Positions 1 through 64,000 of a DNA stretch of 64,000 nt are shown piece after piece. Source of the stretch: Candidatus Norongarragalinales archaeon (lineage in GTDB: Archaea; Micrarchaeota; Micrarchaeia; Norongarragalinales; Norongarragalinaceae); the NCBI GenBank assembly GCA_038884755.1, contig JAWABJ010000001.1, positions 128,001-192,000 of the forward strand, written 5' to 3'. The number at the start of each line of letters is the position of its first letter. Position 1 is the stretch's first letter. The translations under genes were made by a program, and so were the position numbers. Below the pieces are notes generated by a model that made no database searches, was not told where the DNA came from, and worked only from the letters and a program-made list of their open reading frames with translations.

Positions 1-204
1 ACTAGCGACGAAAAAGGGTTTACCCCGCATGCTTTTGTGGAGCCAACTGAAGATTTCGAACGGCTCTCAGAAAGGCTGGTTTTTCACCTTGGAATTCGTA
101 AAGCCGATTACGAAAAGGCACTGCACCTAATGATTCCCAAAGTTAGGCGAGACCGGACATTTATCACGACCAAGCTGCCAATAGATTTTCGTGAGTTCGA
201 CTGA
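1..204 (+). CDS. 3' end of hypothetical protein (partial)
   Basis: Frame 1 is open from base 1 to TGA at 202-204 (TSDEKGF...FREFD*) and converges on the ppsA stop. Confidence 0.55.
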   Translation, partial: TSDEKGFTPHAFVEPTEDFERLSERLVFHLGIRKADYEKALHLMIPKVRRDRTFITTKLPIDFREFD

Positions 205-2562
205 TCAGCCGTAGTACTTATGTTGCGCTTCGCCTTTGGTTTCCAGGTTCGTGAGTTTTTCGAGCATTATTTTCTTTTCCACGCTCGCGATGATTTTTCG
301 AGCGGTTTCAATCGAATCGGGGTTTACGCTTACGCTCGTTATTCCGTAGCGCACTACGGCTTCGGCAACTTCCGGATAAACGCTTACAGCCTGTCCGCAA
401 AAAGAGGAAGTTACGCCGCGGGCGTTGCATTCGGTAATCACATGCTTCAACGCCCTCAGCACCGCCTCGTGGCGTTCGTCGAATTCCTCTGCAACGATGC
501 CGCTGTCCCTGTCTACGCCCAAAATCAATTGCGTCAAGTCATTCGTGCCGAAACTTATTCCGTCAACGCCCAAGTCGAGGAATTTTTCGATTATCAACAC
601 TGTGGAAGGCACTTCTACCATTATCCAAAGCTTGAAATCGCGGGTTTGGTAAAGCCCCTCCTCCTTCATCAGGTCTTTCACGTGCTTCAATTCGCCCGTG
701 CGCCTCACGAACGGTATCATGAGCCACAGGTTTTTCAGCCCGAATTCTTCGCGCACTTTCTTTATCGCCTGCAGTTCCATCTTGAACACGTCGGGCTCTT
801 TCACGTAGCGGAAGCAACCCCTGTATCCTAGCATCGGGTTTTCTTCCTGAGGCTCGAATTCCGAGCCTCCCTGCAAATTGCGGTATTCGTTAGTCTTGAA
901 GTCTGTTGCCCTGTAAACGACTGGGCGTGGATAGAACGCTTGCGCTACTTTCCTCATGTCTTCCGCCAAACGCTGTATGAACTCCGCCTGCCTTCCTTCC
1001 TTGATTATCTTGCGAGGATGTATTCCAATGTTTGCAATTATGAATTCGGCTCGCATGAGTCCAACGCCGTCGACTTGCTTTTGCGCGATTTTCTCTGCAA
1101 TTTCGACGTTTGCTATATTGCAATACACTTTAGTTCCGGTGATTATTTCTGAAGTTGGGGCAATGGCGTTGTTTTGTTCTTGTGGCGTTCCGCCAAATTC
1201 TACTTTTCCTTCGTAAACCACGCCTCTTTTCGCGTCCACGGTTACAAGCTGCTCGTCGGAGAGCGCGGCAGTGGCCTTGCGTGTTCCAACGACGCAGGGA
1301 ATTCCCAATTCTCGCGATACGATTGCCGCGTGGGCGGTCATTCCACCTTCGTCCGTGATTATTGCAGTCGCTCGTTTCATTGCCGGCACGAAGTCTGGCG
1401 TGGTCATTTTGGTAACGAGAATGTCGCCCTTCTGCACTTTATCCAACTGATTCAAGTTCAAAACGATTTTCACTCTTCCAGTGGCAATGCCAGGCGATGC
1501 CGGCAGGCCTTGAAGCAGGATTTTGCCTGCTTGCGTTGACGCGTTTTGCCGGGATTCAAACGAAGTTTTGTCGTTTTCAGCGCTTTTCTTTAGAGTGGTT
1601 ATAGCGCGGGTTTGGACGATAAAAATGTTTTTTCCTTCGATTGCGAATTCAATGTCCTGCGGGAAGGAATAGTGCTTTTCTATTTCCGCGCACACTCGCG
1701 CGAGGGAAGTGATTTCGGAGTCGGAGAGCTTTTGCATTTCCTGCATTTCCTGCCCCACGGAGGTCCACTCGTCGCCTTTCGGAGTCTTGACTATCATCCT
1801 CTCCTGTTTTTCAACGGTTTTCTCGATTATTTTGAAATTCCTCTTGTCTACGACGTACTTGTCGGGGGTTATGCTTCCGCTTACCACCGCTTCACCCAGC
1901 CCAAAGCCCGCTTCGATGACCATGTTGTTTTCGTTTTGCGAAACGGGGTCGACCGTGAAGGCTATTCCCGATTTTTCCGATTCTATCATTTTCTGCACAA
2001 CGACCGCGATGCCCACGCGCAGGTGGTCGAAGCCCTGCTGCTGGCGGTAGTAAATCGCCCGCGCTTCGAATAAGGACGCCCAGCAGGCTCTGACCGCGTT
2101 GATTATCCGCTCGTTGCCTTTCACGTTCAAGAACGTCGCTTGCTGTCCTGCAAAGGAAGCTTGCGGCAAGTCTTCTGCGGTCGCGCTCGACCGCACGGCG
2201 ACGAAAACTTCTTCGCTTGCCGAGGGAATGAAGCCTTTCGCGTCGCAAAGCTTGTTGTAAGCGTGCGTGATGTCTGCAGCGACGTTGTTGTCGATGCGGG
2301 CGTTGAGAATCGCGGTTTTTATGGCTTGAGACGCCTTTTGCACCGCGCTAGTGTTTTCGTAGTTAAGGCCTTGCGTTTCCCTTTCAATGACTTTCTCCAG
2401 CCCGTTTTTCTTTACGAAGTCGAAGTAGGTTTCGGCGGAAACGATGAACGCGGGTGGGACTGGAAAGCCGGCGTTTGACATTTCGGCGAGGTTGGCGCCC
2501 TTGCCTCCCGCTATGGAAAGCGAAGTTTTGTCGAGTTCGTTGAGCCAATAGGTGGTTTTCAT
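205..2562 (-). CDS. ppsA: phosphoenolpyruvate synthase
   Basis: GGKGANL, VAVRSSATAEDL, GGMTAHAAIVSRE phospho-His motif, ENPMLGYRG. Confidence 0.95.
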   Translation of the reverse strand: MKTTYWLNELDKTSLSIAGGKGANLAEMSNAGFPVPPAFIVSAETYFDFVKKNGLEKVIERETQGLNYENTSAVQKASQAIKTAILNARIDNNVAADITHAYNKLCDAKGFIPSASEEVFVAVRSSATAEDLPQASFAGQQATFLNVKGNERIINAVRACWASLFEARAIYYRQQQGFDHLRVGIAVVVQKMIESEKSGIAFTVDPVSQNENNMVIEAGFGLGEAVVSGSITPDKYVVDKRNFKIIEKTVEKQERMIVKTPKGDEWTSVGQEMQEMQKLSDSEITSLARVCAEIEKHYSFPQDIEFAIEGKNIFIVQTRAITTLKKSAENDKTSFESRQNASTQAGKILLQGLPASPGIATGRVKIVLNLNQLDKVQKGDILVTKMTTPDFVPAMKRATAIITDEGGMTAHAAIVSRELGIPCVVGTRKATAALSDEQLVTVDAKRGVVYEGKVEFGGTPQEQNNAIAPTSEIITGTKVYCNIANVEIAEKIAQKQVDGVGLMRAEFIIANIGIHPRKIIKEGRQAEFIQRLAEDMRKVAQAFYPRPVVYRATDFKTNEYRNLQGGSEFEPQEENPMLGYRGCFRYVKEPDVFKMELQAIKKVREEFGLKNLWLMIPFVRRTGELKHVKDLMKEEGLYQTRDFKLWIMVEVPSTVLIIEKFLDLGVDGISFGTNDLTQLILGVDRDSGIVAEEFDERHEAVLRALKHVITECNARGVTSSFCGQAVSVYPEVAEAVVRYGITSVSVNPDSIETARKIIASVEKKIMLEKLTNLETKGEAQHKYYG

Positions 2563-2658
2563 TCCAAAGCTTTATCAGGAAAAAACAATATTTAAAGAGT
2601 GGTTAGCGCGTAAGGCTGGCGCTGTGGGGGGGGTTTGAGGTTTTTGCGGAGAACGAGC

Positions 2659-3330
2659 TCACTTGCCTTTGGCAGGCTTTTCTTCTTTTGCCGTTTCTTC
2701 GGCAGGCGCTGCGGTTGCTTCGGAGGCTGCGGCTTCTGACGCGGGCTTTTCTTCCTCTATTTCCTTCTTCGCGAAAACTACTTCCCTCTTCGCGAGGTTG
2801 GCCGCATCGTGAGAAATGTCTTTGATTTTCAGCAGCGTTTTTCCGGGCATCTTGATTGCCGCCCGCCTGAGGGCTTCCTTCAGGGTAGGCAAGTCTTTTG
2901 CGTAAATGCGCATGCGCATTACGGGCTTTCCGCCTTCGACTTGCGCCAGGCGCCCTTTGGGCCTTCCGAAAGCGCGTTTCATTCCCTTGCTGATTCTGTC
3001 CGCGCCTGCAACGCCCAACGCGCTGTGCTCGCGGAGTATCAAGTGCGGGTAGGGAACGACTTGCATGAAGTAATTGCCGGGAATGATTTTTTCCAGGTAT
3101 TTGTTGGCCGATTGTCTTGCCGCTTCGAGCGCATTGTCGCGGATTCTCACTCCGTGCTCTTCCACGATTTCGACCTCGAGCTCGTAAGGCTTGTCCACGC
3201 CCATGAGGTATTGCCTCACTTTCGGTTGAGGCGCGCCTTTCACGAAGCTTTTCCTGGGTTTTTTGCGCGAAGTGCGGGCCCAAGGCTGGCCTCTGATGTC
3301 GCGCGAGGTTTTTGCGGGCCTGATTCCCAT
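2659..3330 (-). CDS. rpl10e: ribosomal protein uL16 (L10e) with acidic/Ala-rich tail
   Basis: IRDNALEAAR, GADRISKGMKRAFGRP; ATG 3330 chosen because a GGTG RBS precedes it. Confidence 0.93.
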   Translation of the reverse strand: MGIRPAKTSRDIRGQPWARTSRKKPRKSFVKGAPQPKVRQYLMGVDKPYELEVEIVEEHGVRIRDNALEAARQSANKYLEKIIPGNYFMQVVPYPHLILREHSALGVAGADRISKGMKRAFGRPKGRLAQVEGGKPVMRMRIYAKDLPTLKEALRRAAIKMPGKTLLKIKDISHDAANLAKREVVFAKKEIEEEKPASEAAASEATAAPAEETAKEEKPAKGK

Positions 3331-3478
3331 ATTTCCTAAGCACCTTTTTGAACGCAATAAACGCTTGAATAGTCCTTCAATCTAAAGAAAAGACTAGATC
3401 GAACGAAAGGAATATGAAAAAAGGCTTTAAAAAAGCTTTTGCAACGGCGTTTTTTAATTTGCCGCGCTTAATGTCAGC

Positions 3479-4081
3479 ATGGCCGATTTCACCGCGCAGC
3501 TGATAAACGCCTTCATCACCCTGTTCGTCATAATAGATCCTTTCACGAGCACGCCCGTATTCTATTCAATGACGCGGAAAAAATCGGCGGAGGAAAAGCT
3601 TGAAGCGGCGAAGACCGCGACTTTGGTCGCGGCTAGCGCGCTGTTCGTTTTCATGGTAGCCGGCCCGTTTCTCTTCGGACTGCTGGGCATAAACATCAAC
3701 CACTTTCGCATCGCGGGCGGAATAATCCTTTTCATCATCGGCTTGGAGTACGTGCTGAAAATCACGCTGCCGCGAGAAAAGCAAGAATCGCACGTTAATC
3801 TTGAGGTGGTGGTCATAGGCGTGCCTTTGATTACCGGGCCAGGAGCTTTGACCGTTTCCGTAATCTTGGTTAATACCGTGGGATTGGAAATTACTGCTTT
3901 GGCTGCAGCACTGGTAATGGTTTGCACTTTCTTCATTCTCCTGCTCGCGCCCAGGATAATGGCTTTGCTGGGCGAGACGGGAAGCGAAGTTTTCTCGAGA
4001 ATAATGGGATTGCTTTTGGCTAGCATTGCAGTGAACATGGTTTTGACCGGGCTTGCGGCAGCCAGAAGCGCGGTCGGCTGA
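3479..4081 (+). CDS. MarC family membrane protein
   Basis: LFVIIDP, FRIAGGIILF, PLITGPG, RIMGLLLA. Confidence 0.9.
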   Translation: MADFTAQLINAFITLFVIIDPFTSTPVFYSMTRKKSAEEKLEAAKTATLVAASALFVFMVAGPFLFGLLGININHFRIAGGIILFIIGLEYVLKITLPREKQESHVNLEVVVIGVPLITGPGALTVSVILVNTVGLEITALAAALVMVCTFFILLLAPRIMALLGETGSEVFSRIMGLLLASIAVNMVLTGLAAARSAVG

Positions 4082-4095
4082 GGCGTTTTGGAAGA

Positions 4096-4698
4096 ATGGT
4101 TTCCCTTTCCGAAATCGAAGGCTTTTTTTTTGAGATATTAAAGCCAGTGGTGGTCGCCTACGGGGGAGTGGGCATTGCTTTCGCCATGTTTTTAGAGTCT
4201 TCAATCCTGCCCGTGCCTTCGGAATTGATTTTGATTACTGCAGGCTTGTTTTTCGACCCGATTACGGTTGCTTTTTGGGGAACCATAGGTTCGACGCTCG
4301 GCGCGATGGTCGGATACTATATAGGCTTCAAGGGCGGAAGGCCTGTTGTCGACAAGCTGGGGGCTTACCTTTTCATGACTCCCGAGCGTGTCATGAAAAT
4401 GGAGCGGAAGTTCGGAGAGTGGGGTTCGCACGCAGTGCTCATAGGGCGCTTGTTTCCGTTCGTCCCTTTCAAGGTTTTCTCGATAACGAGCGGAATACTG
4501 CGCTTCAATTTCGAAAACTTCGTCGTAATGACTTTCATCGGCACGCTGCCGCGGGCTTTTCTTTTAGCGTGGCTTGGGAACGCCTTGCTTCAATACCGTT
4601 CGCAATTCTGGATTGCGGCGGCAACCCTAGTTTTGCTGGCGGCGGTAGCGTATTTCGTGAAGAAAGCGGTCGAAAAACGCGGTGCCAGCAAGCATTAA
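4096..4698 (+). CDS. DedA/VTT family membrane protein
   Basis: LESSILPVPSE, GSTLGAMVGYYIG, GRLFPFVP. Confidence 0.9.
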   Translation: MVSLSEIEGFFFEILKPVVVAYGGVGIAFAMFLESSILPVPSELILITAGLFFDPITVAFWGTIGSTLGAMVGYYIGFKGGRPVVDKLGAYLFMTPERVMKMERKFGEWGSHAVLIGRLFPFVPFKVFSITSGILRFNFENFVVMTFIGTLPRAFLLAWLGNALLQYRSQFWIAAATLVLLAAVAYFVKKAVEKRGASKH

Positions 4699-4803
4699 AA
4701 ACCCAGTCCGACCAAAAGTTTATCTCTGGTTTTAACAACGCCAGTTCATGTCGGATTCGTTCTGCGCTTTTCGCAGAACCCCGGAAAACAGGTGAGAAAA
4801 AAT

Positions 4804-5211
4804 ATGGGTGCTTTCAAGTACATCAAAGCAAGCTTTGAAAAAGCTTTTAAAACTCGTTCGGAAGCGTACAAAAAACGCCTGCAGGCTTGGAGGAAGCAGT
4901 CTTCCGTAGAGCGAGTTGAAAAACCCACCAATCCCGTGCGGGCTAGGGAATTGGGCTACAAGGCTTCGAAAGACTTCATCGTGGTGCGCGTTCGCACTCG
5001 CAGGGGCAAGTTCAAGCGCCCGAGACCGGATTTGGGAAGAAAGCCGGCGAAAAACCGCCTTCGTGAAAATCCCGGAAAGCCATGGGGCTGGAGTGCAGAG
5101 CAAAAGGCGCAACGCTTTTACCCGAACATGCGAGTGGTGAACAGCTATTGGGTGGGGGAAGACGGTGTCGCCCAGTATTTCGAAGTTATAATGAAAAACC
5201 GCTTCGCTTGA
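4804..5211 (+). CDS. rpl15e: ribosomal protein eL15 (C-terminally short, 135 aa)
   Basis: MGAFKYI, KPTNPVRARELGYKA, VVNSYWVGEDG. Confidence 0.9.
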   Translation: MGAFKYIKASFEKAFKTRSEAYKKRLQAWRKQSSVERVEKPTNPVRARELGYKASKDFIVVRVRTRRGKFKRPRPDLGRKPAKNRLRENPGKPWGWSAEQKAQRFYPNMRVVNSYWVGEDGVAQYFEVIMKNRFA

Positions 5212-5256
5212 GCACAGCGTCGAGCTTTTTATTTTCTTTTTCTTAATGCTTTAGCC

Positions 5257-6156
5257 ATGGCTTCGATAGTGATAGGCTGTTCGCAGGGCAGGGTTTTGGG
5301 AAAGCTGCTTGCGAAAAGACTGAAAATCCCGTATTTCGACCTCTCTACTGAAAAGTTTCCGGACGGCGAAACGAGGATACGCTTTCGGCAAAAGCTTTCG
5401 GGAAAAAAAGTCTTGCTGGTGCAGTCGATGTACCCTTTTCCCAACGATTCGCTCGTGGAGCTTTTGCTTGCAACCGAAACAGCCCGGGAGTTGGGTGCGA
5501 AGCACGTTTTCGCCGTGGTTCCTTATTTTGCCTACGCCCGGCAGGACACGCGTTTTAACGACGGCGAGTGTGTGAGCAACAAAATCGTTGCGAGGATGGT
5601 TGAAGATGCCGGGGCGGACGCGTTCATTACCGTAGCAACGCACTTGCACCGAATTTCCTCGCTTCGCGATATTTTCACGCGCATCCATTCGCAAAACGTT
5701 CTGCTGGGAAAGGAAATTGCGGACTATGCAATTGCGCGCAAGCTCAAGCCTTCGCTCGTAGTTGGCCCGGACTGGGAGTCGAAGCCTTTGGTGAGGGAAG
5801 TGGCGTTGCGCTTGCACTGCCCTTCGTACGTTTTCCGGAAGCAGAGGCTCAGCGGAAGGAAAGTGAAAAGTTTTCTCACGCCAGGGTTGGATTGCAGGGG
5901 GAAACGCGTTTTGCTTGTCGACGACATCGCTTCAACCGGCAACACGCTGGTTTCGGTCGCGAAAATACTCAAAAAAAACGGCGCGAAGAGCGTGGATTGC
6001 GCGGTAGCGCATTTGCTTGACGAAAAGGGCGGGAAAAGCGTGTTGCGCAAGGGCGTTGATTCGCTCGCAAGCTCGAATTCGGTTTCAAGCGCGTTTTCTA
6101 AGATAGACTGTTCGCAGGCGCTGGCGCACGCCGTGGCGCGCACTGACAGGTTTTAA
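5257..6156 (+). CDS. prs: ribose-phosphate pyrophosphokinase
   Basis: KFPDGE, PYFAYARQD, LLVDDIASTGNT. Confidence 0.92.
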   Translation: MASIVIGCSQGRVLGKLLAKRLKIPYFDLSTEKFPDGETRIRFRQKLSGKKVLLVQSMYPFPNDSLVELLLATETARELGAKHVFAVVPYFAYARQDTRFNDGECVSNKIVARMVEDAGADAFITVATHLHRISSLRDIFTRIHSQNVLLGKEIADYAIARKLKPSLVVGPDWESKPLVREVALRLHCPSYVFRKQRLSGRKVKSFLTPGLDCRGKRVLLVDDIASTGNTLVSVAKILKKNGAKSVDCAVAHLLDEKGGKSVLRKGVDSLASSNSVSSAFSKIDCSQALAHAVARTDRF

Positions 6157-6205
6157 TTCGCAGCGGCGTTTATTTTTCTTGCAAATCGCTCTGCGGTGCG
6201 TAAGC

Positions 6206-6682
6206 ATGGTTGCAACATTCAAGGGAAAAATCGCGGGAAGGTTTTACGCGGAATTCTACTTTTACCTGGCGGTTTTCGTCGCGTCGCTGTATCTTGCTGT
6301 GCAGCCTGGCGGAAGCCCGTGGGTGGTGCTGCTTGCCGTGGTTTCGACCGTGTTTTTCCTTGAAATGCTTTTCCTCATGAACAAAAACCTTTTGAAGGCG
6401 GGAAAGGCGTTCGTGAAAGTGGACGCGCGTTCGATAACCGTTTCCGACGACGAGGGCGCGAAGACCATCGCGTGGAAGGACGTGGACGGGGTAATGATAG
6501 CGTGGTTCAGCAGGGACAAGTGGCTCGAGTGGGTTTTCGGCCTCGACCCTTCCATTCTCATTAAAACCAGGCGTGATTCGAAAGGCGAGGCGGAACTAGG
6601 AATCGCGCCGGACTTTTTCCGCACGCAGGAAATACTCGTTGAAATGCAGAAGCTTTATCCAAAGAAAGTCTATTTCGCTTGA
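6206..6682 (+). CDS. hypothetical membrane protein (2 TM plus soluble domain)
   Basis: ORF fills the intergenic gap; two hydrophobic segments. Confidence 0.65.
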   Translation: MVATFKGKIAGRFYAEFYFYLAVFVASLYLAVQPGGSPWVVLLAVVSTVFFLEMLFLMNKNLLKAGKAFVKVDARSITVSDDEGAKTIAWKDVDGVMIAWFSRDKWLEWVFGLDPSILIKTRRDSKGEAELGIAPDFFRTQEILVEMQKLYPKKVYFA

Positions 6683-6707
6683 ACTTTGCAGAGAGGGGGA
6701 ATGGCGG

Positions 6708-7280
6708 TTGAAAAAAATAATTTTCGTCACCACCAACAAGGGCAAGGCGGACGAAGTGTGCAAGATAATGCGCGGCTTCAAGGTTTCAGTAAAAAGCTTG
6801 AGCTTGCGCGAAGATTACTCGCTGCCGCACGAAAAGCTTGTGACGGCGAAGGCGAGGCACGCGTTCGAACTGTTGGGGAAGCCGCTCGTGGTTGAAGACA
6901 CAATTTTGCTCGTAGACGGGTTCAAGGGCTACCCCGGACTGAAGACCAAGGACGAGTACCAACGCTTGGGGCTTGAGGGTTTCTTGAAAAAATGCGGTGG
7001 ACGGAATGCCGTTTTCCGCACTTTAGCCGCGTTTTTCGACGGGCGTGCCGTGAAGTTGTTCGAAGGAAATTGCGAAGGCAGAATTTCGAAAGCACCGGGC
7101 GTGGTCCGCGCCGGCGTGAACCCCCACTTGCCTTTCCTGAGGGTTTTTATTCCCGACGGGTTTGAAGTGCCGGTTTCAGAGTTTTCGAAGAAAAATTTCG
7201 AAAAGTTCATGTTCGAGAGAAACCATCGTGCGAAAGCGTTCAAAAAACTTGCAAAATGGCTTTCGGCTAAACTCCATTGA
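6708..7280 (+). CDS. non-canonical purine NTP pyrophosphatase (HAM1/RdgB family)
   Basis: FVTTNKGK, VVEDT..L.VDGFKGYPG, C-terminal NHRAKA; TTG start is inferred. Confidence 0.85.
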   Translation: MKKIIFVTTNKGKADEVCKIMRGFKVSVKSLSLREDYSLPHEKLVTAKARHAFELLGKPLVVEDTILLVDGFKGYPGLKTKDEYQRLGLEGFLKKCGGRNAVFRTLAAFFDGRAVKLFEGNCEGRISKAPGVVRAGVNPHLPFLRVFIPDGFEVPVSEFSKKNFEKFMFERNHRAKAFKKLAKWLSAKLH

Positions 7281-7713
7281 CCTCTTCGGAAAGGTTTTTG
7301 GCGAACTGGTGGACGTTCGGGACTACTTTCCTGCCGTCTCTCGACATGCTTTCGTGCTGGGTGTTTGAAAGCACTATCCGGTGTTTTATTCTTGCTTTAG
7401 TCAAGGCTTTGACGATTGCCGGCAGTTTTTCGTGGAAGCCGTAAATTATGACGTTCGAATCGCCAGCCAGCCGTATGATGTTTTGAATGTCCCTGTCCGA
7501 AGCCGATTCCCTCCATTCGAACTTTTCAATGCCCCTGGGAAAGTGCCTTCTGTCGGCACTCGCATAGTGCCTTTCAAGCTCTTTCGCAAAGTGTTCCCCG
7601 TTGGGCGTTGAGAGTTTGGTCAGGTCTACAATCAGGCACCGTTTTTCCTTCAAACGGTGCAAGGTGTTCTTGCCGAAGAGAGATATTTCCACGGTATGAG
7701 GAAGTTCTTTCAC
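7267..7713 (-). CDS. hypothetical protein
   Basis: Part of ORF 7267-7881; GTG 7713 chosen to avoid overlap with the Pop5-like gene. Confidence 0.5.
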   Translation of the reverse strand: MKELPHTVEISLFGKNTLHRLKEKRCLIVDLTKLSTPNGEHFAKELERHYASADRRHFPRGIEKFEWRESASDRDIQNIIRLAGDSNVIIYGFHEKLPAIVKALTKARIKHRIVLSNTQHESMSRDGRKVVPNVHQFAKNLSEEVNGV

Positions 7714-7770
7714 CCAATCACTCGAATTAAATTGCCTGAAACCGTTAATAAGATTATTGAGGGTTTGGGC

Positions 7771-8034
7771 ATGCGTTTCAAAAAGCGGTTTGTTTTTGTT
7801 CGCATCAAGGGAGGGCTTTCGCTTGCCCAGGCGCGCAGGCTTTTCGGTCCGCCGCTCAAGCACTTTGACGAAAGTAGGCAAGAGGCGGTTTTGAAGTGCA
7901 AGCCGGGGGAGCTTGCGGAAGTGAAAAAGGCTTTTTCGAAAGCGGTTGTTTTCGAGGGAAACAAGGTTGTGCTGCGGGTTCGCCGGGTTTCCGCCTCGTT
8001 CTCGCTCCGCGCTTACGCCAAGGAAACGGTTTAA
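7771..8034 (+). CDS. RNase P protein Pop5/Rpp14-like (short, divergent)
   Basis: MRFKKRFVFVRI N-terminus, VLRVRRVSAS C-terminus, conserved position directly upstream of psmA. Confidence 0.6.
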   Translation: MRFKKRFVFVRIKGGLSLAQARRLFGPPLKHFDESRQEAVLKCKPGELAEVKKAFSKAVVFEGNKVVLRVRRVSASFSLRAYAKETV

Positions 8035-8192
8035 AAGCGCTTTTAGCCATAAGTATTTTGTAAAGGGAAAAACGAAAACGAGTTTTTGAGGCCTGCGTGC
8101 TTCACTCTTTTTCAGGTGGTTTTTTTAGGCTTTCACGCCTAATGAGTTGAGAGCAATTTGAAAAAAGGCAATAGTTTAGAGGTGGTTTGATT

Positions 8193-8903
8193 ATGTATCC
8201 TCCTAGCCAGTCTGCTTACGACCGCGCGATTACGGTGTTTTCGCCGGATGGAAGGCTGTTTCAAGTGGAGTACGCCCGCGAGGCCGTGAAAACGGGTGCT
8301 ACGAGCATAGGGATGGTATGCAAGGACGCCGTCATTCTCGTCGCGCAAAAAAGGCTTTCGTCTTCGCTTGTAGTGGGAGGAAGCCACGAGAAGATATTCC
8401 AGATTGACTCGCACATTGCCGCCGCTTCTTCGGGCTTGGTGGCAGATGCGCGCAAGCTCGTGGACATGTCGCGCTTGGAAGCGCAGAAGCACAGGCTTAC
8501 CTACGACGAGGCGATTAGCGTCGAAATGCTTTCCAAGAAAATCGGCGACCACATTCAGGCTTACACCCAGTACGGTGGGGTGAGGCCTTACGGCGTTTCG
8601 CTTTTGATTGCTGGCGTTGACGGGACCATGCGGCTGTTTGAAACAGACCCCAGCGGGGCGCTCTTCGAGTACAAGGCGACGGCGATTGGAAGCGGAAAGA
8701 AGGCGGTAGAGGAAATGTTCGAGAAAGAGTACAACGAGCAAATGGGTTTGGACGAGGGGCTGAAGCTTTGCGTCAAGGCGCTCAAGAAAGTGTCGGACGG
8801 AAAGCTTGCGGCGGACGTTGTCGACGTTGCAATCATACGCAAGTCTTCGCAGAAGGTGGAGTTTTTGCAGCAGGACAAGGTGGCTGCCCTCCTGAAAGCG
8901 TGA
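8193..8903 (+). CDS. psmA: proteasome alpha subunit
   Basis: YDRAITVFSPDGRLFQVEYA signature. Confidence 0.97.
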   Translation: MYPPSQSAYDRAITVFSPDGRLFQVEYAREAVKTGATSIGMVCKDAVILVAQKRLSSSLVVGGSHEKIFQIDSHIAAASSGLVADARKLVDMSRLEAQKHRLTYDEAISVEMLSKKIGDHIQAYTQYGGVRPYGVSLLIAGVDGTMRLFETDPSGALFEYKATAIGSGKKAVEEMFEKEYNEQMGLDEGLKLCVKALKKVSDGKLAADVVDVAIIRKSSQKVEFLQQDKVAALLKA

Positions 8904-8918
8904 GGGGGAGAACGCTCG

Positions 8919-9611
8919 ATGGCCGGAATTGAAAACACGATTATCGCGCGCTTGGAGAAAGGCGGGGAGAAGTTCGAGATTCTCGTCGACCCCAAGCTCG
9001 GTTATGATTTCAAGACTGGCGTGCGCAAGGACTTGGCTAACGTGCTGATGGCCGAAGAGGTTTTCAAGGACGCGAACAAGGGCGAAAGGCAAACCGCGAC
9101 TGCTTTGAAAAAAGCGTTCGGCACCGAAAACATCCAGGACATAGCGAAAATAATTTTCAAAGAAGGCGAATTGCAGCTTACCACCGACCAACGGCGCAAG
9201 CTGTTGGAGGAAAAAAAGGCGAAAGTCATCGCTCTGATAGCGCGCAATGCGATAGACCCGCGCGCCAAAACCCCTATTCCGTCTCAGCGCATTGAAAATG
9301 CGCTGGAACAGGCGAGGTTCGGGTTCGACGCGTTCAAAAACGCTGAGGAACAGATGATGGACGCGGTGGAAGCAATACGCGAGATAATCCCCATTTCCAT
9401 AGAAAAAATCAAGATTGCGGTCAAGATTCCCGCGGAGCACTCGGCAAGGGCGTACGGCGCGCTGAAGGAGTACGGCTTGCAGAAGGAAGAGTGGACTTCG
9501 CAAGGGGACTTGGTTTGCGTGTGCGAAATTCCCGCCGGAATGCAGGGGGAGTTTTACGACAGGCTGAACAAGCTGACTGCAGGGACCGTGCAGACGAAGC
9601 AGATGAATTGA
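8919..9611 (+). CDS. ribosome maturation factor SBDS/Sdo1
   Basis: GEKFEILVDP, GELQLTTDQRR, EIPAGMQGEF; synteny. Confidence 0.95.
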   Translation: MAGIENTIIARLEKGGEKFEILVDPKLGYDFKTGVRKDLANVLMAEEVFKDANKGERQTATALKKAFGTENIQDIAKIIFKEGELQLTTDQRRKLLEEKKAKVIALIARNAIDPRAKTPIPSQRIENALEQARFGFDAFKNAEEQMMDAVEAIREIIPISIEKIKIAVKIPAEHSARAYGALKEYGLQKEEWTSQGDLVCVCEIPAGMQGEFYDRLNKLTAGTVQTKQMN

Positions 9612-9635
9612 TTTTGAAAAAAAGGGTGTGTTGTT

Positions 9636-10235
9636 TTGAAGAATTTGGTTGTGCCGGGAGAAATCGTTTCGGAAAATGCGTACCGGGGAGAGGGTGTTTT
9701 CGTGGAAAACGGAAAAACCTTTTCAGCGGTTATGGGCGTGGTTGAAAGCGAAAGGCTCATCCCCCTGAAAGGCCCGTACTTTCCCAAGCGCGGGGATTAC
9801 GTGATAGGAATAGTGAAGGAAGAAGGTTTTTACGGCTGGATGGCAGATTTGCATAGCCCGTTCGAAGGAAAAATCTCGGCGAGAGAAACCCGCGAGAAAT
9901 TCCGCATAGGCGACGTGGTTTCCGCGAAGATTTTTGACGTGGACGAAGTGGGCGAGGCCCTGCTGTCTGAAGCAAGGCGACTTTGGGGTGGCGAGGTTTT
10001 GGAAGTCGAGCCCACGAAGATTCCGCGCGTAATCGGAAAGAACGGCTCGATGATTTCCTTGATAAAACAGCATTCCAACTGCGACGCGTTCGTAGGGCAG
10101 AACGGAAGGATTTACCTGAAAGGGGGAAACACGGCGTTGGCGGTAATGGCGATTTTGAAGATCTGCCGCGAAGCCCACGTTTCGGGCTTGACCGACAGGA
10201 TTTCCGCGTTCCTCGCGAAAGGCGGGAAGGAGTAG
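9636..10235 (+). CDS. rrp4: exosome RNA-binding subunit Rrp4
   Basis: VVPGE, S1 domain, KH motif PRVIGKNGSM, VGQNGRI. Confidence 0.92.
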   Translation: MKNLVVPGEIVSENAYRGEGVFVENGKTFSAVMGVVESERLIPLKGPYFPKRGDYVIGIVKEEGFYGWMADLHSPFEGKISARETREKFRIGDVVSAKIFDVDEVGEALLSEARRLWGGEVLEVEPTKIPRVIGKNGSMISLIKQHSNCDAFVGQNGRIYLKGGNTALAVMAILKICREAHVSGLTDRISAFLAKGGKE

Positions 10236-10256
10236 TTTGCTTTTTAACTGTAAAAA

Positions 10257-11045
10257 TTGGTGAAAGAAAACATGGGCAAGGTTTTGACTGAAGCGGATTT
10301 GATAAAGAACGGAAAGCGCAACGACGGCAGGGGTTTTGAGGACTTGCGTCCCATAACCATCAAGGCCGGAGTGCTTAAGCAAGCGACGGGCAGCGCTTTC
10401 GTTGAGTGGGGTAGGAACAAGGTGTACGCGGCCGTTTACGGGCCGCACGAGGTTTTTCCCAAGCACATGACCGACAATTACAAGGCTTTGATAAACGCGC
10501 GCTACATCATGGCGCCGTTCTCCGGGCTGGAAGAGCATAGCCGCAGCGGGCCCAACAGGAGGAGCATTGAAATCTCGAAAGTGGCGAAGCACGTTTTCGA
10601 AAACGTCGTTTTAACCAACCTTTTCCCGAAAACCATGATAGACTTGCATATGGAAGTGATGCAGAGCGACGGCGGCACGCGCGTGGCTTCAATAACCGCG
10701 GCCAGCGTAGCGCTGGCTGACGCGGGGATTCCCATGCGCGATTTGGTTTGCGGGGTTAGCGTGGGAAAGGTTGCAGGCGAGTTGCTCGTGGATTTGGACA
10801 AGTATGAAGATAATCTAGGTGGGAGTGACGTGCCCATGATTTTCGCGCCGAGAAACGGCGAACTGCTTTTGTACCAGATGGACGGCTTGCTTTCCAAGGA
10901 CGAGATAGGCCGGGCTGTCGACATGGGCTTGAACGCGTGCAAGAAAATCCGCATTCTGCAGGAAGAAGCTTTGAAGGAAAAGTACGCTGAAGTTTTCGAA
11001 CAAATCAAAGGTGGAGCAAATGGCAATAATCAAGGAAGTTACTGA
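10257..11045 (+). CDS. rrp41: exosome exonuclease Rrp41
   Basis: RNDGRGFEDLRP, SDGGTRVASI, DLDKYED. Confidence 0.95.
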   Translation: MVKENMGKVLTEADLIKNGKRNDGRGFEDLRPITIKAGVLKQATGSAFVEWGRNKVYAAVYGPHEVFPKHMTDNYKALINARYIMAPFSGLEEHSRSGPNRRSIEISKVAKHVFENVVLTNLFPKTMIDLHMEVMQSDGGTRVASITAASVALADAGIPMRDLVCGVSVGKVAGELLVDLDKYEDNLGGSDVPMIFAPRNGELLLYQMDGLLSKDEIGRAVDMGLNACKKIRILQEEALKEKYAEVFEQIKGGANGNNQGSY

Positions 11046-11805
11046 AGCTTTCATCAAGGACTTGGTGAAGAACGGAAAGCGCCAAGACGGGAGGGATTTC
11101 CTTTCCTACCGTGACGTGCGCGTGGAAAAAGGCGTAATAGAGAACGACGAAGGTTCCGCACTGGCTCAAATCGGAGAAACCAAAGTGCTTTGCGGAATCA
11201 AGTTCGACTTGATGGAACCTTTTCCCGACAGGCCGGACGATGCTGTCGTAATGGTTGGCGCCGAGTTTTCGCCCATGGCGCACCCCGACTTTGAGCCGGG
11301 CCCGCCCAGGGAAGACAGCATAGAGCTCGCGCGCGTTGTTGACCGCGCCATTCGCAGCGCAGATTGCATCGACTCTTCCACGCTTCCGCGCACTGAAGAG
11401 AAGGTCACGGCGATTTTCATTGACCTGCACATACTCGACAACTGCGGTAACTTGATTGACGCCGCTTCGCTTGCTGCGATGGCCGCGCTGAAAAGCACGC
11501 AGGTTCCAAAAATCGACAAGGAAACCGAAAGGCTGGTTCGCGAGGACTTTATCGGGCCCTTGCCTTTGAAGCGAAGCGCTTTGGTCTGCTCTTTCGAGAA
11601 AATCGCGGGGAGGACGGTCGTGGACGCTAACGAAGAAGAGGAAATGGCGAGCGACGGGAGAATGAGCATTGGCGTGACTGACGACGGTTTCGTGTGCTGC
11701 GGCCAAAAGTCTGGAGCTGCAGGCTTTTCGAAGCAAGAGCTGCTTGACTTGATAGACCTTTCGTTGGAGAAATCCCAGTATTTGTTCAAAGCGATTGAAG
11801 GGTGA
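11020..11805 (+). CDS. rrp42: exosome subunit Rrp42
   Basis: RQDGRDFLSYR, FEPGPPRE, IELARVVDRAIR. Confidence 0.95.
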   Translation: MAIIKEVTEAFIKDLVKNGKRQDGRDFLSYRDVRVEKGVIENDEGSALAQIGETKVLCGIKFDLMEPFPDRPDDAVVMVGAEFSPMAHPDFEPGPPREDSIELARVVDRAIRSADCIDSSTLPRTEEKVTAIFIDLHILDNCGNLIDAASLAAMAALKSTQVPKIDKETERLVREDFIGPLPLKRSALVCSFEKIAGRTVVDANEEEEMASDGRMSIGVTDDGFVCCGQKSGAAGFSKQELLDLIDLSLEKSQYLFKAIEG

Positions 11806-12028
11806 TGTTGCAGTGTCGGTCCGTTATGGCGTTAAACTCAGGAAAAAGCACGAGGAAATAAGGAAAAAGCAGAACCTGCTTTACGCCTGCCCCAAGTGCG
11901 GCAAAAAGCGAGTCAAGCGAATAGACTTTGCCCAGTGGCGCTGCAAATCCTGCGGAGTAGTCTTTGCCGGCGGCGCTTTCGAGCCTTTCACGAGCGTGGG
12001 CGCGTCTGCGGCCAAAGCTTCCGAGTGA
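11795..12028 (+). CDS. rpl37ae: ribosomal protein eL43 (L37ae)
   Basis: RYGVKLRK, CPKC...WRCKSC zinc ribbon, FAGGAF; start uncertain. Confidence 0.9.
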   Translation: MKGDVAVSVRYGVKLRKKHEEIRKKQNLLYACPKCGKKRVKRIDFAQWRCKSCGVVFAGGAFEPFTSVGASAAKASE

Positions 12029-12044
12029 AAAGGGGTAATGGGCG

Positions 12045-12899
12045 TTGGCGGAATTCCTGTTATTTTCTGCCTCGTTTCCCGACGCGAAATTCGAGGAAAA
12101 GCTCGAGGACTTGAAGCGCGACAAGGTTTTTTCTTTCGTGAAAAACGCGCGAAGCGTATGCTGGGTCAAGATGTTCGACTACGCTCCCGTCGACAAGGGC
12201 GGGATAGAAAAAATCGCTTTTTCTTACTACGGAAAGCCCAAGAGCGTAAGCGAAATAGCCTCGATTCTTTCTTCGATAAAACCCGGCGTGCTGGAAGGGC
12301 AGTTGCGCCAATTCGTCAAAGCAAAGCCGGCGGAAAGCGTGGATTTGGAGAATGTGAAGAAAGCGAAAGGCGATGCTGTGGACTTCGCTTTCGCGTATTT
12401 CTTTTTTTGCTTGTGGAAAAGCGTTTTTCCGGAAAGCGTTTCTTTTGCCGGCAAAGGCAACCCTTCGGCGAAGGAAGTGCGCTTTGCGGCGCATACGGCA
12501 GATTGGACTGCAGTCAAGAAAGTGGACTTGGGCAAGGCGGAAGACAAGGAAGTGTTGTTCGCGTTGGCAGGAGTTTTTAACACTCTAAACCGCAAACTGC
12601 CTAAGCATGCCGCGGACGATGCGGAGGGATTCGAGAGTTTCGTTTCTTCCTTCCTCAATTCCTTTCCGCTGCGAAAGAGTTTTGCCAAGCTGCCGGTTTT
12701 GCTCAATGAAGCTTTGAAGAACGAAGAGAAAATACCTCAATTCGGCTCTAGCCCCTCACTTAAAGAATTGTTTTTCCTGCGTTGTTTCGAACATGCGGGT
12801 TTTCCGCCTTTCGTTTCGCTCGATGCGATTGCAGGAGTTTATCCAGAGCTGAAAATTCCCAAGCCGCGGGGCAATTTCGGCGGCGGGAAAAAAAAATGA
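12045..12899 (+). CDS. conserved archaeal hypothetical protein (possibly DUF2666-like)
   Basis: 284 aa ORF; FAAHTADWTAVKK and YPELKIPKPRG resemble that family from memory only. Confidence 0.55.
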   Translation: MAEFLLFSASFPDAKFEEKLEDLKRDKVFSFVKNARSVCWVKMFDYAPVDKGGIEKIAFSYYGKPKSVSEIASILSSIKPGVLEGQLRQFVKAKPAESVDLENVKKAKGDAVDFAFAYFFFCLWKSVFPESVSFAGKGNPSAKEVRFAAHTADWTAVKKVDLGKAEDKEVLFALAGVFNTLNRKLPKHAADDAEGFESFVSSFLNSFPLRKSFAKLPVLLNEALKNEEKIPQFGSSPSLKELFFLRCFEHAGFPPFVSLDAIAGVYPELKIPKPRGNFGGGKKK

Positions 12900-12978
12900 T
12901 TTTCTGCTTTACACGAGTCTGGACGTTCTATTTTTATCCAAGAGTAGTGCAGAATTAATGCATAAGAAAAGCAGTTTT

Positions 12979-13051
12979 GGGGGATTGGGGTAGCCTGGCA
13001 TCCTGCGAGCTTCGGGAGTTCGCGACCTGAGTTCGAATCTCAGATCCCCCA
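12979..13051 (+). tRNA. tRNA-Pro(CGG), no intron
   Basis: Acceptor GGGGGAT/ATCCCCC, anticodon loop TT-CGG-GA, T arm CTGAG TTCGAAT CTCAG. Confidence 0.93.
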
Positions 13052-13061
13052 TCAAACGCAA

Positions 13062-14498
13062 TCACATTTTTTCGATGTCTTGGAGCGAGACTTTCGGCGA
13101 AGGGGTTTTCGCGGGAAGGCCGTAGGAAGGAGGCTGACGTTTTTTGTACAAGTAGTACGCTCCTCCCGCGATGGCCAAAACCACGAGAAGCAACACGCCG
13201 ATTGTCACGAAGTCGATTTCGTTTTCCCGAGGCTGGAGGTTTTGCACGTTGGCCGCTATTACCGTGGCGTTTTGCCCTATTCCCGCCATGTCGACAATTT
13301 CGATGTTGCCGTTGCCCAACGCGCTTTCGCCTTCGCGCAAGGCGATTTTCACGTTTTGCAGTTGCGTGTTGTAGTCGGCAATTCTCCCGTCGGTCGGCCC
13401 GAAGCGCTGGGAAGCGTTTTGAATCGCTTGCTCGGCGTTTTGGATTGAAACCCTGGCGTCAAGGTATTGGGTGAGTGCGGTTTTGTACCTCTCGACTTTT
13501 TGAGCGAGGGCTTGCGACTGGTTTTCGAACTCGGGCCTTCCCACAGCGTTGCGCAGGTTCTCAGCCTCGGTCTTCAACTTTTTCAAATCAATCCCGTACG
13601 CGCTGAAGTTTCGGGCCAGGGCGTCGGCTTGGCTCGCCAAATCGCCGGCAGTCGCGCTCGCACCTGTTTTAATCTTGTTTTGCCTCGCTTCTTGCGCCCG
13701 TTCTTTCGTCCTGTTTTTCACGGTTTCCTTCAACGCAGAAGGAGAGTCAAACTTGCTGGGCCCCACTAAAGCGAGGACAGCGTCTATTTTCGCGGTGACG
13801 TTGGCGTCGGAATCGCACTTGCTGTCCACGCCTTTCACCCTGTACGCGTAAGGGTTGCTGCTAGTCGCATTCAAGTACGCTTCGTAGAATTCTGGATACT
13901 GCGCTTTTACTGGCGCAAAGCTTTCTCGAATGACTTTTGCAGAAGAGAGAGCTTTTTCCTCGTCGCTTCCCGAAGATTCCAGCGCGTCAACCCCCTGCTT
14001 CACTATATTCCAGTCTTTTTCGAAAGCCGCGCTGTTGTTGTGGATGAACCAAATCGCCCCCCACTCCTTTGGAAAGTGGAATCGGTCGTAGCGGACGTTG
14101 AACTTGACGTAAACCCCGCCGCGGGTGAGGTTGAAAGAAAACCACTTCGAGCCGGTCAGGCACTTGTCTATCGCGTCCCTCGTAGAGTTGAACTCGGAAA
14201 CGACTTGCGGGATTATTTCCTGCAGGTCTTCGAAAGCCTGTTCCGAATAAGCGTCCATGGCCTTTTCTATTTCGCTGGGATTCTGCAAAACGAGAAATTC
14301 TTCCCCGCTTTTCTTCAAAACCGCGGTTTCCACGCCGTTGACTAAAACCATGTAGTGCCCGTCGAACTCTACCGCCGAAGCTTGTTCGCCCTCGCGGGCA
14401 AAGAAAGACGCTTCCTCTTCGACCGTAAACGCGAAAGCGCTTGCCGCCAAAGCCAGAAGCGCCAGAAGCGGAAAAGCGTTCTTTGGGGTTGAAACCAT
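13062..14498 (-). CDS. secreted, C-terminally anchored helical/coiled-coil protein
   Basis: Signal peptide LLALLALAASAFA; C-terminal TM followed by KKR. Confidence 0.75.
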   Translation of the reverse strand: MVSTPKNAFPLLALLALAASAFAFTVEEEASFFAREGEQASAVEFDGHYMVLVNGVETAVLKKSGEEFLVLQNPSEIEKAMDAYSEQAFEDLQEIIPQVVSEFNSTRDAIDKCLTGSKWFSFNLTRGGVYVKFNVRYDRFHFPKEWGAIWFIHNNSAAFEKDWNIVKQGVDALESSGSDEEKALSSAKVIRESFAPVKAQYPEFYEAYLNATSSNPYAYRVKGVDSKCDSDANVTAKIDAVLALVGPSKFDSPSALKETVKNRTKERAQEARQNKIKTGASATAGDLASQADALARNFSAYGIDLKKLKTEAENLRNAVGRPEFENQSQALAQKVERYKTALTQYLDARVSIQNAEQAIQNASQRFGPTDGRIADYNTQLQNVKIALREGESALGNGNIEIVDMAGIGQNATVIAANVQNLQPRENEIDFVTIGVLLLVVLAIAGGAYYLYKKRQPPSYGLPAKTPSPKVSLQDIEKM

Positions 14499-14578
14499 GA
14501 AATTTTAAAGCATAAAAACCATTTAAATGCTGTTGTCCCGCTGTAGCTCAATCTGGCAGAGCACCTGACTGTAGCCTG

Positions 14579-14618
14579 CGATTTTTCTTTAAAAAAAGAA
14601 AAATCGAGTAAAGAAAAA
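14579..14618 (+). repeat. hairpin + purine mirror element, copy 1 (Tyr 37/38 intron)
   Basis: CGATTTTTCTTT-AAAA-AAAGAAAAATCG-AGT-AAAGAAAAA. Confidence 0.85.
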
Positions 14619-14660
14619 CGAAATTTCACGTGTGGAAATCAGGGTGTTGCCAGTTCAAAC

Positions 14661-14699
14661 AACCTTTCTTTCGCGAAAGAAACGTTGACGAAAGAAAGG
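14661..14699 (+). repeat. element copy 2 (Tyr 59/60 intron)
   Basis: AACCTTTCTTTC-GC-GAAAGAAA-cgttgacg-AAAGAAAGG. Confidence 0.8.
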
Positions 14700-14770
14700 C
14701 CTGAAAGTCTGGCCAGCGGGACTTTCTAATTCACAAGAAATAAAAGCGTTAGAAAAAAAGTTTTTAAGCT

Positions 14771-14895
14771 GCCTTGGTAGTGTAGTGGTCTAGCATGCCA
14801 GCCTGTCACGCTGGCGACCCGGGTTCGAATTGAACAGCGCTGCGCGCTGTAACTCTTCGCTCGTCGAAGAACTCGCGAATATCCCGGCCAAGGCG
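14771..14895 (+). tRNA. tRNA-Asp(GTC) with intron at 59/60 (14830-14881)
   Basis: Acceptor GCCTTGG/CCAAGGC; CCAGC CT GTC AC GCTGG; BHB helix TTCG/CGAA. Confidence 0.92.
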
Positions 14896-14977
14896 CTTCT
14901 TTTTTTTCGTTACTTTCGCCTTAAACAAAAAATTTAAATGCCGTTTTTCGTTTTCTTCTTCAAAAGGTAGTGTTTGG

Positions 14978-15559
14978 ATGGAAGCAAAATTCAAGATTCT
15001 CGCGGTTTGGGTTGCAATCGCGCTTTTGGTTTACTTTATCGGCGTAAGCATGCCTGCGCAGCAGCAGACGGTTTTTTACGTGAGCAGCTTCGGTTTTCTC
15101 GCGCTGCTTACGCTTTGCTTGGTTTTGCTAATCCCCCCGATAGTGCGCTGGCAAAACAACTCGTTCACGCGCTTTCTTCTAGTGAATAGGCGTTGGGTTG
15201 GGCTTTCGGCGTTCTTGTTCGCTTTGACTCACATTGCGCTCGTATACCACTTTTTCTTCGCTTGGGACATTCTCAAGCCGTTGAGCCTTCCCAACAGCCT
15301 TTTCCTTAATCTCGGTGCAGTAGCATTCCTGATTCTAGCGCTAATGGCCGCGACATCCAACGACTTTTCGGTCAGCGCGCTGGGCAAGAATTGGAAGCGC
15401 TTGCACTTGTTCGTGTACTTGGCGTTCGCGCTGGTTTTGATTCACGGGTTCAACATAGGCCTGGTTTACTTTAAAGAGCAGGCAGTGCAAATCTCTATAG
15501 CCGTGCTGGTGGTTCTCATAGCGCTTTTCAAGACGGGCATCGTGAAAATCGGCAATTAA
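14978..15559 (+). CDS. ferric reductase-like transmembrane protein (MsrQ/YedZ-like)
   Basis: RRWVGL...H, ATSND, WKRLH..VY...H heme-ligand pattern. Confidence 0.8.
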   Translation: MEAKFKILAVWVAIALLVYFIGVSMPAQQQTVFYVSSFGFLALLTLCLVLLIPPIVRWQNNSFTRFLLVNRRWVGLSAFLFALTHIALVYHFFFAWDILKPLSLPNSLFLNLGAVAFLILALMAATSNDFSVSALGKNWKRLHLFVYLAFALVLIHGFNIGLVYFKEQAVQISIAVLVVLIALFKTGIVKIGN

Positions 15560-15608
15560 AGCGATATGCTATTAATCGCTTTTTGCTTTACGACTTTAGA
15601 GGGATGTC

Positions 15609-18137
15609 TTGAGGTTTCGCGCGCAAGCTGCTTTCGAGTACATGATTCTCCTTGCGGGAGTGCTTTTGATTGCGGTTATTGGTCTTGTCGTCTTCCGCAG
15701 TTTTATCTTTGCCCCCGCTTCTCAAAGTGTTGAAGCTACTAACTGCTGGGCTCGGCTTGCTAAAGATTCCAATTGTTATATCGGCGCGCAGTGGAATGCT
15801 TGCGGTCAAGTAGACCGCTTTAAATACGTTTTGCCCGACGGTAGTTTTTGCGCTTCTTTGCAAACGCCGCAAGGCTGTGTAGGCAATCTTCCTGCAAACA
15901 AGTTGTGGTGTGGGGAGGTTGGAATTCAAATTCAAGTTCAAGGCTCTCCTTCGCCGTCTGTTTTACCTTCAGCTTCGCCTAGCGTTTCTCCAAGCGCGTC
16001 TGCTTCGCCCAGCGCTTCTCCTTCGCCAAGCTCGTCTCCCTCGCCTAGCCCCTCCCCTTCTCCTGGAGGAACTTACTACGCTTCAATAACAGTCCAGCCT
16101 TCTGTCGAGCAAGGCGATTTTCCGAAAGCTGTTTTCGGCCACCAAAACAATTTCATTACGACAAAAAGTTTTAATGACAATTACGACAAGAGCAATTCTT
16201 CAAGCACGGTTTTCAAGCAATCGGTAATCAACGCCTTGCAGCCTTTGAAAATCCCGAGTTTTCGCTTTTCAAGCGGCTTGTTTTCCGACTTGTACAAGTG
16301 GGACGAGGCGATAGGCCCGTTGAGCACGAGGAGTTCTTGGAATTACTTCTGGCCTAACGGAATGAAGTTCGGGACGGACGAGATTTTGAAAGGCTATTCT
16401 GAAATCAACCCGCAAGCCCAGGTTATAGTTACCCTCAACGCCAGGCTGCAACCGACTGATTATGCAGTGAGAATGGCTGGAGACTGGATTGAGTACTTGA
16501 ACGGAATCGTTCCCGGGAAAACAACCGGATGGACGGTGAACGATTGGCTGACCATTGCCGGAAACTCGTCTTGCTATCCTTTGAACCAAACTCCTTCGGC
16601 CAAAGTATGCTATCGTCCTGGCGTAATGCCTCAAGGGTATTACGCTTGGCTTCGCTCGCAACCGGAGTACGGCAATCGCTTTGCCCCTTACGGTATAACT
16701 TACTTTGAAGTGGGCAATGAAGTGAACGACGCGTACGGCGGGTATCCCGCTTACAGCCCTGCGCAGTACGCTAGCGTTTTGAATTCTTTCGGAGCTTTGA
16801 AGCAAAATTATTCCAACATCAAGCTGGGCGGGGTTTTGGCTTTAGGCTACTCTCAATGGAACGACGCTGTAGTGCAGCAAGCCAAAGCTTGCGTTCAAAG
16901 CGGAACGCCTTGCGTTGATTTCTTGATTCCGCATTATTACGGGGGCGGGGGTAATCTCGATTACGTGAACATGGGGTGGAACATGAACGTTTCCTCTCCC
17001 GTTTTCCCTGTCTCTCAAGCCCAGCAGTTGAGGATAAGAGCGCACGGAAGCGATTGCGGCAACCCTTCCCAACAGCAAGACTGGCCTCACATGGTAGTGA
17101 AAATGGACGGCCAGCAGGTTTACGAAACATACGTCCAAACGCCAAACTACGACTTTTGGAATTCAAGCTCGTGGTATTACTACCCCCGGCAAGGAGAGCA
17201 GCCTATCAGCGTCCCTCAAGGCAATCATTCGGTTGAATTGATTTTCGACAACGACTGTTACATGCCGCAAACGGGCGCAAACCGCAATTTGTACGTAGAG
17301 CGAGTGCAGTTAATGCCTTCGGGCAGCGTCGTTGAATTGATTTCGCCTCAGGATTTTGCGAAGGAAGCGAGCGCGCAAGCGAAAGCATTCGGAGATGATT
17401 TGATTGCAATCGATGCTGTAGAGCAACAGCCTCCTTCGATAAACCTTCCTTATTTCCTGACTGAATTCAACACTGCTTTCGTTTTGCAAGACCCGTTCAG
17501 GGGGCAGAGGGTTTTGCCTTACGACGAATTGGACAAGACGATGCTCTCTTCGTTTTTTGTTGTGCCGGCATTGTCTTACTTGCTCGACCACAACGCCGGC
17601 GGGGCTTACTACTACTTGATGCAAGAACTGGTTTTCACTCTGCGGCTTAGCTTGCTTGCCTTTACAGGAGACGTTCCTGGCAGCGACCAGAATGCCGTCG
17701 GAAATGCGTATGGCAACGCGAATTACATGTTTTACAGCACGATGGCTGACGACGAGAGCTGGAAGAAAATTTCGTACAGCGTGGACACACCGAAATACGC
17801 CAGCATTTTCTACCTAACCCCGACGGAAACGGACGTTCCTCTAGTCAGGGCTTGGGCAGTCAAAACCCAGTCGGGAAAAATCAGGATAACGGTTTCCTAC
17901 GTTGGCGAAAAGCCGTTGGATTTGAATTTGAATATAGCGAATTACGCTATTTCCGGAACGGTGGATATAACGCAATTGCACAACGATGCGCTAACAGCGT
18001 TCAACAGCCACGATGGAAGCGGGAACATAGACTGGAAGATCGTCCCCCAGATTTCGCAACAGCCGGGCATAACGAACAACCACACTTTTTCCGTGCCGCC
18101 GTTTTCCATAGTGACGTTCACTTACTACCCGCAGTGA
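15609..18137 (+). CDS. class III signal peptide protein with Ser/Pro linker and clan GH-A (GH51-like) glycoside hydrolase containing an inserted CBM-like module
   Basis: RAQAAFEYMILL prepilin-type signal; YKWDEAIGP, FGTDE, YFEVGNE, IPHYY, LTEFN; DND..NRNLYVERV. Confidence 0.75.
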   Translation: MRFRAQAAFEYMILLAGVLLIAVIGLVVFRSFIFAPASQSVEATNCWARLAKDSNCYIGAQWNACGQVDRFKYVLPDGSFCASLQTPQGCVGNLPANKLWCGEVGIQIQVQGSPSPSVLPSASPSVSPSASASPSASPSPSSSPSPSPSPSPGGTYYASITVQPSVEQGDFPKAVFGHQNNFITTKSFNDNYDKSNSSSTVFKQSVINALQPLKIPSFRFSSGLFSDLYKWDEAIGPLSTRSSWNYFWPNGMKFGTDEILKGYSEINPQAQVIVTLNARLQPTDYAVRMAGDWIEYLNGIVPGKTTGWTVNDWLTIAGNSSCYPLNQTPSAKVCYRPGVMPQGYYAWLRSQPEYGNRFAPYGITYFEVGNEVNDAYGGYPAYSPAQYASVLNSFGALKQNYSNIKLGGVLALGYSQWNDAVVQQAKACVQSGTPCVDFLIPHYYGGGGNLDYVNMGWNMNVSSPVFPVSQAQQLRIRAHGSDCGNPSQQQDWPHMVVKMDGQQVYETYVQTPNYDFWNSSSWYYYPRQGEQPISVPQGNHSVELIFDNDCYMPQTGANRNLYVERVQLMPSGSVVELISPQDFAKEASAQAKAFGDDLIAIDAVEQQPPSINLPYFLTEFNTAFVLQDPFRGQRVLPYDELDKTMLSSFFVVPALSYLLDHNAGGAYYYLMQELVFTLRLSLLAFTGDVPGSDQNAVGNAYGNANYMFYSTMADDESWKKISYSVDTPKYASIFYLTPTETDVPLVRAWAVKTQSGKIRITVSYVGEKPLDLNLNIANYAISGTVDITQLHNDALTAFNSHDGSGNIDWKIVPQISQQPGITNNHTFSVPPFSIVTFTYYPQ

Positions 18138-18138
18138 A

Positions 18139-19098
18139 TTACGCTTCGTTGCACGGGAAGATTTCGGTTTCGTTGATGTACTTGTAAGCGCTGTACACCG
18201 CTAAAACCCCCTCGCCCACGCCCGTGATGGCTTGCTTGAAGCGCGTGTCTCCCACGTCTCCCGCAGCGAACACGCCCGCAACGTTGGTTTCCGAATCGCG
18301 GTTTATCACTATCTCGCCGCGGTCGTTAGTCTTGACGCCTATTTCTTTTGCTAATGCGCTCAACGGAATGTGGCCTATTTCGAGGAAAAGAGCGTCGGTA
18401 GCGAATTCCTTTTTGCCTTCGAAAGGCTTGTCCAAAACCAATTTAGTGATTTTCTTGCCGTCGCCCTTGACTTCGACGATGCGCATTTTGGTTGCGACAG
18501 TGATTTTCTTGTTTTTCTTCACCCTCTCGCCGTTTATGGGCTCGGGCTTGAGTTCTTCGCCCCGTACGAAAATCACGACGCGCTTTGCGAATTGCGTGAG
18601 CAGCAACGCTTCCTTGGCGGCGCTGTCGCCCCCGCCAACGACCGCAACAGTCTTGTCTTGGTATATTGGCCCGTCGCATAACGCGCAAGAGTGCACTCCC
18701 CTGTTCCAATACTCTTTCTCTCCGGGTACGCCCAGCTTTCTTATTTCCGTTCCTGTTGCAAACAGCACGGTTTTGGAATTGTATTTTTTTCCATCCGCAT
18801 AGACGAGCCAGCTGTTTCCGCACGCTTCGACTTTCTCGGCTTTTTCGTCTATAATCTCCACGAATTTGGAGTAGTCGAGGGCGTGCTCTTCCATTTTCTG
18901 CGCCAGTTCCAAGCCCGTAAGCCTTTTGAAGCCGGGATAGTTTTCCACCACGTCCGTAAGCGCGATGGTGCCGTATCGCGTTCCGGCGATTACGAGCGTT
19001 TTGAGGTTCAATCGCCCTGCGTACATTGCGCTGGCCAACCCTACTATCCCGCCGCCTATGATTATCAAGTCGTAAAGCTTTGCCATTGGAAATCCCAA
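18139..19098 (-). CDS. trxB: thioredoxin reductase
   Basis: GGGIVG, VENYPG, CALCDG, GGGDSA, GVFAAGD. Confidence 0.92.
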   Translation of the reverse strand: MGFPMAKLYDLIIIGGGIVGLASAMYAGRLNLKTLVIAGTRYGTIALTDVVENYPGFKRLTGLELAQKMEEHALDYSKFVEIIDEKAEKVEACGNSWLVYADGKKYNSKTVLFATGTEIRKLGVPGEKEYWNRGVHSCALCDGPIYQDKTVAVVGGGDSAAKEALLLTQFAKRVVIFVRGEELKPEPINGERVKKNKKITVATKMRIVEVKGDGKKITKLVLDKPFEGKKEFATDALFLEIGHIPLSALAKEIGVKTNDRGEIVINRDSETNVAGVFAAGDVGDTRFKQAITGVGEGVLAVYSAYKYINETEIFPCNEA

Positions 19099-19139
19099 TT
19101 TGTTTTAAAAGACAAGCGTTTTTTACTTATCGTTTAACC

Positions 19140-19763
19140 TTGAAAAATTCTGGTTTACTGGCAAGGAGGATTTTCGAGCTGAAAAAATCGCCTTTAGGCG
19201 CTAGAGTGAAGGCGAGGCTTAAGGAGCTAGAGAATAATCCCGACTGGTTTTCGGAATTGTGCTTTTGCATTTCCACCGCCAACGCGTCTTCCGAAGCCGG
19301 GTTGCGGTTTCAGGAAAAGTCGAAAGGCAAATTGCATTCGGCAAGCTCGAGGCAAATAGAAAAGTGGCTGGGCGAAAGCGGCTGTCGTTTTTACAGGAAC
19401 AAGGCGAAGTTCATAGTCCTCGCGCGAGGCTGTTTCGACCACGCTTCGCTGAAGCAGCGCGTTTGCGCTTTCAAAAGCGAGCGCGAAGCCCGCGAGTGGA
19501 TCGTGAAAAACGTGAAGGGCTTGGGGTGGAAGGAAGCCAGCCATTTCTTGCGCAATGTCGGCTTTAACGGCGTAGCCATAATCGACAGGCACGTTTTGAA
19601 CACGCTCAAGGAATACGGCGTAATCAGCGATACGAAATTGACGCCGAAAAAATACTTGCTTATCGAAAGAAAGCTTGAAGCGTTGTGCAAAAAAACCGGA
19701 TTAACGCAGGGAGAGTTGGATTTCTACTTGTGGTTTTTGAAGACCGGGAAAGTGCACAAGTAA
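19140..19763 (+). CDS. ogg: 8-oxoguanine DNA glycosylase/AP lyase (Ogg2 type)
   Basis: ELCFCISTAN, KGLGWKEASHFLRNVG, AIIDRH, C-terminal TGKVHK. Confidence 0.92.
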   Translation: MKNSGLLARRIFELKKSPLGARVKARLKELENNPDWFSELCFCISTANASSEAGLRFQEKSKGKLHSASSRQIEKWLGESGCRFYRNKAKFIVLARGCFDHASLKQRVCAFKSEREAREWIVKNVKGLGWKEASHFLRNVGFNGVAIIDRHVLNTLKEYGVISDTKLTPKKYLLIERKLEALCKKTGLTQGELDFYLWFLKTGKVHK

Positions 19764-20390
19764 TCACTTGCTTGCAACGAACCCCAAGCAACCTTCAACC
19801 CAAACTATTTTTTGAAACCCCGCTTCGGCGAGCCTTTGCTTCACGCCTTTCGGAATGTTTTTCCCGCGCGCGGCTCCCGGCGTGCCCGTATAGTGAAAAA
19901 GCCTTCCGCAGTTTTTCAAAACCCTGTAAAGCTCCCTGTAAAAAGATAGCGAGTAAAGCTCGCCCGCGTGCGACAAGCGCGGAGGGTCGTGGAGGATGAA
20001 GTCGAAAAACTCGTTTGGAAACCCTGCAACCGCTTGAAGAGCGTCTTTGTTTACGATTTCGATTTTGGGGTTCGAGAAAAGCTCTTTCGAAAAACGGTTT
20101 TGCTTCGCTATTTCCAGAACGTTCGTGTCTTTTTCGATCGTGTAAACTTTCGCAGCCCCGGCTTTCGCGCACGCGATTGCGCTATACCCCAATCCCGTGC
20201 AAACGTCCATTACCACCGCGCCGTTTTTTACGCCCAGCGCGCGTGTTTTGTCGCGCGCGTCTTTCAACGGCGTTTTGTTTTTGGTCTGGTGCATGCGCAC
20301 GCCGTCTATTTCGAGCGTGGTTTCTCCGTTCGCCAGCCGCAGCAGCTTGTAAAAACGGTTTTTGAAAAAACCCTTGCCCACCATTTCCAC
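19764..20390 (-). CDS. SAM-dependent methyltransferase
   Basis: DVCTGLGYSA, IEKD, HDPPR. Confidence 0.85.
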   Translation of the reverse strand: MEMVGKGFFKNRFYKLLRLANGETTLEIDGVRMHQTKNKTPLKDARDKTRALGVKNGAVVMDVCTGLGYSAIACAKAGAAKVYTIEKDTNVLEIAKQNRFSKELFSNPKIEIVNKDALQAVAGFPNEFFDFILHDPPRLSHAGELYSLSFYRELYRVLKNCGRLFHYTGTPGAARGKNIPKGVKQRLAEAGFQKIVWVEGCLGFVASK

Positions 20391-20494
20391 TTCGCTTTTC
20401 GCCGTAAGGGCGAATCGTTTAAAATACGCTAGTACAACCTATAATATTCCTTTTGCCTTTCATTTTGAGCTTTGCAGAAAAGGGAGTGTTTTCT

Positions 20495-20800
20495 TTGGAT
20501 GGCAAGTATTCGGCTTCGGAAAAAGTAGAGGGCGGGAAGCTCGTTTCGATAGAAGTTTCCGTGGAAAAAGGGTTGATAGCGAAAGCCAAAATTACCGGAG
20601 ACTTTTTTCTGCATCCAGAAGAGAGCATCACGGCTTTGGAGAACGCCCTCGTGGGTGTGAAAGTGCCTTTCGACTGGATTGACGCGGAGAAAAAGCTTTT
20701 GACCGTCATAACCGACAACCAGCTTAACCTCGTAGGAGTGAAATCCGGAAACGTCATTTCAGTCCTGCACAAGGCTGTTTCGCAAAAACAATCAACGTGA
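20495..20800 (+). CDS. lipoate-protein ligase accessory subunit (LplB-like)
   Basis: KVEGGKL, KITGDFFLHPEE, LENAL; adjacent to lplA; start inferred. Confidence 0.85.
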   Translation: MDGKYSASEKVEGGKLVSIEVSVEKGLIAKAKITGDFFLHPEESITALENALVGVKVPFDWIDAEKKLLTVITDNQLNLVGVKSGNVISVLHKAVSQKQST

Positions 20801-20807
20801 TTTTAGA

Positions 20808-21563
20808 ATGGATAGCGTCGAGTGGCGTGTTATTGCTTTAGAAGAGAATAGCGCTGCCAAAAACATGGCTTTGGACGAGGCGGTGAGCAACGCCGTAGCC
20901 GGGAAATTGAGCTTTCCAACCATGCGCTTTTACTCCTGGAAGCCTTCCGCGGTAAGCATAGGCTATTTCCAAAGCTTGGAAAAAGAAGTGCGTTTGCACG
21001 AGTGCGAAATGCTTGGCGTGGACATAGTGCGGAGGCGCACGGGCGGGGGTGCAGTTTACCACGACAACGCCGGGGAAATAACCTACAGCGTAATCGCTCC
21101 CGAGTCTTTCTTCCCGAGAGACATTATCGCTTCTTACAAAATGATTTGCGGGTGGATTGTAAGCGCTTTTGCCTTGCTTGGGTTGAAAGCGGAATTCAAG
21201 CCCATCAACGACATTATTCTCAACGGAAAGAAGGTTTCGGGCAACGCGCAAACCCGCCGCAACGGAATTCTCCTGCAGCACGGCACGATTTTGTACGATT
21301 TGGACGTCAAGAAAATGTTTACTGTCCTCAACGTGGGCCCGGAGAAAATCGCTGACAAGTTTATTGCAACCGTCGAAGAGCGGGTGACGAGCGTGACGAA
21401 AAACTCCGGCGTTTCGAAAGACGAGGTTTACCAAGCGCTCGTAAGCGCGTTCACTAAAGACAAAAAGTGGAGTTTCGGAAAATACTCGCCGATGGAAACC
21501 ATGGAAGCGGAAGAGCTTGCGCAAACGCGCTACTCTTCGAAAGAATGGAATTTCATGCGATAG
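20808..21563 (+). CDS. lplA: lipoate-protein ligase catalytic subunit
   Basis: NMALDEA, RRRTGGGAVYHD, KKVSGNAQ, QHGTIL. Confidence 0.92.
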   Translation: MDSVEWRVIALEENSAAKNMALDEAVSNAVAGKLSFPTMRFYSWKPSAVSIGYFQSLEKEVRLHECEMLGVDIVRRRTGGGAVYHDNAGEITYSVIAPESFFPRDIIASYKMICGWIVSAFALLGLKAEFKPINDIILNGKKVSGNAQTRRNGILLQHGTILYDLDVKKMFTVLNVGPEKIADKFIATVEERVTSVTKNSGVSKDEVYQALVSAFTKDKKWSFGKYSPMETMEAEELAQTRYSSKEWNFMR

Positions 21564-21580
21564 TATAAAGCTTGTTAATA

Positions 21581-21775
21581 ATGGAGTTTATCCGATTAGC
21601 AATAAATTTTTCTGCTCTAGGCTTATCCGTATTTTCCTCGGCCTGGATTATTATTTCAAAATCTTTATTCGAAGGTTTAGTATTTTTCTTCGTAACAGCC
21701 TTTTGTTTAATCTTTTTGCTGACGGAAGCCGAAAAATCGATACTAAGCTTCAAAGATGAGCGTGGAATTTCTTAG
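21581..21775 (+). CDS. small hydrophobic hypothetical protein (AT-rich)
   Basis: ORF fills the gap between lplA and lpd; two hydrophobic stretches. Confidence 0.4.
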   Translation: MEFIRLAINFSALGLSVFSSAWIIISKSLFEGLVFFFVTAFCLIFLLTEAEKSILSFKDERGIS

Positions 21776-21777
21776 CT

Positions 21778-23187
21778 CTAAACATGAATCGCCTTGCCGA
21801 GGGCGTCTTCGGCAGCTTCGCTCAGCCCTTCGCAAAGCGTGGGGTGCGGGTGGATCGTGGCCGCAACGTCTTCAAGCATCGCTCCCAGCTCGATTGCAAG
21901 CCCCGCCTCTCCAATGAGGTCGCTCGCGCTCGGGCCCACGATTTCTATTCCCACCAATTCATGCGAATCTTTCTTCGCGATTACTTTCACGAAACCGTCT
22001 TGCGTCCCCAGCGTCAGCGCGCGGCCGCTTGCGCTCAACGGAAATTTTCCGACGAGAATGTTATCCTGCAATTCCGCTTTCGCTTCCCTTTCCGTTAAAC
22101 CTACAATAGCGATTTCGGGGTCGGAAAAAATCACGCTCGGCACAGTTCGGTTGTTGAACGAGGTTTCCTCGCCGCAAATTATTTCCGCGGCAAGCTTTCC
22201 CTGGCGGAACGCCTTGTGCGCGAGCATGGGGTTGCCCGTAACATCGCCGACCGCGTAAATGTTAGCGTCGGTAGTCTGCAGCTTGTCGTTTATTTTCACG
22301 AAGCCCTTTTCGTCCAATTGCACTTTGGTTTTTTCCAACGCAATGTTCTGTGTCACTGGCGTGTGCCCCACGCACACGAGCACGACGTCAGCCTCTTCAA
22401 GGATTTCCTTTCCCCCTTGCGAAAGCTTTACTTTGACGTTTTGCCCTTGCTTTTCGGCGTTCAAGGCGTTCGTGTTTTCGAGTATTTTCACGTTCAACGC
22501 AGCCAAGCGTTTTTTCACCGCGCCCACCATGTCGCTGCCCGCGAAAGCAAGTATGCTCGGCAGCCCTTCGACTATGGTCACGCTGCTTCCGAGTTTCGCG
22601 TACATGCCCCCGAGTTCTATTCCGATGTACCCCCCGCCTATCACGACCATTCTTTTCGGGATTTGCTTGAGCTCCAACGCTTCTTTGGAGCTGATGATGC
22701 GTTGCCCATCGAACTCGAAGCCTTTTACCGCGCGTGGTTTAGAGCCGGTTGCGATGATGGCTTTCTTGAAGTCCACGAGCTCGACGCCGTGTTCGGTGCG
22801 GATGCCCGCGCGCGAGGACGACTCGAAGAACGCTTCGCCTGTTTTCACTTCAACCCCGTTTTTCTTCATCAAAAACGCGATTCCGTCCCGCAGTTTTTTT
22901 ATAACGCTTTGCCTCCATTCCTGCATTTTTTCAGCAGTGAATTCGACTCCAGAAGCGCTTATTCCCATGTTTTGCGTGTGCTTCAAGTCTTCCAACACTT
23001 GCGAAGCGTGAATCAGCGCTTTGGATGGAATGCAGCCGTAGTTGAGGCAAAGCCCGCCGAGCTTGTCTTTCTCCACGAGCATCACGCTTTTTCCCAATTG
23101 CGCCGCCCGTATTGCCGCAACGTAACCGCCTGGCCCGGCGCCTATTACTACGACGTCGGCAGCGTCTGGAATATCCCCAACTACCAT
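21778..23187 (-). CDS. lpdA: dihydrolipoamide dehydrogenase (E3)
   Basis: GGLCLNYGCIPSK, HPHPTLCE. Confidence 0.96.
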   Translation of the reverse strand: MVVGDIPDAADVVVIGAGPGGYVAAIRAAQLGKSVMLVEKDKLGGLCLNYGCIPSKALIHASQVLEDLKHTQNMGISASGVEFTAEKMQEWRQSVIKKLRDGIAFLMKKNGVEVKTGEAFFESSSRAGIRTEHGVELVDFKKAIIATGSKPRAVKGFEFDGQRIISSKEALELKQIPKRMVVIGGGYIGIELGGMYAKLGSSVTIVEGLPSILAFAGSDMVGAVKKRLAALNVKILENTNALNAEKQGQNVKVKLSQGGKEILEEADVVLVCVGHTPVTQNIALEKTKVQLDEKGFVKINDKLQTTDANIYAVGDVTGNPMLAHKAFRQGKLAAEIICGEETSFNNRTVPSVIFSDPEIAIVGLTEREAKAELQDNILVGKFPLSASGRALTLGTQDGFVKVIAKKDSHELVGIEIVGPSASDLIGEAGLAIELGAMLEDVAATIHPHPTLCEGLSEAAEDALGKAIHV

Positions 23188-23198
23188 TTTTGTGCACC

Positions 23199-24410
23199 TT
23201 ACAAGTATTGCTCGAGCTTTTCCGGGTTTTCTATATACGCTTTAACCTCTTCGATGAAACGCATTGCATCGCCGCCGTCCAAAACGCGGTGGTCGAAGCC
23301 TAGGTCGAAGCGCATTATTTTTCTCGCAACTATCCTGCCTTCGAACACTACGGGCGTGTCGCGCATTTTGCTGAGTCCGATTATTGCAGACTCCGGGTAG
23401 TTTATGACCGGAGCGACTGCAACTCCCCCCAAGCTTCCGACGTTGGTAATCGTGAAAGTGCCGTCTTTCAGGTCTTCGAGCCTTATTTTCCTTTCGCGCG
23501 CCGCTTTCGCGAGGGTTTCTATTTCCGCGGCTATTTCCGGGATTTTCTTTTTGTCCGCGTTTTTTATTACAGGCACAACCAGCCCGTGTTCCGTATCCGT
23601 AGCAATGCCTATGTTGTAGTATTTCTTGAAAGCGATTTCCTGAGTTTCATTCAAAAACGTGGCGTTCAGCGAAGGGTGTTTTGCAAGCGTGAGGGCGATT
23701 GCTTTTACTATGAACGACAGGTAAGACGTTTTCAGTTCGGGTTTTTCCCTCTTGAGCTTTTCGCGCATTTCGTAGAGTTTCGTGAAGTCGAAGTCTTCGG
23801 ATACGCCTGCCTGCGGAACGGAAAGCCAGGCAGTCATTTTTTCCGCGATTGCTTTCCTCAATCCGCTCAGCGGAGTGCGTTCGACGGGTCCCGCGAATTC
23901 GACCTTTGGCTGTTGCGTTTTTGCCGGCTGCGCTTGCGCGGGGTTTTTCGCCGCGTTTTCAACGTCGGAAGGCATTATTCTTCCTCCGACTCCCGTTCCT
24001 TTCACGCTGTTCAAGTCCACGCCAAGCTTTTGCGCCAAAGCGCGTACTGCGGGAGTTGCTATTGTTTTCAACTCTCCTTGCGGTTGCGTTGGAGGTGCAG
24101 GCGCGGCTGAAGGTTTTGGCACTGCAGCAATAGAGGCTTGTCCTGCGTCAGGGTTTTCGGGCGCTTTCTCTCCCTTCTCTCCAATCGCTATAATCGTCTG
24201 TCCTACTTTGATCATTTCGCCTTGCTTGACGTAAATCTTGAGGACTGCGCCGGTTTGCGGGGAGGGCAGTTCTACAACCGCCTTGTCCGTTTCCACTTCG
24301 AACAGTGGTTCGTCTGTTTTCACAGCCTGCCCTTCGCTCACCAAAACTTTTACGACAGTCCCTTCGTGGATTCCTTCACCAACGTCGGGAAACTTGAACA
24401 AGTAAACCAT
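23199..24410 (-). CDS. pdhC: 2-oxoacid dehydrogenase E2 acyltransferase
   Basis: Lipoyl site ETDKA, E3-binding GTGVGGRI, DHRVLDG. Confidence 0.93.
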   Translation of the reverse strand: MVYLFKFPDVGEGIHEGTVVKVLVSEGQAVKTDEPLFEVETDKAVVELPSPQTGAVLKIYVKQGEMIKVGQTIIAIGEKGEKAPENPDAGQASIAAVPKPSAAPAPPTQPQGELKTIATPAVRALAQKLGVDLNSVKGTGVGGRIMPSDVENAAKNPAQAQPAKTQQPKVEFAGPVERTPLSGLRKAIAEKMTAWLSVPQAGVSEDFDFTKLYEMREKLKREKPELKTSYLSFIVKAIALTLAKHPSLNATFLNETQEIAFKKYYNIGIATDTEHGLVVPVIKNADKKKIPEIAAEIETLAKAARERKIRLEDLKDGTFTITNVGSLGGVAVAPVINYPESAIIGLSKMRDTPVVFEGRIVARKIMRFDLGFDHRVLDGGDAMRFIEEVKAYIENPEKLEQYL

Positions 24411-24445
24411 TTTTTTCTACACGCTCTTGCTTGCCTAATAGAAGA

Positions 24446-25420
24446 TTAGAATGACATTGCTTTTTCAACGTATTTGGCGATGCGCTTGGCGTTGGGCAAG
24501 TGGTAGTCTTCCATGCGCGCCAAGGGCACGGGCGTGTCGAAGCCCGTAAGGCGTAGCACTGGCGATTGCATGCTGAGCAAAGCTTTTTCTTGGACTATTG
24601 CGGCAATTTCCGCGCCGAACCCGCCTGTGCGCGGGGCTTCGTGAACCACGACTGCCCTGCCCGTCTTCTTTACCGAATTCAAAAGCGTTTCTTCGTCCAA
24701 AGGATTGAGCGTGCGCAAATCCACCACTTCGACGTCGTATTTTCCTTTGAGGTTTTCAGCCGCTTCCAGCGCCTGGTGGACTTGAGCGCCCCAGGCTATC
24801 ACGCTCACGTCGCTGCCTTCTTTTGCTATCGCCGCTTTTCCGATGGGCACAGTGTACGCTTCTTCGGGAACTTCGCCTTTAATCGCACGATAAATTTTTT
24901 TGGGTTCGAGGAAAACGACGGGGTTGGGGTCGCGTATTGAAGCGATCAAAAGCCCTTTCGCGTCGTAAGGGTTCGAAGGGCATACTGTTTTGCATCCGGG
25001 CATGTGCACGAAAAACGATTCAATGCCTTCAGAGTGGTGTTCCAACGCCCTTATCCCCCCGCCGTAAGGCGTGCGCAAGACCATTTGCATGTTGAATTTG
25101 CCGCGCGAGCGCCAGTGCAATTCTGACGCGTGGTATTTGAACTGGTGGAACATCATGTACGCGAAGCCGTCGAACTGCGTTTCGAGGATAGGCTTCAGCC
25201 CGCCGGCGGCCAAGCCCACGCTCAGCCCTGCGATTCCCGATTCTGCGAGTGGAGTGTCCATCACGCGTTTTTCGCCGTATTTTTGCAAAAGCCCGTCTGT
25301 CGCCCTGAATACGCCTCCGTTTATTCCCACGTCTTCGCCCAAAACCACCACGCTGGGGTCGCGTTCCATTTCAACTGCTATAGCATTCGTGATAGCCTGG
25401 ATTACCGTCATTTTCGCCAT
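24446..25420 (-). CDS. pdhB: 2-oxoacid dehydrogenase E1 beta
   Basis: GEDVGINGGVFR, DTPLAE, EHHSE. Confidence 0.93.
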   Translation of the reverse strand: MAKMTVIQAITNAIAVEMERDPSVVVLGEDVGINGGVFRATDGLLQKYGEKRVMDTPLAESGIAGLSVGLAAGGLKPILETQFDGFAYMMFHQFKYHASELHWRSRGKFNMQMVLRTPYGGGIRALEHHSEGIESFFVHMPGCKTVCPSNPYDAKGLLIASIRDPNPVVFLEPKKIYRAIKGEVPEEAYTVPIGKAAIAKEGSDVSVIAWGAQVHQALEAAENLKGKYDVEVVDLRTLNPLDEETLLNSVKKTGRAVVVHEAPRTGGFGAEIAAIVQEKALLSMQSPVLRLTGFDTPVPLARMEDYHLPNAKRIAKYVEKAMSF

Positions 25421-25434
25421 TTTTTTCTCTCACC

Positions 25435-25477
25435 TTTTTTCTTTACTGAATTTTTCTTTTTCGAAAAAGAAAAATTC
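25435..25477 (-). repeat. element copy 3 (pdhA-pdhB spacer)
   Basis: Reverse complement GAATTTTTCTTTTT-CG-AAAAAGAAAAATTC-AGT-AAAGAAAAAA. Confidence 0.85.
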
Positions 25478-25478
25478 C

Positions 25479-26558
25479 TTAAATCCCCTCGTTCAAAAAC
25501 TCTTCCAAAAGCGCGTTCTGCTCTTTTTGCTGCGCGGGCTGTTCGCCAGCCCAAATGTGCTTGAGCAAATCGCGCGGGTTCAATTGCTTGACTTTTTCTT
25601 CGGCTTTGGCGACCGCGTCTTCGATTTTCGCGTTGTTGTCTTCCGAAACTTTCTTCGCGTAGTCTTCGTTCCACAATCCTTTCTTTGCGAGATACTTTTC
25701 AAAGCGCGGGAGCGGGTCTTTCGCCCTCCAGGCTTCCGACTCTCCCGCAGGCCTGTATTTGGTGGGGTCGTCTGCGGTCGTATGCGAGAGAAACCTGTAC
25801 GTGAGGCACTCCAAGAGCGTTGCGCCTTCGCCTTTGCGAGCCCTTTCCACGGCTTGTTTTGTTGCGCTATAAACTGCAAGCACGTCGTTTCCGTCGACTT
25901 GCATTCCTTCGATTCCGAACGCGATTGCTTTCTGCGCGAGTGTTTTCGACGCGGTTTGCAGCCGCAGCGGGACGGAAATGGCGTAGTAGTTGTTTTGGCA
26001 AAGGAAAACCGTGGGGGTTTTGAATACGCCTGCAAAGTTGAACGCTTCGAGCGCGTCGCCTTCGCTCGTAGCCCCGTCTCCGAAGAAAGGCATTGTCACG
26101 CCTTTCTTTCCGGTGTTTTTGAACGCCAAGCCCATTCCCGCCGCGTGAATCAAGTGCGTTGCGATCGCAATCGTTAGGGGGTAAATGTTTTTTTCTGTGC
26201 GTAGCCCTTCCTCGCTTCCCATCCAGTACAAAAACATGTTTTCCAGGGGCATTCCCGCGCAGATCATCGCAGCGTGTTCTCGGTAAGTGGGGAAAATCCA
26301 GTCTACGCTCGTGTCCAAGGCAAAAACGCTTCCCACTTGCGAGGCTTCCTGCCCTTCCATTTGCGCGACCGTAAAGCTCCTCCCTTGGCGCTGCAAATTG
26401 AACGCCTTCTTGTCGAACGCGCGCGCCAAAGCCATTTTCTCGTACATTTGCTTGAGCGTGTCGTTGGAAAGCTTGGGCTCTAGCGAAGCGTCGGCGTTGC
26501 CGTCCACGTCGACTATCTCGAGCTTTTTGATTTCAAAATTCATTTTCGTTTCAGGCAC
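25479..26558 (-). CDS. pdhA: 2-oxoacid dehydrogenase E1 alpha
   Basis: TPP motif FGDGATSEGD...QNN, HTTADDP. Confidence 0.93.
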   Translation of the reverse strand: MPETKMNFEIKKLEIVDVDGNADASLEPKLSNDTLKQMYEKMALARAFDKKAFNLQRQGRSFTVAQMEGQEASQVGSVFALDTSVDWIFPTYREHAAMICAGMPLENMFLYWMGSEEGLRTEKNIYPLTIAIATHLIHAAGMGLAFKNTGKKGVTMPFFGDGATSEGDALEAFNFAGVFKTPTVFLCQNNYYAISVPLRLQTASKTLAQKAIAFGIEGMQVDGNDVLAVYSATKQAVERARKGEGATLLECLTYRFLSHTTADDPTKYRPAGESEAWRAKDPLPRFEKYLAKKGLWNEDYAKKVSEDNNAKIEDAVAKAEEKVKQLNPRDLLKHIWAGEQPAQQKEQNALLEEFLNEGI

Positions 26559-27453
26559 TTGCTACCACCATTTGTTTTTCTTTCAACGCTTTCACGAACA
26601 ATTCTCCTGCCTTGTAAGAACTGCGTACGAACGGTCCTGACGCACAATAGAGAAAGCCTTTTTCCAGCGCTTTTGTCTTGAACCAGCCGAATTTTTCTGG
26701 CGCGACGTATTCGAAAACCGGAAGCTCGCGTTCTGTCGGGCGCAAGTATTGGCCGAAAGTGATGAAATCGCATTTTACGCTTCGCAAGTCGTCCATCGTT
26801 TTCAGCACGCTTTCGTCCTGCTCTCCCATTCCCAGCATTATCGAGCTTTTCGTGAATATGGTCGAATCCATTTTCTTCACGTTTTCCAGCACGCCGAGGG
26901 ACTGGGCGTAGCCGGCGCGCATGTCGCGCGCCACGCGCTGTAGTTCTTCGACCGTTTCAACGTTGTGCGCGATGACGTCCGGCTTTGCTTCGACAATCGT
27001 TTTCAGGCACTGTTCGTCGCCGCGGAAATCCGGAATCAGCACTTCAACCAAGACGCCTTCACAGTGCTTGCGTATTGCACGAATGCATTTGGCGAAATGC
27101 TCGGCCCCTTGGTCCGGCAGGTCATCACGGTCCACGCTTGTTATGACGACGTAGTCCAAACCCCACTTGCGTACTGCTGAAGCTATTTTCCAAGGTTCGA
27201 GGACGTCGATAGGCTGTCCTTCGATTCCTTTGCCCACGCTGCAGAAATGGCATCCTCTGGTGCATATGCTTCCTAAAACCATGAACGTTGCAGTTCCCGA
27301 GCTCCAGCACTCGCTCGCGTTGGGGCAGTGTGCTTCTTCGCACACTGTAACCAAGCCCAATTGCCTCAGCGTGGCTTTTACGCCTTCAAAATTTTCTTTT
27401 GGAGGGCGTATTTTCAGCCACGAGGGCTTTTGTTCCGCGTAGTGGGTTTGCAT
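26551..27453 (-). CDS. lipA: lipoyl synthase
   Basis: CEEAHCPNASEC, CTRGCHFC, VRSSY. Confidence 0.96.
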   Translation of the reverse strand: MQTHYAEQKPSWLKIRPPKENFEGVKATLRQLGLVTVCEEAHCPNASECWSSGTATFMVLGSICTRGCHFCSVGKGIEGQPIDVLEPWKIASAVRKWGLDYVVITSVDRDDLPDQGAEHFAKCIRAIRKHCEGVLVEVLIPDFRGDEQCLKTIVEAKPDVIAHNVETVEELQRVARDMRAGYAQSLGVLENVKKMDSTIFTKSSIMLGMGEQDESVLKTMDDLRSVKCDFITFGQYLRPTERELPVFEYVAPEKFGWFKTKALEKGFLYCASGPFVRSSYKAGELFVKALKEKQMVVASA

Positions 27454-27563
27454 ATCCTTTCTTTCAGTCGAACAAATCTTTTAACTGTTTTCGGCATCGC
27501 CAATTGTCGTTCGTTTCACTATGCTTTTATTCAAGCGCAAGCCGAATTTTTACGCTGTTGGAA

Positions 27564-27713
27564 ATGGATTTCACGAAAATAATGGAGTGGGACGAACTGC
27601 GCATAGTGTTGGGAGTTTTGCTAATGCTTTTCGGCCAGTTCGACATCGGGTTTTGGGTCGCGATTTTGGGTTTGTTCATGTTTCTCACTACCGAAGGCTA
27701 CTTGAGCTTTTAA
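27564..27713 (+). CDS. small membrane protein (49 aa)
   Basis: MDFTKIMEW... with two hydrophobic segments. Confidence 0.5.
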   Translation: MDFTKIMEWDELRIVLGVLLMLFGQFDIGFWVAILGLFMFLTTEGYLSF

Positions 27714-27763
27714 AACTCCAGCGGTTTTTTAAACCGCCTTTCTTTAAGAGTAGGGAGGGTGTT

Positions 27764-28120
27764 TTGTCGTTGGTTCATTTGGAAGCAGCAGATGCTTTAA
27801 TCCAGGAAGTGAGCCTGGTTTTGAGTGCGGTCGTGCTGGTGTTTTGGGTTTCGTATTCGCTCATGCTGTACCACCAGTTGAAGCGAGGCACGGTGCGGAA
27901 GGACTGGTGGCTGTCCATGGTGTTCTACATAGGCATAGGCCTGCTCGTGCTCGCGAATTTGCTTCTGGCTTTCAGCCAGCTTTACCACACGCCCATAGGC
28001 GAGCGCGTTTCCATCGCGGTGAACATGGTTTCCATGGTGGTTTTCATCTTCGCTTTCTATTTGCGAATGAAGTCTTCGCTGGAAAACCACTATTCCCCTT
28101 CCTCGAAAAAGCGCAGGTAG
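27764..28120 (+). CDS. hypothetical membrane protein (3 TM)
   Basis: GGAGGGTG RBS, hydrophobic helices. Confidence 0.6.
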   Translation: MSLVHLEAADALIQEVSLVLSAVVLVFWVSYSLMLYHQLKRGTVRKDWWLSMVFYIGIGLLVLANLLLAFSQLYHTPIGERVSIAVNMVSMVVFIFAFYLRMKSSLENHYSPSSKKRR

Positions 28121-28259
28121 GTTTAAAGTTTGCGGCGCCGAAATAAGCTTCGGAATTGGATGGGGGAGCGCAAGGGCAGTGCCTTTAACAAAGGTTTTTA
28201 AAGCAGTTTTGGCTTTATTATAAAGTCGAGTGTTTAGAGTATTCTCTTTAGGTTTTGGG

Positions 28260-28487
28260 ATGGATTCTGCCTTCACCCACTATTTGGTTCCAAAAATGGA
28301 GAAGATTGGCGACAAGGAACTAGCAGAGCTTTTGCAAAAGATGCATTGCACGAAGGAAGACTTGCCTTTGATAAACTTTTCAGACTCGGGTTTGAAGGGA
28401 TTGGAAGTCAGCGCGGGGGACGTCGTGAAAATAACCCGCGACGAGAAGAAGAAGGAATTCTACTACCGCCTGGTAGTCGAAGATTGA
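28260..28487 (+). CDS. rpoH: RNA polymerase subunit H (Rpo5)
   Basis: HYLVPK, LPLI...D, GDVVKITR, YYRLVV. Confidence 0.93.
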   Translation: MDSAFTHYLVPKMEKIGDKELAELLQKMHCTKEDLPLINFSDSGLKGLEVSAGDVVKITRDEKKKEFYYRLVVED

Positions 28488-28557
28488 AACTGCGTTTGCA
28501 GAGCATTGGCGCGTTCGGCCGCACAGGCCGCGTGCGTGAATAAGGGGTTGCCTGGGT

Positions 28558-30024
28558 ATGTTCAAGCAAGTTTCAAGCGCGTTTTTGAAGGAAAACACTA
28601 TCGTAGACCAGCACATCGAGTCTTTCAACAACTTTGTCGAGAAAACGATGCAGGACATTGTCGACGCCCAGCGCGTTATCGAGCCGCAAGTCGAGGGGCT
28701 GAGCGTGAAGCTGGGCAAAATCCGCGCGGAAAAGCCCATGGTCGTGGAAGGAGACGGGTCGAGGAGGCCGTTGTACCCGCTCGAAGCGCGGCTGCGCGAT
28801 TTGAACTATTCCGCGCCTTTGTTTTTGGAAATGACGCAAGTCGTAAAGGGAATAGAAAAGAGGACTGAAGACGTTTACGTGGGCGAGCTGCCCGTGATGC
28901 TCAAATCGAGGCTATGCTACCTGCACGGGCGCAACGCGAAGGAACTGCAGCAGATTGGCGAGGACTCGCAGGATGCGGGCGGCTATTTCGTGATAAACGG
29001 AACGGAAAAGACGCTGATGATTCTCGAGGATTTGGCGCCGAACCGCATTCTCGTTTCGAGGGAAAAGGAAACGGGTTTGGTTCAGGCGAAGATTTTCTCG
29101 ACGCGCTCCGGTTTCAGGGGGCGTTGCACGGTCGACAGGACGAAGGAAGGGCTGTTGGGCGTGACCATGCCTTCTTACAACAAGCCTTTGGAACTCGTGC
29201 TTTTGCTTAGGGCCTTGGGGCTCGTCGATTCCGAAAGGATTGTGGACGCGTTTTCTTCCGCTACCGAAGTGAAGAACGACATCCAGCTCAACCTCGAGGA
29301 CAGCGTTGAAATAAAGAGCAAGCGCGATGCGCTGGAAACGATCGGAAAGCGCGCCGCTCCCGGCCAGCCCGTCGACTATCAAATAAAGAGGGCCGAAGTT
29401 TTGATAGACCGTTATTTGCTGCCGCACATCGGCATTGAAGAGAAAAACCGCCTGGCGAAGGCTTTCTTCTTGTGCAGGATGGCCGAGCGCGCCATACTTG
29501 TTGCTTACAAAAAGCGTCCGGTTGACGACAAGGACCATTATTCCAACAAGCGTTTGAAGACTCCCGGAAAATTGATGGAGGAAGTGTTCCGCTACGCGTT
29601 CCAGTTTCTCGTGAAAGACGTTGCGTACCAAATGGAACGCGCTAACGTTCGAGGGCGCAGGATGACTATGTTTGCCATAGTGCGTCCGGACGCGTTGAGC
29701 GACAGGATAAAATATTCGATGGCAACTGGCAACTGGGTGGGCGGCTATACAGGCGTGTCGCAGCCTTTGGACCGTTATAATTTCATTTCAGCCGCGGCTT
29801 TCTTGAAGAGAGTGACTTCGCCTTTGGCTAAAAAACATCCGCACTACAAGGCGCGCGACTTGCACGGCACGCACTGGGGGCGATTGGACCCGAACGAGAC
29901 TCCTGAAGGCCCGAACTGCGGCTTGGTGCGCAACTTGTCCTTGTATTCGGAAATAACTGTTGGTGCGAAGACAGAGGAAGTGGAGAAAGTTTTGAGCAAG
30001 CTGGGAGTTTCGATGAACGTTTAA
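28558..30024 (+). CDS. rpoB2: RNA polymerase subunit B'' (Rpo2N)
   Basis: GGYFVINGTEK, ETPEGPNCGLV. Confidence 0.95.
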   Translation: MFKQVSSAFLKENTIVDQHIESFNNFVEKTMQDIVDAQRVIEPQVEGLSVKLGKIRAEKPMVVEGDGSRRPLYPLEARLRDLNYSAPLFLEMTQVVKGIEKRTEDVYVGELPVMLKSRLCYLHGRNAKELQQIGEDSQDAGGYFVINGTEKTLMILEDLAPNRILVSREKETGLVQAKIFSTRSGFRGRCTVDRTKEGLLGVTMPSYNKPLELVLLLRALGLVDSERIVDAFSSATEVKNDIQLNLEDSVEIKSKRDALETIGKRAAPGQPVDYQIKRAEVLIDRYLLPHIGIEEKNRLAKAFFLCRMAERAILVAYKKRPVDDKDHYSNKRLKTPGKLMEEVFRYAFQFLVKDVAYQMERANVRGRRMTMFAIVRPDALSDRIKYSMATGNWVGGYTGVSQPLDRYNFISAAAFLKRVTSPLAKKHPHYKARDLHGTHWGRLDPNETPEGPNCGLVRNLSLYSEITVGAKTEEVEKVLSKLGVSMNV

Positions 30025-30033
30025 GGTGGAAAC

Positions 30034-31845
30034 ATGAAGCACGCTGGGGTTTTTGTCGACGGGAAGTTCGTGGGTTTCGCCGAGAACGGCGAGAAGCTCG
30101 CAAGGGAATTGCGGGAAATGCGCAGGGCCGGCGACGTGCACTCGCAAATCAACATCGCTTTTTATGCGAAAACCAACGAGGTTTTCATAAACACCGACGA
30201 GGGCCGCGTGCGAAGGCCTTTGATCGTGGTGAAAAACGGAAAGCCGTTGCTTTCGAAAGAGCAGGCTGACAAGCTCGAGAAAGGCGAATTGCATTGGAAG
30301 AACCTGGTGGAACAGGGGCTGATCGAGTTTTTGGATGCTGAAGAGGAGGAGAACGCTTTCGTGGCGCTTAAGCCGGAAGACGTCACGCCCGACCACACGC
30401 ACTTGGAAATAGACCATTCTATGATTCTCGGCTTCGCTTCTTCGCAGCTTCCGTATCCCGAGTACAACATGGCGCCCAGGGTTTTGATGTCGGCGCAGCA
30501 CGCGAAGCAGAGCTTGGGCCTTTATGCTTCCAACTTCAATTTGCGAAGCGATACGCGCGCGCACGTTTTGTTCTACCCGCAACAGCCGTTGCTGCAAACC
30601 AGCGCGTACCGCAACTTGCGCTTGAACAAGCGGGCTTCAGGCCAAAACCTCGTGGTCGCCGTCCTTTCCTACAAGGGCTTCAACATGAACGACGCGGTGG
30701 TGTTGAACAAGACGAGCGTCGAGCGAGGCATAGGGCGCAGTGCTTTCATACGCACTTACGGCGCCGTCGAAAGGCGTTATCCAGGCGGGCAGAAGGATTC
30801 GTTCGGGATTCCCGAAGAGTACGTGCAGGGTTTCCTCGGGGAAGAGGCTTACGCTCATTTGGACGAAGACGGCTTTGCAGCGCCTGAAACTGTGGTCAAA
30901 GGCAACGCCGTTCTGGTTGGAAAGTCTTCGCCGCCCAGGTTTTTGAAGGAAATTTCGGCTTTGGAAATGGAGAGCGAACGCAGGCGGGAGTCGAGCGTAA
31001 CCGTGCGGGGCAACGAAGAAGGCACTGTTGATGCGGTTATTCTGAGCGAAACGACTTCCGGGAACAAGATGGTCAAGATTCGCGTGCGCAACACCAACAT
31101 TCCTGAAGTGGGAGACAAGTTCGCTTCGCGCCACGGGCAAAAAGGCGTTGTTTCCATCCTCGTTCCGCAGGAAGACATGCCTGCCACGAAAGACGGGATT
31201 ACTCCCGACTTGATAATCAACCCGCACGCAATTCCCGGCAGAATGACCGCCGGGCATTTGCTTGAAATGCTCGGGGGCAAGGCGAGCGCGTTGAAGGGAA
31301 GCATAGGTGACGCGACTGCGTTTTCCGGAGATAAGCAGGCGGATTTCGAGAAAGTCTTGCTGCAAAACGGTTTCGAGGCTGCGGGGCAGGAAGTGCTTTA
31401 CGACGGCAAGACCGGCGAACGCCTGTACGCAAAGATTTTCATGGGAGTAATTTACTACCAACGCTTGCACCATCTGGTTTCCCTCAAGATGCACGCTCGC
31501 TCGCGCGGGCCGGTGCAAATGCTCACCCACCAGCCGACCGAAGGCCGCGCTCGCGAGGGCGGATTGCGTTTGGGTGAAATGGAAAGGGATTGTTTCATTG
31601 GTTACGGTGCAGCGTCGCTTTTGAAGGAAAGGATGATGGACTCGAGTGACAAGACTGTGGAGTTGGTGTGCGCGAATTGCGGTTCGCTGGCGTATACCGA
31701 CAGGCAGAAGAACAAGAGCTATTGCGCGTTGTGCGAGAGCAGCGACATACAGCCTGTCGAAATGAGCTACGCGTTCAAGCTTTTGCTTGATGAGATGAAG
31801 TCCATAGGAATATTTCCGAAACTGCGTCTTGGAGACCGGGCTTAA
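30034..31845 (+). CDS. rpoB1: RNA polymerase subunit B' (Rpo2C)
   Basis: GDKFASRHGQKG, GGLRLGEMERD. Confidence 0.95.
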   Translation: MKHAGVFVDGKFVGFAENGEKLARELREMRRAGDVHSQINIAFYAKTNEVFINTDEGRVRRPLIVVKNGKPLLSKEQADKLEKGELHWKNLVEQGLIEFLDAEEEENAFVALKPEDVTPDHTHLEIDHSMILGFASSQLPYPEYNMAPRVLMSAQHAKQSLGLYASNFNLRSDTRAHVLFYPQQPLLQTSAYRNLRLNKRASGQNLVVAVLSYKGFNMNDAVVLNKTSVERGIGRSAFIRTYGAVERRYPGGQKDSFGIPEEYVQGFLGEEAYAHLDEDGFAAPETVVKGNAVLVGKSSPPRFLKEISALEMESERRRESSVTVRGNEEGTVDAVILSETTSGNKMVKIRVRNTNIPEVGDKFASRHGQKGVVSILVPQEDMPATKDGITPDLIINPHAIPGRMTAGHLLEMLGGKASALKGSIGDATAFSGDKQADFEKVLLQNGFEAAGQEVLYDGKTGERLYAKIFMGVIYYQRLHHLVSLKMHARSRGPVQMLTHQPTEGRAREGGLRLGEMERDCFIGYGAASLLKERMMDSSDKTVELVCANCGSLAYTDRQKNKSYCALCESSDIQPVEMSYAFKLLLDEMKSIGIFPKLRLGDRA

Positions 31846-31855
31846 GGGTGGAAAA

Positions 31856-34800
31856 ATGAAGGTCGTAAAAGCAATTGGTTTTTCGATATACTCGCCTGAG
31901 AACGTGCGTAAGATGAGCGCCGCGAAAATCACCGTTCCAGACACTTACGACGAGGACGGCTACCCCATCAGCGGGGGCCTGGCAGACCAGCGCTTGGGCG
32001 TTGTAGACCCCGGCTTGAAGTGCCGCACGTGCGGAGGAAGGATGAAAGACTGTCCCGGGCACTCGGGGCACATCGAGCTCGTGAGGCCGGTGATTCACGT
32101 CGGTTTCGCAAAGCTCATTTACAATTTGCTGAAAGCCACTTGCAGGAAATGCGGAAGGCTCATGCACTACGCTTCGCGCGTCGAGGAAGCCAAAAAATCG
32201 CTGGAATGCCCGCATTGTGGCGAGAAGCAGAGGAAAGTCAAGTTCGTAAAGCCCAGCGCTTTTTACGAGGAAGACCGCAAGCTCTTTCCCAACGAAATCA
32301 GAGAGCGTTTGGAGCACATTCCTGACGATGACTTGCGCACGTTGGGCGTTGCAATTCGCCCCGAGTGGGCAGTGCTCACCGTTTTGATAGTCCCTCCAGT
32401 CACAGTCCGCCCTTCTATCACTCTCGAAACTGGGGAAAGGAGCGAGGACGATTTGACGCACAAGCTCGTGGACATTCTTCGAATCAACCAGCGTTTGGAA
32501 GAGAATATCGACGCGGGCGCGCCGCAGCTTATAATAGAAGACTTGTGGGAATTGCTGCAATACCACGTTACCACTTACTACGACAACGAGACTTCCGGAA
32601 TTCCTCCTGCGCGACACCGTTCGGGGCGCCAGCTTAAGACTTTGTTCCAGCGTTTGAAGGGCAAGGAAGGGCGCTTTCGCTACAATCTCAGCGGAAAGAG
32701 GGTAAACTTTTCGGCCCGCACCGTGATTTCTCCCGACCCAACGCTGGGAATAAACGAGTTGGGCGTGCCGATGGAAATTGCGAGAGAGCTTACCGTTCCG
32801 GTCAGCGTGACGCAATGGAATTTGGAGAACGTGAAGGAAATGATTCGCGCTCGCGCCGAGGCCATAAATTACGTAATCCGCCCAGACGGGAAGAGGAAGA
32901 AAATCACTACCGCCAACATAGAAGAGGTTTTGACCGAGCTTACGCCGGGCTATACTGTGGAAAGGCAGCTGTTCGACGGCGACGTAGTGATATTCAACAG
33001 GCAGCCTTCCCTCCACCGCGTTTCGATGTTGTGCCATGAAGTCAAGGTTTTGCCTGGAAAAACGTTCCGCTTTAACGTCGCAAATTGCAACCCGTACAAT
33101 GCCGACTTCGACGGAGATGAAATGAACATTCACGTTCCGCAGACTGAAGAGGCGCAGGCTGAAGCCGAACTGCTGATGAAAGTTCAGGATAACATCCTCT
33201 CGCCGCGCAACGGCTCTCCGCTTATCGCGCCCGACTTGGACCAAATCACGGGATTGTATTTGCTTTCGCTCGACGATTTCGTTGTTACTAAAAAGGAAGC
33301 TTGCAATTTGCTTAACGCAGCTGGAGTGGATGGCGCGTTGGAAAAAAGCTTGGTGAGCGGCAAGGAAATTTATTCCATGATATTGCCTGAAAAGTTCGAC
33401 TTGGAGCTTGAAGGCAAGGGTGGAAACAAAGTCCGCATAAAGAACGGGAAGCTCACCGAAGGGTTTTTGGACGCGCACGCCAACCGCACCGTCGTGAGAC
33501 GAATTTTCGACGAGTTTGGGAGTGAGGAAGCTCGAAAGTACGTTGACAAGGCGACCAAGCTTTCGGTCGAGCTTGCATACCGCTACGGGTTTTCGCTGAG
33601 CTTGAAGGACTATTACTTGCCCGAATCGGCGATTGCGGAAATAACCAAGCTTTACGACGAGGGCAGGCAGCGGCTCGTAGAGCTCGTGAGGAAATACAAG
33701 ACCAGGAAGCTTGAACGGCTTCCGGGAAAGACGCTCAAGGAAACTCTCGAAGAGCAGGTAATGAACATCGTCGAACTCATACGCTTCCACTGCTGGACTA
33801 TAGTCAAGGAAAAAATTTCTAAAACCGCCGTAGAAATTAACGGCAGGCAGTTCGAGCACAATTCTTCCCTGCTCATGGCACAGGCCGGGGTGAAGAACAA
33901 GCCCATCAACGTCGTGCAGATGACCGCGCTGGTGGGACAGCAGGCCGTCCGCGGAAAGAGGCCCGCCGCAGGATTCAAGAAAAGGCTTTTGCCGCACTTC
34001 AGGCGTGGCGATTTGGGCGACGCGGCGCGCGGTTTCGTCAAAAACAATTACAAGAGCGGGTTGAATGCCGTCGAGTATTTCTTCCACGCTGCGGGAGGAA
34101 GGGACAGCGTGGTCGACAAGGGAGTTAACCCGGCAAAGACTGGTTACATGCAACGCCGTCTCATTAATGCATTACAGGATTTGATCGTAAAGGAAGACGC
34201 GAGCGTCAGGGACAGCGAAGGAAAAATAGTACAGTTCAAGTACGGCGGGGACGGAATCGACCCTTCGACTGGAAAGCAAATCGCTTACGGCGAGCCTGTC
34301 GGGGTTATCGAGGCGCAGAGCATCGGCGAGCCCGGAACTCAAATGACTTTGCGCACTTTCCACTATGCCGGCGTAGCTTCGCTGGCGCAATTCGGCTTCA
34401 CGCGTTTGGTAGAGTTGGTGGACGCCCGCAAATCGCCGAAAAAGCCGGTCATGGAAATTTGCCTGAAGAAAAGCATTGCAGGCGATTTCGAGAAAGTCAA
34501 GACGATAGCTGCCAGCATCGAAAGCGTGGTTTTGGAGGACGTTGCGGAAACCAAGGAGAATTTCGACCGGAAGGCGATTACCATAACCCTCAACCCATTG
34601 CTGCTCAAGGACAAGGGAATCCGCGAAAAGGCGATTTTGGACGAGATTGGTAAAATAACCCCCAACTTCAAGCACGAAGGACACGAGATTGTGATTAAAA
34701 CGAAGGAAGAGTCCCTCAAGGCCGTACGTAAGTTGACTCTACGCTTCAAGGAATTGCATTTGGGCGGAGTCAAGGGAATAAGGAAAGCGATTATCGTGGA

Positions 34801-35263
34801 AAAGAAGACCGAAGGCGGGAAGGAGTACACCATCGCAACCGAAGGCTCTAATCTCGAAGACATTCTCAAGCTGGAAGAAATAGACTCTCACCGCACGAGC
34901 ACGAACGACATCATGGAAATAGGGCGCGTTCTCGGGATAGAAGCGGCGCGAAACGCGATTATCCAGGAAATAAAGAAAGTGTTGGACACGCAGGACTTGA
35001 CTGTCGACGAAAGGCACATAATGCTCATCGCCGACGCCATGACTTTCTTGGGCGGAGTGAAGAGCGTTGGAAGGCACGGGCTTGCAGGGCAAAAGAAAAG
35101 CGTGCTTGCGCGCGCGGCGTTCGAAGAGACCGCAAAGCATTTGCTGAACGCATGCATTTACGGAGAGGAAGACCCGCTGAAAGGCATAGCGGAAAACATC
35201 ATCATCGGGCAAACAATCCCTGCTGGAACCGGCACAGTGCAACTGGAAATGAAGCTCGAGTGA
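31856..35263 (+). CDS. rpoA: RNA polymerase subunit A, A' and A'' fused in one ORF
   Basis: NADFDGDEMN and, in the same frame, AQSIGEPGTQMTLRTFH and ENIIIGQ. Confidence 0.95.
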   Translation: MKVVKAIGFSIYSPENVRKMSAAKITVPDTYDEDGYPISGGLADQRLGVVDPGLKCRTCGGRMKDCPGHSGHIELVRPVIHVGFAKLIYNLLKATCRKCGRLMHYASRVEEAKKSLECPHCGEKQRKVKFVKPSAFYEEDRKLFPNEIRERLEHIPDDDLRTLGVAIRPEWAVLTVLIVPPVTVRPSITLETGERSEDDLTHKLVDILRINQRLEENIDAGAPQLIIEDLWELLQYHVTTYYDNETSGIPPARHRSGRQLKTLFQRLKGKEGRFRYNLSGKRVNFSARTVISPDPTLGINELGVPMEIARELTVPVSVTQWNLENVKEMIRARAEAINYVIRPDGKRKKITTANIEEVLTELTPGYTVERQLFDGDVVIFNRQPSLHRVSMLCHEVKVLPGKTFRFNVANCNPYNADFDGDEMNIHVPQTEEAQAEAELLMKVQDNILSPRNGSPLIAPDLDQITGLYLLSLDDFVVTKKEACNLLNAAGVDGALEKSLVSGKEIYSMILPEKFDLELEGKGGNKVRIKNGKLTEGFLDAHANRTVVRRIFDEFGSEEARKYVDKATKLSVELAYRYGFSLSLKDYYLPESAIAEITKLYDEGRQRLVELVRKYKTRKLERLPGKTLKETLEEQVMNIVELIRFHCWTIVKEKISKTAVEINGRQFEHNSSLLMAQAGVKNKPINVVQMTALVGQQAVRGKRPAAGFKKRLLPHFRRGDLGDAARGFVKNNYKSGLNAVEYFFHAAGGRDSVVDKGVNPAKTGYMQRRLINALQDLIVKEDASVRDSEGKIVQFKYGGDGIDPSTGKQIAYGEPVGVIEAQSIGEPGTQMTLRTFHYAGVASLAQFGFTRLVELVDARKSPKKPVMEICLKKSIAGDFEKVKTIAASIESVVLEDVAETKENFDRKAITITLNPLLLKDKGIREKAILDEIGKITPNFKHEGHEIVIKTKEESLKAVRKLTLRFKELHLGGVKGIRKAIIVEKKTEGGKEYTIATEGSNLEDILKLEEIDSHRTSTNDIMEIGRVLGIEAARNAIIQEIKKVLDTQDLTVDERHIMLIADAMTFLGGVKSVGRHGLAGQKKSVLARAAFEETAKHLLNACIYGEEDPLKGIAENIIIGQTIPAGTGTVQLEMKLE

Positions 35264-35354
35264 CGAGATTCATTTTTGCCTTCTCTTCTTGGTTTATGCG
35301 AAAAAGTTAATGACCTTTCAGCAAAGGGTTTAGTGTTCGCTGGGAGGGTGTTGC

Positions 35355-35777
35355 ATGAACCTGTTTTCTTTTTTGGTTGCTTTCGTTTTGCTTGTTTCCG
35401 CTTCGCTGGTTTTCTCTTCGGATGGGGAAACGGGTGAAGCAGGGGTTACCCCTGTTCGGCTTCCGGATTACGTGGTCTGGCCTTTCAGGGCGGACAAGTT
35501 CGGAGACGGCGTAAGGGTTCAAGCCGTTACGCTCAACCACGGGCAAGGAGATGCGAAGCCGCACGAGAGTTCTTTCACGCGCATAATTGCAAACTCGAAC
35601 GCAACGGATTTTCCAGTTACGCCTCTCAGGCGCGGGCAGCCTTCTAGTCTCCACGTCGTAGATTTCAAGTGCAAGAAAGGAAACAATGTTTTCATCACTG
35701 CGATAGCCGATTTCTACGGAAGCGTGGAAGAGTCGGACGAAACGAACAACGCCGTTTCCACGAGAGTAGTGTGCTGA
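35355..35777 (+). CDS. secreted CARDB-like protein
   Basis: Signal peptide; PDYVV, ADFYGSVEESDETNN. Confidence 0.7.
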   Translation: MNLFSFLVAFVLLVSASLVFSSDGETGEAGVTPVRLPDYVVWPFRADKFGDGVRVQAVTLNHGQGDAKPHESSFTRIIANSNATDFPVTPLRRGQPSSLHVVDFKCKKGNNVFITAIADFYGSVEESDETNNAVSTRVVC

Positions 35778-35874
35778 GATGCTTTTGCGCAACGCGCCCG
35801 CGAGAATAGTTTCGTTTAAATACCGCTTGTTTTAATGTTATGAAACAGTTTTTTAGAGAGGAGGGGATGCGTAG

Positions 35875-36060
35875 ATGGCTATGGCGGCGAATTGCGTGTG
35901 CGGAATGCACGCGTGCGGAAAGTGTAGTCCAATGCTTTTGCTGTTCGGGATTTTGTTCCTTATAGCGAGCTTGGGAGTTTACACGGCTTCTTGGTTCAAC
36001 GGCTGGACCATTCTCGGCGTGTTCTTCGTCCTTTGGGGCGGCATGTCGATGATGAAGTAA
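35875..36060 (+). CDS. small membrane protein with Cys/His-rich N-terminus
   Basis: GAGGGG RBS; CVCGMHACGKC then two TM; followed by a terminator. Confidence 0.6.
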   Translation: MAMAANCVCGMHACGKCSPMLLLFGILFLIASLGVYTASWFNGWTILGVFFVLWGGMSMMK

Positions 36061-36069
36061 GTTTCAACG

Positions 36070-36107
36070 AAAAAAAAGGGCTTTTTTTGAAAAGCCCTTT
36101 TTTTTTT
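36070..36107. terminator. 16-bp hairpin flanked by A and T tracts
   Basis: AAAAAAAAGGGCTTTT / AAAAGCCCTTTTTTTT followed by more T. Confidence 0.65.
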
Positions 36108-36178
36108 CCTTCTTTTGTGCATTTGCTTAAGGCGCGGTTTTGTTTCGTTTAGTTTTTCGTTTGGCGGGCGTGATTTGA

Positions 36179-36679
36179 GTGGTTTTTGCAGAAGCGTGGA
36201 TTGAAATCGCTTTCGTTTCCCTGTTGTTTTCAATCGCGGCGTTCGCCGCGAACAAGACTCTCGGGCAGAGGGACAAGGTGAAGGAACTGCAGAAGGAAAC
36301 ACAGGCCTACCAGAAGGAAATGCAAAAGGCGGTTTTGGCCAAGGACGAGAAGAAGATCGAGGAGCTGCAAAAGCGGGAGAAGGAAGTCAACGAGAAGATG
36401 ATGCAGATGCTCATGCTGCCTTGGAAGGCGAGCATCGTCATGCTTCCGATAGCGTGGATTTTGATTTCGTTCGTCCTGCCTTTTTTTTACAAGGGCTTCG
36501 TCATACTCCTTCCTTTCGACATCCACTTGGGCGCCTTGCTTTCCTGGACTTTTTACACCAACGTTTTCCGCACTGCCGCTTACGGCACGACCGGGTTTTT
36601 CATAGTATGCTCTATAGTGTTCGGGTTGCTTTTGGAAAAGTTCGGAAACATGGCGTGGCCCGCCAAAACTCAGCCTTAG
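36179..36679 (+). CDS. EMC3/TMCO1 (DUF106, Oxa1 superfamily) membrane insertase
   Basis: TM, coiled coil, Met-rich segment, TMs; lies upstream of cmk. Confidence 0.8.
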   Translation: MVFAEAWIEIAFVSLLFSIAAFAANKTLGQRDKVKELQKETQAYQKEMQKAVLAKDEKKIEELQKREKEVNEKMMQMLMLPWKASIVMLPIAWILISFVLPFFYKGFVILLPFDIHLGALLSWTFYTNVFRTAAYGTTGFFIVCSIVFGLLLEKFGNMAWPAKTQP

Positions 36680-36737
36680 CAAACCGCTTGCGACCTCATC
36701 TTTTTAAGCGAAAGCGCGGTTATCCTAAGCGGGTGGA

Positions 36738-37397
36738 ATGTTGAAAATACAGGCTGATTTCGCTTTGTTCATGGCATTCCTGGTTTTGGTGATTCTGGGA
36801 ATTTTCCTTCTCCTTCCTTCCGCTTTGGAGCGGCCCAAGCATTTCGCTTGCGTAAACCAGGCTTGCGTAGAGGTTGAAGGCGCAGGGCCTGACTATTGTT
36901 CGGATTCGCAAGACTGCGCTCCAAAACCCACTGTTTTCGAATCTACAGTCCAGCCTTCGGTTCCGGCTGAATTCGAGGAAACGCCCCTCGCGAACCTCAC
37001 GCGCGAGTGCGCTGAAAAGTTTTCCTACGCCTTTTCCAAAAACGACGTTTCGTCGTGCGTCATCGACGGCTGTCCGCTTTCCACCCACTATTGCCAGGCT
37101 GCAGTGGCGGATTTCGAGTGCGTGGGCGTGGTGCAGGGCTCGGGAAACCAGTCGAAAAGGGACTTGTGCGAATTGAATTTCGCTATAAACAGCGGCGGCA
37201 TCGAGCAGTGCGGTTACTTGCCCGAGCCCGCTAAGCAGTATTGCATTGCTTTGAAGGAAAAGAGCGTTGCGAAGTGCTCCGAGATTCCGAACAAGTTTTT
37301 GAAAGACATTTGCCCCGGAGTGATAGGCGTGTTGACTAAAAACAAGCGGTTGTGCAGCGAAGATTACGCCGAGTGCTTCGCTTTAATAGGCGGATGA
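36738..37397 (+). CDS. N-anchored Cys-rich extracellular protein
   Basis: N-terminal TM, many Cys, C..I......C repeats. Confidence 0.7.
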   Translation: MLKIQADFALFMAFLVLVILGIFLLLPSALERPKHFACVNQACVEVEGAGPDYCSDSQDCAPKPTVFESTVQPSVPAEFEETPLANLTRECAEKFSYAFSKNDVSSCVIDGCPLSTHYCQAAVADFECVGVVQGSGNQSKRDLCELNFAINSGGIEQCGYLPEPAKQYCIALKEKSVAKCSEIPNKFLKDICPGVIGVLTKNKRLCSEDYAECFALIGG

Positions 37398-37401
37398 AAA
37401 A

Positions 37402-39357
37402 ATGGTTTTGCGAGCGCACCAGAAGTTAAGCGTATTGTTTTTTTCCGTTCTAGCAATAGCTTTGCTTTTCACGGCGTTTTCCAACGAAAGTTCTTCCTAC
37501 TCGGGACAGTCGCGTTCGCTTTCGTTCGAGAAAGCGAGTGCTTCCCCTGAAGGTTCTGCCAGCCCTTCTCCGAGCGGAGAGGCGAGCCCTACTGGTGTTG
37601 CTTCGCCTTCCGCATCTGCTTCTCCGACTTGCTCTCCGCCTCCTGGCGGTTGTGGAAGCCGCTGTACGAGTTCTACCGAACGGGTGAGCAGGGTTTGGGA
37701 CCAGAACGCTTGCGCTTGCGTTGACGACGGGCCTTTGCCGTCGTGCGCTTGCGGCAATGGGGCGGAGTGCAGCACGTGCTATTGCGAGGACGTTACTTAC
37801 AACGGCGTTCCTGCTGCAGTGTGCCGTTCTACTGGCGGTGATTGCGGAAACCCGTATTGCGCGAGCGGAAGCAGGAGCTGCCAGGACGTTTGCGGCGCGA
37901 ACGGTTTTTGCGAGCCGAGGTGCAACAATTGCGCAGGACCAAACGGGTGGAATTGCTACGCGGAATCATGCAATTCTGGCACTGGTCGTTGCTCGCAGGA
38001 TTGTTCTTTGACAGACGGCACTACCCCCGGATTATGCGGGACCGCCGGATTTCCCTGTTCTAAAAACAAGCGTTGCCAGAGTTGCGAGTGCGCTTGGGAG
38101 CCTTTGAACTGTTGTCCCGGCAACGCGCCGGCTTGCTTGGAGTGCGTTAATTTCTATCAATTCATACGCCATTACTGCAATCCCGTGACCGAGTCCTGCA
38201 GCCAGGACGGCCCGTATTCCTGCCCGCCGAGTTTTTGCGGTTCAGACCCGTGGTTCGGCTACGGGAACGCTTGCACTTACTGGGACTTTTTGGGTTGCAC
38301 GCAAAGGGGTTTGGGCATAGCTTGCCCCTACTTTTCCAACTTGCAGCCCGACCCGCGTTGCGGGTCTCGGTGCGTGGGTGGTTCTCCCACTCCGACAGCT
38401 TCCCCTTCGCCTTCCAACACTCCTTCGCCTTCGGTTTCCCCGCCACCTTGCATTTACAATTGCATAAACGGTTTTTGTTCGAACGACCCGAACCGTTCTT
38501 GCCAGTATAACGGCGATTTCAGGTGTTGCGTTGAAGTGAGCGCAAGCCCTTCTCCCTACGCTTCCCCTTCGCCTTCCAACACTCCTTCGCCTTCGGGCAG
38601 TCCTTCTCCCAGCGGCAGTCCGTCGCCTTCGCCTTCCAACACTCCTTCGCCTTCGGGCTCCGCCTCCCCGTCTAGCTCTCCTTCTGCAAGTCCTTCCGTT
38701 TCAGGCTCTCCTTCCGGCAGTCCTTCGCCTTCCGCCAGCGTGGGTGGTTCTCCCAGCCCTTCAAACGGAGGAGCCGGTTTTTGCGGCGACAGGATAATCC
38801 AGCCTCCTGAAGAGTGCGATACTGACGACGGCGTGTGCAAAATTCGCGGTCCGACTTACGCTTGCAGCGTGGCTTGCGAGTGTTTTGATGCGGAAGGGTT
38901 TTACGGCGGGATAGTGAAGCTTCCTGACGTGAAAATAGTGAGCGGAACGCAGGTTGAAAGCGCTGAACTCGCAGTGTTATACAACCACGCTTCAGACGGG
39001 TTGGGTGCAAGCGAAGGCGACATAGGCAATTTCTTTTCGATTTTGGTTGACGACAGGAATATAATTACGCAGTGCTTGGAGCAAGAGCCCGCTTGCCTGC
39101 GCTACGGCGGCGAACCAGGGGTTTTCGTTCTCACGCTTTCGCCGCAGTTGCTTGGCTTGCAGTCTCAAGAGCTTCCAGAAGGTTCTTACCGAATCAAGGC
39201 CATAGTGCGCGAAAACGGGGTTTTCTACGAGGCGAACGCGCCCAACGCGCTAATAGTGCAGAGGCAGGAAACCTCGCTGCCCGAAACCGACTTTCTCGTC
39301 GTGTTGTTTTTCGCCTTGCTCGCGGCGTTCGCAATGCGCACTTCGCGGAAGCGATAG
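37402..39357 (+). CDS. Cys-rich, Ser/Pro-repeat surface protein with LPETD-TM-basic C-terminus
   Basis: Signal peptide, Cys-rich blocks, SPSPSG tracts, CGDRIIQPPEECD. Confidence 0.8.
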   Translation: MVLRAHQKLSVLFFSVLAIALLFTAFSNESSSYSGQSRSLSFEKASASPEGSASPSPSGEASPTGVASPSASASPTCSPPPGGCGSRCTSSTERVSRVWDQNACACVDDGPLPSCACGNGAECSTCYCEDVTYNGVPAAVCRSTGGDCGNPYCASGSRSCQDVCGANGFCEPRCNNCAGPNGWNCYAESCNSGTGRCSQDCSLTDGTTPGLCGTAGFPCSKNKRCQSCECAWEPLNCCPGNAPACLECVNFYQFIRHYCNPVTESCSQDGPYSCPPSFCGSDPWFGYGNACTYWDFLGCTQRGLGIACPYFSNLQPDPRCGSRCVGGSPTPTASPSPSNTPSPSVSPPPCIYNCINGFCSNDPNRSCQYNGDFRCCVEVSASPSPYASPSPSNTPSPSGSPSPSGSPSPSPSNTPSPSGSASPSSSPSASPSVSGSPSGSPSPSASVGGSPSPSNGGAGFCGDRIIQPPEECDTDDGVCKIRGPTYACSVACECFDAEGFYGGIVKLPDVKIVSGTQVESAELAVLYNHASDGLGASEGDIGNFFSILVDDRNIITQCLEQEPACLRYGGEPGVFVLTLSPQLLGLQSQELPEGSYRIKAIVRENGVFYEANAPNALIVQRQETSLPETDFLVVLFFALLAAFAMRTSRKR

Positions 39358-39406
39358 CGCGCCGTTCAGATGTTTTAAAAAGCACTTTCGTCTGATTAAT
39401 TGCGAG

Positions 39407-39961
39407 ATGGGCGCGGAGAAAATAATCCTTGTGGCGGCTTTGCTTTTCGTGGTTATCGCTTTGTTTGTCTGGCAGCCGTTCCGCCCGCCTTTACCTTCGC
39501 CAACGCCTTCGGTTTTGATTCCAACACCGACGGCTTCTATTCCTTCGCCAGTAGACTTGCAGGCTGAATGTAACAAGAAGCTTTCCGACGCAATACGCTT
39601 GTTCAGCCCTGGCGCGTGTGAACAGATTTCCTGCGAAGAGCAGAAGAATTACTGCTTGGGAGTGCTGGGGAAGGACGTGCAGGCTTGCGAAAAGCTTGAA
39701 ACGCAAGATTACAAGGACGTTTGCTACGGCAACATGGCTTCGAAATTAAAGGCGAGGGAATTGTGCGACAGGATTGCGAACGGCGACAGGAAAAACTATT
39801 GCTTGTTGGGCTTCGACCCGAAGGAATCTTATTGTGATGCTATGGTTTTGCACTCGTTCAAGGACAATTGCTACCACCGGCTTGCGATAGTGTTGAAAGA
39901 CGCTTCTTATTGCGAGAAGATAAGTAGTAATTCCACCAGGGCGCGTTGCGCTGGTCGATGA
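39407..39961 (+). CDS. N-anchored Cys-repeat protein
   Basis: TM, Pro-rich linker, C..I.....K..CY repeats. Confidence 0.7.
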   Translation: MGAEKIILVAALLFVVIALFVWQPFRPPLPSPTPSVLIPTPTASIPSPVDLQAECNKKLSDAIRLFSPGACEQISCEEQKNYCLGVLGKDVQACEKLETQDYKDVCYGNMASKLKARELCDRIANGDRKNYCLLGFDPKESYCDAMVLHSFKDNCYHRLAIVLKDASYCEKISSNSTRARCAGR

Positions 39962-41817
39962 AAATGCGTTTTCTTGCTTTCGCCTTTGTTTTTGCCTTCG
40001 CGCTTTTTGCGCAGCAGGGCTTTTCCCAAGGCGTTCCCATGTGTCCTGGCAATGGAAACAATTTCGAGTGCCCGCCTTGCAACGAGCCTTGCTCGATTCC
40101 CGTCGGTCCGCCGGAGTGCTGCGCTTGGAACCCCAACGCAGGTCCCGAATGCCAAGGCGTTTTGCCCGCGTGCATGGTTTGCGCGGTTGCCATTCAAGCC
40201 GCTCCTGCTTCCAACCTCAACTTTTGCACTTCCTCCGGCTACGAAGCTAAAGCTTTGGAGGGAGTTGTTCCCGCGCAACGCGCTTTGATTTCCTTGGCTG
40301 AAACTTGCCCTGATACTGTGACGACAGTCCCTTGCAACAACAAGTTTGGAGACTGCTGCTTGTGCGACGGCACGCTCATGACTTATCAAGGAGATGAGGA
40401 AACCCTCCGCTGCCTGCCGGGCACGTGCGAGCCTGGGGTGAGCGAATGCAATTTCGAAAACCAGGGTTTCAGGTGCGAGGCTGACGCCATTCCCAACGGC
40501 TGCACTCCAGACCCGAACGTTTGCGCTTCCCCTTCTCCATCACCTTCGCCCAGCCCCTCTCCAAGCCCTTCCCCCAGCGCTTCGCCCAGCCCTTCGGCTT
40601 CTGCCTCTCCAAGCCCCTCGCACACGATTTGCTCCTTGGGTTCGTGTATTGTCGTTCAAGGTCCTGGTCCGAATTATTGTTTTTCAAACTCCGATTGCGT
40701 TGAGCCGTCGCACACGATTTGCTGGCTAGGGCAATGCATTTCAATCCAAGGCCCAGGCCCGAACTATTGCAGTTCTAACGCGAATTGCGTTTCGCAATCG
40801 CACACCATATGCTCCAACCAGCAGTGCATTTCTGTTGTAGGCCCCGGCTCGAACCAGTGTTCTTCCAACAGCCAGTGCGGTTCGGCTTCGCCTTCCCCCA
40901 GCCCAGGCGGCTCTCCTTCCCCAAGCGGTTCTCCCACTCCCTCGGGCAGTCCTTCTCCTAGCGGCAGTCCCTCGCCTTCCGGTTCTCCTTCGCCTAGCGG
41001 AAGCCCGTCTCCAAGCGGTTCTCCTTCTCCCTCAGGGTCTCCCAGCCCTTCCGGCTCGCCCAGCCCCTCCGGTTCTCCTTCGCCTTCGGGCAGTCCTTCT
41101 CCCAGCGGAACTCCGTCGCCTTCGCCTTCCAATACGCCGTCCCCTTCGGGCTCCGCTTCGCCTTCGGGTTCTCCGAGCGGCAGCCCCAGTTCTTCCCCGT
41201 CTTCTTCACCCAGCTCGTCTCCAAGCGGTTCTCCAGGCGGAGGGTATTGCGGAAACGGGGTGATAGACCCGGGCGAGGTTTGCGACAAGGCCAACAACGC
41301 CGGATGCGCGCAAGGGGAATTCTGCAACTTCGACTGCAGCGCTTGCTTCTCGCCAGGTTCGCCTGAAGGAAGCATACTGCGCATCGAAGGAAAGCGCGTG
41401 ATTGGCGGGGAGGAAATCCAGGCTGCGACAGTGCCGATTTTGTACAATACCGCGGCAACCGGGCTTGCCGCCCCTTGCAGCGAGCAGGTCAAGGGCAGTT
41501 TGTTGTTCACGATAGACGACGCGCGTTTGGGAAGCATTCCCGAGGCGTTGTCTTGCGACTCTTCAAAACCCGGGGTTTTCATTCTCACGCTTTCGCCGCA
41601 GTTGCTGGGATTGCAGTCGCAAGAGCTTCCTTCCGGAAGCTACCGCGTGAAAGTAGAGGTTGACGAGGGAGGGACGGTTTACAGCGCGAACGACCCGCAG
41701 GCTTTGATTGTAGTAAAACAAAAGCAGGCTTTGCCTGAAACGGATTTCCTCGTCGTATTGTTCTTCGGCTTGCTTGCCTTGCTTTTCGTGCGCAGCGGCA
41801 CGCGCCGCAACGAGTAA
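39958..41817 (+). CDS. Cys-rich, Ser/Pro-repeat surface protein, paralog of 37402-39357
   Basis: Signal peptide, three 30-aa Cys repeats, (SGSPSP)n, CGNGVIDPGEVCD, LPETD-TM. Confidence 0.8.
   Translation: MKMRFLAFAFVFAFALFAQQGFSQGVPMCPGNGNNFECPPCNEPCSIPVGPPECCAWNPNAGPECQGVLPACMVCAVAIQAAPASNLNFCTSSGYEAKALEGVVPAQRALISLAETCPDTVTTVPCNNKFGDCCLCDGTLMTYQGDEETLRCLPGTCEPGVSECNFENQGFRCEADAIPNGCTPDPNVCASPSPSPSPSPSPSPSPSASPSPSASASPSPSHTICSLGSCIVVQGPGPNYCFSNSDCVEPSHTICWLGQCISIQGPGPNYCSSNANCVSQSHTICSNQQCISVVGPGSNQCSSNSQCGSASPSPSPGGSPSPSGSPTPSGSPSPSGSPSPSGSPSPSGSPSPSGSPSPSGSPSPSGSPSPSGSPSPSGSPSPSGTPSPSPSNTPSPSGSASPSGSPSGSPSSSPSSSPSSSPSGSPGGGYCGNGVIDPGEVCDKANNAGCAQGEFCNFDCSACFSPGSPEGSILRIEGKRVIGGEEIQAATVPILYNTAATGLAAPCSEQVKGSLLFTIDDARLGSIPEALSCDSSKPGVFILTLSPQLLGLQSQELPSGSYRVKVEVDEGGTVYSANDPQALIVVKQKQALPETDFLVVLFFGLLALLFVRSGTRRNE
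40618..40878 (+). repeat. three 90-nt coding repeats (SHTIC...GPGPNYC...C)
   Basis: Units start at 40618, 40708 and 40798. Confidence 0.85.
40881..41237 (+). repeat. Ser/Gly/Pro hexapeptide (18-nt) coding repeat with diversified codons
   Basis: About 11 tandem SGSPSP-type units plus flanking SP tracts. Confidence 0.85.
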
Positions 41818-41841
41818 AAAACCCGCTTTCGTGCTTTTAGC

Positions 41842-42384
41842 ATGCGAATCGCCATTTCCGGACCCACTGCGTGCGGTAATTCCACCGCTTCAAGACTCGT
41901 AGCCAAGGCGCTGCGCTTGAAAAAGTACAACTACACTTTCCACGACCTCGCGAGGGAATCCAAAATCCCGTTTGAAAAGCTGCATGCGAAGGCGGAGAAA
42001 GACGCGCGGTTAGACGTGCTGTTGGACAGGAAGCAAATTGAATTCGCTTTGAAGGAAAAAAACTGTGTGGTGGGAACGCGTTTGGCGGTTTTCCTCGATC
42101 GGATAGCGCCGCAACTCGGAATGAAAAAACCGGCTTTCGATTTGAAAGTGTGGCTGGACGCACCCGAACCCGTAAGGGCCGGGCGTTTAGCCAAGCGCGA
42201 CAAGAAAAGTGCGGACGCTGCGCTGAAGGAAATTCGCTACCGGGATTCTTCCAACAAAAAACGCTACAAAAAACTTTACAACCTGGATTTCAAAAAACCC
42301 GTTCGGTGTTTGCTTGTAGACAATTCAAGTCTCGATGCAAAGCAGACTGCCGCATTGATAATTACAGCTGCGCGAAAAGCATGA
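41842..42384 (+). CDS. cmk: cytidylate kinase (archaeal type)
   Basis: IAISGPTACGNST variant P-loop, LKVWLDAP, RYKKLY. Confidence 0.8.
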   Translation: MRIAISGPTACGNSTASRLVAKALRLKKYNYTFHDLARESKIPFEKLHAKAEKDARLDVLLDRKQIEFALKEKNCVVGTRLAVFLDRIAPQLGMKKPAFDLKVWLDAPEPVRAGRLAKRDKKSADAALKEIRYRDSSNKKRYKKLYNLDFKKPVRCLLVDNSSLDAKQTAALIITAARKA

Positions 42385-42390
42385 ACCTGC

Positions 42391-43335
42391 TTATTTTTCT
42401 GTTTCCCCCACGTCTAGAATGAGTGCCGTGAGCAAAAGCTGCACGCCTACGATTGAAGGCAGTAGGCAAAGCAAAACGCTTCCCACGCTTGGCGAAAGCG
42501 AATGGAATGCTTTTTGCCACAAAATCCACACTCCCGTTGCCAAGCCTATTGAAAACAGTGCTATTCCGAACGAGAAGAACAGGGCGATGGGGTGGAAGTC
42601 GCGCAAGACGTACTTCTCGAAAATCCTTTTGAAAAAGCTTTTGACCAGGAAGAGAGAGGCGGAAGGCACGAAACTGCGGAGTTTTATTCCGCTTTTTTCG
42701 CTTCCGTAGCTTGCCGGAATGGCGACGTCTTTCACCCGCAAGTTGGCTATGTTGAGCTTCACGAGCATGTCGTTTTCGAAGCAGTATCCCTTGTTCAAAG
42801 AATCCAAGTCTATTTCCTTGAGCGCTGAAGAGCGGATTGCCGTGAACCCGTTTTGCGGGTCGAAAATGTGCCAGTATCCGCTAGCCGCTTTAGTGAGGAA
42901 AGTGAGCAGCACGTTTCCCAAAATGCGTATGACCGGCATGCCTTCCAGCGAGCTTTTAGCCAAAAACCTGTTTCCCTTGGCGTAATCGTACCCTTCCAGC
43001 AAAGCGTCGAGAAGCTTGCGCGCGTGTTCGGGTTGCATTTGCCCGTCCCCCGCCATTACCACCGAAAAATCGGCGCCCAGTTCCAAAGCTTTCCTGTGCC
43101 CCGTGACAATCGCCCCGCCCACTCCCTGGTTTTTCTCGTGCTTTATGACGAAAACCTTTTTGTTCAACTGCTTTCCGGCCGCCTTTCTTGCCGCATCAAA
43201 AGTTCCATCTTTGCTTGCGTCGTCCACCACGACAATCCAATCCACGTATTTAGGAGCGGTTTTCACCACGTTTCCTACGAACCTGCTTTCATTAAACGCG
43301 GGAATTACTACGCAAACCTTGTTTTTCTTGTACAT
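42391..43335 (-). CDS. glycosyltransferase family 2
   Basis: VVIPAFNE, VVDDASKDGT, NQGVG, GDGQM; two C-terminal TM. Confidence 0.9.
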   Translation of the reverse strand: MYKKNKVCVVIPAFNESRFVGNVVKTAPKYVDWIVVVDDASKDGTFDAARKAAGKQLNKKVFVIKHEKNQGVGGAIVTGHRKALELGADFSVVMAGDGQMQPEHARKLLDALLEGYDYAKGNRFLAKSSLEGMPVIRILGNVLLTFLTKAASGYWHIFDPQNGFTAIRSSALKEIDLDSLNKGYCFENDMLVKLNIANLRVKDVAIPASYGSEKSGIKLRSFVPSASLFLVKSFFKRIFEKYVLRDFHPIALFFSFGIALFSIGLATGVWILWQKAFHSLSPSVGSVLLCLLPSIVGVQLLLTALILDVGETEK

Positions 43336-43342
43336 TTTTTTT

Positions 43343-45280
43343 TCACTTCCGCTTGACTTCGTAAATTTCGTAGTCTAAGTCGTTTATTGTTTTTTTGTAT
43401 ATTAACTTGAAAAGCGGGGAGGCGCGTATCGCGGTTTCGTTCAGCCCTTTGAACCTGCGTTCGTTGCTGGGAATGAGTGAAACGTGCGTTATGCCGTATT
43501 TCCTTATGACTTCGTCCATTCTTTTTCCCGAGTAGAAGTCGTATTGGTTTGTCGCCCGTTCGTACCAATCGCTTCTTCCCTTGACCCACCCTACCGCGGG
43601 AAACCCGAGCATTCTTACCCTGCCTACGAGGTCGAAAGCGTGAGGGCCGTCGAAAGCGATGACGACCGCGTCAGGCGGGAGGATTGCATTCGCGTCTTTC
43701 GCGAATTCTATGTCGGCGCGTCCGTAGAGCGAAAGCTGGTTCCAAGCGTCCTTCTGGATTGAAAGGGCGCCCGGGAGTATTGCCGCTGCCAGAATAACAA
43801 CCGCTGCCGCAGGCGGAATGAAGTTTAGCAAAGCCGTTTCGTTTTTTTTTCCTTTGCGCACTGGAAACCGGAATTCGAAAAGCCGTGCGAGGGCGATTGC
43901 CCCCAAAGCAAAAGTAGGAATTTGCCACAGGTTGACGAGCTTCATGTTGTTCATGTAGTCGGGCGAAAAGCGGAACATGCTGAACGCAAGGAAAAGCGGA
44001 ACGAACGCAACGTAATACTTGCGCACGGTTTTTGGGGAAGTGAAAAACGCGCTTAGCGCGAGCAGCAGGGGAAGCCCCATGTTTTGCACCCAAAACCACG
44101 CTATGTCGACGGGGTTTTGCGAAAGCGCCCTCCACCCTATTTCCAACGCCACGTAACTGTTGGAAGTGGAGGGCTCGAGCCACGCGTACGTTTGCACCGC
44201 GCCCAAAACCAAGGCGGGCGCGAAAAACCACGCCCATTTCCTGCTCCTGTAAATCACGAACAGTGCGCCTGCGGTCAGCACGCACGCTATGAACGCGGCT
44301 TCACGCATTAGCGGAAGAAAGCCCGCGAGTACCCCGCTCGCGAAAAGCATTTTGTTCAACCGCTTTTGTTGCCTTTCGGGAGTTTTCGCGGTCTCGAACT
44401 GCCTGGCTATTTCGAAAAGCATTATGAACACGACTACCGCGACGGTATACCCGAAGTTGCTTGCCCTCTGCCTCGCCAAGTGCGATTTGAAAAACTGGAT
44501 TATGTGGCCCACCCACGGGTTTTCTATCAGCGCGGCGTAATCCCTGTCCGGATTTTCAAGCCACTCGCCTACGCTCGCGTGCTTTTGCGCGTCTTCAAGC
44601 ATCATTCCGTAAGACATGCTGCCGGAGAAAAAGAGGAACAAGACGGCGACGATTGCCGCGTTTTTGCTTGAACCCAAGCGAAACGCGAGGAAGTAGACGC
44701 ACGCGAAAAACGCGATTATCATTATCAGTGCCGGGACTGCGAACGCGAGAGTGAAAGGCATTTCAAGCCTTTCCAGCACTCCCGAGTACAAGTCTATCAA
44801 GAACGGGTAGTTGAGCGGAACGCCTGCGTACTGCGGGTCTTGCGGAGGCACTATGTGATTGTATGCAAAGTATTTCTCGATGTTGACGTGGTAGTACGTG
44901 TCCTGCCAGAACAACGCGCTCACTTCGTAATTCAAGCTCTTGTTCACGTGCACTGCGCCGTACGAAAACAAGACTATTATAAGGAGTATTACGGGCGCCA
45001 TTCTCAGCCAAAACCCGGAGTCCCACCCTTTTTCGAAAGCGCGCCCTCCCCCTCCCCGCAGCAACGCGACCGCAGCCATTGCAAGAGCAGCAAGCGCGGC
45101 GTAGTGCGCTTGCGCGCCGAAAGCGAAAAAAGAGGCGTAAGCCACGACCGAAGCGAGCGGCAGGCCTATCGCAATCGAAAAGAAGATTTGCTCTTCGCGA
45201 GTTTTCGCAAGCCCGATTTTCTTTTCTACTGCAAACCCGAAGAGTATAGAGAACAGGATAAAAAGAATGCCGAGAATCAT
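43343..45280 (-). CDS. multi-pass membrane protein, putative GT-C glycosyltransferase
   Basis: Many TM, luminal WQDTYYH and PLNYPF loop; next to the GT2 gene. Confidence 0.6.
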   Translation of the reverse strand: MILGILFILFSILFGFAVEKKIGLAKTREEQIFFSIAIGLPLASVVAYASFFAFGAQAHYAALAALAMAAVALLRGGGGRAFEKGWDSGFWLRMAPVILLIIVLFSYGAVHVNKSLNYEVSALFWQDTYYHVNIEKYFAYNHIVPPQDPQYAGVPLNYPFLIDLYSGVLERLEMPFTLAFAVPALIMIIAFFACVYFLAFRLGSSKNAAIVAVLFLFFSGSMSYGMMLEDAQKHASVGEWLENPDRDYAALIENPWVGHIIQFFKSHLARQRASNFGYTVAVVVFIMLFEIARQFETAKTPERQQKRLNKMLFASGVLAGFLPLMREAAFIACVLTAGALFVIYRSRKWAWFFAPALVLGAVQTYAWLEPSTSNSYVALEIGWRALSQNPVDIAWFWVQNMGLPLLLALSAFFTSPKTVRKYYVAFVPLFLAFSMFRFSPDYMNNMKLVNLWQIPTFALGAIALARLFEFRFPVRKGKKNETALLNFIPPAAAVVILAAAILPGALSIQKDAWNQLSLYGRADIEFAKDANAILPPDAVVIAFDGPHAFDLVGRVRMLGFPAVGWVKGRSDWYERATNQYDFYSGKRMDEVIRKYGITHVSLIPSNERRFKGLNETAIRASPLFKLIYKKTINDLDYEIYEVKRK

Positions 45281-45368
45281 TATACCACTCGAATGTAAGA
45301 TGAACGGGAGTATTGCTTAAAAACAAGTGCGAGTCCGTTTCAGCATTCGATTGGAATGGTGGTTTTGA

Positions 45369-45533
45369 ATGACTAGGGTGTTTCAAAAGGGAGTCAAGGC
45401 GAAAATAATTTCAGGAAGAAGGAAAGGGCAGATTGTCGAAATAACGGAAGTGGTGGACAACTCCTTCGTGAAAATAAAGACTGCGAAAGGCAAAGAGCGG
45501 AAGATGAATGCGAAGCACCTGCAGCCTGCTTGA
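45369..45533 (+). CDS. rpl14e: ribosomal protein eL14 (54 aa; absent from the ORF track)
   Basis: MTRVFQKGVKAKIISGRRKGQIVEITEVVDNSFVKI...RKMNAKHLQPA KOW fold; between cmk and cbf5. Confidence 0.8.
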   Translation: MTRVFQKGVKAKIISGRRKGQIVEITEVVDNSFVKIKTAKGKERKMNAKHLQPA

Positions 45534-45534
45534 G

Positions 45535-45566
45535 CTTTTTGATAAAACTTTTTCGCAAAAAGTTTT
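45535..45566 (-). repeat. element copy 4 (G-less variant)
   Basis: Reverse complement AAAACTTTTT-GCG-AAAAAGTTTT-ATC-AAAAAG. Confidence 0.65.
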
Positions 45567-45598
45567 CTTTTTCCGAATCTTTCTTTGTTGAAGCGTTC

Positions 45599-45638
45599 TT
45601 TTCTTTACTCAATTTTTCTTTTCCTAAAAGAAAAATTG
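45599..45638 (-). repeat. element copy 5 (3' of C/D sRNA)
   Basis: Reverse complement CAATTTTTCTTTT-AGG-AAAAGAAAAATTG-AGT-AAAGAAAA. Confidence 0.85.
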
Positions 45639-45640
45639 GA

Positions 45641-45731
45641 GGGCTCGGTAGTCGTAATCTCATCATTCCGTTTTTTGATCAAACTTTTTATAAAAAAGTT
45701 TGTCAGAGTCAAGCCTTTATCTTCATAGCCC
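45641..45731 (-). ncRNA. putative box C/D guide sRNA
   Basis: GGGCT-ATGAAGA(C)-13 nt-CTGA(D')-hairpin-ATGATGA(C')-11 nt-CCGA(D)-GCCC; terminal stem; upstream TTTAAG. Confidence 0.7.
45671..45702 (-). repeat. element copy 6 (inside C/D sRNA)
   Basis: Reverse complement CAAACTTTTT-TAT-AAAAAGTTTG-ATC-AAAAAA. Confidence 0.65.
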
Positions 45732-45779
45732 AATTACTTATTGAATATCTTAAACTATTATCTGTTTTCGTGGGTAGAA

Positions 45780-46703
45780 ATGATCGGTTTGCGCAAGGGC
45801 GACGGCAATTACGGCAAAAAGCCGAGCGAACGCACTCTTGACGAAAAGCTGCGCAAGGGCGTATTTGTTTTGGATAAGCCTTGCGGTCCTTCCTCCCACG
45901 AGGCTGCCGCGTTCGTGCGCAAGATTTTGGGTTTGAAGAAAGCTGGGCACAGCGGGACGCTGGATGCGAACGTTTCCGGCGTGCTGCCTGTTTTCCTCGA
46001 GGAGGCGACCAAGGCAGTACGGTATTTTCTCGGCGAGCGCAAGAAATACGTTTGCATAATGCGTTTGAACGAAAGGAAAAGTGCGAAGGAAATCGAAGAT
46101 GCTTTTTCGCATTTTAAAGGAAAAATCTACCAAAAGCCTCCTTTGGCGAGTGCTGTTGCTAAGAAACTGCGAGTGCGCGAAGTGTTCGGGTTGCGCGTGC
46201 TGGAAATCGACGGGAAGGACGTCTTGTTCGAGTGCGATGTGGAAGGCGGATTTTACGTGCGCAAGCTTTGCGCTGACGTGGGGGAGGTTTTGGGGTGCGG
46301 GGCGGCAATGCTGGAGCTGCGCAGGACTTACGCGGCCGGGTTTACCGAAGCGAAGGCGCATTCGCTGCAGGACTTGAGCGACGCGTTTTGGCTGTGGAAA
46401 GAGGTGGGAAACTCAAAAACGTTGGACGAGATGGTTTTCAATCTGGAAGACGTTTTGCATTTGAAGAAAGTCGTCGTGGACGATGGTGCGTTAAAACCAA
46501 TTTCCACCGGCGCGAACCTCGCGATTCCTGGCATAGTTGAAATGGACGATTCGATTGAAAAAGGCGAGAGCGTGCAAGTTTTGAGCGGAAAGGGAGAGGT
46601 AATCTGTTTTGCCAAAGCATTGTTCAGTTCGAAGGAAATAGCCGAGAAGGAAAGGAAGGGGCATGGTGGTTTGGCGTTCGACATCGAACGCGTTTTGCTT
46701 TGA
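45780..46703 (+). CDS. cbf5: pseudouridine synthase Cbf5 (TruB family)
   Basis: LDKPCGPSSHE, GHSGTLD, ELRRT, PUA domain. Confidence 0.93.
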   Translation: MIGLRKGDGNYGKKPSERTLDEKLRKGVFVLDKPCGPSSHEAAAFVRKILGLKKAGHSGTLDANVSGVLPVFLEEATKAVRYFLGERKKYVCIMRLNERKSAKEIEDAFSHFKGKIYQKPPLASAVAKKLRVREVFGLRVLEIDGKDVLFECDVEGGFYVRKLCADVGEVLGCGAAMLELRRTYAAGFTEAKAHSLQDLSDAFWLWKEVGNSKTLDEMVFNLEDVLHLKKVVVDDGALKPISTGANLAIPGIVEMDDSIEKGESVQVLSGKGEVICFAKALFSSKEIAEKERKGHGGLAFDIERVLL

Positions 46704-46794
46704 GTTTTTTTGCGCATCGAAAGGGTTTTTAAATCGGTGTAGAATAGTGTTATACTGGAAAATTAAAGGCTCACGGAGCTCTCTGTTTTTCCCG

Positions 46795-46806
46795 AAGGTT
46801 TTTAAC
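46795..46806 (+). promoter_or_regulatory. BRE/TATA promoter of tRNA-Ser
   Basis: AAGGTTTTTAAC ending about 25 nt before the tRNA; similar motifs near 28190 (rpoH) and 46722. Confidence 0.6.
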
Positions 46807-46831
46807 CGCGAGAAAGCAAATTCTTTCTTGC

Positions 46832-47027
46832 GCCGGGATGGCAGAGTGGTTAATGCGCACGCTTGGAAAGTCTTTTTCTGGTTGCTCTTTTTCGAGCGTA
46901 CCGAAAACTTCCCTTACAGCGTGTGGCCGAAAGGCCTCCTGAGTTCGAAAGCTTTTCTTTCTTTGCAAAAGAAAGAAAACCTTGGAAAAGAAAGAAAACG
47001 CGAGAGACGAGATTCTCAGTCCCGGCG
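46832..47027 (+). tRNA. tRNA-Ser(GGA) with introns at 37/38 (~46869-46917) and 59/60 (46950-47013)
   Basis: Acceptor GCCGGGA/TCCCGGC; CACGC/GCGTG; variable arm GGCC-GAAA-GGCC; BHB TTCG/CGAG. Confidence 0.88.
46953..47000 (+). repeat. element copy 7 (Ser 59/60 intron)
   Basis: TTTTCTTTCTTT-GC-AAAAGAAAGAAAA-ccttgg-AAAAGAAAGAAAA-CG. Confidence 0.8.
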
Positions 47028-47052
47028 CTTTCGCTTTACAATAGTTTAAACG

Positions 47053-47724
47053 GTGTCATCGAGTTTGGCTGACGACAAGTCTGTAAAGAAGGAACAAAAC
47101 GTAAGGACAGAGCAAAAGAAAAGCTCTTTTCAACCCCAGCCGCAGCTTCCTTCGAAACTCGTCAAGCGCAAGGACAAGGAGTCGAAAGACTTTCGCGGGA
47201 TAGTGCGCGTTGTAGGACGGGACGTTGACGGGCACTTGACTGTCGCCGAGTCGTTAAGGAAAGTGAAAGGGCTCGGGTACAATCTGGGGACCAACCTCGG
47301 CGGGATTGTTTCGACCAAACTCGGCATTCCTTTGAGTGAATTGATCGGAAACCTTTCCGAAGAGCAGTTCGTAAAGCTTGAAGATGTCGTGCGTTTTCCG
47401 CAGAATTATGGAGTGAAATCGTTTTTGCTCAACCGCCAGAAGGATTACGATTCTGGAGAGAATAAGCATTTGGTGATGTCCGACTTGACTTTCTCCCTGC
47501 GTCAGGATGTCGTGAGAGAACGGGATTCGAAGACCTACCGGGGATGGAGGCACGCGATCGGACAGAGAGTGCGCGGGCAGCACTCGCGCACTACCGGCAG
47601 GAGCGGAATGGCCGTGGGCGTTTTGAAGAAGGCGATCAAGGCACAGAAAGCCGCGGCAGCGACCGGCGCGCAGGAAAAGTCTTCCACCGCGCCAGCGGCT
47701 GCGAAGGAAGAGAAGAAAAAGTGA
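47053..47724 (+). CDS. rps13: ribosomal protein uS13
   Basis: FRGIVRVVG, YRGWRH, VRGQHSRTTGR; start uncertain. Confidence 0.93.
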   Translation: MSSSLADDKSVKKEQNVRTEQKKSSFQPQPQLPSKLVKRKDKESKDFRGIVRVVGRDVDGHLTVAESLRKVKGLGYNLGTNLGGIVSTKLGIPLSELIGNLSEEQFVKLEDVVRFPQNYGVKSFLLNRQKDYDSGENKHLVMSDLTFSLRQDVVRERDSKTYRGWRHAIGQRVRGQHSRTTGRSGMAVGVLKKAIKAQKAAAATGAQEKSSTAPAAAKEEKKK

Positions 47725-47747
47725 TTTTTGCTTTTGAAGTGATTTGA

Positions 47748-48308
47748 ATGGGAGACCCTGTCAGGAAATCAAAGAAATTCGAAAAGCCTAAAAGACTGTG
47801 GGACAAGCCCAGAATCGAGGCGGAAAAGGCCTTGAGGAACGAATTCGGGCTGAAGAACGCGCGGGAATTGTGGAGAATGCAGACTTTGCTCAGGCGCATC
47901 AGGCGCGAGGCGCGGAGGCTTTTGAGCGGCAAGGGCTCGCAGGCCGAAGAGCGGGCGAAGAAACTCCTGTCGCGCGTGCAGCGGTTGTTTTTACAGAAGG
48001 CGGACGCGACGCTGGACGACTTGCTTTCGCTGAACGTCAAGGACATTTTGAGCCGAAGGCTGCAGAGCGTGGTGGTGCGAAAGGGTTTCGCGAAGACCAT
48101 GCATCAGGCCAGGCAGTTCATCACGCACGGGCACATTTCCATAGGCGGGAGGAAAGTTTCCGCGCCTTCGTACCTGGTTTCTTTCGACGAGGAATCGAAA
48201 GTGGAATGGTTCAAGAAGCCCGTTGCCGTCGAGCAAAAGCCGGTCGTTGCAGAAGCGGCCGAAGGCAAGGAAAAGGAGAAAGTTGAGAGCGTGAGTGCGA
48301 ATGGCTGA
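47748..48308 (+). CDS. rps4: ribosomal protein uS4
   Basis: [21 protein letters not shown]. Confidence 0.95.
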
Positions 48309-48768
48309 AACGGCATCGCTTCCAAAGCAAGAGGAGATGCGCGAGAGGCGCAGTCATTTTGACGACCGCAGGGTTTTGCTTACCGAAGGGAAATGGGGGG
48401 TTGCTCACGTTTTCTCTTCTAAAAATGATACGATAATCACGATTACGGACTTGAGCGGCGCTGAAACGATTTCGACCGGAAGCGGAGGCATGATAGTCAA
48501 GAGCGACCGCGAAGAGGGAAGCCCTTACGCTGCTATGCAAGCCGCTTTCCGCGCTTCTGCCAAGGCGAAAGAACGCGGGGTTGTCGGAGTGCACGTGCGC
48601 GTTCGCGCGCCCGGCGGGCACCGCTCGAAAACTCCCGGCCCAGGCGCGCAGGCGGCGATACGCGCGTTGGCGAGAAGCGGGCTGCGAATAGGAAAAATAG
48701 AAGACGTCACTCCCTTGCCTACGGACACTACGAAGCGCAAGGGCGGAAAAAGGGGAAGGAGAGTTTAA
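48301..48768 (+). CDS. rps11: ribosomal protein uS11
   Basis: [30 protein letters not shown]. Confidence 0.95.
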
Positions 48769-48780
48769 GGGGGATTTGCA

Positions 48781-49479
48781 ATGAAGGTTTTCAGCGAGGA
48801 CGAGAAGACTCTCGTGTTGGTTTCGGAAAAGGAAACTCCCGCGTTGTTGAACGCAATGCGCAGGGCGGTGATTTCCGAAATCCCAGCGATGGCAATCAGC
48901 GAAGTGGATTTTTACGAGAACAATTCCGCCTTGTTCAACGAGTATTTGGCGAACCGCATGGGCTTGATTCCCTTGAGCTGGGAGGAAGGTGTGGAAGACG
49001 ACGTGAAAATGTCATTTTCCTTGAACGCCGAGGCGGTCGAAGAGCCCAAGACCGTGTACAGCCGAGACCTGGTTTCTTCCGACGAGAAAATCAAGGTTTA
49101 TTCGGAAAACATTCCCATTGTAGTATTGAACAAGGGGCAAAAGTTGAGGCTGGAGGCTTTCGCGGTGAAAGGCACTGCGAAAACGCACGCGCGCTTCCAG
49201 AGTGCGTTGGCTTACTACGGGAAGGCAGGAGAGTTCAAGGCGGGAGAAAAGTGCAAGAAATGCTCTTCTCCCCTGGTTTCCTTTCCGGCAATAGCGGGAA
49301 AGAAAGACTTGCCAGAAAACAGCTTTCTCTGCGCCAATTGCTCCAAGCCAGATGGCGAGGGCAAAGAGTTTTTGTTTGTAGTCGAATCTTTCAACAACCT
49401 TTCGGCGAGAGAGCAGTACGAACGGGCGTTGAAAGTCATGGAGGAAAAAGCCAAGGCTTTGGAAAAAGAATTCAAGTGA
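48781..49479 (+). CDS. rpoD: RNA polymerase subunit D (Rpo3)
   Basis: NAMRRAVISEIP, RMGLIPL, HARFQ. Confidence 0.92.
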   Translation: MKVFSEDEKTLVLVSEKETPALLNAMRRAVISEIPAMAISEVDFYENNSALFNEYLANRMGLIPLSWEEGVEDDVKMSFSLNAEAVEEPKTVYSRDLVSSDEKIKVYSENIPIVVLNKGQKLRLEAFAVKGTAKTHARFQSALAYYGKAGEFKAGEKCKKCSSPLVSFPAIAGKKDLPENSFLCANCSKPDGEGKEFLFVVESFNNLSAREQYERALKVMEEKAKALEKEFK

Positions 49480-49483
49480 GCGC

Positions 49484-49735
49484 ATGAGGGCGAGGGTTTT
49501 TCCCAACGCAAAAGAGTTTTGCGTTTCGTTCGGCGAAGGCATTTTGAAAGTGCGCGTTTGCGCGCCGGCCGAAGGAGGCCGGGCGAACAAAGAGCTCGTG
49601 CGGATGCTTTCAAAGCTGCTTGGGGTGAAGGTCGAGGTCGTCCGCGGCTTGAAGTCGCGGGATAAAGAGATTTTGTTCGAGGATTTGAGCGAAAAAGAGG
49701 TTGTGGAAAAGGTTAATTCCCTCTCAAGCCAATAA
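49484..49735 (+). CDS. DUF167 (YggU-like) protein
   Basis: APAEGGRANKEL, GLKSRDK. Confidence 0.85.
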   Translation: MRARVFPNAKEFCVSFGEGILKVRVCAPAEGGRANKELVRMLSKLLGVKVEVVRGLKSRDKEILFEDLSEKEVVEKVNSLSSQ

Positions 49736-49747
49736 GTTTGGTTCTGA

Positions 49748-49832
49748 GCAGGGGTGGCAGAGCCTGGTCAAATGCGCTAGCTTGAGGTGCTAGTCTCTTA
49801 GGAGTTCGGGGGTTCAAATCCCTCCCCCTGCA
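49748..49832 (+). tRNA. tRNA-Leu(GAG), no intron
   Basis: Acceptor GCAGGGG/CCCCTGC; CTAGC TT GAG GT GCTAG; long variable arm. Confidence 0.94.
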
Positions 49833-49833
49833 T

Positions 49834-49875
49834 TGAATTTTTCTTTTAGAAAAAGAAAAATTCAGTAAAGAAAAA
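49834..49875 (+). repeat. element copy 8 (tRNA-Leu trailer)
   Basis: TGAATTTTTCTTTT-AGA-AAAAGAAAAATTCA-GT-AAAGAAAAA. Confidence 0.85.
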
Positions 49876-49905
49876 CGAAAATGTTCGAAAAGAGTTGGAA
49901 ACAAA

Positions 49906-50277
49906 ATGAAGAAATCCAAATTCAGAGGACCTGAAAGTTCCGAAGTCAAGGCGCTCGTTGCGTTTTTGGAAAAAACCGTGCGCAAGTCGCATTCGAGAGC
50001 GTGGGCCAGCGTAGCCTCGTTCATGCTGAAGCCCGCGCGCGTGAAGAAAGGCAAGGCGGTTAACTTGTACAAACTGGAAAAAATCGCGAAAGACGGGGAC
50101 GTGATAGTTATCCCGGGCGTTTTGCTTGGCGTGGGAGACTTAAAGAAGAAAATTACTGTTGCCGCATTCAAGGCAAGCGAGAGCGCGAGGGCCAAGCTCG
50201 GAAAAAATCTTGTTTCCATAAGGGCGCTGGCGGAGAAAAACCCAGAGGGAAAGAAAGTGAGGATAGTGATAGGCTGA
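49906..50277 (+). CDS. rpl18e: ribosomal protein eL18
   Basis: VNLYKL, VIPGVLLGVG, VAAFKAS; synteny. Confidence 0.9.
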   Translation: MKKSKFRGPESSEVKALVAFLEKTVRKSHSRAWASVASFMLKPARVKKGKAVNLYKLEKIAKDGDVIVIPGVLLGVGDLKKKITVAAFKASESARAKLGKNLVSIRALAEKNPEGKKVRIVIG

Positions 50278-50302
50278 TGTTTTTGAGGAAAGCGTGGTTT
50301 GA

Positions 50303-50725
50303 ATGATTGTGATAAACGGGGAGAAAGCGGTTTTCGGTCGCGTGCTGGCGTTTGCAGCCAAGAAGCTTCAGGAAGGAGAGGACGTGGTGGTCGTAAACGC
50401 GGAAAAGACGGTAATTTCCGGAAATCCAGAGCGGATAATAGCGCGTTATCACGCGAAGCGCGGGATATCCAACAAGGGCAATCCCGAGCACGCACCAAAA
50501 TTCCCGGTCCGCCCGGACTTGTTTTTGAAGTACATTTTAAGGGGAATGCTCCCGAAGAAAAAAGCTAGCGGGAAGAAGGCGAGGGAAAAGTTCAAGGCGT
50601 TTTTGGGAATGCCGAAGGAATTCGAAGGAAAGGCGCAAAAGTTTTACAAGACTTCCGAAGACTTGAGCGTAAGCTTCGTTTCGCTCGAGGAAATCTGCAA
50701 GAGGCTAGGCTGGAAGAGGGCTTGA
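50303..50725 (+). CDS. rpl13: ribosomal protein uL13
   Basis: VVNAEKTVISG, RGMLP. Confidence 0.93.
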   Translation: MIVINGEKAVFGRVLAFAAKKLQEGEDVVVVNAEKTVISGNPERIIARYHAKRGISNKGNPEHAPKFPVRPDLFLKYILRGMLPKKKASGKKAREKFKAFLGMPKEFEGKAQKFYKTSEDLSVSFVSLEEICKRLGWKRA

Positions 50726-50747
50726 CTGTTGGAACGGTGTGTTGAAA

Positions 50748-51194
50748 ATGGCTGAAGATGCGGTGAAAAAGGAAGCTAAACCCAAGAAAATTCGAAAGAA
50801 AAAGCAGGTCGTGGAAAGGGGCAAGCGAAAGGAAGCGATAGCCCGCGCTTCAATCAAGGCAGGAAAGGGCGTGATTCGCGTTAACGGAATAGCGCTTACT
50901 GCGTTTCCCAACCCTTACGCCAGGCAAATCATGGCCGAGCCGCTGTCTTTCTTGGACCAGCAGGATTTCGACATAGACGTTTCGGTCCGCGGCGGGGGAG
51001 TGATGGGGCAGGCGCAGGCAGTGCGCACCGCAATAGCAAGAGCAATCCTGGCGTTCAAGAAGGGCAGCGAAGAGCTGAAAAAAGCGTTCGTCGATTACGA
51101 CCGGTTTATTCTTGTCGAAGACGCGAGGCGCGTGGAGCCCAAGAAGTTCAAGGGGCCAAAGGCGCGCGCTCGCTTTACTAAATCATACCGTTAA
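50748..51194 (+). CDS. rps9: ribosomal protein uS9
   Basis: GKRKEAIARA, GGGVMGQAQA, KSYR. Confidence 0.95.
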   Translation: MAEDAVKKEAKPKKIRKKKQVVERGKRKEAIARASIKAGKGVIRVNGIALTAFPNPYARQIMAEPLSFLDQQDFDIDVSVRGGGVMGQAQAVRTAIARAILAFKKGSEELKKAFVDYDRFILVEDARRVEPKKFKGPKARARFTKSYR

Positions 51195-51212
51195 AATGGG
51201 GTGTTTGTGAAA

Positions 51213-51410
51213 ATGTTGATTCCCGTGCGTTGTTTTACTTGCGGCAAGCCAGTCGCCGAGTATTGGGAGTCTTTCGAAGAGCGCACTTCGAAAGGTGAGG
51301 ATGCAGGCAAGGTTTTAAGCGAATTGGGCTTGAACCGTTATTGCTGCAGGAGAATGTTCCTGGGGCAAGTGGACCTGATGGACGAAATCCTGCCCTACCA
51401 GAGGTTTTAA
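51213..51410 (+). CDS. rpoN: RNA polymerase subunit N (Rpo10)
   Basis: MLIPVRCFTCGK, RYCCRRM. Confidence 0.96.
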   Translation: MLIPVRCFTCGKPVAEYWESFEERTSKGEDAGKVLSELGLNRYCCRRMFLGQVDLMDEILPYQRF

Positions 51411-51439
51411 CTTTTTCTCGACACCCCATTAGTAGAGAT

Positions 51440-51512
51440 GGGGCTGTGGGGTAGCCTGGTATCCTGCATGGCTGGGGGCCATGCGACCTGAGTTCGAATC
51501 TCAGCAGCCCCA
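51440..51512 (+). tRNA. tRNA-Pro(GGG), no intron
   Basis: Acceptor GGGGCTG/CAGCCCC; CATGG CT GGG GG CCATG. Confidence 0.94.
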
Positions 51513-51546
51513 CTGTTTTTTTTTCATGCCACCTGAGGCTTCAAAA

Positions 51547-52794
51547 ATGGACAAAAAAAAGGCAATGCTCTGGATATTGTTTTCGGTCGTGTTTCTTGAT
51601 CTGCTGGGCTTCGGCTTGGTAATCCCTATTTTCGCGCCTTTGTTCATCAACCCTTCCTACGGACTGCTTCCTTTGGACTACTCTTACGAAACGCGCGCGG
51701 TTTTGCTCGGTTTGTTTCTCGGCTCTTACGCGATGATGATGTTCTTTTCCACTCCCATTCTCGGCGCGCTGTCGGACAAGCACGGCCGCAAGAAGCTCTT
51801 GATTTTTTCACTCGCGGGAACGGTAGTAGGGTATTTGATTATCGGCGCAGGCGTTTTTACTAAAAACGTTTGGCTGATGTTCGCAGGCCGCATTCTCGAC
51901 GGGATTACGGGCGGCAACATTTCAATCGCGCAAGCCGCTATCGCTGATTTGAGCGACGAGAAATCGAAAGCAAAAAACTTTGGTTTGATAGGCATGGCTT
52001 TCGGGCTGGGTTTCATCATCGGCCCGTTTTTGGGCGGAAAGCTTTCCGACCCGAACGTGGTTTCGTGGTTCAATACCGCGACGCCGTTCTGGTTTACCGC
52101 CGCGTTTTCCCTCTGCGCCTTGCTCTTGCTCGCATGGCGTTTTGAAGAGACTCTGGAGAAAAAGAACGAGCGCATCAAAATCGACGCTTTCACTGGCTTG
52201 CGCAACGTTGCGAAAGGCCTTGCCATGCGCAATTTGCGCGTGATGTTTGCGGTGCTTATGCTTTTTGCCTTCGGCTTCACTTTCTTCAACCAGTTTTTCC
52301 AAGTGTTTTTGATAAAACGCTTTTCATTCACTCCCGCGCAGATAGGAGATTTCTTCGCTTTCTTCGGGCTGTGCGCCGCATTAACGCAAGGCGTGATAGT
52401 GCGCTGGGTTTCCCCTCGCTTTCCTCCTGAATCCGTGCTTTCCAAAAGCCTGCTGGGCATTTCGTTGTGCATGGCCGCCACGCTGCTCGTTCCCCAAGCT
52501 TGGGGGTTGTACCTGCTCGTGCCTTTGCTTTCTGTCTTTCAAGGGCTTTCCTTCCCCAACACCACCGCCCTTATGTCCAACCTCGCTGGCAAAGAGTCGC
52601 AAGGCGAGATTCTCGGCATAAGCACTTCCATCCAGTCGCTGGGAATGGCTTTGCCGCCTCTGGTTGCAGGACTGATAGCTGCATTGGACTATACTTTCCC
52701 CGTGTTAGCTGCCAGTTTACTCATGCTTTTAGCTTGGGCGGTTTTCGTTTTTTCCTTCAAGCCTTCTTTGAAACAAGCGTTTCACGAAGCGTGA
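51547..52794 (+). CDS. MFS transporter (TetA/DHA1-like)
   Basis: GALSDKHGRK, GRILDGITGG, GFIIGPFLGG. Confidence 0.9.
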   Translation: MDKKKAMLWILFSVVFLDLLGFGLVIPIFAPLFINPSYGLLPLDYSYETRAVLLGLFLGSYAMMMFFSTPILGALSDKHGRKKLLIFSLAGTVVGYLIIGAGVFTKNVWLMFAGRILDGITGGNISIAQAAIADLSDEKSKAKNFGLIGMAFGLGFIIGPFLGGKLSDPNVVSWFNTATPFWFTAAFSLCALLLLAWRFEETLEKKNERIKIDAFTGLRNVAKGLAMRNLRVMFAVLMLFAFGFTFFNQFFQVFLIKRFSFTPAQIGDFFAFFGLCAALTQGVIVRWVSPRFPPESVLSKSLLGISLCMAATLLVPQAWGLYLLVPLLSVFQGLSFPNTTALMSNLAGKESQGEILGISTSIQSLGMALPPLVAGLIAALDYTFPVLAASLLMLLAWAVFVFSFKPSLKQAFHEA

Positions 52795-53714
52795 GTTTCG
52801 TCGTCAAGCTCTTTCTTCGACTTCCAAAAGAAGAATCCTATAACGGCGAAGGTGATTGCTCCCGAAGTCCACTCGGGAATGTGCATTCCGAAAGCGTTCA
52901 AAATCATTATGCAACCCAAGAAAAGCACGGAGTACATTGCGCCGTTCTTCAAGTACCCGTATTTCTTTACCCGTTCGATGTTGCTTATGGTCAACTGGCG
53001 CACGGCAATTGCTCCCAATCCGCTTCCGATTATTATCAATGGCACAGAGAAAGTGAATGCGAACGCTCCAAGCACCCCGTCGATGGAGAACGTTGCGTCT
53101 ATGACTTCCAAGTACATTATCTTGCTCCAGTCGCTCAAGTGCGTTCCTTCGTGCATTAATTCCCTTTCCTTCATTTCAGCGTTTTGTTTGAAGCCATGGG
53201 TAATGAAAAAAGCCGTCGAGCCCACGACCGCCCCGAAAGCCATCATGTCGTTCTTTTGGAGTGCAAACCACGTGAGTACCGTAAGCAGAATTGCGACTAC
53301 GGTGTAGAACCACACGCCCCTCTTGTAAATTGGCTCTTCCCAACTCATTCCGAACTTCTTTTTCTCGAGGAAAAGCCAGTTCAACCCCAGGAAAACCATG
53401 AACACTCCCGCCATCATTAGCAGCACGGGTTTGCTTTGTTCTATCTGTTCTGCAACCGCCGGGTCTTCGCTCAAGGTTGCGGTGAAAGAGCCTTGAATGC
53501 CGAGGGAAGGGTTTGAAACGAATATTATGAACCACGGCAGCAAGCCCCTGACCAGGAACACGGCGATGAGCATTCCCCAAAGCAAAAACCACCTTTTCGC
53601 CTTTTCGCTCATCGTGTTCAAAACGTGGGCGTTTATGACCGCGTTGTCCACGCTCAGGATTAGCTCGAATACCGCCAATCCCAAAACAGCTAGAACTGCG
53701 GAAAAAACATCCAC
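52782..53714 (-). CDS. DUF475/TerC-like membrane protein
   Basis: LSVDNAVINA, YLEVIDATFSIDGV, YLKNGA. Confidence 0.85.
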   Translation of the reverse strand: MDVFSAVLAVLGLAVFELILSVDNAVINAHVLNTMSEKAKRWFLLWGMLIAVFLVRGLLPWFIIFVSNPSLGIQGSFTATLSEDPAVAEQIEQSKPVLLMMAGVFMVFLGLNWLFLEKKKFGMSWEEPIYKRGVWFYTVVAILLTVLTWFALQKNDMMAFGAVVGSTAFFITHGFKQNAEMKERELMHEGTHLSDWSKIMYLEVIDATFSIDGVLGAFAFTFSVPLIIIGSGLGAIAVRQLTISNIERVKKYGYLKNGAMYSVLFLGCIMILNAFGMHIPEWTSGAITFAVIGFFFWKSKKELDDETHAS

Positions 53715-53803
53715 CTTGCAAACGCCCTTTTTTTCTTCCTGAAATTGAAAACTAGTTTCGAATTGCAAGGTTAATTAAGTTTTTCAAACCTTTTTCTATA
53801 ACT

Positions 53804-53985
53804 GCGGCGATGGTCTAGTGGTATGATCCGAGCCTTCCATTGAATTTTTCTTTTTTTTTACAAAAAAAGAAAAATTCAGTAAAGAAAAAACTTTCAGGAA
53901 AGCTTGAGGCCCGGGTTCGATAGGGGCGAAACTGCGTTTCTCCCTCTTCCTTTCGGAAAAGGTGCCGAAAATCCCGGTCGCCGCA
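53804..53985 (+). tRNA. tRNA-Gly(TCC) with introns at 37/38 (53840-53900) and 59/60 (53922-53971)
   Basis: Acceptor GCGGCGA/TCGCCGC; CGAGC CT TCC A|A GCTTG; BHB TTCG/CGAA. Confidence 0.9.
53841..53890 (+). repeat. element copy 9 (Gly 37/38 intron)
   Basis: TGAATTTTTCT9-AC-A7GAAAAATTCA-GT-AAAGAAAAAA. Confidence 0.85.
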
Positions 53986-53995
53986 CTTTTTTTTT

Positions 53996-54328
53996 TCAAA
54001 TCCTGTAAAACTGCAAGTGCGGTATTCCTTTTATTTTCTTTACGTTCGCTTTGTTGAAGCCCAGCGCCTTTTGCGCGGCTGCGACGGACTTTTCCCCGAC
54101 AATGTTGACGTTCTCGGCGTTGCGCAGCAATTCCACCGCCTGGATTTCGGTTACGGTGTAGCCTTCGTAGAAAGAACGGTATGCCTTGAGGTCGAGCGTC
54201 TTCTCTCCTTGAGTGAAGCATTTTCCCAAAAGCTCGGTGTCGCACAACGCGAGGATTTTCGTTTCAAAGCCGCGCGCCGAGCGCAAGTGGACGCGTGCGG
54301 TGATGCTGCTTTTCAAAGCGTTTCTCAC
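53996..54328 (-). CDS. DUF424 family protein
   Basis: LALCDTELLGK, FYEG, NIVGEKSV, IKGIPH. Confidence 0.85.
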   Translation of the reverse strand: MRNALKSSITARVHLRSARGFETKILALCDTELLGKCFTQGEKTLDLKAYRSFYEGYTVTEIQAVELLRNAENVNIVGEKSVAAAQKALGFNKANVKKIKGIPHLQFYRI

Positions 54329-54684
54329 TTTTTGCCGTACTTCTTGAAGTAATCTTCCAAAAGCTCTTTTACTTGGTCTATCGTGGCGAATTCCAAGGGG
54401 TTTATTTCTTCGAGCAGGGCCTTGAGCTCGCGCAGTTCCTGCCTGGTGGCGAACTTGCTTTCGTCTATTTGCGCCCCCCTTCCTCCTCCGCCTTCCCTCG
54501 CGACTTTCTCTACCTTCTCGTTCAACGTGATGAGCGTGCGGCCCATGATTTCCTCGTTTTTTTCCATGGTTTTTAGCTTTTGGGCTATGAGGTTTATCTT
54601 GGAATCGAGGGTCTGCAGTTCGGAATTAAATGCTTCCAGAACGTCCTGTGGTTTTGCGGGCCTTTGCGGCGGCATTGTCATCAA
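54325..54684 (-). CDS. hypothetical coiled-coil protein
   Basis: Heptad-like sequence, INPLEFAT; coupled to the DUF424 gene. Confidence 0.65.
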   Translation of the reverse strand: MMTMPPQRPAKPQDVLEAFNSELQTLDSKINLIAQKLKTMEKNEEIMGRTLITLNEKVEKVAREGGGGRGAQIDESKFATRQELRELKALLEEINPLEFATIDQVKELLEDYFKKYGKK

Positions 54685-54920
54685 TCCCCTTTTTGAGCGT
54701 GTTGGTCAAACCGTTTCACGCAGCCGGCTCTTAAATAGGTTTGCCGGCGCTCCCGCAAATATAATATAGACGTCGGCTATCCACGTCTAAAAGGACTGGT
54801 TTTAAAAGCCGACTTCTATAGCTGCAGAAATGCAATGCATTCGTCCGCTTGCTGAAGCAAACGGTTTTCTGCATTTCTGCATAAAACTCTTGGGCTGGTA
54901 GAAACTTAAGGTGGGTTTTT

Positions 54921-57371
54921 TTGAAGGGGGATAAAAACGGCGTATTGCGGGCTTTCCTGCTTGAAGTCGACCACGCTCTGGTCGAAGGCGAGAGCGCCGT
55001 GCGCCTCATGCTTAAGCTGGAAGACGGGCGCACTATACGCTTGTACGACTCTTTCGAGCCTTACTTTCTCGTAAAGCCTGCTGAAAAAAGCGAACTGCAA
55101 AAGTGCAAAGAAAACTTGGAGAAAATGCGCGCCTTCGGAAAATCCGGCGAAGTCAAGGCAAAGCGGGTGGAGGAAACGCAGCTTTCCTTCAGAAACCAAC
55201 GCTTGCAGTTGCTGAAAGTTTTCGCTTTCCGCGCGTCCGACGTGCCCTTGCTGCGCAAAGATGCTGAAAAGCACGGCGTTCCGTTCGAGTTCGACATTCC
55301 CTACACGCGGCGCTATCTTTTGGACAAGCGCCTTCGCCCTAACGCCTTGCATGAAGTGGCGCACGATGGGCTGAAAGTAAAGGCAATAAGGGTGTTGGAT
55401 TTGCAAGGTGAAACTCCGAAATTCCGCATGCTTTCTCTTGATATTGAAACTTACAATCCGGACTCGATGCCCAATGCAGAGAAAGACCCTGTTTTGATGA
55501 TCGGCTTTGACGGCGAAGCGAAAGGCGTTTTTTCGTTCAAGAAAAAGTTTTCTCGCGATTTTGTTAAGGCTTTCGCTTCCGAGAAGGAAATGATAGAGGC
55601 GTACTGCGCTTTGCTCAAGGAAAAGAAAATCGATTTGGTGTGCACTTACAACGGCGACCAGTTCGACTTGCCTTACTTGGACACCCGTTCGAAGCGCATA
55701 GGCGCTTCGTTGCGGTTGGGAAGGGACAAGACTCCTGTGAAAACCAAGCGCCTTGGCTTGCGGAATGTTTCTAAAATTTCCGGGAGGATTCACTACGACG
55801 TTTTTCCCGTCGCTTCGTTCTTGAATTTCATCGGCACGATCAAAGTGGAGCGCCTTACGCTGGAGGAAGTTTATGCGACGGTTCTGGGCGGAAAAAAGCT
55901 GGGCGTAAAAAAGGAAGAAATCCACAGGATTTGGGATTCCGGCTCGCAGAAAGAACTCGATTTTCTCGCGGAGTACTGCCTTACGGATGCGATAGCGTGC
56001 ATAGCGCTCACCAAACACTTCCTGCACTTACATATGGAATTGGGAAAGCTGGTGCAAATGCCGCTGTCGGAAGTTTCGCGCGCGACCGCGTCGCAATTGG
56101 TGGAAACGTACCTGCTGGGAAAGGCTTTTGCGCGCAACGAACTCGTTCCCAACAAACCTTCTTCCACCGACATTTACTCGCGGCAGTCGCCCGTGGAAGG
56201 CGCTTTCGTGAAAACTCCCGACGCGGGGCTGTACGAGAACATTGCGGTCCTGGATTTCCGTTCGCTGTACCCCTCCATAATAATTTCGCACAACATCGAC
56301 GCTACCACTTTCAACTGCGACTGCTGCGGGAAAGACGGCTTCGTTTCGCCGCAAGGGCACCGGTTTTGCAAAAAACGCAAGGGGATAATTCCGGAAATGC
56401 TCGAGGAGATTTTGAAGGAGCGCACGCGCATACGCTCTGAAATGAAAAAGCTCGAGCCTTCTTCGAAGGAATACAGGGCTTTGGATGCCAGGCAGTGGAG
56501 TTTAAAGATTCTTGCGAACAGCACTTACGGTTATTTGCTTTACGCACGCTCGCGGTGGTACTCCCGCGAGGGCGGGGAGGCGACTACCGCGTGGGGGAGG
56601 CACTACGTGCAGGACGTGCTGAAAAAGGCAGAAGAGTTCGGGCTCAAGCCTTTGTATGCCGATACGGATTCGGCGTTCTTGCTTTATGAAGACAAGAAGA
56701 AGGTGGTGGAGTTCCAGAAGAAAGTCAACTCTTCTCTTCCCGAAGCCATGCAGTTGGAGCTAGAGGGTTTTTACCCGCGCGGGATTTTCGTTTCCAGGAA
56801 AGTGAAGGGGGCGGAGGAGAAGGGTGCGAAGAAGAAGTACGCGCTTATCGGCGAGGACGGGAAAATCAAAATCCGGGGTTTCGAGCTTGTACGCAGGGAC
56901 TGGAGCAAAATCGCGCGGGAGACGCAGCGCAAGGTTTTGGAACTGATGCTGAAGGAAGGCAGCGTGGAAAATGCTGTCGCGCTGGTGAAAAACGTCTTGC
57001 TGGAGCTTAAGGCAGGGAAGGTTCCTCTTGAAGACTGTGTGATATACACTCAGCTTCGCAAGAGCGCTTCCTCGTACGAAGTGCTTTCGCCAGAATTGGG
57101 CGCGGTGGAGCATGCCCGGAAACAAGGGATTAGGGTTCCTGCCAACGCTGTCATTGGATATGTGGTCACGAAAGAAGGGAAGGAAGCGTCGAAAAGCAAG
57201 CAGAAGATTCACTTGCAGTCTAGGCTCGTCGAACTTGCGAAAGATTACGACGCCGACTATTACATAAACCACCAGGTTTTGCCTGCGGTGCTTCGTATTC
57301 TGGGTTCGTTGGGTTTCGACGAGGATTCCTTGAAAAACAAGGGAAAGCAGACTGGCTTGGGCTCGTGGTGA
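54921..57371 (+). CDS. polB: family B DNA polymerase
   Basis: Exonuclease DIET and YNGDQFD; DFRSLYPSII, KILANSTYGY, YADTDS; no intein seen. Confidence 0.96.
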   Translation: MKGDKNGVLRAFLLEVDHALVEGESAVRLMLKLEDGRTIRLYDSFEPYFLVKPAEKSELQKCKENLEKMRAFGKSGEVKAKRVEETQLSFRNQRLQLLKVFAFRASDVPLLRKDAEKHGVPFEFDIPYTRRYLLDKRLRPNALHEVAHDGLKVKAIRVLDLQGETPKFRMLSLDIETYNPDSMPNAEKDPVLMIGFDGEAKGVFSFKKKFSRDFVKAFASEKEMIEAYCALLKEKKIDLVCTYNGDQFDLPYLDTRSKRIGASLRLGRDKTPVKTKRLGLRNVSKISGRIHYDVFPVASFLNFIGTIKVERLTLEEVYATVLGGKKLGVKKEEIHRIWDSGSQKELDFLAEYCLTDAIACIALTKHFLHLHMELGKLVQMPLSEVSRATASQLVETYLLGKAFARNELVPNKPSSTDIYSRQSPVEGAFVKTPDAGLYENIAVLDFRSLYPSIIISHNIDATTFNCDCCGKDGFVSPQGHRFCKKRKGIIPEMLEEILKERTRIRSEMKKLEPSSKEYRALDARQWSLKILANSTYGYLLYARSRWYSREGGEATTAWGRHYVQDVLKKAEEFGLKPLYADTDSAFLLYEDKKKVVEFQKKVNSSLPEAMQLELEGFYPRGIFVSRKVKGAEEKGAKKKYALIGEDGKIKIRGFELVRRDWSKIARETQRKVLELMLKEGSVENAVALVKNVLLELKAGKVPLEDCVIYTQLRKSASSYEVLSPELGAVEHARKQGIRVPANAVIGYVVTKEGKEASKSKQKIHLQSRLVELAKDYDADYYINHQVLPAVLRILGSLGFDEDSLKNKGKQTGLGSW

Positions 57372-57424
57372 AAACCGAAAACCGTTTTAAATGCGCGCGC
57401 AGTAAGATTTTCAAGGGTTGTTTG

Positions 57425-57772
57425 ATGATAATAAGCAGGCAGGTTCTTTTGGTCATCGCCTTAGCCATGCTGGCAGTTTCGCTCGTGTTCTTAACTTGGG
57501 TTTTGCAACTCCCGTCCTATGCGCCGCAGGCTGTGGGGTACGTTCCTCCTGCCGTGGGTATAGTTTCGGTGGAAGTCGTGGCTACCGCAACGCCTTCGGC
57601 TACTGCAGACCCCGCGGTCGTGGACTTTTGCTCTTCCTATCCGAAAGACTTGCAGCAAGCTTGCGTTGACGGAATAACCGCCGGAGGGGGAAGAATTCCC
57701 GAAAGCTCGCAAGACTGCGAGCTCGTTCCAGAAGAACTGCGCGAAGAGTGCATGCGGAATTTCGCGGGCTAG
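57425..57772 (+). CDS. small N-anchored exported protein
   Basis: N-terminal TM, Ala/Thr/Pro linker, four Cys. Confidence 0.6.
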   Translation: MIISRQVLLVIALAMLAVSLVFLTWVLQLPSYAPQAVGYVPPAVGIVSVEVVATATPSATADPAVVDFCSSYPKDLQQACVDGITAGGGRIPESSQDCELVPEELREECMRNFAG

Positions 57773-57837
57773 GTGCTTTCACTCGCACGACGCTTTTAAA
57801 AACAAGTTTGAATCATTTTTTACCGGGGGGTTTAACA

Positions 57838-58059
57838 ATGTTGGAAAAACATTCGGTTTTGCTCGTGGCAATTGGCTTTCTGGCTTTGTCCGTAGCCTTC
57901 TTCGTTTGGGTTGCGTTTTTGCCTCCCGCTCCTTTGGTGCCAGTGAACAACCAAATTCCTCAAGCCGGGCGGGTTGAAGCCTACGTTTTGCCTCCCAGCC
58001 CGACGCCTTGGCAGGAGGCGCCTGCCACTCCGTCTCCGCCCGAAGAGGAGCAGGCTTAA
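57838..58059 (+). CDS. small N-anchored Pro-rich protein
   Basis: TM similar to the preceding gene (VLLV.I..LA.S..F..WV). Confidence 0.55.
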   Translation: MLEKHSVLLVAIGFLALSVAFFVWVAFLPPAPLVPVNNQIPQAGRVEAYVLPPSPTPWQEAPATPSPPEEEQA

Positions 58060-58147
58060 ACTCCCGTTGTTTCCCGCGCTTTTTGATTCGATCACGTTTG
58101 TATGCATAAAATGCCTTTCAATGTTTTTTTTTTGCGTGTGAAGAAAA

Positions 58148-59032
58148 ATGGTTTCCGAGGAAGAATTGAAGAATTATTTGCAAGCGGCTAGGGTGCACGA
58201 GGCTGCGCAGGAAACAGCGCGCAGCGTGGTGAAAGAAGGAGCGGGCGTCCTGGCCGCAGCGAATGCGATTGAAAAGGAGATTGTGGATTCCGGCGGAAAG
58301 CCCGCTTTTCCCGTCAACATTTCCTTCGACAGCGAAGCGGCGCACAACACTCCTGTTGTGGGCGACAAGCGGGTGTTTGCGAGAGAAGTTGTGAAAGTTG
58401 ATATTGGCGTGCATGTCGCCGGTTGCATAATAGATTCTGGGTTTACCATGGATTTGGGCGGCGAGCAAGGAAAGCTCGTGGAAGCAAGCGAACAGGCGTT
58501 GAAAGACGCTTTGAGCGTGATGCGCGCGGGAGCAAAAGCGAAGGAAGTCGGTGCAGTAATAGAGAAAACCATCCGAAACAAGGGCTTCAAGCCCGTGGAA
58601 AACTTGTCGGGGCACTTGCTCGAGCCGTATAACCTTCATGCAGGCGTGGAAGTTCCGAATGTTGCGAAAGGCGGGGAGCATGTTTTTGAGGAAGGCGAGG
58701 TTTTTGCCGTCGAGCCTTTTGCTTCCACGGGCGCGGGGTTCGTTAGCGACGGGCCGGCTCCAGCGGAAATTTTTTCGATAATCGCGTTGAAGAACGTGCG
58801 CATGCAGCGCAGCCGCGAGTTTTTGCACAAGGTGTTCGAAGAGCGGCAGCTTTTGCCTTTCGCCAAGCGCTGGTTTGCCGAGGAAAAAATGCTGGATTTC
58901 ACGTTGCGCGATTTGGCCAGGCAAGGCGTATTGCACGACTACCCTGTTTTGGTAGACGAGGGCAAGGGCTTGGTTTCTCAGGCGGAGTCTACAGTGATTA
59001 TAGAAAAGGATTCCGTGCGCGTGCTCGTTTGA
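58148..59032 (+). CDS. map: methionine aminopeptidase type II
   Basis: PAFPVNIS, KVDIGVH, NLSGH, AVEPF. Confidence 0.93.
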   Translation: MVSEEELKNYLQAARVHEAAQETARSVVKEGAGVLAAANAIEKEIVDSGGKPAFPVNISFDSEAAHNTPVVGDKRVFAREVVKVDIGVHVAGCIIDSGFTMDLGGEQGKLVEASEQALKDALSVMRAGAKAKEVGAVIEKTIRNKGFKPVENLSGHLLEPYNLHAGVEVPNVAKGGEHVFEEGEVFAVEPFASTGAGFVSDGPAPAEIFSIIALKNVRMQRSREFLHKVFEERQLLPFAKRWFAEEKMLDFTLRDLARQGVLHDYPVLVDEGKGLVSQAESTVIIEKDSVRVLV

Positions 59033-59048
59033 GCGGTTATGCAGAACT

Positions 59049-59969
59049 TTATTTAGCGCCGAGCAACAGCGCAATCAACGCCATTCTCACTGGCACGCCG
59101 TTCGCTGCTTGGCGGAAGTATGCCGCGCGAAGATCGCCGTCAACGCTTTCTTCTATTTCCCCTATCCTGGGCAAGGGGTGCATTACTATTGATTTCGGCT
59201 TCATTTTCGACAAAAGCGAATTGTCCACGTGATACAACGACTTTAGTTTTTGGTAGTCGTCTTGCGGAGAAAGGCGTTCTTTCTGCAAGCGCGTGACGTA
59301 AAGAACGTCGAGGTTGCCTGCAATTTGGCTGACGTTTTCGCAAAACTCCACGCGCGAGCCTTTCGCTTCTGCCTTCTTAACGTATTCTCCGGGCATTTGC
59401 AGCGAAGGCGGCGCTATGCAATAGAAATTCGCGCCGAAGCGCGATGCGCCCATTATGAGCGAATGGACTGTGCGCCCGTACTTCAAATCGCCGTAAAACC
59501 CTATGTTCACGTCCAGTCTTCCCAACTCCTTCTTGATTGTGTACAAATCAAGCAGCGTTTGCGTAGGGTGTTCGCCCTTACCTTCCCCCCCGCTTATCAC
59601 GGGTATCGAGGCATATTCGGCCGCGAGGGAAAGCGAGTTCGGTTGCGAGTGCCGCATTGCTATCACGTCGGCATAGCCGTCGATAATGCGGATGGTGTCC
59701 TGCAAAGTTTCTCCTTTGGCTACAGAAGTCCCGCTGGTGTCGGAAAAGCCTATTGCGCTTCCGCCGAGGCGAAGCATGGCCGTTTGGAAAGAGAATTGCG
59801 TGCGCGTGGAAGGCTCGAAAAAAAGCGTGGCGAGAACCTTGCCTTGGCAAAGCGTGGTCGGCCTGTGCTTGGCTTCCTCCATTTCCGCGGCGGTTTCCAA
59901 AACGCTTTGCACTTCCGAGTCGGCGAAATCGTTTATTGAAATCAAGTCGCGTCCTTTCAGGGAACCCAT
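59049..59969 (-). CDS. pyrB: aspartate carbamoyltransferase catalytic subunit
   Basis: FFEPSTRT, HPTQTLLD, MHPLPR. Confidence 0.95.
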   Translation of the reverse strand: MGSLKGRDLISINDFADSEVQSVLETAAEMEEAKHRPTTLCQGKVLATLFFEPSTRTQFSFQTAMLRLGGSAIGFSDTSGTSVAKGETLQDTIRIIDGYADVIAMRHSQPNSLSLAAEYASIPVISGGEGKGEHPTQTLLDLYTIKKELGRLDVNIGFYGDLKYGRTVHSLIMGASRFGANFYCIAPPSLQMPGEYVKKAEAKGSRVEFCENVSQIAGNLDVLYVTRLQKERLSPQDDYQKLKSLYHVDNSLLSKMKPKSIVMHPLPRIGEIEESVDGDLRAAYFRQAANGVPVRMALIALLLGAK

Positions 59970-60040
59970 CTTTCCCACCAACTCCCCCACCAAGCAAATT
60001 GTTGGGTCAAGTTTTTATTTGAGTGTGTTTTTCTTCTTTC

Positions 60041-61114
60041 ATGCCCGCGGACTCCAAACAAGGCAAACCCCCCGTAGTGAAACCCGCGCCTCCTGTGCAG
60101 GAAGTCCACAAGGAAATAGTCATCCCCTTGCGTTTCAAGGTTGGAAAAGAGTTTACTTCGAAACTGCCTTTCCTCGTCGCCTTGTTCCTGTTCTTTTCCT
60201 TTTCTATGGTGATGTTCGACAAGAGCAACTTCAAAACGACGGACTTGAGCGACTTGCAGCGCGTGTATTTCAACATTCCCAAGCTCTACAGCCTTTCGTT
60301 TATTCTCTTCATGGTTCTCTTTTCCCTTGCCATGGCGCTAGGCATATACTATTCCATCGGCTTAGGGTGGATTCCTTCTTTGCTTGTCGTTCCCGCCACG
60401 TTCCTTCCAGCGGTAGTCGCTGGAATGCTGTTCTTTCCCGCCTTGACCGGCGCGTTCATGGTCTTCGCCTTGACGATTTCGTTCACTTCCCTCGTTGCAT
60501 CGTTCTGGCCCGGATACTCCCTGTCCCGCGCATGGTCGATACTGAGCCTTTCGATGGTGTTGTTCGCTTTGCTGGCGTTTTTCGTGGTTTTCTACAAGGT
60601 TGCCGAGAACAAGGACGTGCATGTCGACTTGTTCTTGAACTCGCTCGTGGCGCAGTCTCAAGGCGGGGGTTTGGGAAGCATTTCCATTCCCGCGCAAGTG
60701 ATTTCATCTTCATTGACCAAGGATGATTTCGCCTCGTTCATAACCCAGAACGACATTCGCGATCTGCTTCTTTCCAGCTATCCCAACTTCGCTTCGCTTT
60801 CCGACCAGGAAAAGGAGGCGGCGATAACGGCGTTTCACACTAAAATGGTTGATTTGGGCTTCAAGTCGTTCCAGGAGAATTCCGGCTTGATTTCGGACGC
60901 GTTGGGGCGCTCGCTGTCTTCGCGCTTCGCGAGCGGTTCCGAGGCGTTGAAACAGCAGATTTACCTTTTGCCCCAGTTTAAGCTCATTTACGACCGCTAC
61001 GCGTTCTTTTCAGGGGCGTTGGCTGCGCTGGTGGCGTCGTTCATCGCGATTTTCATCCAAATCCTCGCAGTCGCCTTTCTTTTCGCCTTGCACAAGCTCG
61101 TTCCGCAGCCTTGA
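60041..61114 (+). CDS. hypothetical multi-pass membrane protein
   Basis: Long ORF, several TM. Confidence 0.7.
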   Translation: MPADSKQGKPPVVKPAPPVQEVHKEIVIPLRFKVGKEFTSKLPFLVALFLFFSFSMVMFDKSNFKTTDLSDLQRVYFNIPKLYSLSFILFMVLFSLAMALGIYYSIGLGWIPSLLVVPATFLPAVVAGMLFFPALTGAFMVFALTISFTSLVASFWPGYSLSRAWSILSLSMVLFALLAFFVVFYKVAENKDVHVDLFLNSLVAQSQGGGLGSISIPAQVISSSLTKDDFASFITQNDIRDLLLSSYPNFASLSDQEKEAAITAFHTKMVDLGFKSFQENSGLISDALGRSLSSRFASGSEALKQQIYLLPQFKLIYDRYAFFSGALAALVASFIAIFIQILAVAFLFALHKLVPQP

Positions 61115-61160
61115 AAATCAGCTGGTTTTATTTCTTTGCGCGGGCAAACTATTCTACAGT

Positions 61161-61323
61161 GGGCCTTTAGTATAGCCTGGATAGAATAGGGGCTTCCGAA
61201 GCCTCAGACAGGGGTTCGAAGACCGCCTTTTCTTTTTAGAAAAAGAAAATGCGGTCGGCCGAAAAGAAAACGGTCGTCAGTCTCAAAGAAGCGCGGACTA
61301 GAACGGAAATCCCCTAAGGCCCG
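61161..61323 (+). tRNA. tRNA-Arg(CCG) with intron at 59/60 (61221-61309)
   Basis: Acceptor GGGCCTT/AAGGCCC; GGGGC TT CCG AA GCCTC; BHB TTCG/CGGA. Confidence 0.9.
61221..61275 (+). repeat. element copy 10 (Arg-CCG intron, extended spacer)
   Basis: GACCGCCTTTTCTTTTT-AG-AAAAAGAAAATGCGGTC-GGCCG-AAAAGAAAA-CGGTC. Confidence 0.75.
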
Positions 61324-61405
61324 CTTTGCGCTAACCGGCGAGAGCTCAAGCTCGAGCTTTCGCAAGGTAGAGAATAAGAAACCCGCAGTGAAAATTATTT
61401 ATCAC

Positions 61406-61525
61406 GGGCCCGTGTGGTAATGGACAACCGGCGGGGCTTCGGACCCCGAGTTGCGCGTTCGAAGAACCTTTCTTTGCGAAAGAAAGCTTTGCCAAAGAAA
61501 GGCAGCGAAAATCGCGCCGGGCCCG
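61406..61525 (+). tRNA. tRNA-Arg(TCG) with intron at 59/60 (61464-61511)
   Basis: Acceptor GGGCCCG/CGGGCCC; CGGGG CT TCG GA CCCCG; BHB TTCG/CGAA. Confidence 0.9.
61465..61502 (+). repeat. element copy 11 (Arg-TCG intron)
   Basis: AACCTTTCTTT-GC-GAAAGAAA-gctttgcc-AAAGAAAGG. Confidence 0.8.
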
Positions 61526-61526
61526 C

Positions 61527-61574
61527 TTAAACTTTCTTTTTTTTGCGAAAAAAGAAAGTTTAATCAAAGAAAAA
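61527..61574 (+). repeat. element copy 12 (Arg-TCG trailer)
   Basis: TTAAACTTTCT8-GCG-AAAAAAGAAAGTTTAA-TC-AAAGAAAAA. Confidence 0.8.
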
Positions 61575-61583
61575 GGGAAGGAA

Positions 61584-63461
61584 ATGTTTGTCGCGCTTTT
61601 GTTTCTCTTGAGTTCGCTTTACTCCGGGTTCGTCGCCGCGAAAAAACTCGGCATTCTGGATACCGAAATCAAGCGGCTTTCGATTGGTTTTCTCGCGGGT
61701 TTCGTGCTGCAAAGCGCGTTTTTGCTCGCGCTGTCGTGGCTTTCCGGCGGGCTTGAGGAGCAATGGATTCTGCTTTCGTCGGTTGTTTTCGTTTTGGCCG
61801 CTTTCGCTTTCGACAGGCGTTTCGCCGTTGCGAGATTGAGGGAAAGGAGGCTTCCTTTCGTTTCCAACGCGGACAGGATTGCCCTCGCTTTTTCCCTGTT
61901 GTTTCTTGCCTTGAATTTCCTTGCAATCCTGCATCCCACGCAAACCGGCTTCGAGTCTGTGGCGAGCGTTTGGGGGGATTATCCCCTGCATTTGAGCATA
62001 GCGAATTCCTTCGCATTGCGGGACAATTTTCCGCCGCAATACCCCGTTTTGCTGGGAGAGCCTTTGAAATACTCTTTCCTGTTCGACTTCAGTTCCGCAA
62101 TACTGTTGAAAGGCGGTTTCGACTTCCGTTCGGCATTCCTTGTGCCAAACGCCTTGGTTTTCGTGGCTTTCGCGCTGGCGCTGGTGCTGTTGTGCGAGCT
62201 TTTCGCCGGAAGCAAGGGAAGGGTTTTGTTCGTTTTCCTGGCTTTCGCATTGTTTTTCTTCAACGGGAACTACGGGATGGCGGGCGCGCTTGAAGACGCT
62301 TTTTCGCAGGGAAGCCTGTCGCCGCTTTTGCACCCCGACCGCAATTATTCCAACGCAGACGACAAGGGCGTGGTGGTGATGAACTGGGTTTACTCCATTC
62401 TCATGCCGGCGAGAAGCGCTTTGTTGGGCCTGGCAATTTCGGTTTTCACTTACGCCGTGCTTTTCTCGAGCGTGTTGAATTCGCGTTGGAACAGGCGGGA
62501 GCTTTTTGCAGCGGGCGTTTTGGCCGGGCTTTTGCCTCTAGCCCACGCGCACTCGCTAGTGGTTGTTGGTGCGGTTGCCGGGTTTTTGTTCCTGTTTTCC
62601 GTGCGAAAGTGGAAAGAGTGGGTTTTTTTCGCCGGTCCCGCCGCAGTTATTGCCTTGCCGCAGTTGGCTTGGCTTTCTTCCAAGGTTTTCTTCAAAATTT
62701 TTCCCGGTTGGCTTTCGCCGGAAAAAAGCTTTCTAGGTGTTGCAGAGTTTTGGGTCAAGAATGGGTGGGCCGTGCTCCTTTGCTTTGCGGCTTGGCTTGC
62801 GTTCGCTTTGAAAAGCAATGACTGGAAAAGACTGGCTCTCGCCGCTCCCTTCGCCTTGGTTTTCGTGCTTGCGAACCTCTTCGTGCTTCAACCGTGGGAG
62901 TGGGACAACACCAAGTTTTTCATGCAATTCTTTCTTTTCGCCTGCATTGCAAGCGCGTTGTTCCTGGAGTCGCTGTGGACGGCACAAGGAAAACAACGAA
63001 TTTTGCACAAGGCGGTCGTTGTCGTGATAGTGCTTTTGGGAGTTGCGTCGGGAGTGCTGGCAATATTGTGGACCGGCTGGGGGGACAACGCGCGTTACGA
63101 GACGTTCTCGAAAGAGGACGTTGCGCTTGCTGCATGGATAACTGTCAACACGCCTAGCGGCGCGTTGTTTTTGAGTTCCACTTTCCACCATAATCCAGTG
63201 CCTGCTCTGGCCGGAAGGCAGATTGTGGCCGGGTACGAAGGCTGGCTGTGGAGCCACGGGCTAAACTACCAAAAGACTTTGCAGGACGCCAAGAAAATGT
63301 TCGAAGAGGCGGACTGCCGTTTGATGGGCGAGTACGGAGTTGATTTCGTGCTTGTAAGAAAAACGTGGGAGGATGCGGCGTTGTACGAAGGAAAAGGTTT
63401 CGAAAGGGTTTATTCCGACCGACGCGGGAACATGGTTTTCAAGTCCAATTGCATTGCATAG
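61584..63461 (+). CDS. multi-pass membrane protein, putative GT-C glycosyltransferase, paralog of 43343-45280
   Basis: WGDYPLH, PPQYP...PLKYSFLFD, GVLAGLLPL shared with the paralog. Confidence 0.65.
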   Translation: MFVALLFLLSSLYSGFVAAKKLGILDTEIKRLSIGFLAGFVLQSAFLLALSWLSGGLEEQWILLSSVVFVLAAFAFDRRFAVARLRERRLPFVSNADRIALAFSLLFLALNFLAILHPTQTGFESVASVWGDYPLHLSIANSFALRDNFPPQYPVLLGEPLKYSFLFDFSSAILLKGGFDFRSAFLVPNALVFVAFALALVLLCELFAGSKGRVLFVFLAFALFFFNGNYGMAGALEDAFSQGSLSPLLHPDRNYSNADDKGVVVMNWVYSILMPARSALLGLAISVFTYAVLFSSVLNSRWNRRELFAAGVLAGLLPLAHAHSLVVVGAVAGFLFLFSVRKWKEWVFFAGPAAVIALPQLAWLSSKVFFKIFPGWLSPEKSFLGVAEFWVKNGWAVLLCFAAWLAFALKSNDWKRLALAAPFALVFVLANLFVLQPWEWDNTKFFMQFFLFACIASALFLESLWTAQGKQRILHKAVVVVIVLLGVASGVLAILWTGWGDNARYETFSKEDVALAAWITVNTPSGALFLSSTFHHNPVPALAGRQIVAGYEGWLWSHGLNYQKTLQDAKKMFEEADCRLMGEYGVDFVLVRKTWEDAALYEGKGFERVYSDRRGNMVFKSNCIA

Positions 63462-64000
63462 TCGGCAAGCTGTTTGAATGCAAACGCCGCAAGAACTACG
63501 AGCGGGACTTGCAGGAACACTATGAACCTGTCCATGAAGACGCGCACGCCCACCAAGTCGTTTTTGATGAAGGCGAAGCCCGCGAGCGCCAACGCTATCA
63601 AAAGCAGCTCCCTGTCTCTCGGCTGGAAAAAGTTTCTAGCCGCGAGCAGCACAAACCCAAGCACGCTTCCGGCAGTCAAAACCAACCCGTTCTTTTCCAA
63701 AAACAAGTCGAATCCCACTGGGTTGCCTTCGTGGTTTGAAAACTGGGCTATGTCGAAAATGTTGGCGTTGCCTGTCGCTATAAAGTGCCATCCGACGTAT
63801 GCAATAAGAGCCAGTGCCCAGCACAACAATGCGGTCCAAGCGCTTTCCGAAGGCATTGCGACTTTCCTCGTTTGGGCGAATTGGGAGAAAACCTTGAGCG
63901 CGGCGAAAGCGAACGCTCCCGCCGCAAGGAACGCGATTGTTTCCTGGTGGACCATGGCGATTGCAAAAGTCAAAAGCAACGCCGTTTTCCGCTTGTTGCG
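63410..64000 (-). CDS. membrane protein (partial, 5' end outside window)
   Basis: Hydrophobic ORF running to the window edge. Confidence 0.55.
   Translation of the reverse strand, partial: RNKRKTALLLTFAIAMVHQETIAFLAAGAFAFAALKVFSQFAQTRKVAMPSESAWTALLCWALALIAYVGWHFIATGNANIFDIAQFSNHEGNPVGFDLFLEKNGLVLTAGSVLGFVLLAARNFFQPRDRELLLIALALAGFAFIKNDLVGVRVFMDRFIVFLQVPLVVLAAFAFKQLADYAMQLDLKTMFPRRSE

Follow-up and report, generated by a model that had tools for sequence, protein, structure and literature searches.

In this study, a dispersed module was characterized in a stretch of 64,000 nt from a Norongarragalinales (Micrarchaeota) genome, hereafter the window, and in related and unrelated genomes. The module spans 35–55 nt and is composed of a pyrimidine (Y) tract, a loop, the complementary purine (R) tract, a spacer and a second R-tract that mirrors the first. 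Compensated changes in three arms, in two base compositions and over hundreds of copies, argue strongly that a three-stranded fold has been selected, and, judged from this sequence record, the module very probably adopts a triple helix as such. An earlier sequence-only reading of the window had claimed covariation among the three arms; this covariation is indeed present in the sequence, as the mirror register and as covarying run lengths.

Copies in the window and geometry of the module

All 12 copies claimed by the sequence-only reading were found in the window where it had placed them. The modules (type A, Y-loop-R-8 nt-mirror R; type B, G-rich R-loop-Y-mirror Y) are:

14579..14616, + strand: type A module, 5' side of the anticodon intron of tRNA-Tyr(GTA) (gene 14537-14721)
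14661/5..14698, + strand: type A module, T-loop intron of tRNA-Tyr(GTA)
25436..25477, - strand: type A module, between a dehydrogenase E1-alpha-type gene (E1_dh; its stop codon) and the RBS of an E1-beta/transketolase-type gene
45536..45566, - strand: G-less variant (T5/A5/A5), 3' of a C/D-box-like sRNA (putative, from box motifs only)
45599..45638, - strand: type A module, within the C/D-box-like sRNA region, between an L14e-like small ORF and cbf5
45672..45702, - strand: G-less variant, immediately behind a CTGA (D-box-like) motif
46953..46997, + strand: two-G type A module (CCTTGG spacer), T-loop intron of tRNA-Ser(GGA) (gene 46832-47027)
49834..49874, + strand: type A module, immediately 3' of tRNA-Leu(GAG) (49748-49832), upstream of an L15/L18e-family gene
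53841..53890, + strand: type A module, 5' side of the anticodon intron of tRNA-Gly(TCC) (gene 53804-53985)
53923..53953, + strand: degenerate type B module, 5' side of the T-loop intron of tRNA-Gly(TCC)
61221/8..61270, + strand: long-spacer module (12 nt, G-G 20), T-loop intron of tRNA-Arg(CCG) (gene 61161-61323)
61465/8..61500, + strand: type A module, T-loop intron of tRNA-Arg(TCG) (gene 61406-61525)
61527..61574, + strand: type A module, immediately 3' of tRNA-Arg(TCG), its end 9 nt upstream of the start codon at 61584

The type B copy at 53923..53953 is absent from the earlier list. The window copies have perfect stems of 8–17 bp and mirrors of 5–12 nt; the 15-nt mirror reported at 46953 is reached if loop bases are counted, and the G-to-G distance is, as described, 14 nt in nine copies and 20 nt in the Arg-CCG copy. 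In the copy at 14661 a C.C mismatch of the basal stem lies opposite a third-strand G. The arms of the module are A/T-rich with 1–3 G, while its G-rich partner form (type B) has the order R-Y-Y and follows the same placement rule as type A.

A strict scan of the Micrarchaeota genome G000 yielded 40 matches in 142 kb of non-coding sequence and none in 782 kb of predicted CDS, in line with the earlier remark that no copy lies inside a CDS. When the non-coding segments were shuffled 100 times at the dinucleotide level, only 0.09±0.29 matches (maximum 1) were found per shuffle. Similarly, a 3' mirror of at least 7 nt accompanied 43/110 non-coding hairpins with a Y-tract of at least 7 nt and 0/26 of those in CDS. 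A reversed-genome control gave 13 vs 43, but it is not a clean null, as its matches include type B copies and doublets. The motif was found in 36/401 Micrarchaeota, 25/101 Aenigmarchaeota-phylum and 12/151 Woesearchaeota-phylum genomes. Weak single matches do arise by chance: viral contigs contained 112 pattern stretches, of which 80 were examined and 9 had a basal stem (71 did not), and a second pattern gave 1. A chance or assembly origin of the module is nonetheless virtually impossible, given the shuffle control, the many genomes with the motif, reversed-pattern controls near zero, and contigs of run X1 (possibly the window's own source) that do not differ from the window over 49805-50453 and 61186-61976.

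The third tract is a mirror and not a direct repeat of the first R-tract: the mirror fitted better in 78 and the direct repeat in 21 of 143 non-redundant copies, a comparison whose P values are overstated because the copies are related to each other. The remaining 44 were ties, reflecting the self-symmetric core AAAGAAA. This set was obtained with innermost anchors after 13/156 rows (duplicates or evident chance matches) had been dropped, and it replaced an earlier count of 84:83 that was confounded by mis-anchored two-G tracts. The lengths of A-runs correlate in the mirror register (rho 0.56 inner, 0.62 outer) and are uncorrelated in the direct register (rho -0.25 and -0.08). Equal G counts across the arms follow from the design of the scan and no evidence was drawn from them.

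The 8-nt spacer is the commonest class, but as a rule fixed throughout the genome it did not survive: it occurs in 22/42 strict genome matches, the others having 6 nt (CCTTGG type, 4), 12 nt (7) or other lengths (9), and in relatives the 8-nt class is inflated, many copies having been found by a fixed 8-nt pattern. The first and last bases of the spacer pair in 183/232 copies (vs 76.6±6.8 permuted), and the number of basal pairs minus the return linker equals 2 in 117/232.

Placement at RNA-processing junctions

The sequence-only reading held that Y-R-R is always the sense strand. Among 46 hand-curated copies of G000 this is true of 39, and 7 are antisense. A different rule describes placement better: in 46/46 the base of the hairpin adjoins an exon end or a stop codon and the tail is directed away from it, a polarity that is strand-symmetric, holding for the 39 sense and the 7 antisense copies alike. 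In an automated check with a 31-tRNA library, which misses exons outside it, median distances were 4.5 nt at the base and 27 nt at the tail, and the base was nearer in 54/67. Two other orientation tests were discarded, one motif-based and noisy, the other an exon-distance test whose library was contaminated by element sequence. By eye, the rows in which the tail was nearer are missed exons, tandem copies or double readings of one hairpin. Close opposite-strand pairs face inward in 14/16 cases, and the remaining 2 straddle an exon.

Stable-RNA genes adjoin 41/46 copies; 27 of the 46 lie in tRNA introns, placed in the D-loop, at the anticodon or in the T-loop, and another 3 in introns of 16S/23S, the hosts also including 16S, 23S and RNase P RNA genes. 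The 5 copies that adjoin stop codons and the 6 that come after tRNAs would suit a two-way U-tract terminator or a protein site (e.g. for an Sm-like protein), the mirror being a by-product of A-rich low complexity, as the self-symmetric core (44 ties) might also suggest. Such an origin is very unlikely, since termination would be harmful inside 16S, 23S and RNase P RNA and tRNA introns, asymmetric tracts prefer the mirror (78:21), and the G-rich form with its pyrimidine tail has the same geometry.

Between congeners with the same gene order, orthologous sites are filled in some and empty in others, so that copies are gained and lost, which supports the earlier view of a mobile mini-element. In the window, the site at 25436-25477 is empty in relative G001, the tRNA-Leu(GAG) trailer (49834) in 5/5 relatives and the tRNA-Arg(TCG) trailer (61527) in relatives L011 and L012; the T-loop intron of tRNA-Ser(GGA) (46953) carries different subtypes of the module in relatives. 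No target-site duplication was visible by eye at 3 filled/empty sites, where the relatives are too diverged for exact empty alleles. An element in the tRNA-Ala trailer is kept with compensated stems in G000, G001, G002 and G007. Type A and type B are exchanged between G000 and G002 at a shared intron position, and hence all four triplex classes occur on transcripts.

The search for a co-occurring HUH/TnpA or RT gene, proposed together with the original description, returned nothing in G000 (93% complete): Y1_Tnp (PF01797; control positive 7/14) and RVT_1 (PF00078) each had 0 matches, and no GIY-YIG was found. A 388-aa EndA of N-catalytic-partial layout and RtcB are present and, with intervening sequences in otherwise canonical tRNA/rRNA, agree with BHB-spliced archaeal introns. 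The module might also spread as RNA, its triplex steadying an excised intron that EndA/RtcB would re-ligate into other structured RNAs and reverse transcription would fix, as proposed for Thermoproteales tRNA introns. The copies in tRNA and 16S/23S introns, near-identical copies in unrelated RNAs and the two enzymes agree with this route, as do Thermoproteales intron families common to several tRNA types, cited in a 2026 preprint (10.64898/2026.10.13.758758). The transposed BHB tRNA introns of Thermoproteales (Fujishima 2010, cited in the same preprint) likewise combine related sequences in different tRNA genes and positions with a broad-specificity EndA. We consider it improbable, given the absence of RVT_1 from G000 and the non-intron copies (leaders, trailers, after stops, bacterial doublets) in both orientations. 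Unlike in Thermoproteales, the shared unit here is a triplex module smaller than the intron, found also outside introns and in both orientations.

Known families and a bacterial look-alike

The sequence-only reading had recognized no described family, and none was found: Rfam 15 contained no match to the module in the window and 24 related loci (gathering and E-value thresholds). Above threshold were only the tRNA, rRNA and tmRNA hosts and an adjacent TwoAYGGAY; RNase P and Bp1_684 matches lay below the gathering threshold. No published account of the module was found in the openly readable literature, and the main text of the COMPASS atlas, where the module could be an unnamed cluster, contains neither 'triple' nor 'triplex'. 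Acido-Lenti-1 and Flavo-1 were rejected, their alignments in the supplements of PMC2864571 being unlike the module.

The triplex layout proposed earlier holds, but 'H-DNA' was imprecise for it: a hairpin and its mirror on one strand constitute an intrastrand triplex, class II/IV in the terms of Holder 2015 (PMC4666352). The archaeal module has the class II order (Y-R-mirror R) with stems of at least 6–7 nt. The closest known system is BoxC/PIT/TM(ECO), likewise a dispersed non-coding repeat with Y-R-mirror-R on one strand, a pyrimidine-motif class on the other, and a copy number that varies among relatives (PMC4666352, which also cites Hoyne/Maher 2000). BoxC/TM is G/C-rich and reported to lack a correlation with gene orientation (PMC4666352), whereas the archaeal module is A/T-rich with one to three G, strictly polar at RNA-processing junctions, and has its own fixed basal-stem/linker geometry and a G-rich class III/I partner. 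REP/BIME/REPIN and MITE-type elements share many extragenic copies, inverted doublets and presence/absence among relatives; in contrast, no Y1 transposase was found in the archaeal genome, and the module conserves structure over sequence and targets RNA-gene junctions.

On its Y-Y-R strand the module resembles the U.A-U / C+.G-C layout of the telomerase pseudoknot and the ENE/MALAT1 triple helix (PMC7583470, PMC13541005). Read on Y-Y-R, the bacterial module described below is a complete H-type pseudoknot whose loop 1 is U-rich. In leader copies Y-Y-R stands just 5' of tRNA or tmRNA, as the MALAT1 triple helix does before its tRNA-like RNA. The module differs from both in being a dispersed repeat for which no RT partner was found, and Y-Y-R is not the transcribed strand in 39/46 copies, which sets the module apart from ENE/MALAT1-type elements, where U-rich strands and an A-rich tract are transcribed together at the 3' end of an RNA.

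Burkholderiaceae carry a module with this geometry at the ends of inward-facing repeat doublets, with about 460–500 bp between modules; archaeal doublets span 80–183 nt overall, and most archaeal copies are solo despite some inward doublets. Paraburkholderia caribensis, a cultured environmental bacterium, has 47 pattern matches on one chromid (23+/24- in inward doublets; reversed control 0). The bacterial module is a covarying pseudoknot (3.65 vs 2.27±0.18 over 23 loop types). ORF clustering at 121 bacterial loci made no recurrent enzyme evident, and a 1.9-kb doublet in W01 was rejected as carrier of a dedicated gene, its content being a putative transposase-like insertion of IS size, as read from opposite-frame text. 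An E. coli genome collection gave no blastn match to the look-alike, and in a phage collection the best 10 of 161 matches concerned tRNA-Asp exons only. The likeness of the archaeal and bacterial modules is one of geometry, and low-complexity arms could converge.

The folding strand and possible explanations

Where isolated mismatches interrupt the basal stem, the Y-R-R strand shows C.C (84), A.C (33), C.T (28) and G.T (10), which read on Y-Y-R as G.G, T.G and G.A, and in the bacterial TCAC/GTAA variant (25/79 copies) pairing is kept on Y-Y-R alone. The bias is reversed in the spacer mini-hairpin (G.T 28 vs A.C 9 on Y-R-R), which counts against the Y-Y-R reading, and also where the helix of the bacterial pseudoknot ends (22 terminal G.T pairs, 4 types). 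The mismatch pattern points partly to the strand opposite to the sense Y-R-R. For the sense strand to fold in this way as RNA, a triplex of the purine motif would be required, and published reports either deny or dispute that this motif forms in RNA (PMC4666352; PMC7583470).

The explanation that we tentatively favour, as plausible if somewhat short of probable, is a mobile repeat that takes up an intrastrand triplex in single-stranded DNA and is tolerated through its removal by splicing or end-trimming. The repeat would be non-autonomous and selected for a one-strand hairpin with a third strand alongside; on the relevant strand the third strand would lie 5' of the hairpin. For the A/T-rich form this would be Y-Y-R (T.A-T, C+.G-C), with a telomerase-type pseudoknot geometry in which a 2–3-nt linker spans 4–5 bp, and for the G-rich form R-R-Y (G.G-C, A.A-T). 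This strand is the template strand in most copies, so the fold would most likely form in single-stranded DNA. It may serve as an end signal, the unit being copied beside the edge of a conserved gene by some enzyme or by gene conversion among copies. Copies would persist where an epsilon2-type splicing endonuclease with RtcB, or RNase P/Z trimming, clears the unit from mature RNA, or just behind stop codons. A process in DNA could yield the biases to stable-RNA genes (41/46) and to sense (39/46) only through selection or coupling to transcription.

Polarity that tracks processing boundaries would also be expected of an RNA module that protects or processes ends, shielding co-transcribed mRNAs or excised introns from exonucleases. 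After a cut by EndA, RNase Z or RNase P, Y-R-R would cap 5' ends with its A-rich tail in the minor groove, as pseudoknot loop 3 does, and Y-Y-R would cap 3' ends as a U.A-U helix, as in MALAT1. In G000, 6/6 type A tRNA trailers are followed by a co-directional gene or rRNA, the tRNA-Ala trailer element keeps compensated stems, the G.U pairs of the spacer hairpin are on Y-R-R, and in a CPR genome (G410) Y-Y-R lies between tmRNA and an ORF that we take, from its translation, to be SmpB-like. We regard such a cap as unlikely: orthologous sites are empty in congeners of the same gene order, stem G.U pairs occupy 2/624 positions (14-nt class), the loop-to-tail pseudoknot signal of archaeal copies is not significant (P=0.08), and minor-groove helices are mostly unstable on their own (PMC7583470). 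Moreover, the gene after the type B copy at C1:494220 is convergent, and no co-directional gene precedes the leader copy at C1:210496. Of the 46 G000 copies, only 7 have Y-Y-R as the sense strand, 2 of them tRNA leaders. One RNA run on the window covered 3/30 bins, with short unrelated pieces.

To our knowledge, few natural intrastrand triplexes show selection in their sequence record, and the bacterial BoxC/PIT repeats lack an agreed function. It is conceivable, although rather doubtful, that the modules of DPANN, CPR and Proteobacteria form one cross-domain triple-helix/pseudoknot class, a structure-defined terminal signal of a non-autonomous mobile element whose insertion at archaeal RNA-processing junctions creates tRNA/rRNA introns, part of it possibly co-opted as a purine-strand RNA triplex capping processed ends. 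If true, this would provide a concrete route for tRNA/rRNA intron gain. How archaeal tRNA introns originate is called open in the 2026 preprint (10.64898/2026.10.13.758758), and a module with gains and losses among congeners at the junctions of tRNA and rRNA genes offers a direct candidate for their arrival. The look-alike of Paraburkholderia caribensis makes the folding strand, expression and mobility approachable without DPANN culture.

Repeat copies and their mirrored third tract

The window lies at C1:128001-192000 of G000, an archaeal genome of 926,659 bases that is 93% complete, and its proteins have their closest relatives in Norongarragalinales/Micrarchaeota. All 12 window copies of the element were found as described in the sequence-only reading. 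A strict scan (perfect hairpin with a pyrimidine tract, Y, of at least 7, plus a purine mirror of at least 7 with an inner G) gave 40 matches in 142 kb of non-coding DNA of G000 and none in 782 kb of CDS predicted with a purpose-made ORF caller, in agreement with the absence from coding sequences noticed in the window; 100 composition-matched dinucleotide shuffles yielded 0.09 ± 0.29 strict matches each. The third tract had also been described as a mirror of the second, and among 143 non-redundant copies (G000 and relatives) the mirror fitted better in 78, a direct repeat in 21 and both equally in 44, with A-run lengths of the tracts covarying in mirror register only. Polymerase slippage and template switching produce direct or inverted repeats rather than mirrors, so that selection on a three-strand contact would be the economical reading. 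Judged from its sequence, the element is a real, selected, dispersed, three-arm repeat with a putative triplex fold.

What had been read as an 8-nt spacer is rather a stem bottom plus a return linker: of 232 copies, 117 have two more basal pairs than linker bases, and 183 have a first spacer base that pairs with the last one (permuted 76.6 ± 6.8, maximum 104). The fixed 8-nt length itself held in 22 of 42 strict G000 matches and not in the remaining 20. The G-to-G distance is 14 nt in 83/156 anchored copies, a set partly gathered by a fixed 8-nt search, with further classes at 16-25. The basal stem contains a conserved mismatch slot, mostly C.C and often opposite a third-strand G. Three layouts are present on transcripts (R, purine tract):

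Type A: Y-loop-R-spacer-R
Type B: G-rich R-loop-Y-linker-Y (GGAGAAA / TTTCTCC / CCTCTT)
Type C: long-spacer A form placed antisense, the RNA reading Y-Y-R

Type B was found in 6/41 genomes, with 5 exact copies in G000 and about 5 further degenerate ones recognised by eye. Inside introns, the purine tail or the whole module is in places tandemly expanded, as in the tRNA-Leu(TAA) intron with five R tracts (G000:C1:567959-568090) and in arrays of the relative G007 (L093, L099, L101); this suggests slippage on top of insertion.

The element works like the BoxC/PIT/TM intrastrand-triplex repeats as portrayed in parts of PMC4666352, but departs from their composition and orientation features set out there, and therefore it was not classed with them. 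Identity as an ENE was rejected. No Rfam family matches the module and no published description was found in the literature searched, in which it is apparently an undescribed variant of intrastrand-triplex repeats.

Placement, polarity and mobility

Only 2-3 window tRNAs were detected by ARAGORN and Rfam because most tRNA genes are interrupted; host RNA genes were assigned by hand reading. From 59 relaxed G000 matches, 46 were kept; the 13 removed lay in CDS, looked like chance, were degenerate or read a hairpin already counted a second time.

Hosts of the curated element copies in G000
tRNA introns, sense: 22/46
tRNA introns, antisense: 5/46
tRNA trailers: 6/46
tRNA leaders, antisense: 2/46
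16S/23S introns: 3/46 (by eye from conserved motifs)
pre-rRNA spacer: 1/46 (by eye from conserved motifs)
RNase P RNA: 1/46 (by eye from conserved motifs)
C/D-like sRNA: 1/46 (by eye from conserved motifs)
abutting a stop codon: 5/46

The claim that Y-R-R is always the sense strand applies to 39 of these copies and breaks down in 7. In all 46, the tail is directed away from the exon end or stop codon that the hairpin base contacts. In line with this, an automated multi-genome check gave median distances of 4.5 nt (base side) versus 27 nt (tail side), the base being nearer in 54/67. Fourteen of 16 opposite-strand neighbour pairs face inward and the other 2 straddle an exon. The rule holds for type B too: of 7 copies examined in relatives, 6 have a recognisable host, and all 6 conform. 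In the relative G002, type B occupies the intron position of tRNA-Glu(TTC) and of tRNA-Arg(CCG) that holds type A in G000. The five after-stop copies lie at C1:153436 (window 25436), 556639, 558439, 116637 and 701654; the stop codon itself is within the basal stem in 3/5, which raises the possibility of target choice through base pairing.

Filled and empty orthologous sites, a comparison proposed earlier, both occur among relatives. The tRNA-Leu(GAG) trailer site (window 49834) is empty in 5/5 relatives, the E1-alpha/E1-beta gap (window 25436) in the single close orthologue found, and the tRNA-Arg(TCG) trailer site (window 61527) in L011 and L012. Which subtype occupies the T-loop intron of tRNA-Ser differs across G000, G001, G003, G004 and G015. 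No target duplication was visible by eye at the three filled/empty sites, where relatives are too diverged for exact empty alleles. The suggested HUH/TnpA-like or RT partner gene did not emerge, as PF00078 (RVT_1), PF01797 (Y1_Tnp) and PF01541 (GIY-YIG) had no match in the 93%-complete G000. This genome encodes RtcB, two tyrosine recombinases and a 388-aa EndA with an N-catalytic-partial layout, which we infer to be epsilon2-like; epsilon2-type EndA cleaves non-canonical introns, according to a portion of PMC5829648.

Just downstream of tRNA-Leu(TAA), a 1032-aa ORF (L460, G000:C1:568215-571313) fuses a tyrosine-recombinase domain, a zinc ribbon and a TraG/HerA-like ATPase; a second recombinase lies at G000:C1:432611, downstream of tRNA-Leu(CAA). 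The C/D-box-like sRNA region with three modules (window 45530-45730, minus strand) is flanked by an L14e-like ORF and cbf5, which are adjacent without it in G003 and separated by other sequence in G004 and G007. The six small contigs (G000:C4-C9) have no tRNA or strict match, and their GC content and density of coding sequence deviate, so that some of them may not belong to the bin.

Range and a bacterial look-alike

The strict core pattern occurs in 16/41 relatives and 36/401 genomes of the phylum, and a slightly wider one in 25/101 and 12/151 genomes of the phyla of an Aenigmarchaeota and a Woesearchaeota genome, respectively; reversed-pattern controls were close to zero, and chance accounts for some of the single matches. 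With a loose pattern there were 47 matches in genome G406, 7 in one CPR genome (one copy as Y-Y-R immediately before tmRNA), 1 poor match in a Methanoperedens genome and none in one Bathyarchaeia genome.

Viral and prophage matches pointed to a module in bacteria that shares the G-G geometry (14 or 12 nt) and is repeated on Burkholderiaceae chromids in doublets that face inward, most of them with a spacing of 460-500 bp (23 plus- and 24 minus-strand copies on the chromid W01; control 0). Its hairpin loop pairs with the bases following the tail. Covariation of the paired bases (3.65 versus 2.27 ± 0.18, one copy per 23 loop types; 0/5000 permutations) identifies an H-type pseudoknot, whose Y-Y-R strand is laid out like the telomerase pseudoknot triple helix. 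Homology of the archaeal and bacterial modules is plausible.

In a tandemly repeated unit of a Pseudoalteromonas chromid (L278, 1100-2330), the bacterial module, in Y-Y-R orientation, immediately follows the 3' end of matches to Rfam TwoAYGGAY, an arrangement which suggests that a larger repeat includes TwoAYGGAY. Sub-threshold Bp1_684 matches at outer doublet ends on Paraburkholderia and Burkholderia chromids (L308/L313) indicate that the "sRNA" of that name may be part of the repeat itself.

Folding strand, competing readings and a second hairpin motif

Evidence on the folding strand is split. Isolated basal-stem mismatches on Y-R-R (C.C 84, A.C 33, C.T 28, G.T 10) become G.G, T.G and G.A on Y-Y-R, on which alone one bacterial variant (25/79 copies) pairs; these features, with canonical chemistry and geometry, speak for Y-Y-R. 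The spacer hairpin on Y-R-R (G.T 28 versus A.C 9), the G.T at bacterial pseudoknot ends and the transcription of most archaeal copies as Y-R-R speak for that strand. Purine-motif triplexes are reported, in parts of PMC4666352, not to form in RNA, and sections of PMC7583470 present them as disputed and lone minor-groove helices as usually unstable. Types A and B, of one topology but opposite chemistry, can stand in for each other, and polarity is strand-symmetric, which favours a three-stranded structure that would form in single-stranded DNA. This DNA fold is preferred tentatively, at somewhat below even chances, over RNA end protection, which is rather unlikely, over intron spread at the RNA level, which seems improbable, and over a terminator or protein site, which is very improbable.

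Another hairpin, of CTTCGCTC type, is common to T-loop introns that lack the triplex module (window 14771-14895 in tRNA-Asp; G000:C1:425116, minus strand; C1:652370, plus strand), possibly a second mobile module family; similar motifs occur inside a Ralstonia repeat unit (L311). An identical hairpin of ~30 nt is shared by the tRNA-Val(TAC) leader and, reversed, the tRNA-Arg(GCG) T-loop intron (G000:C2:90700-90755 and C2:66430-66560).
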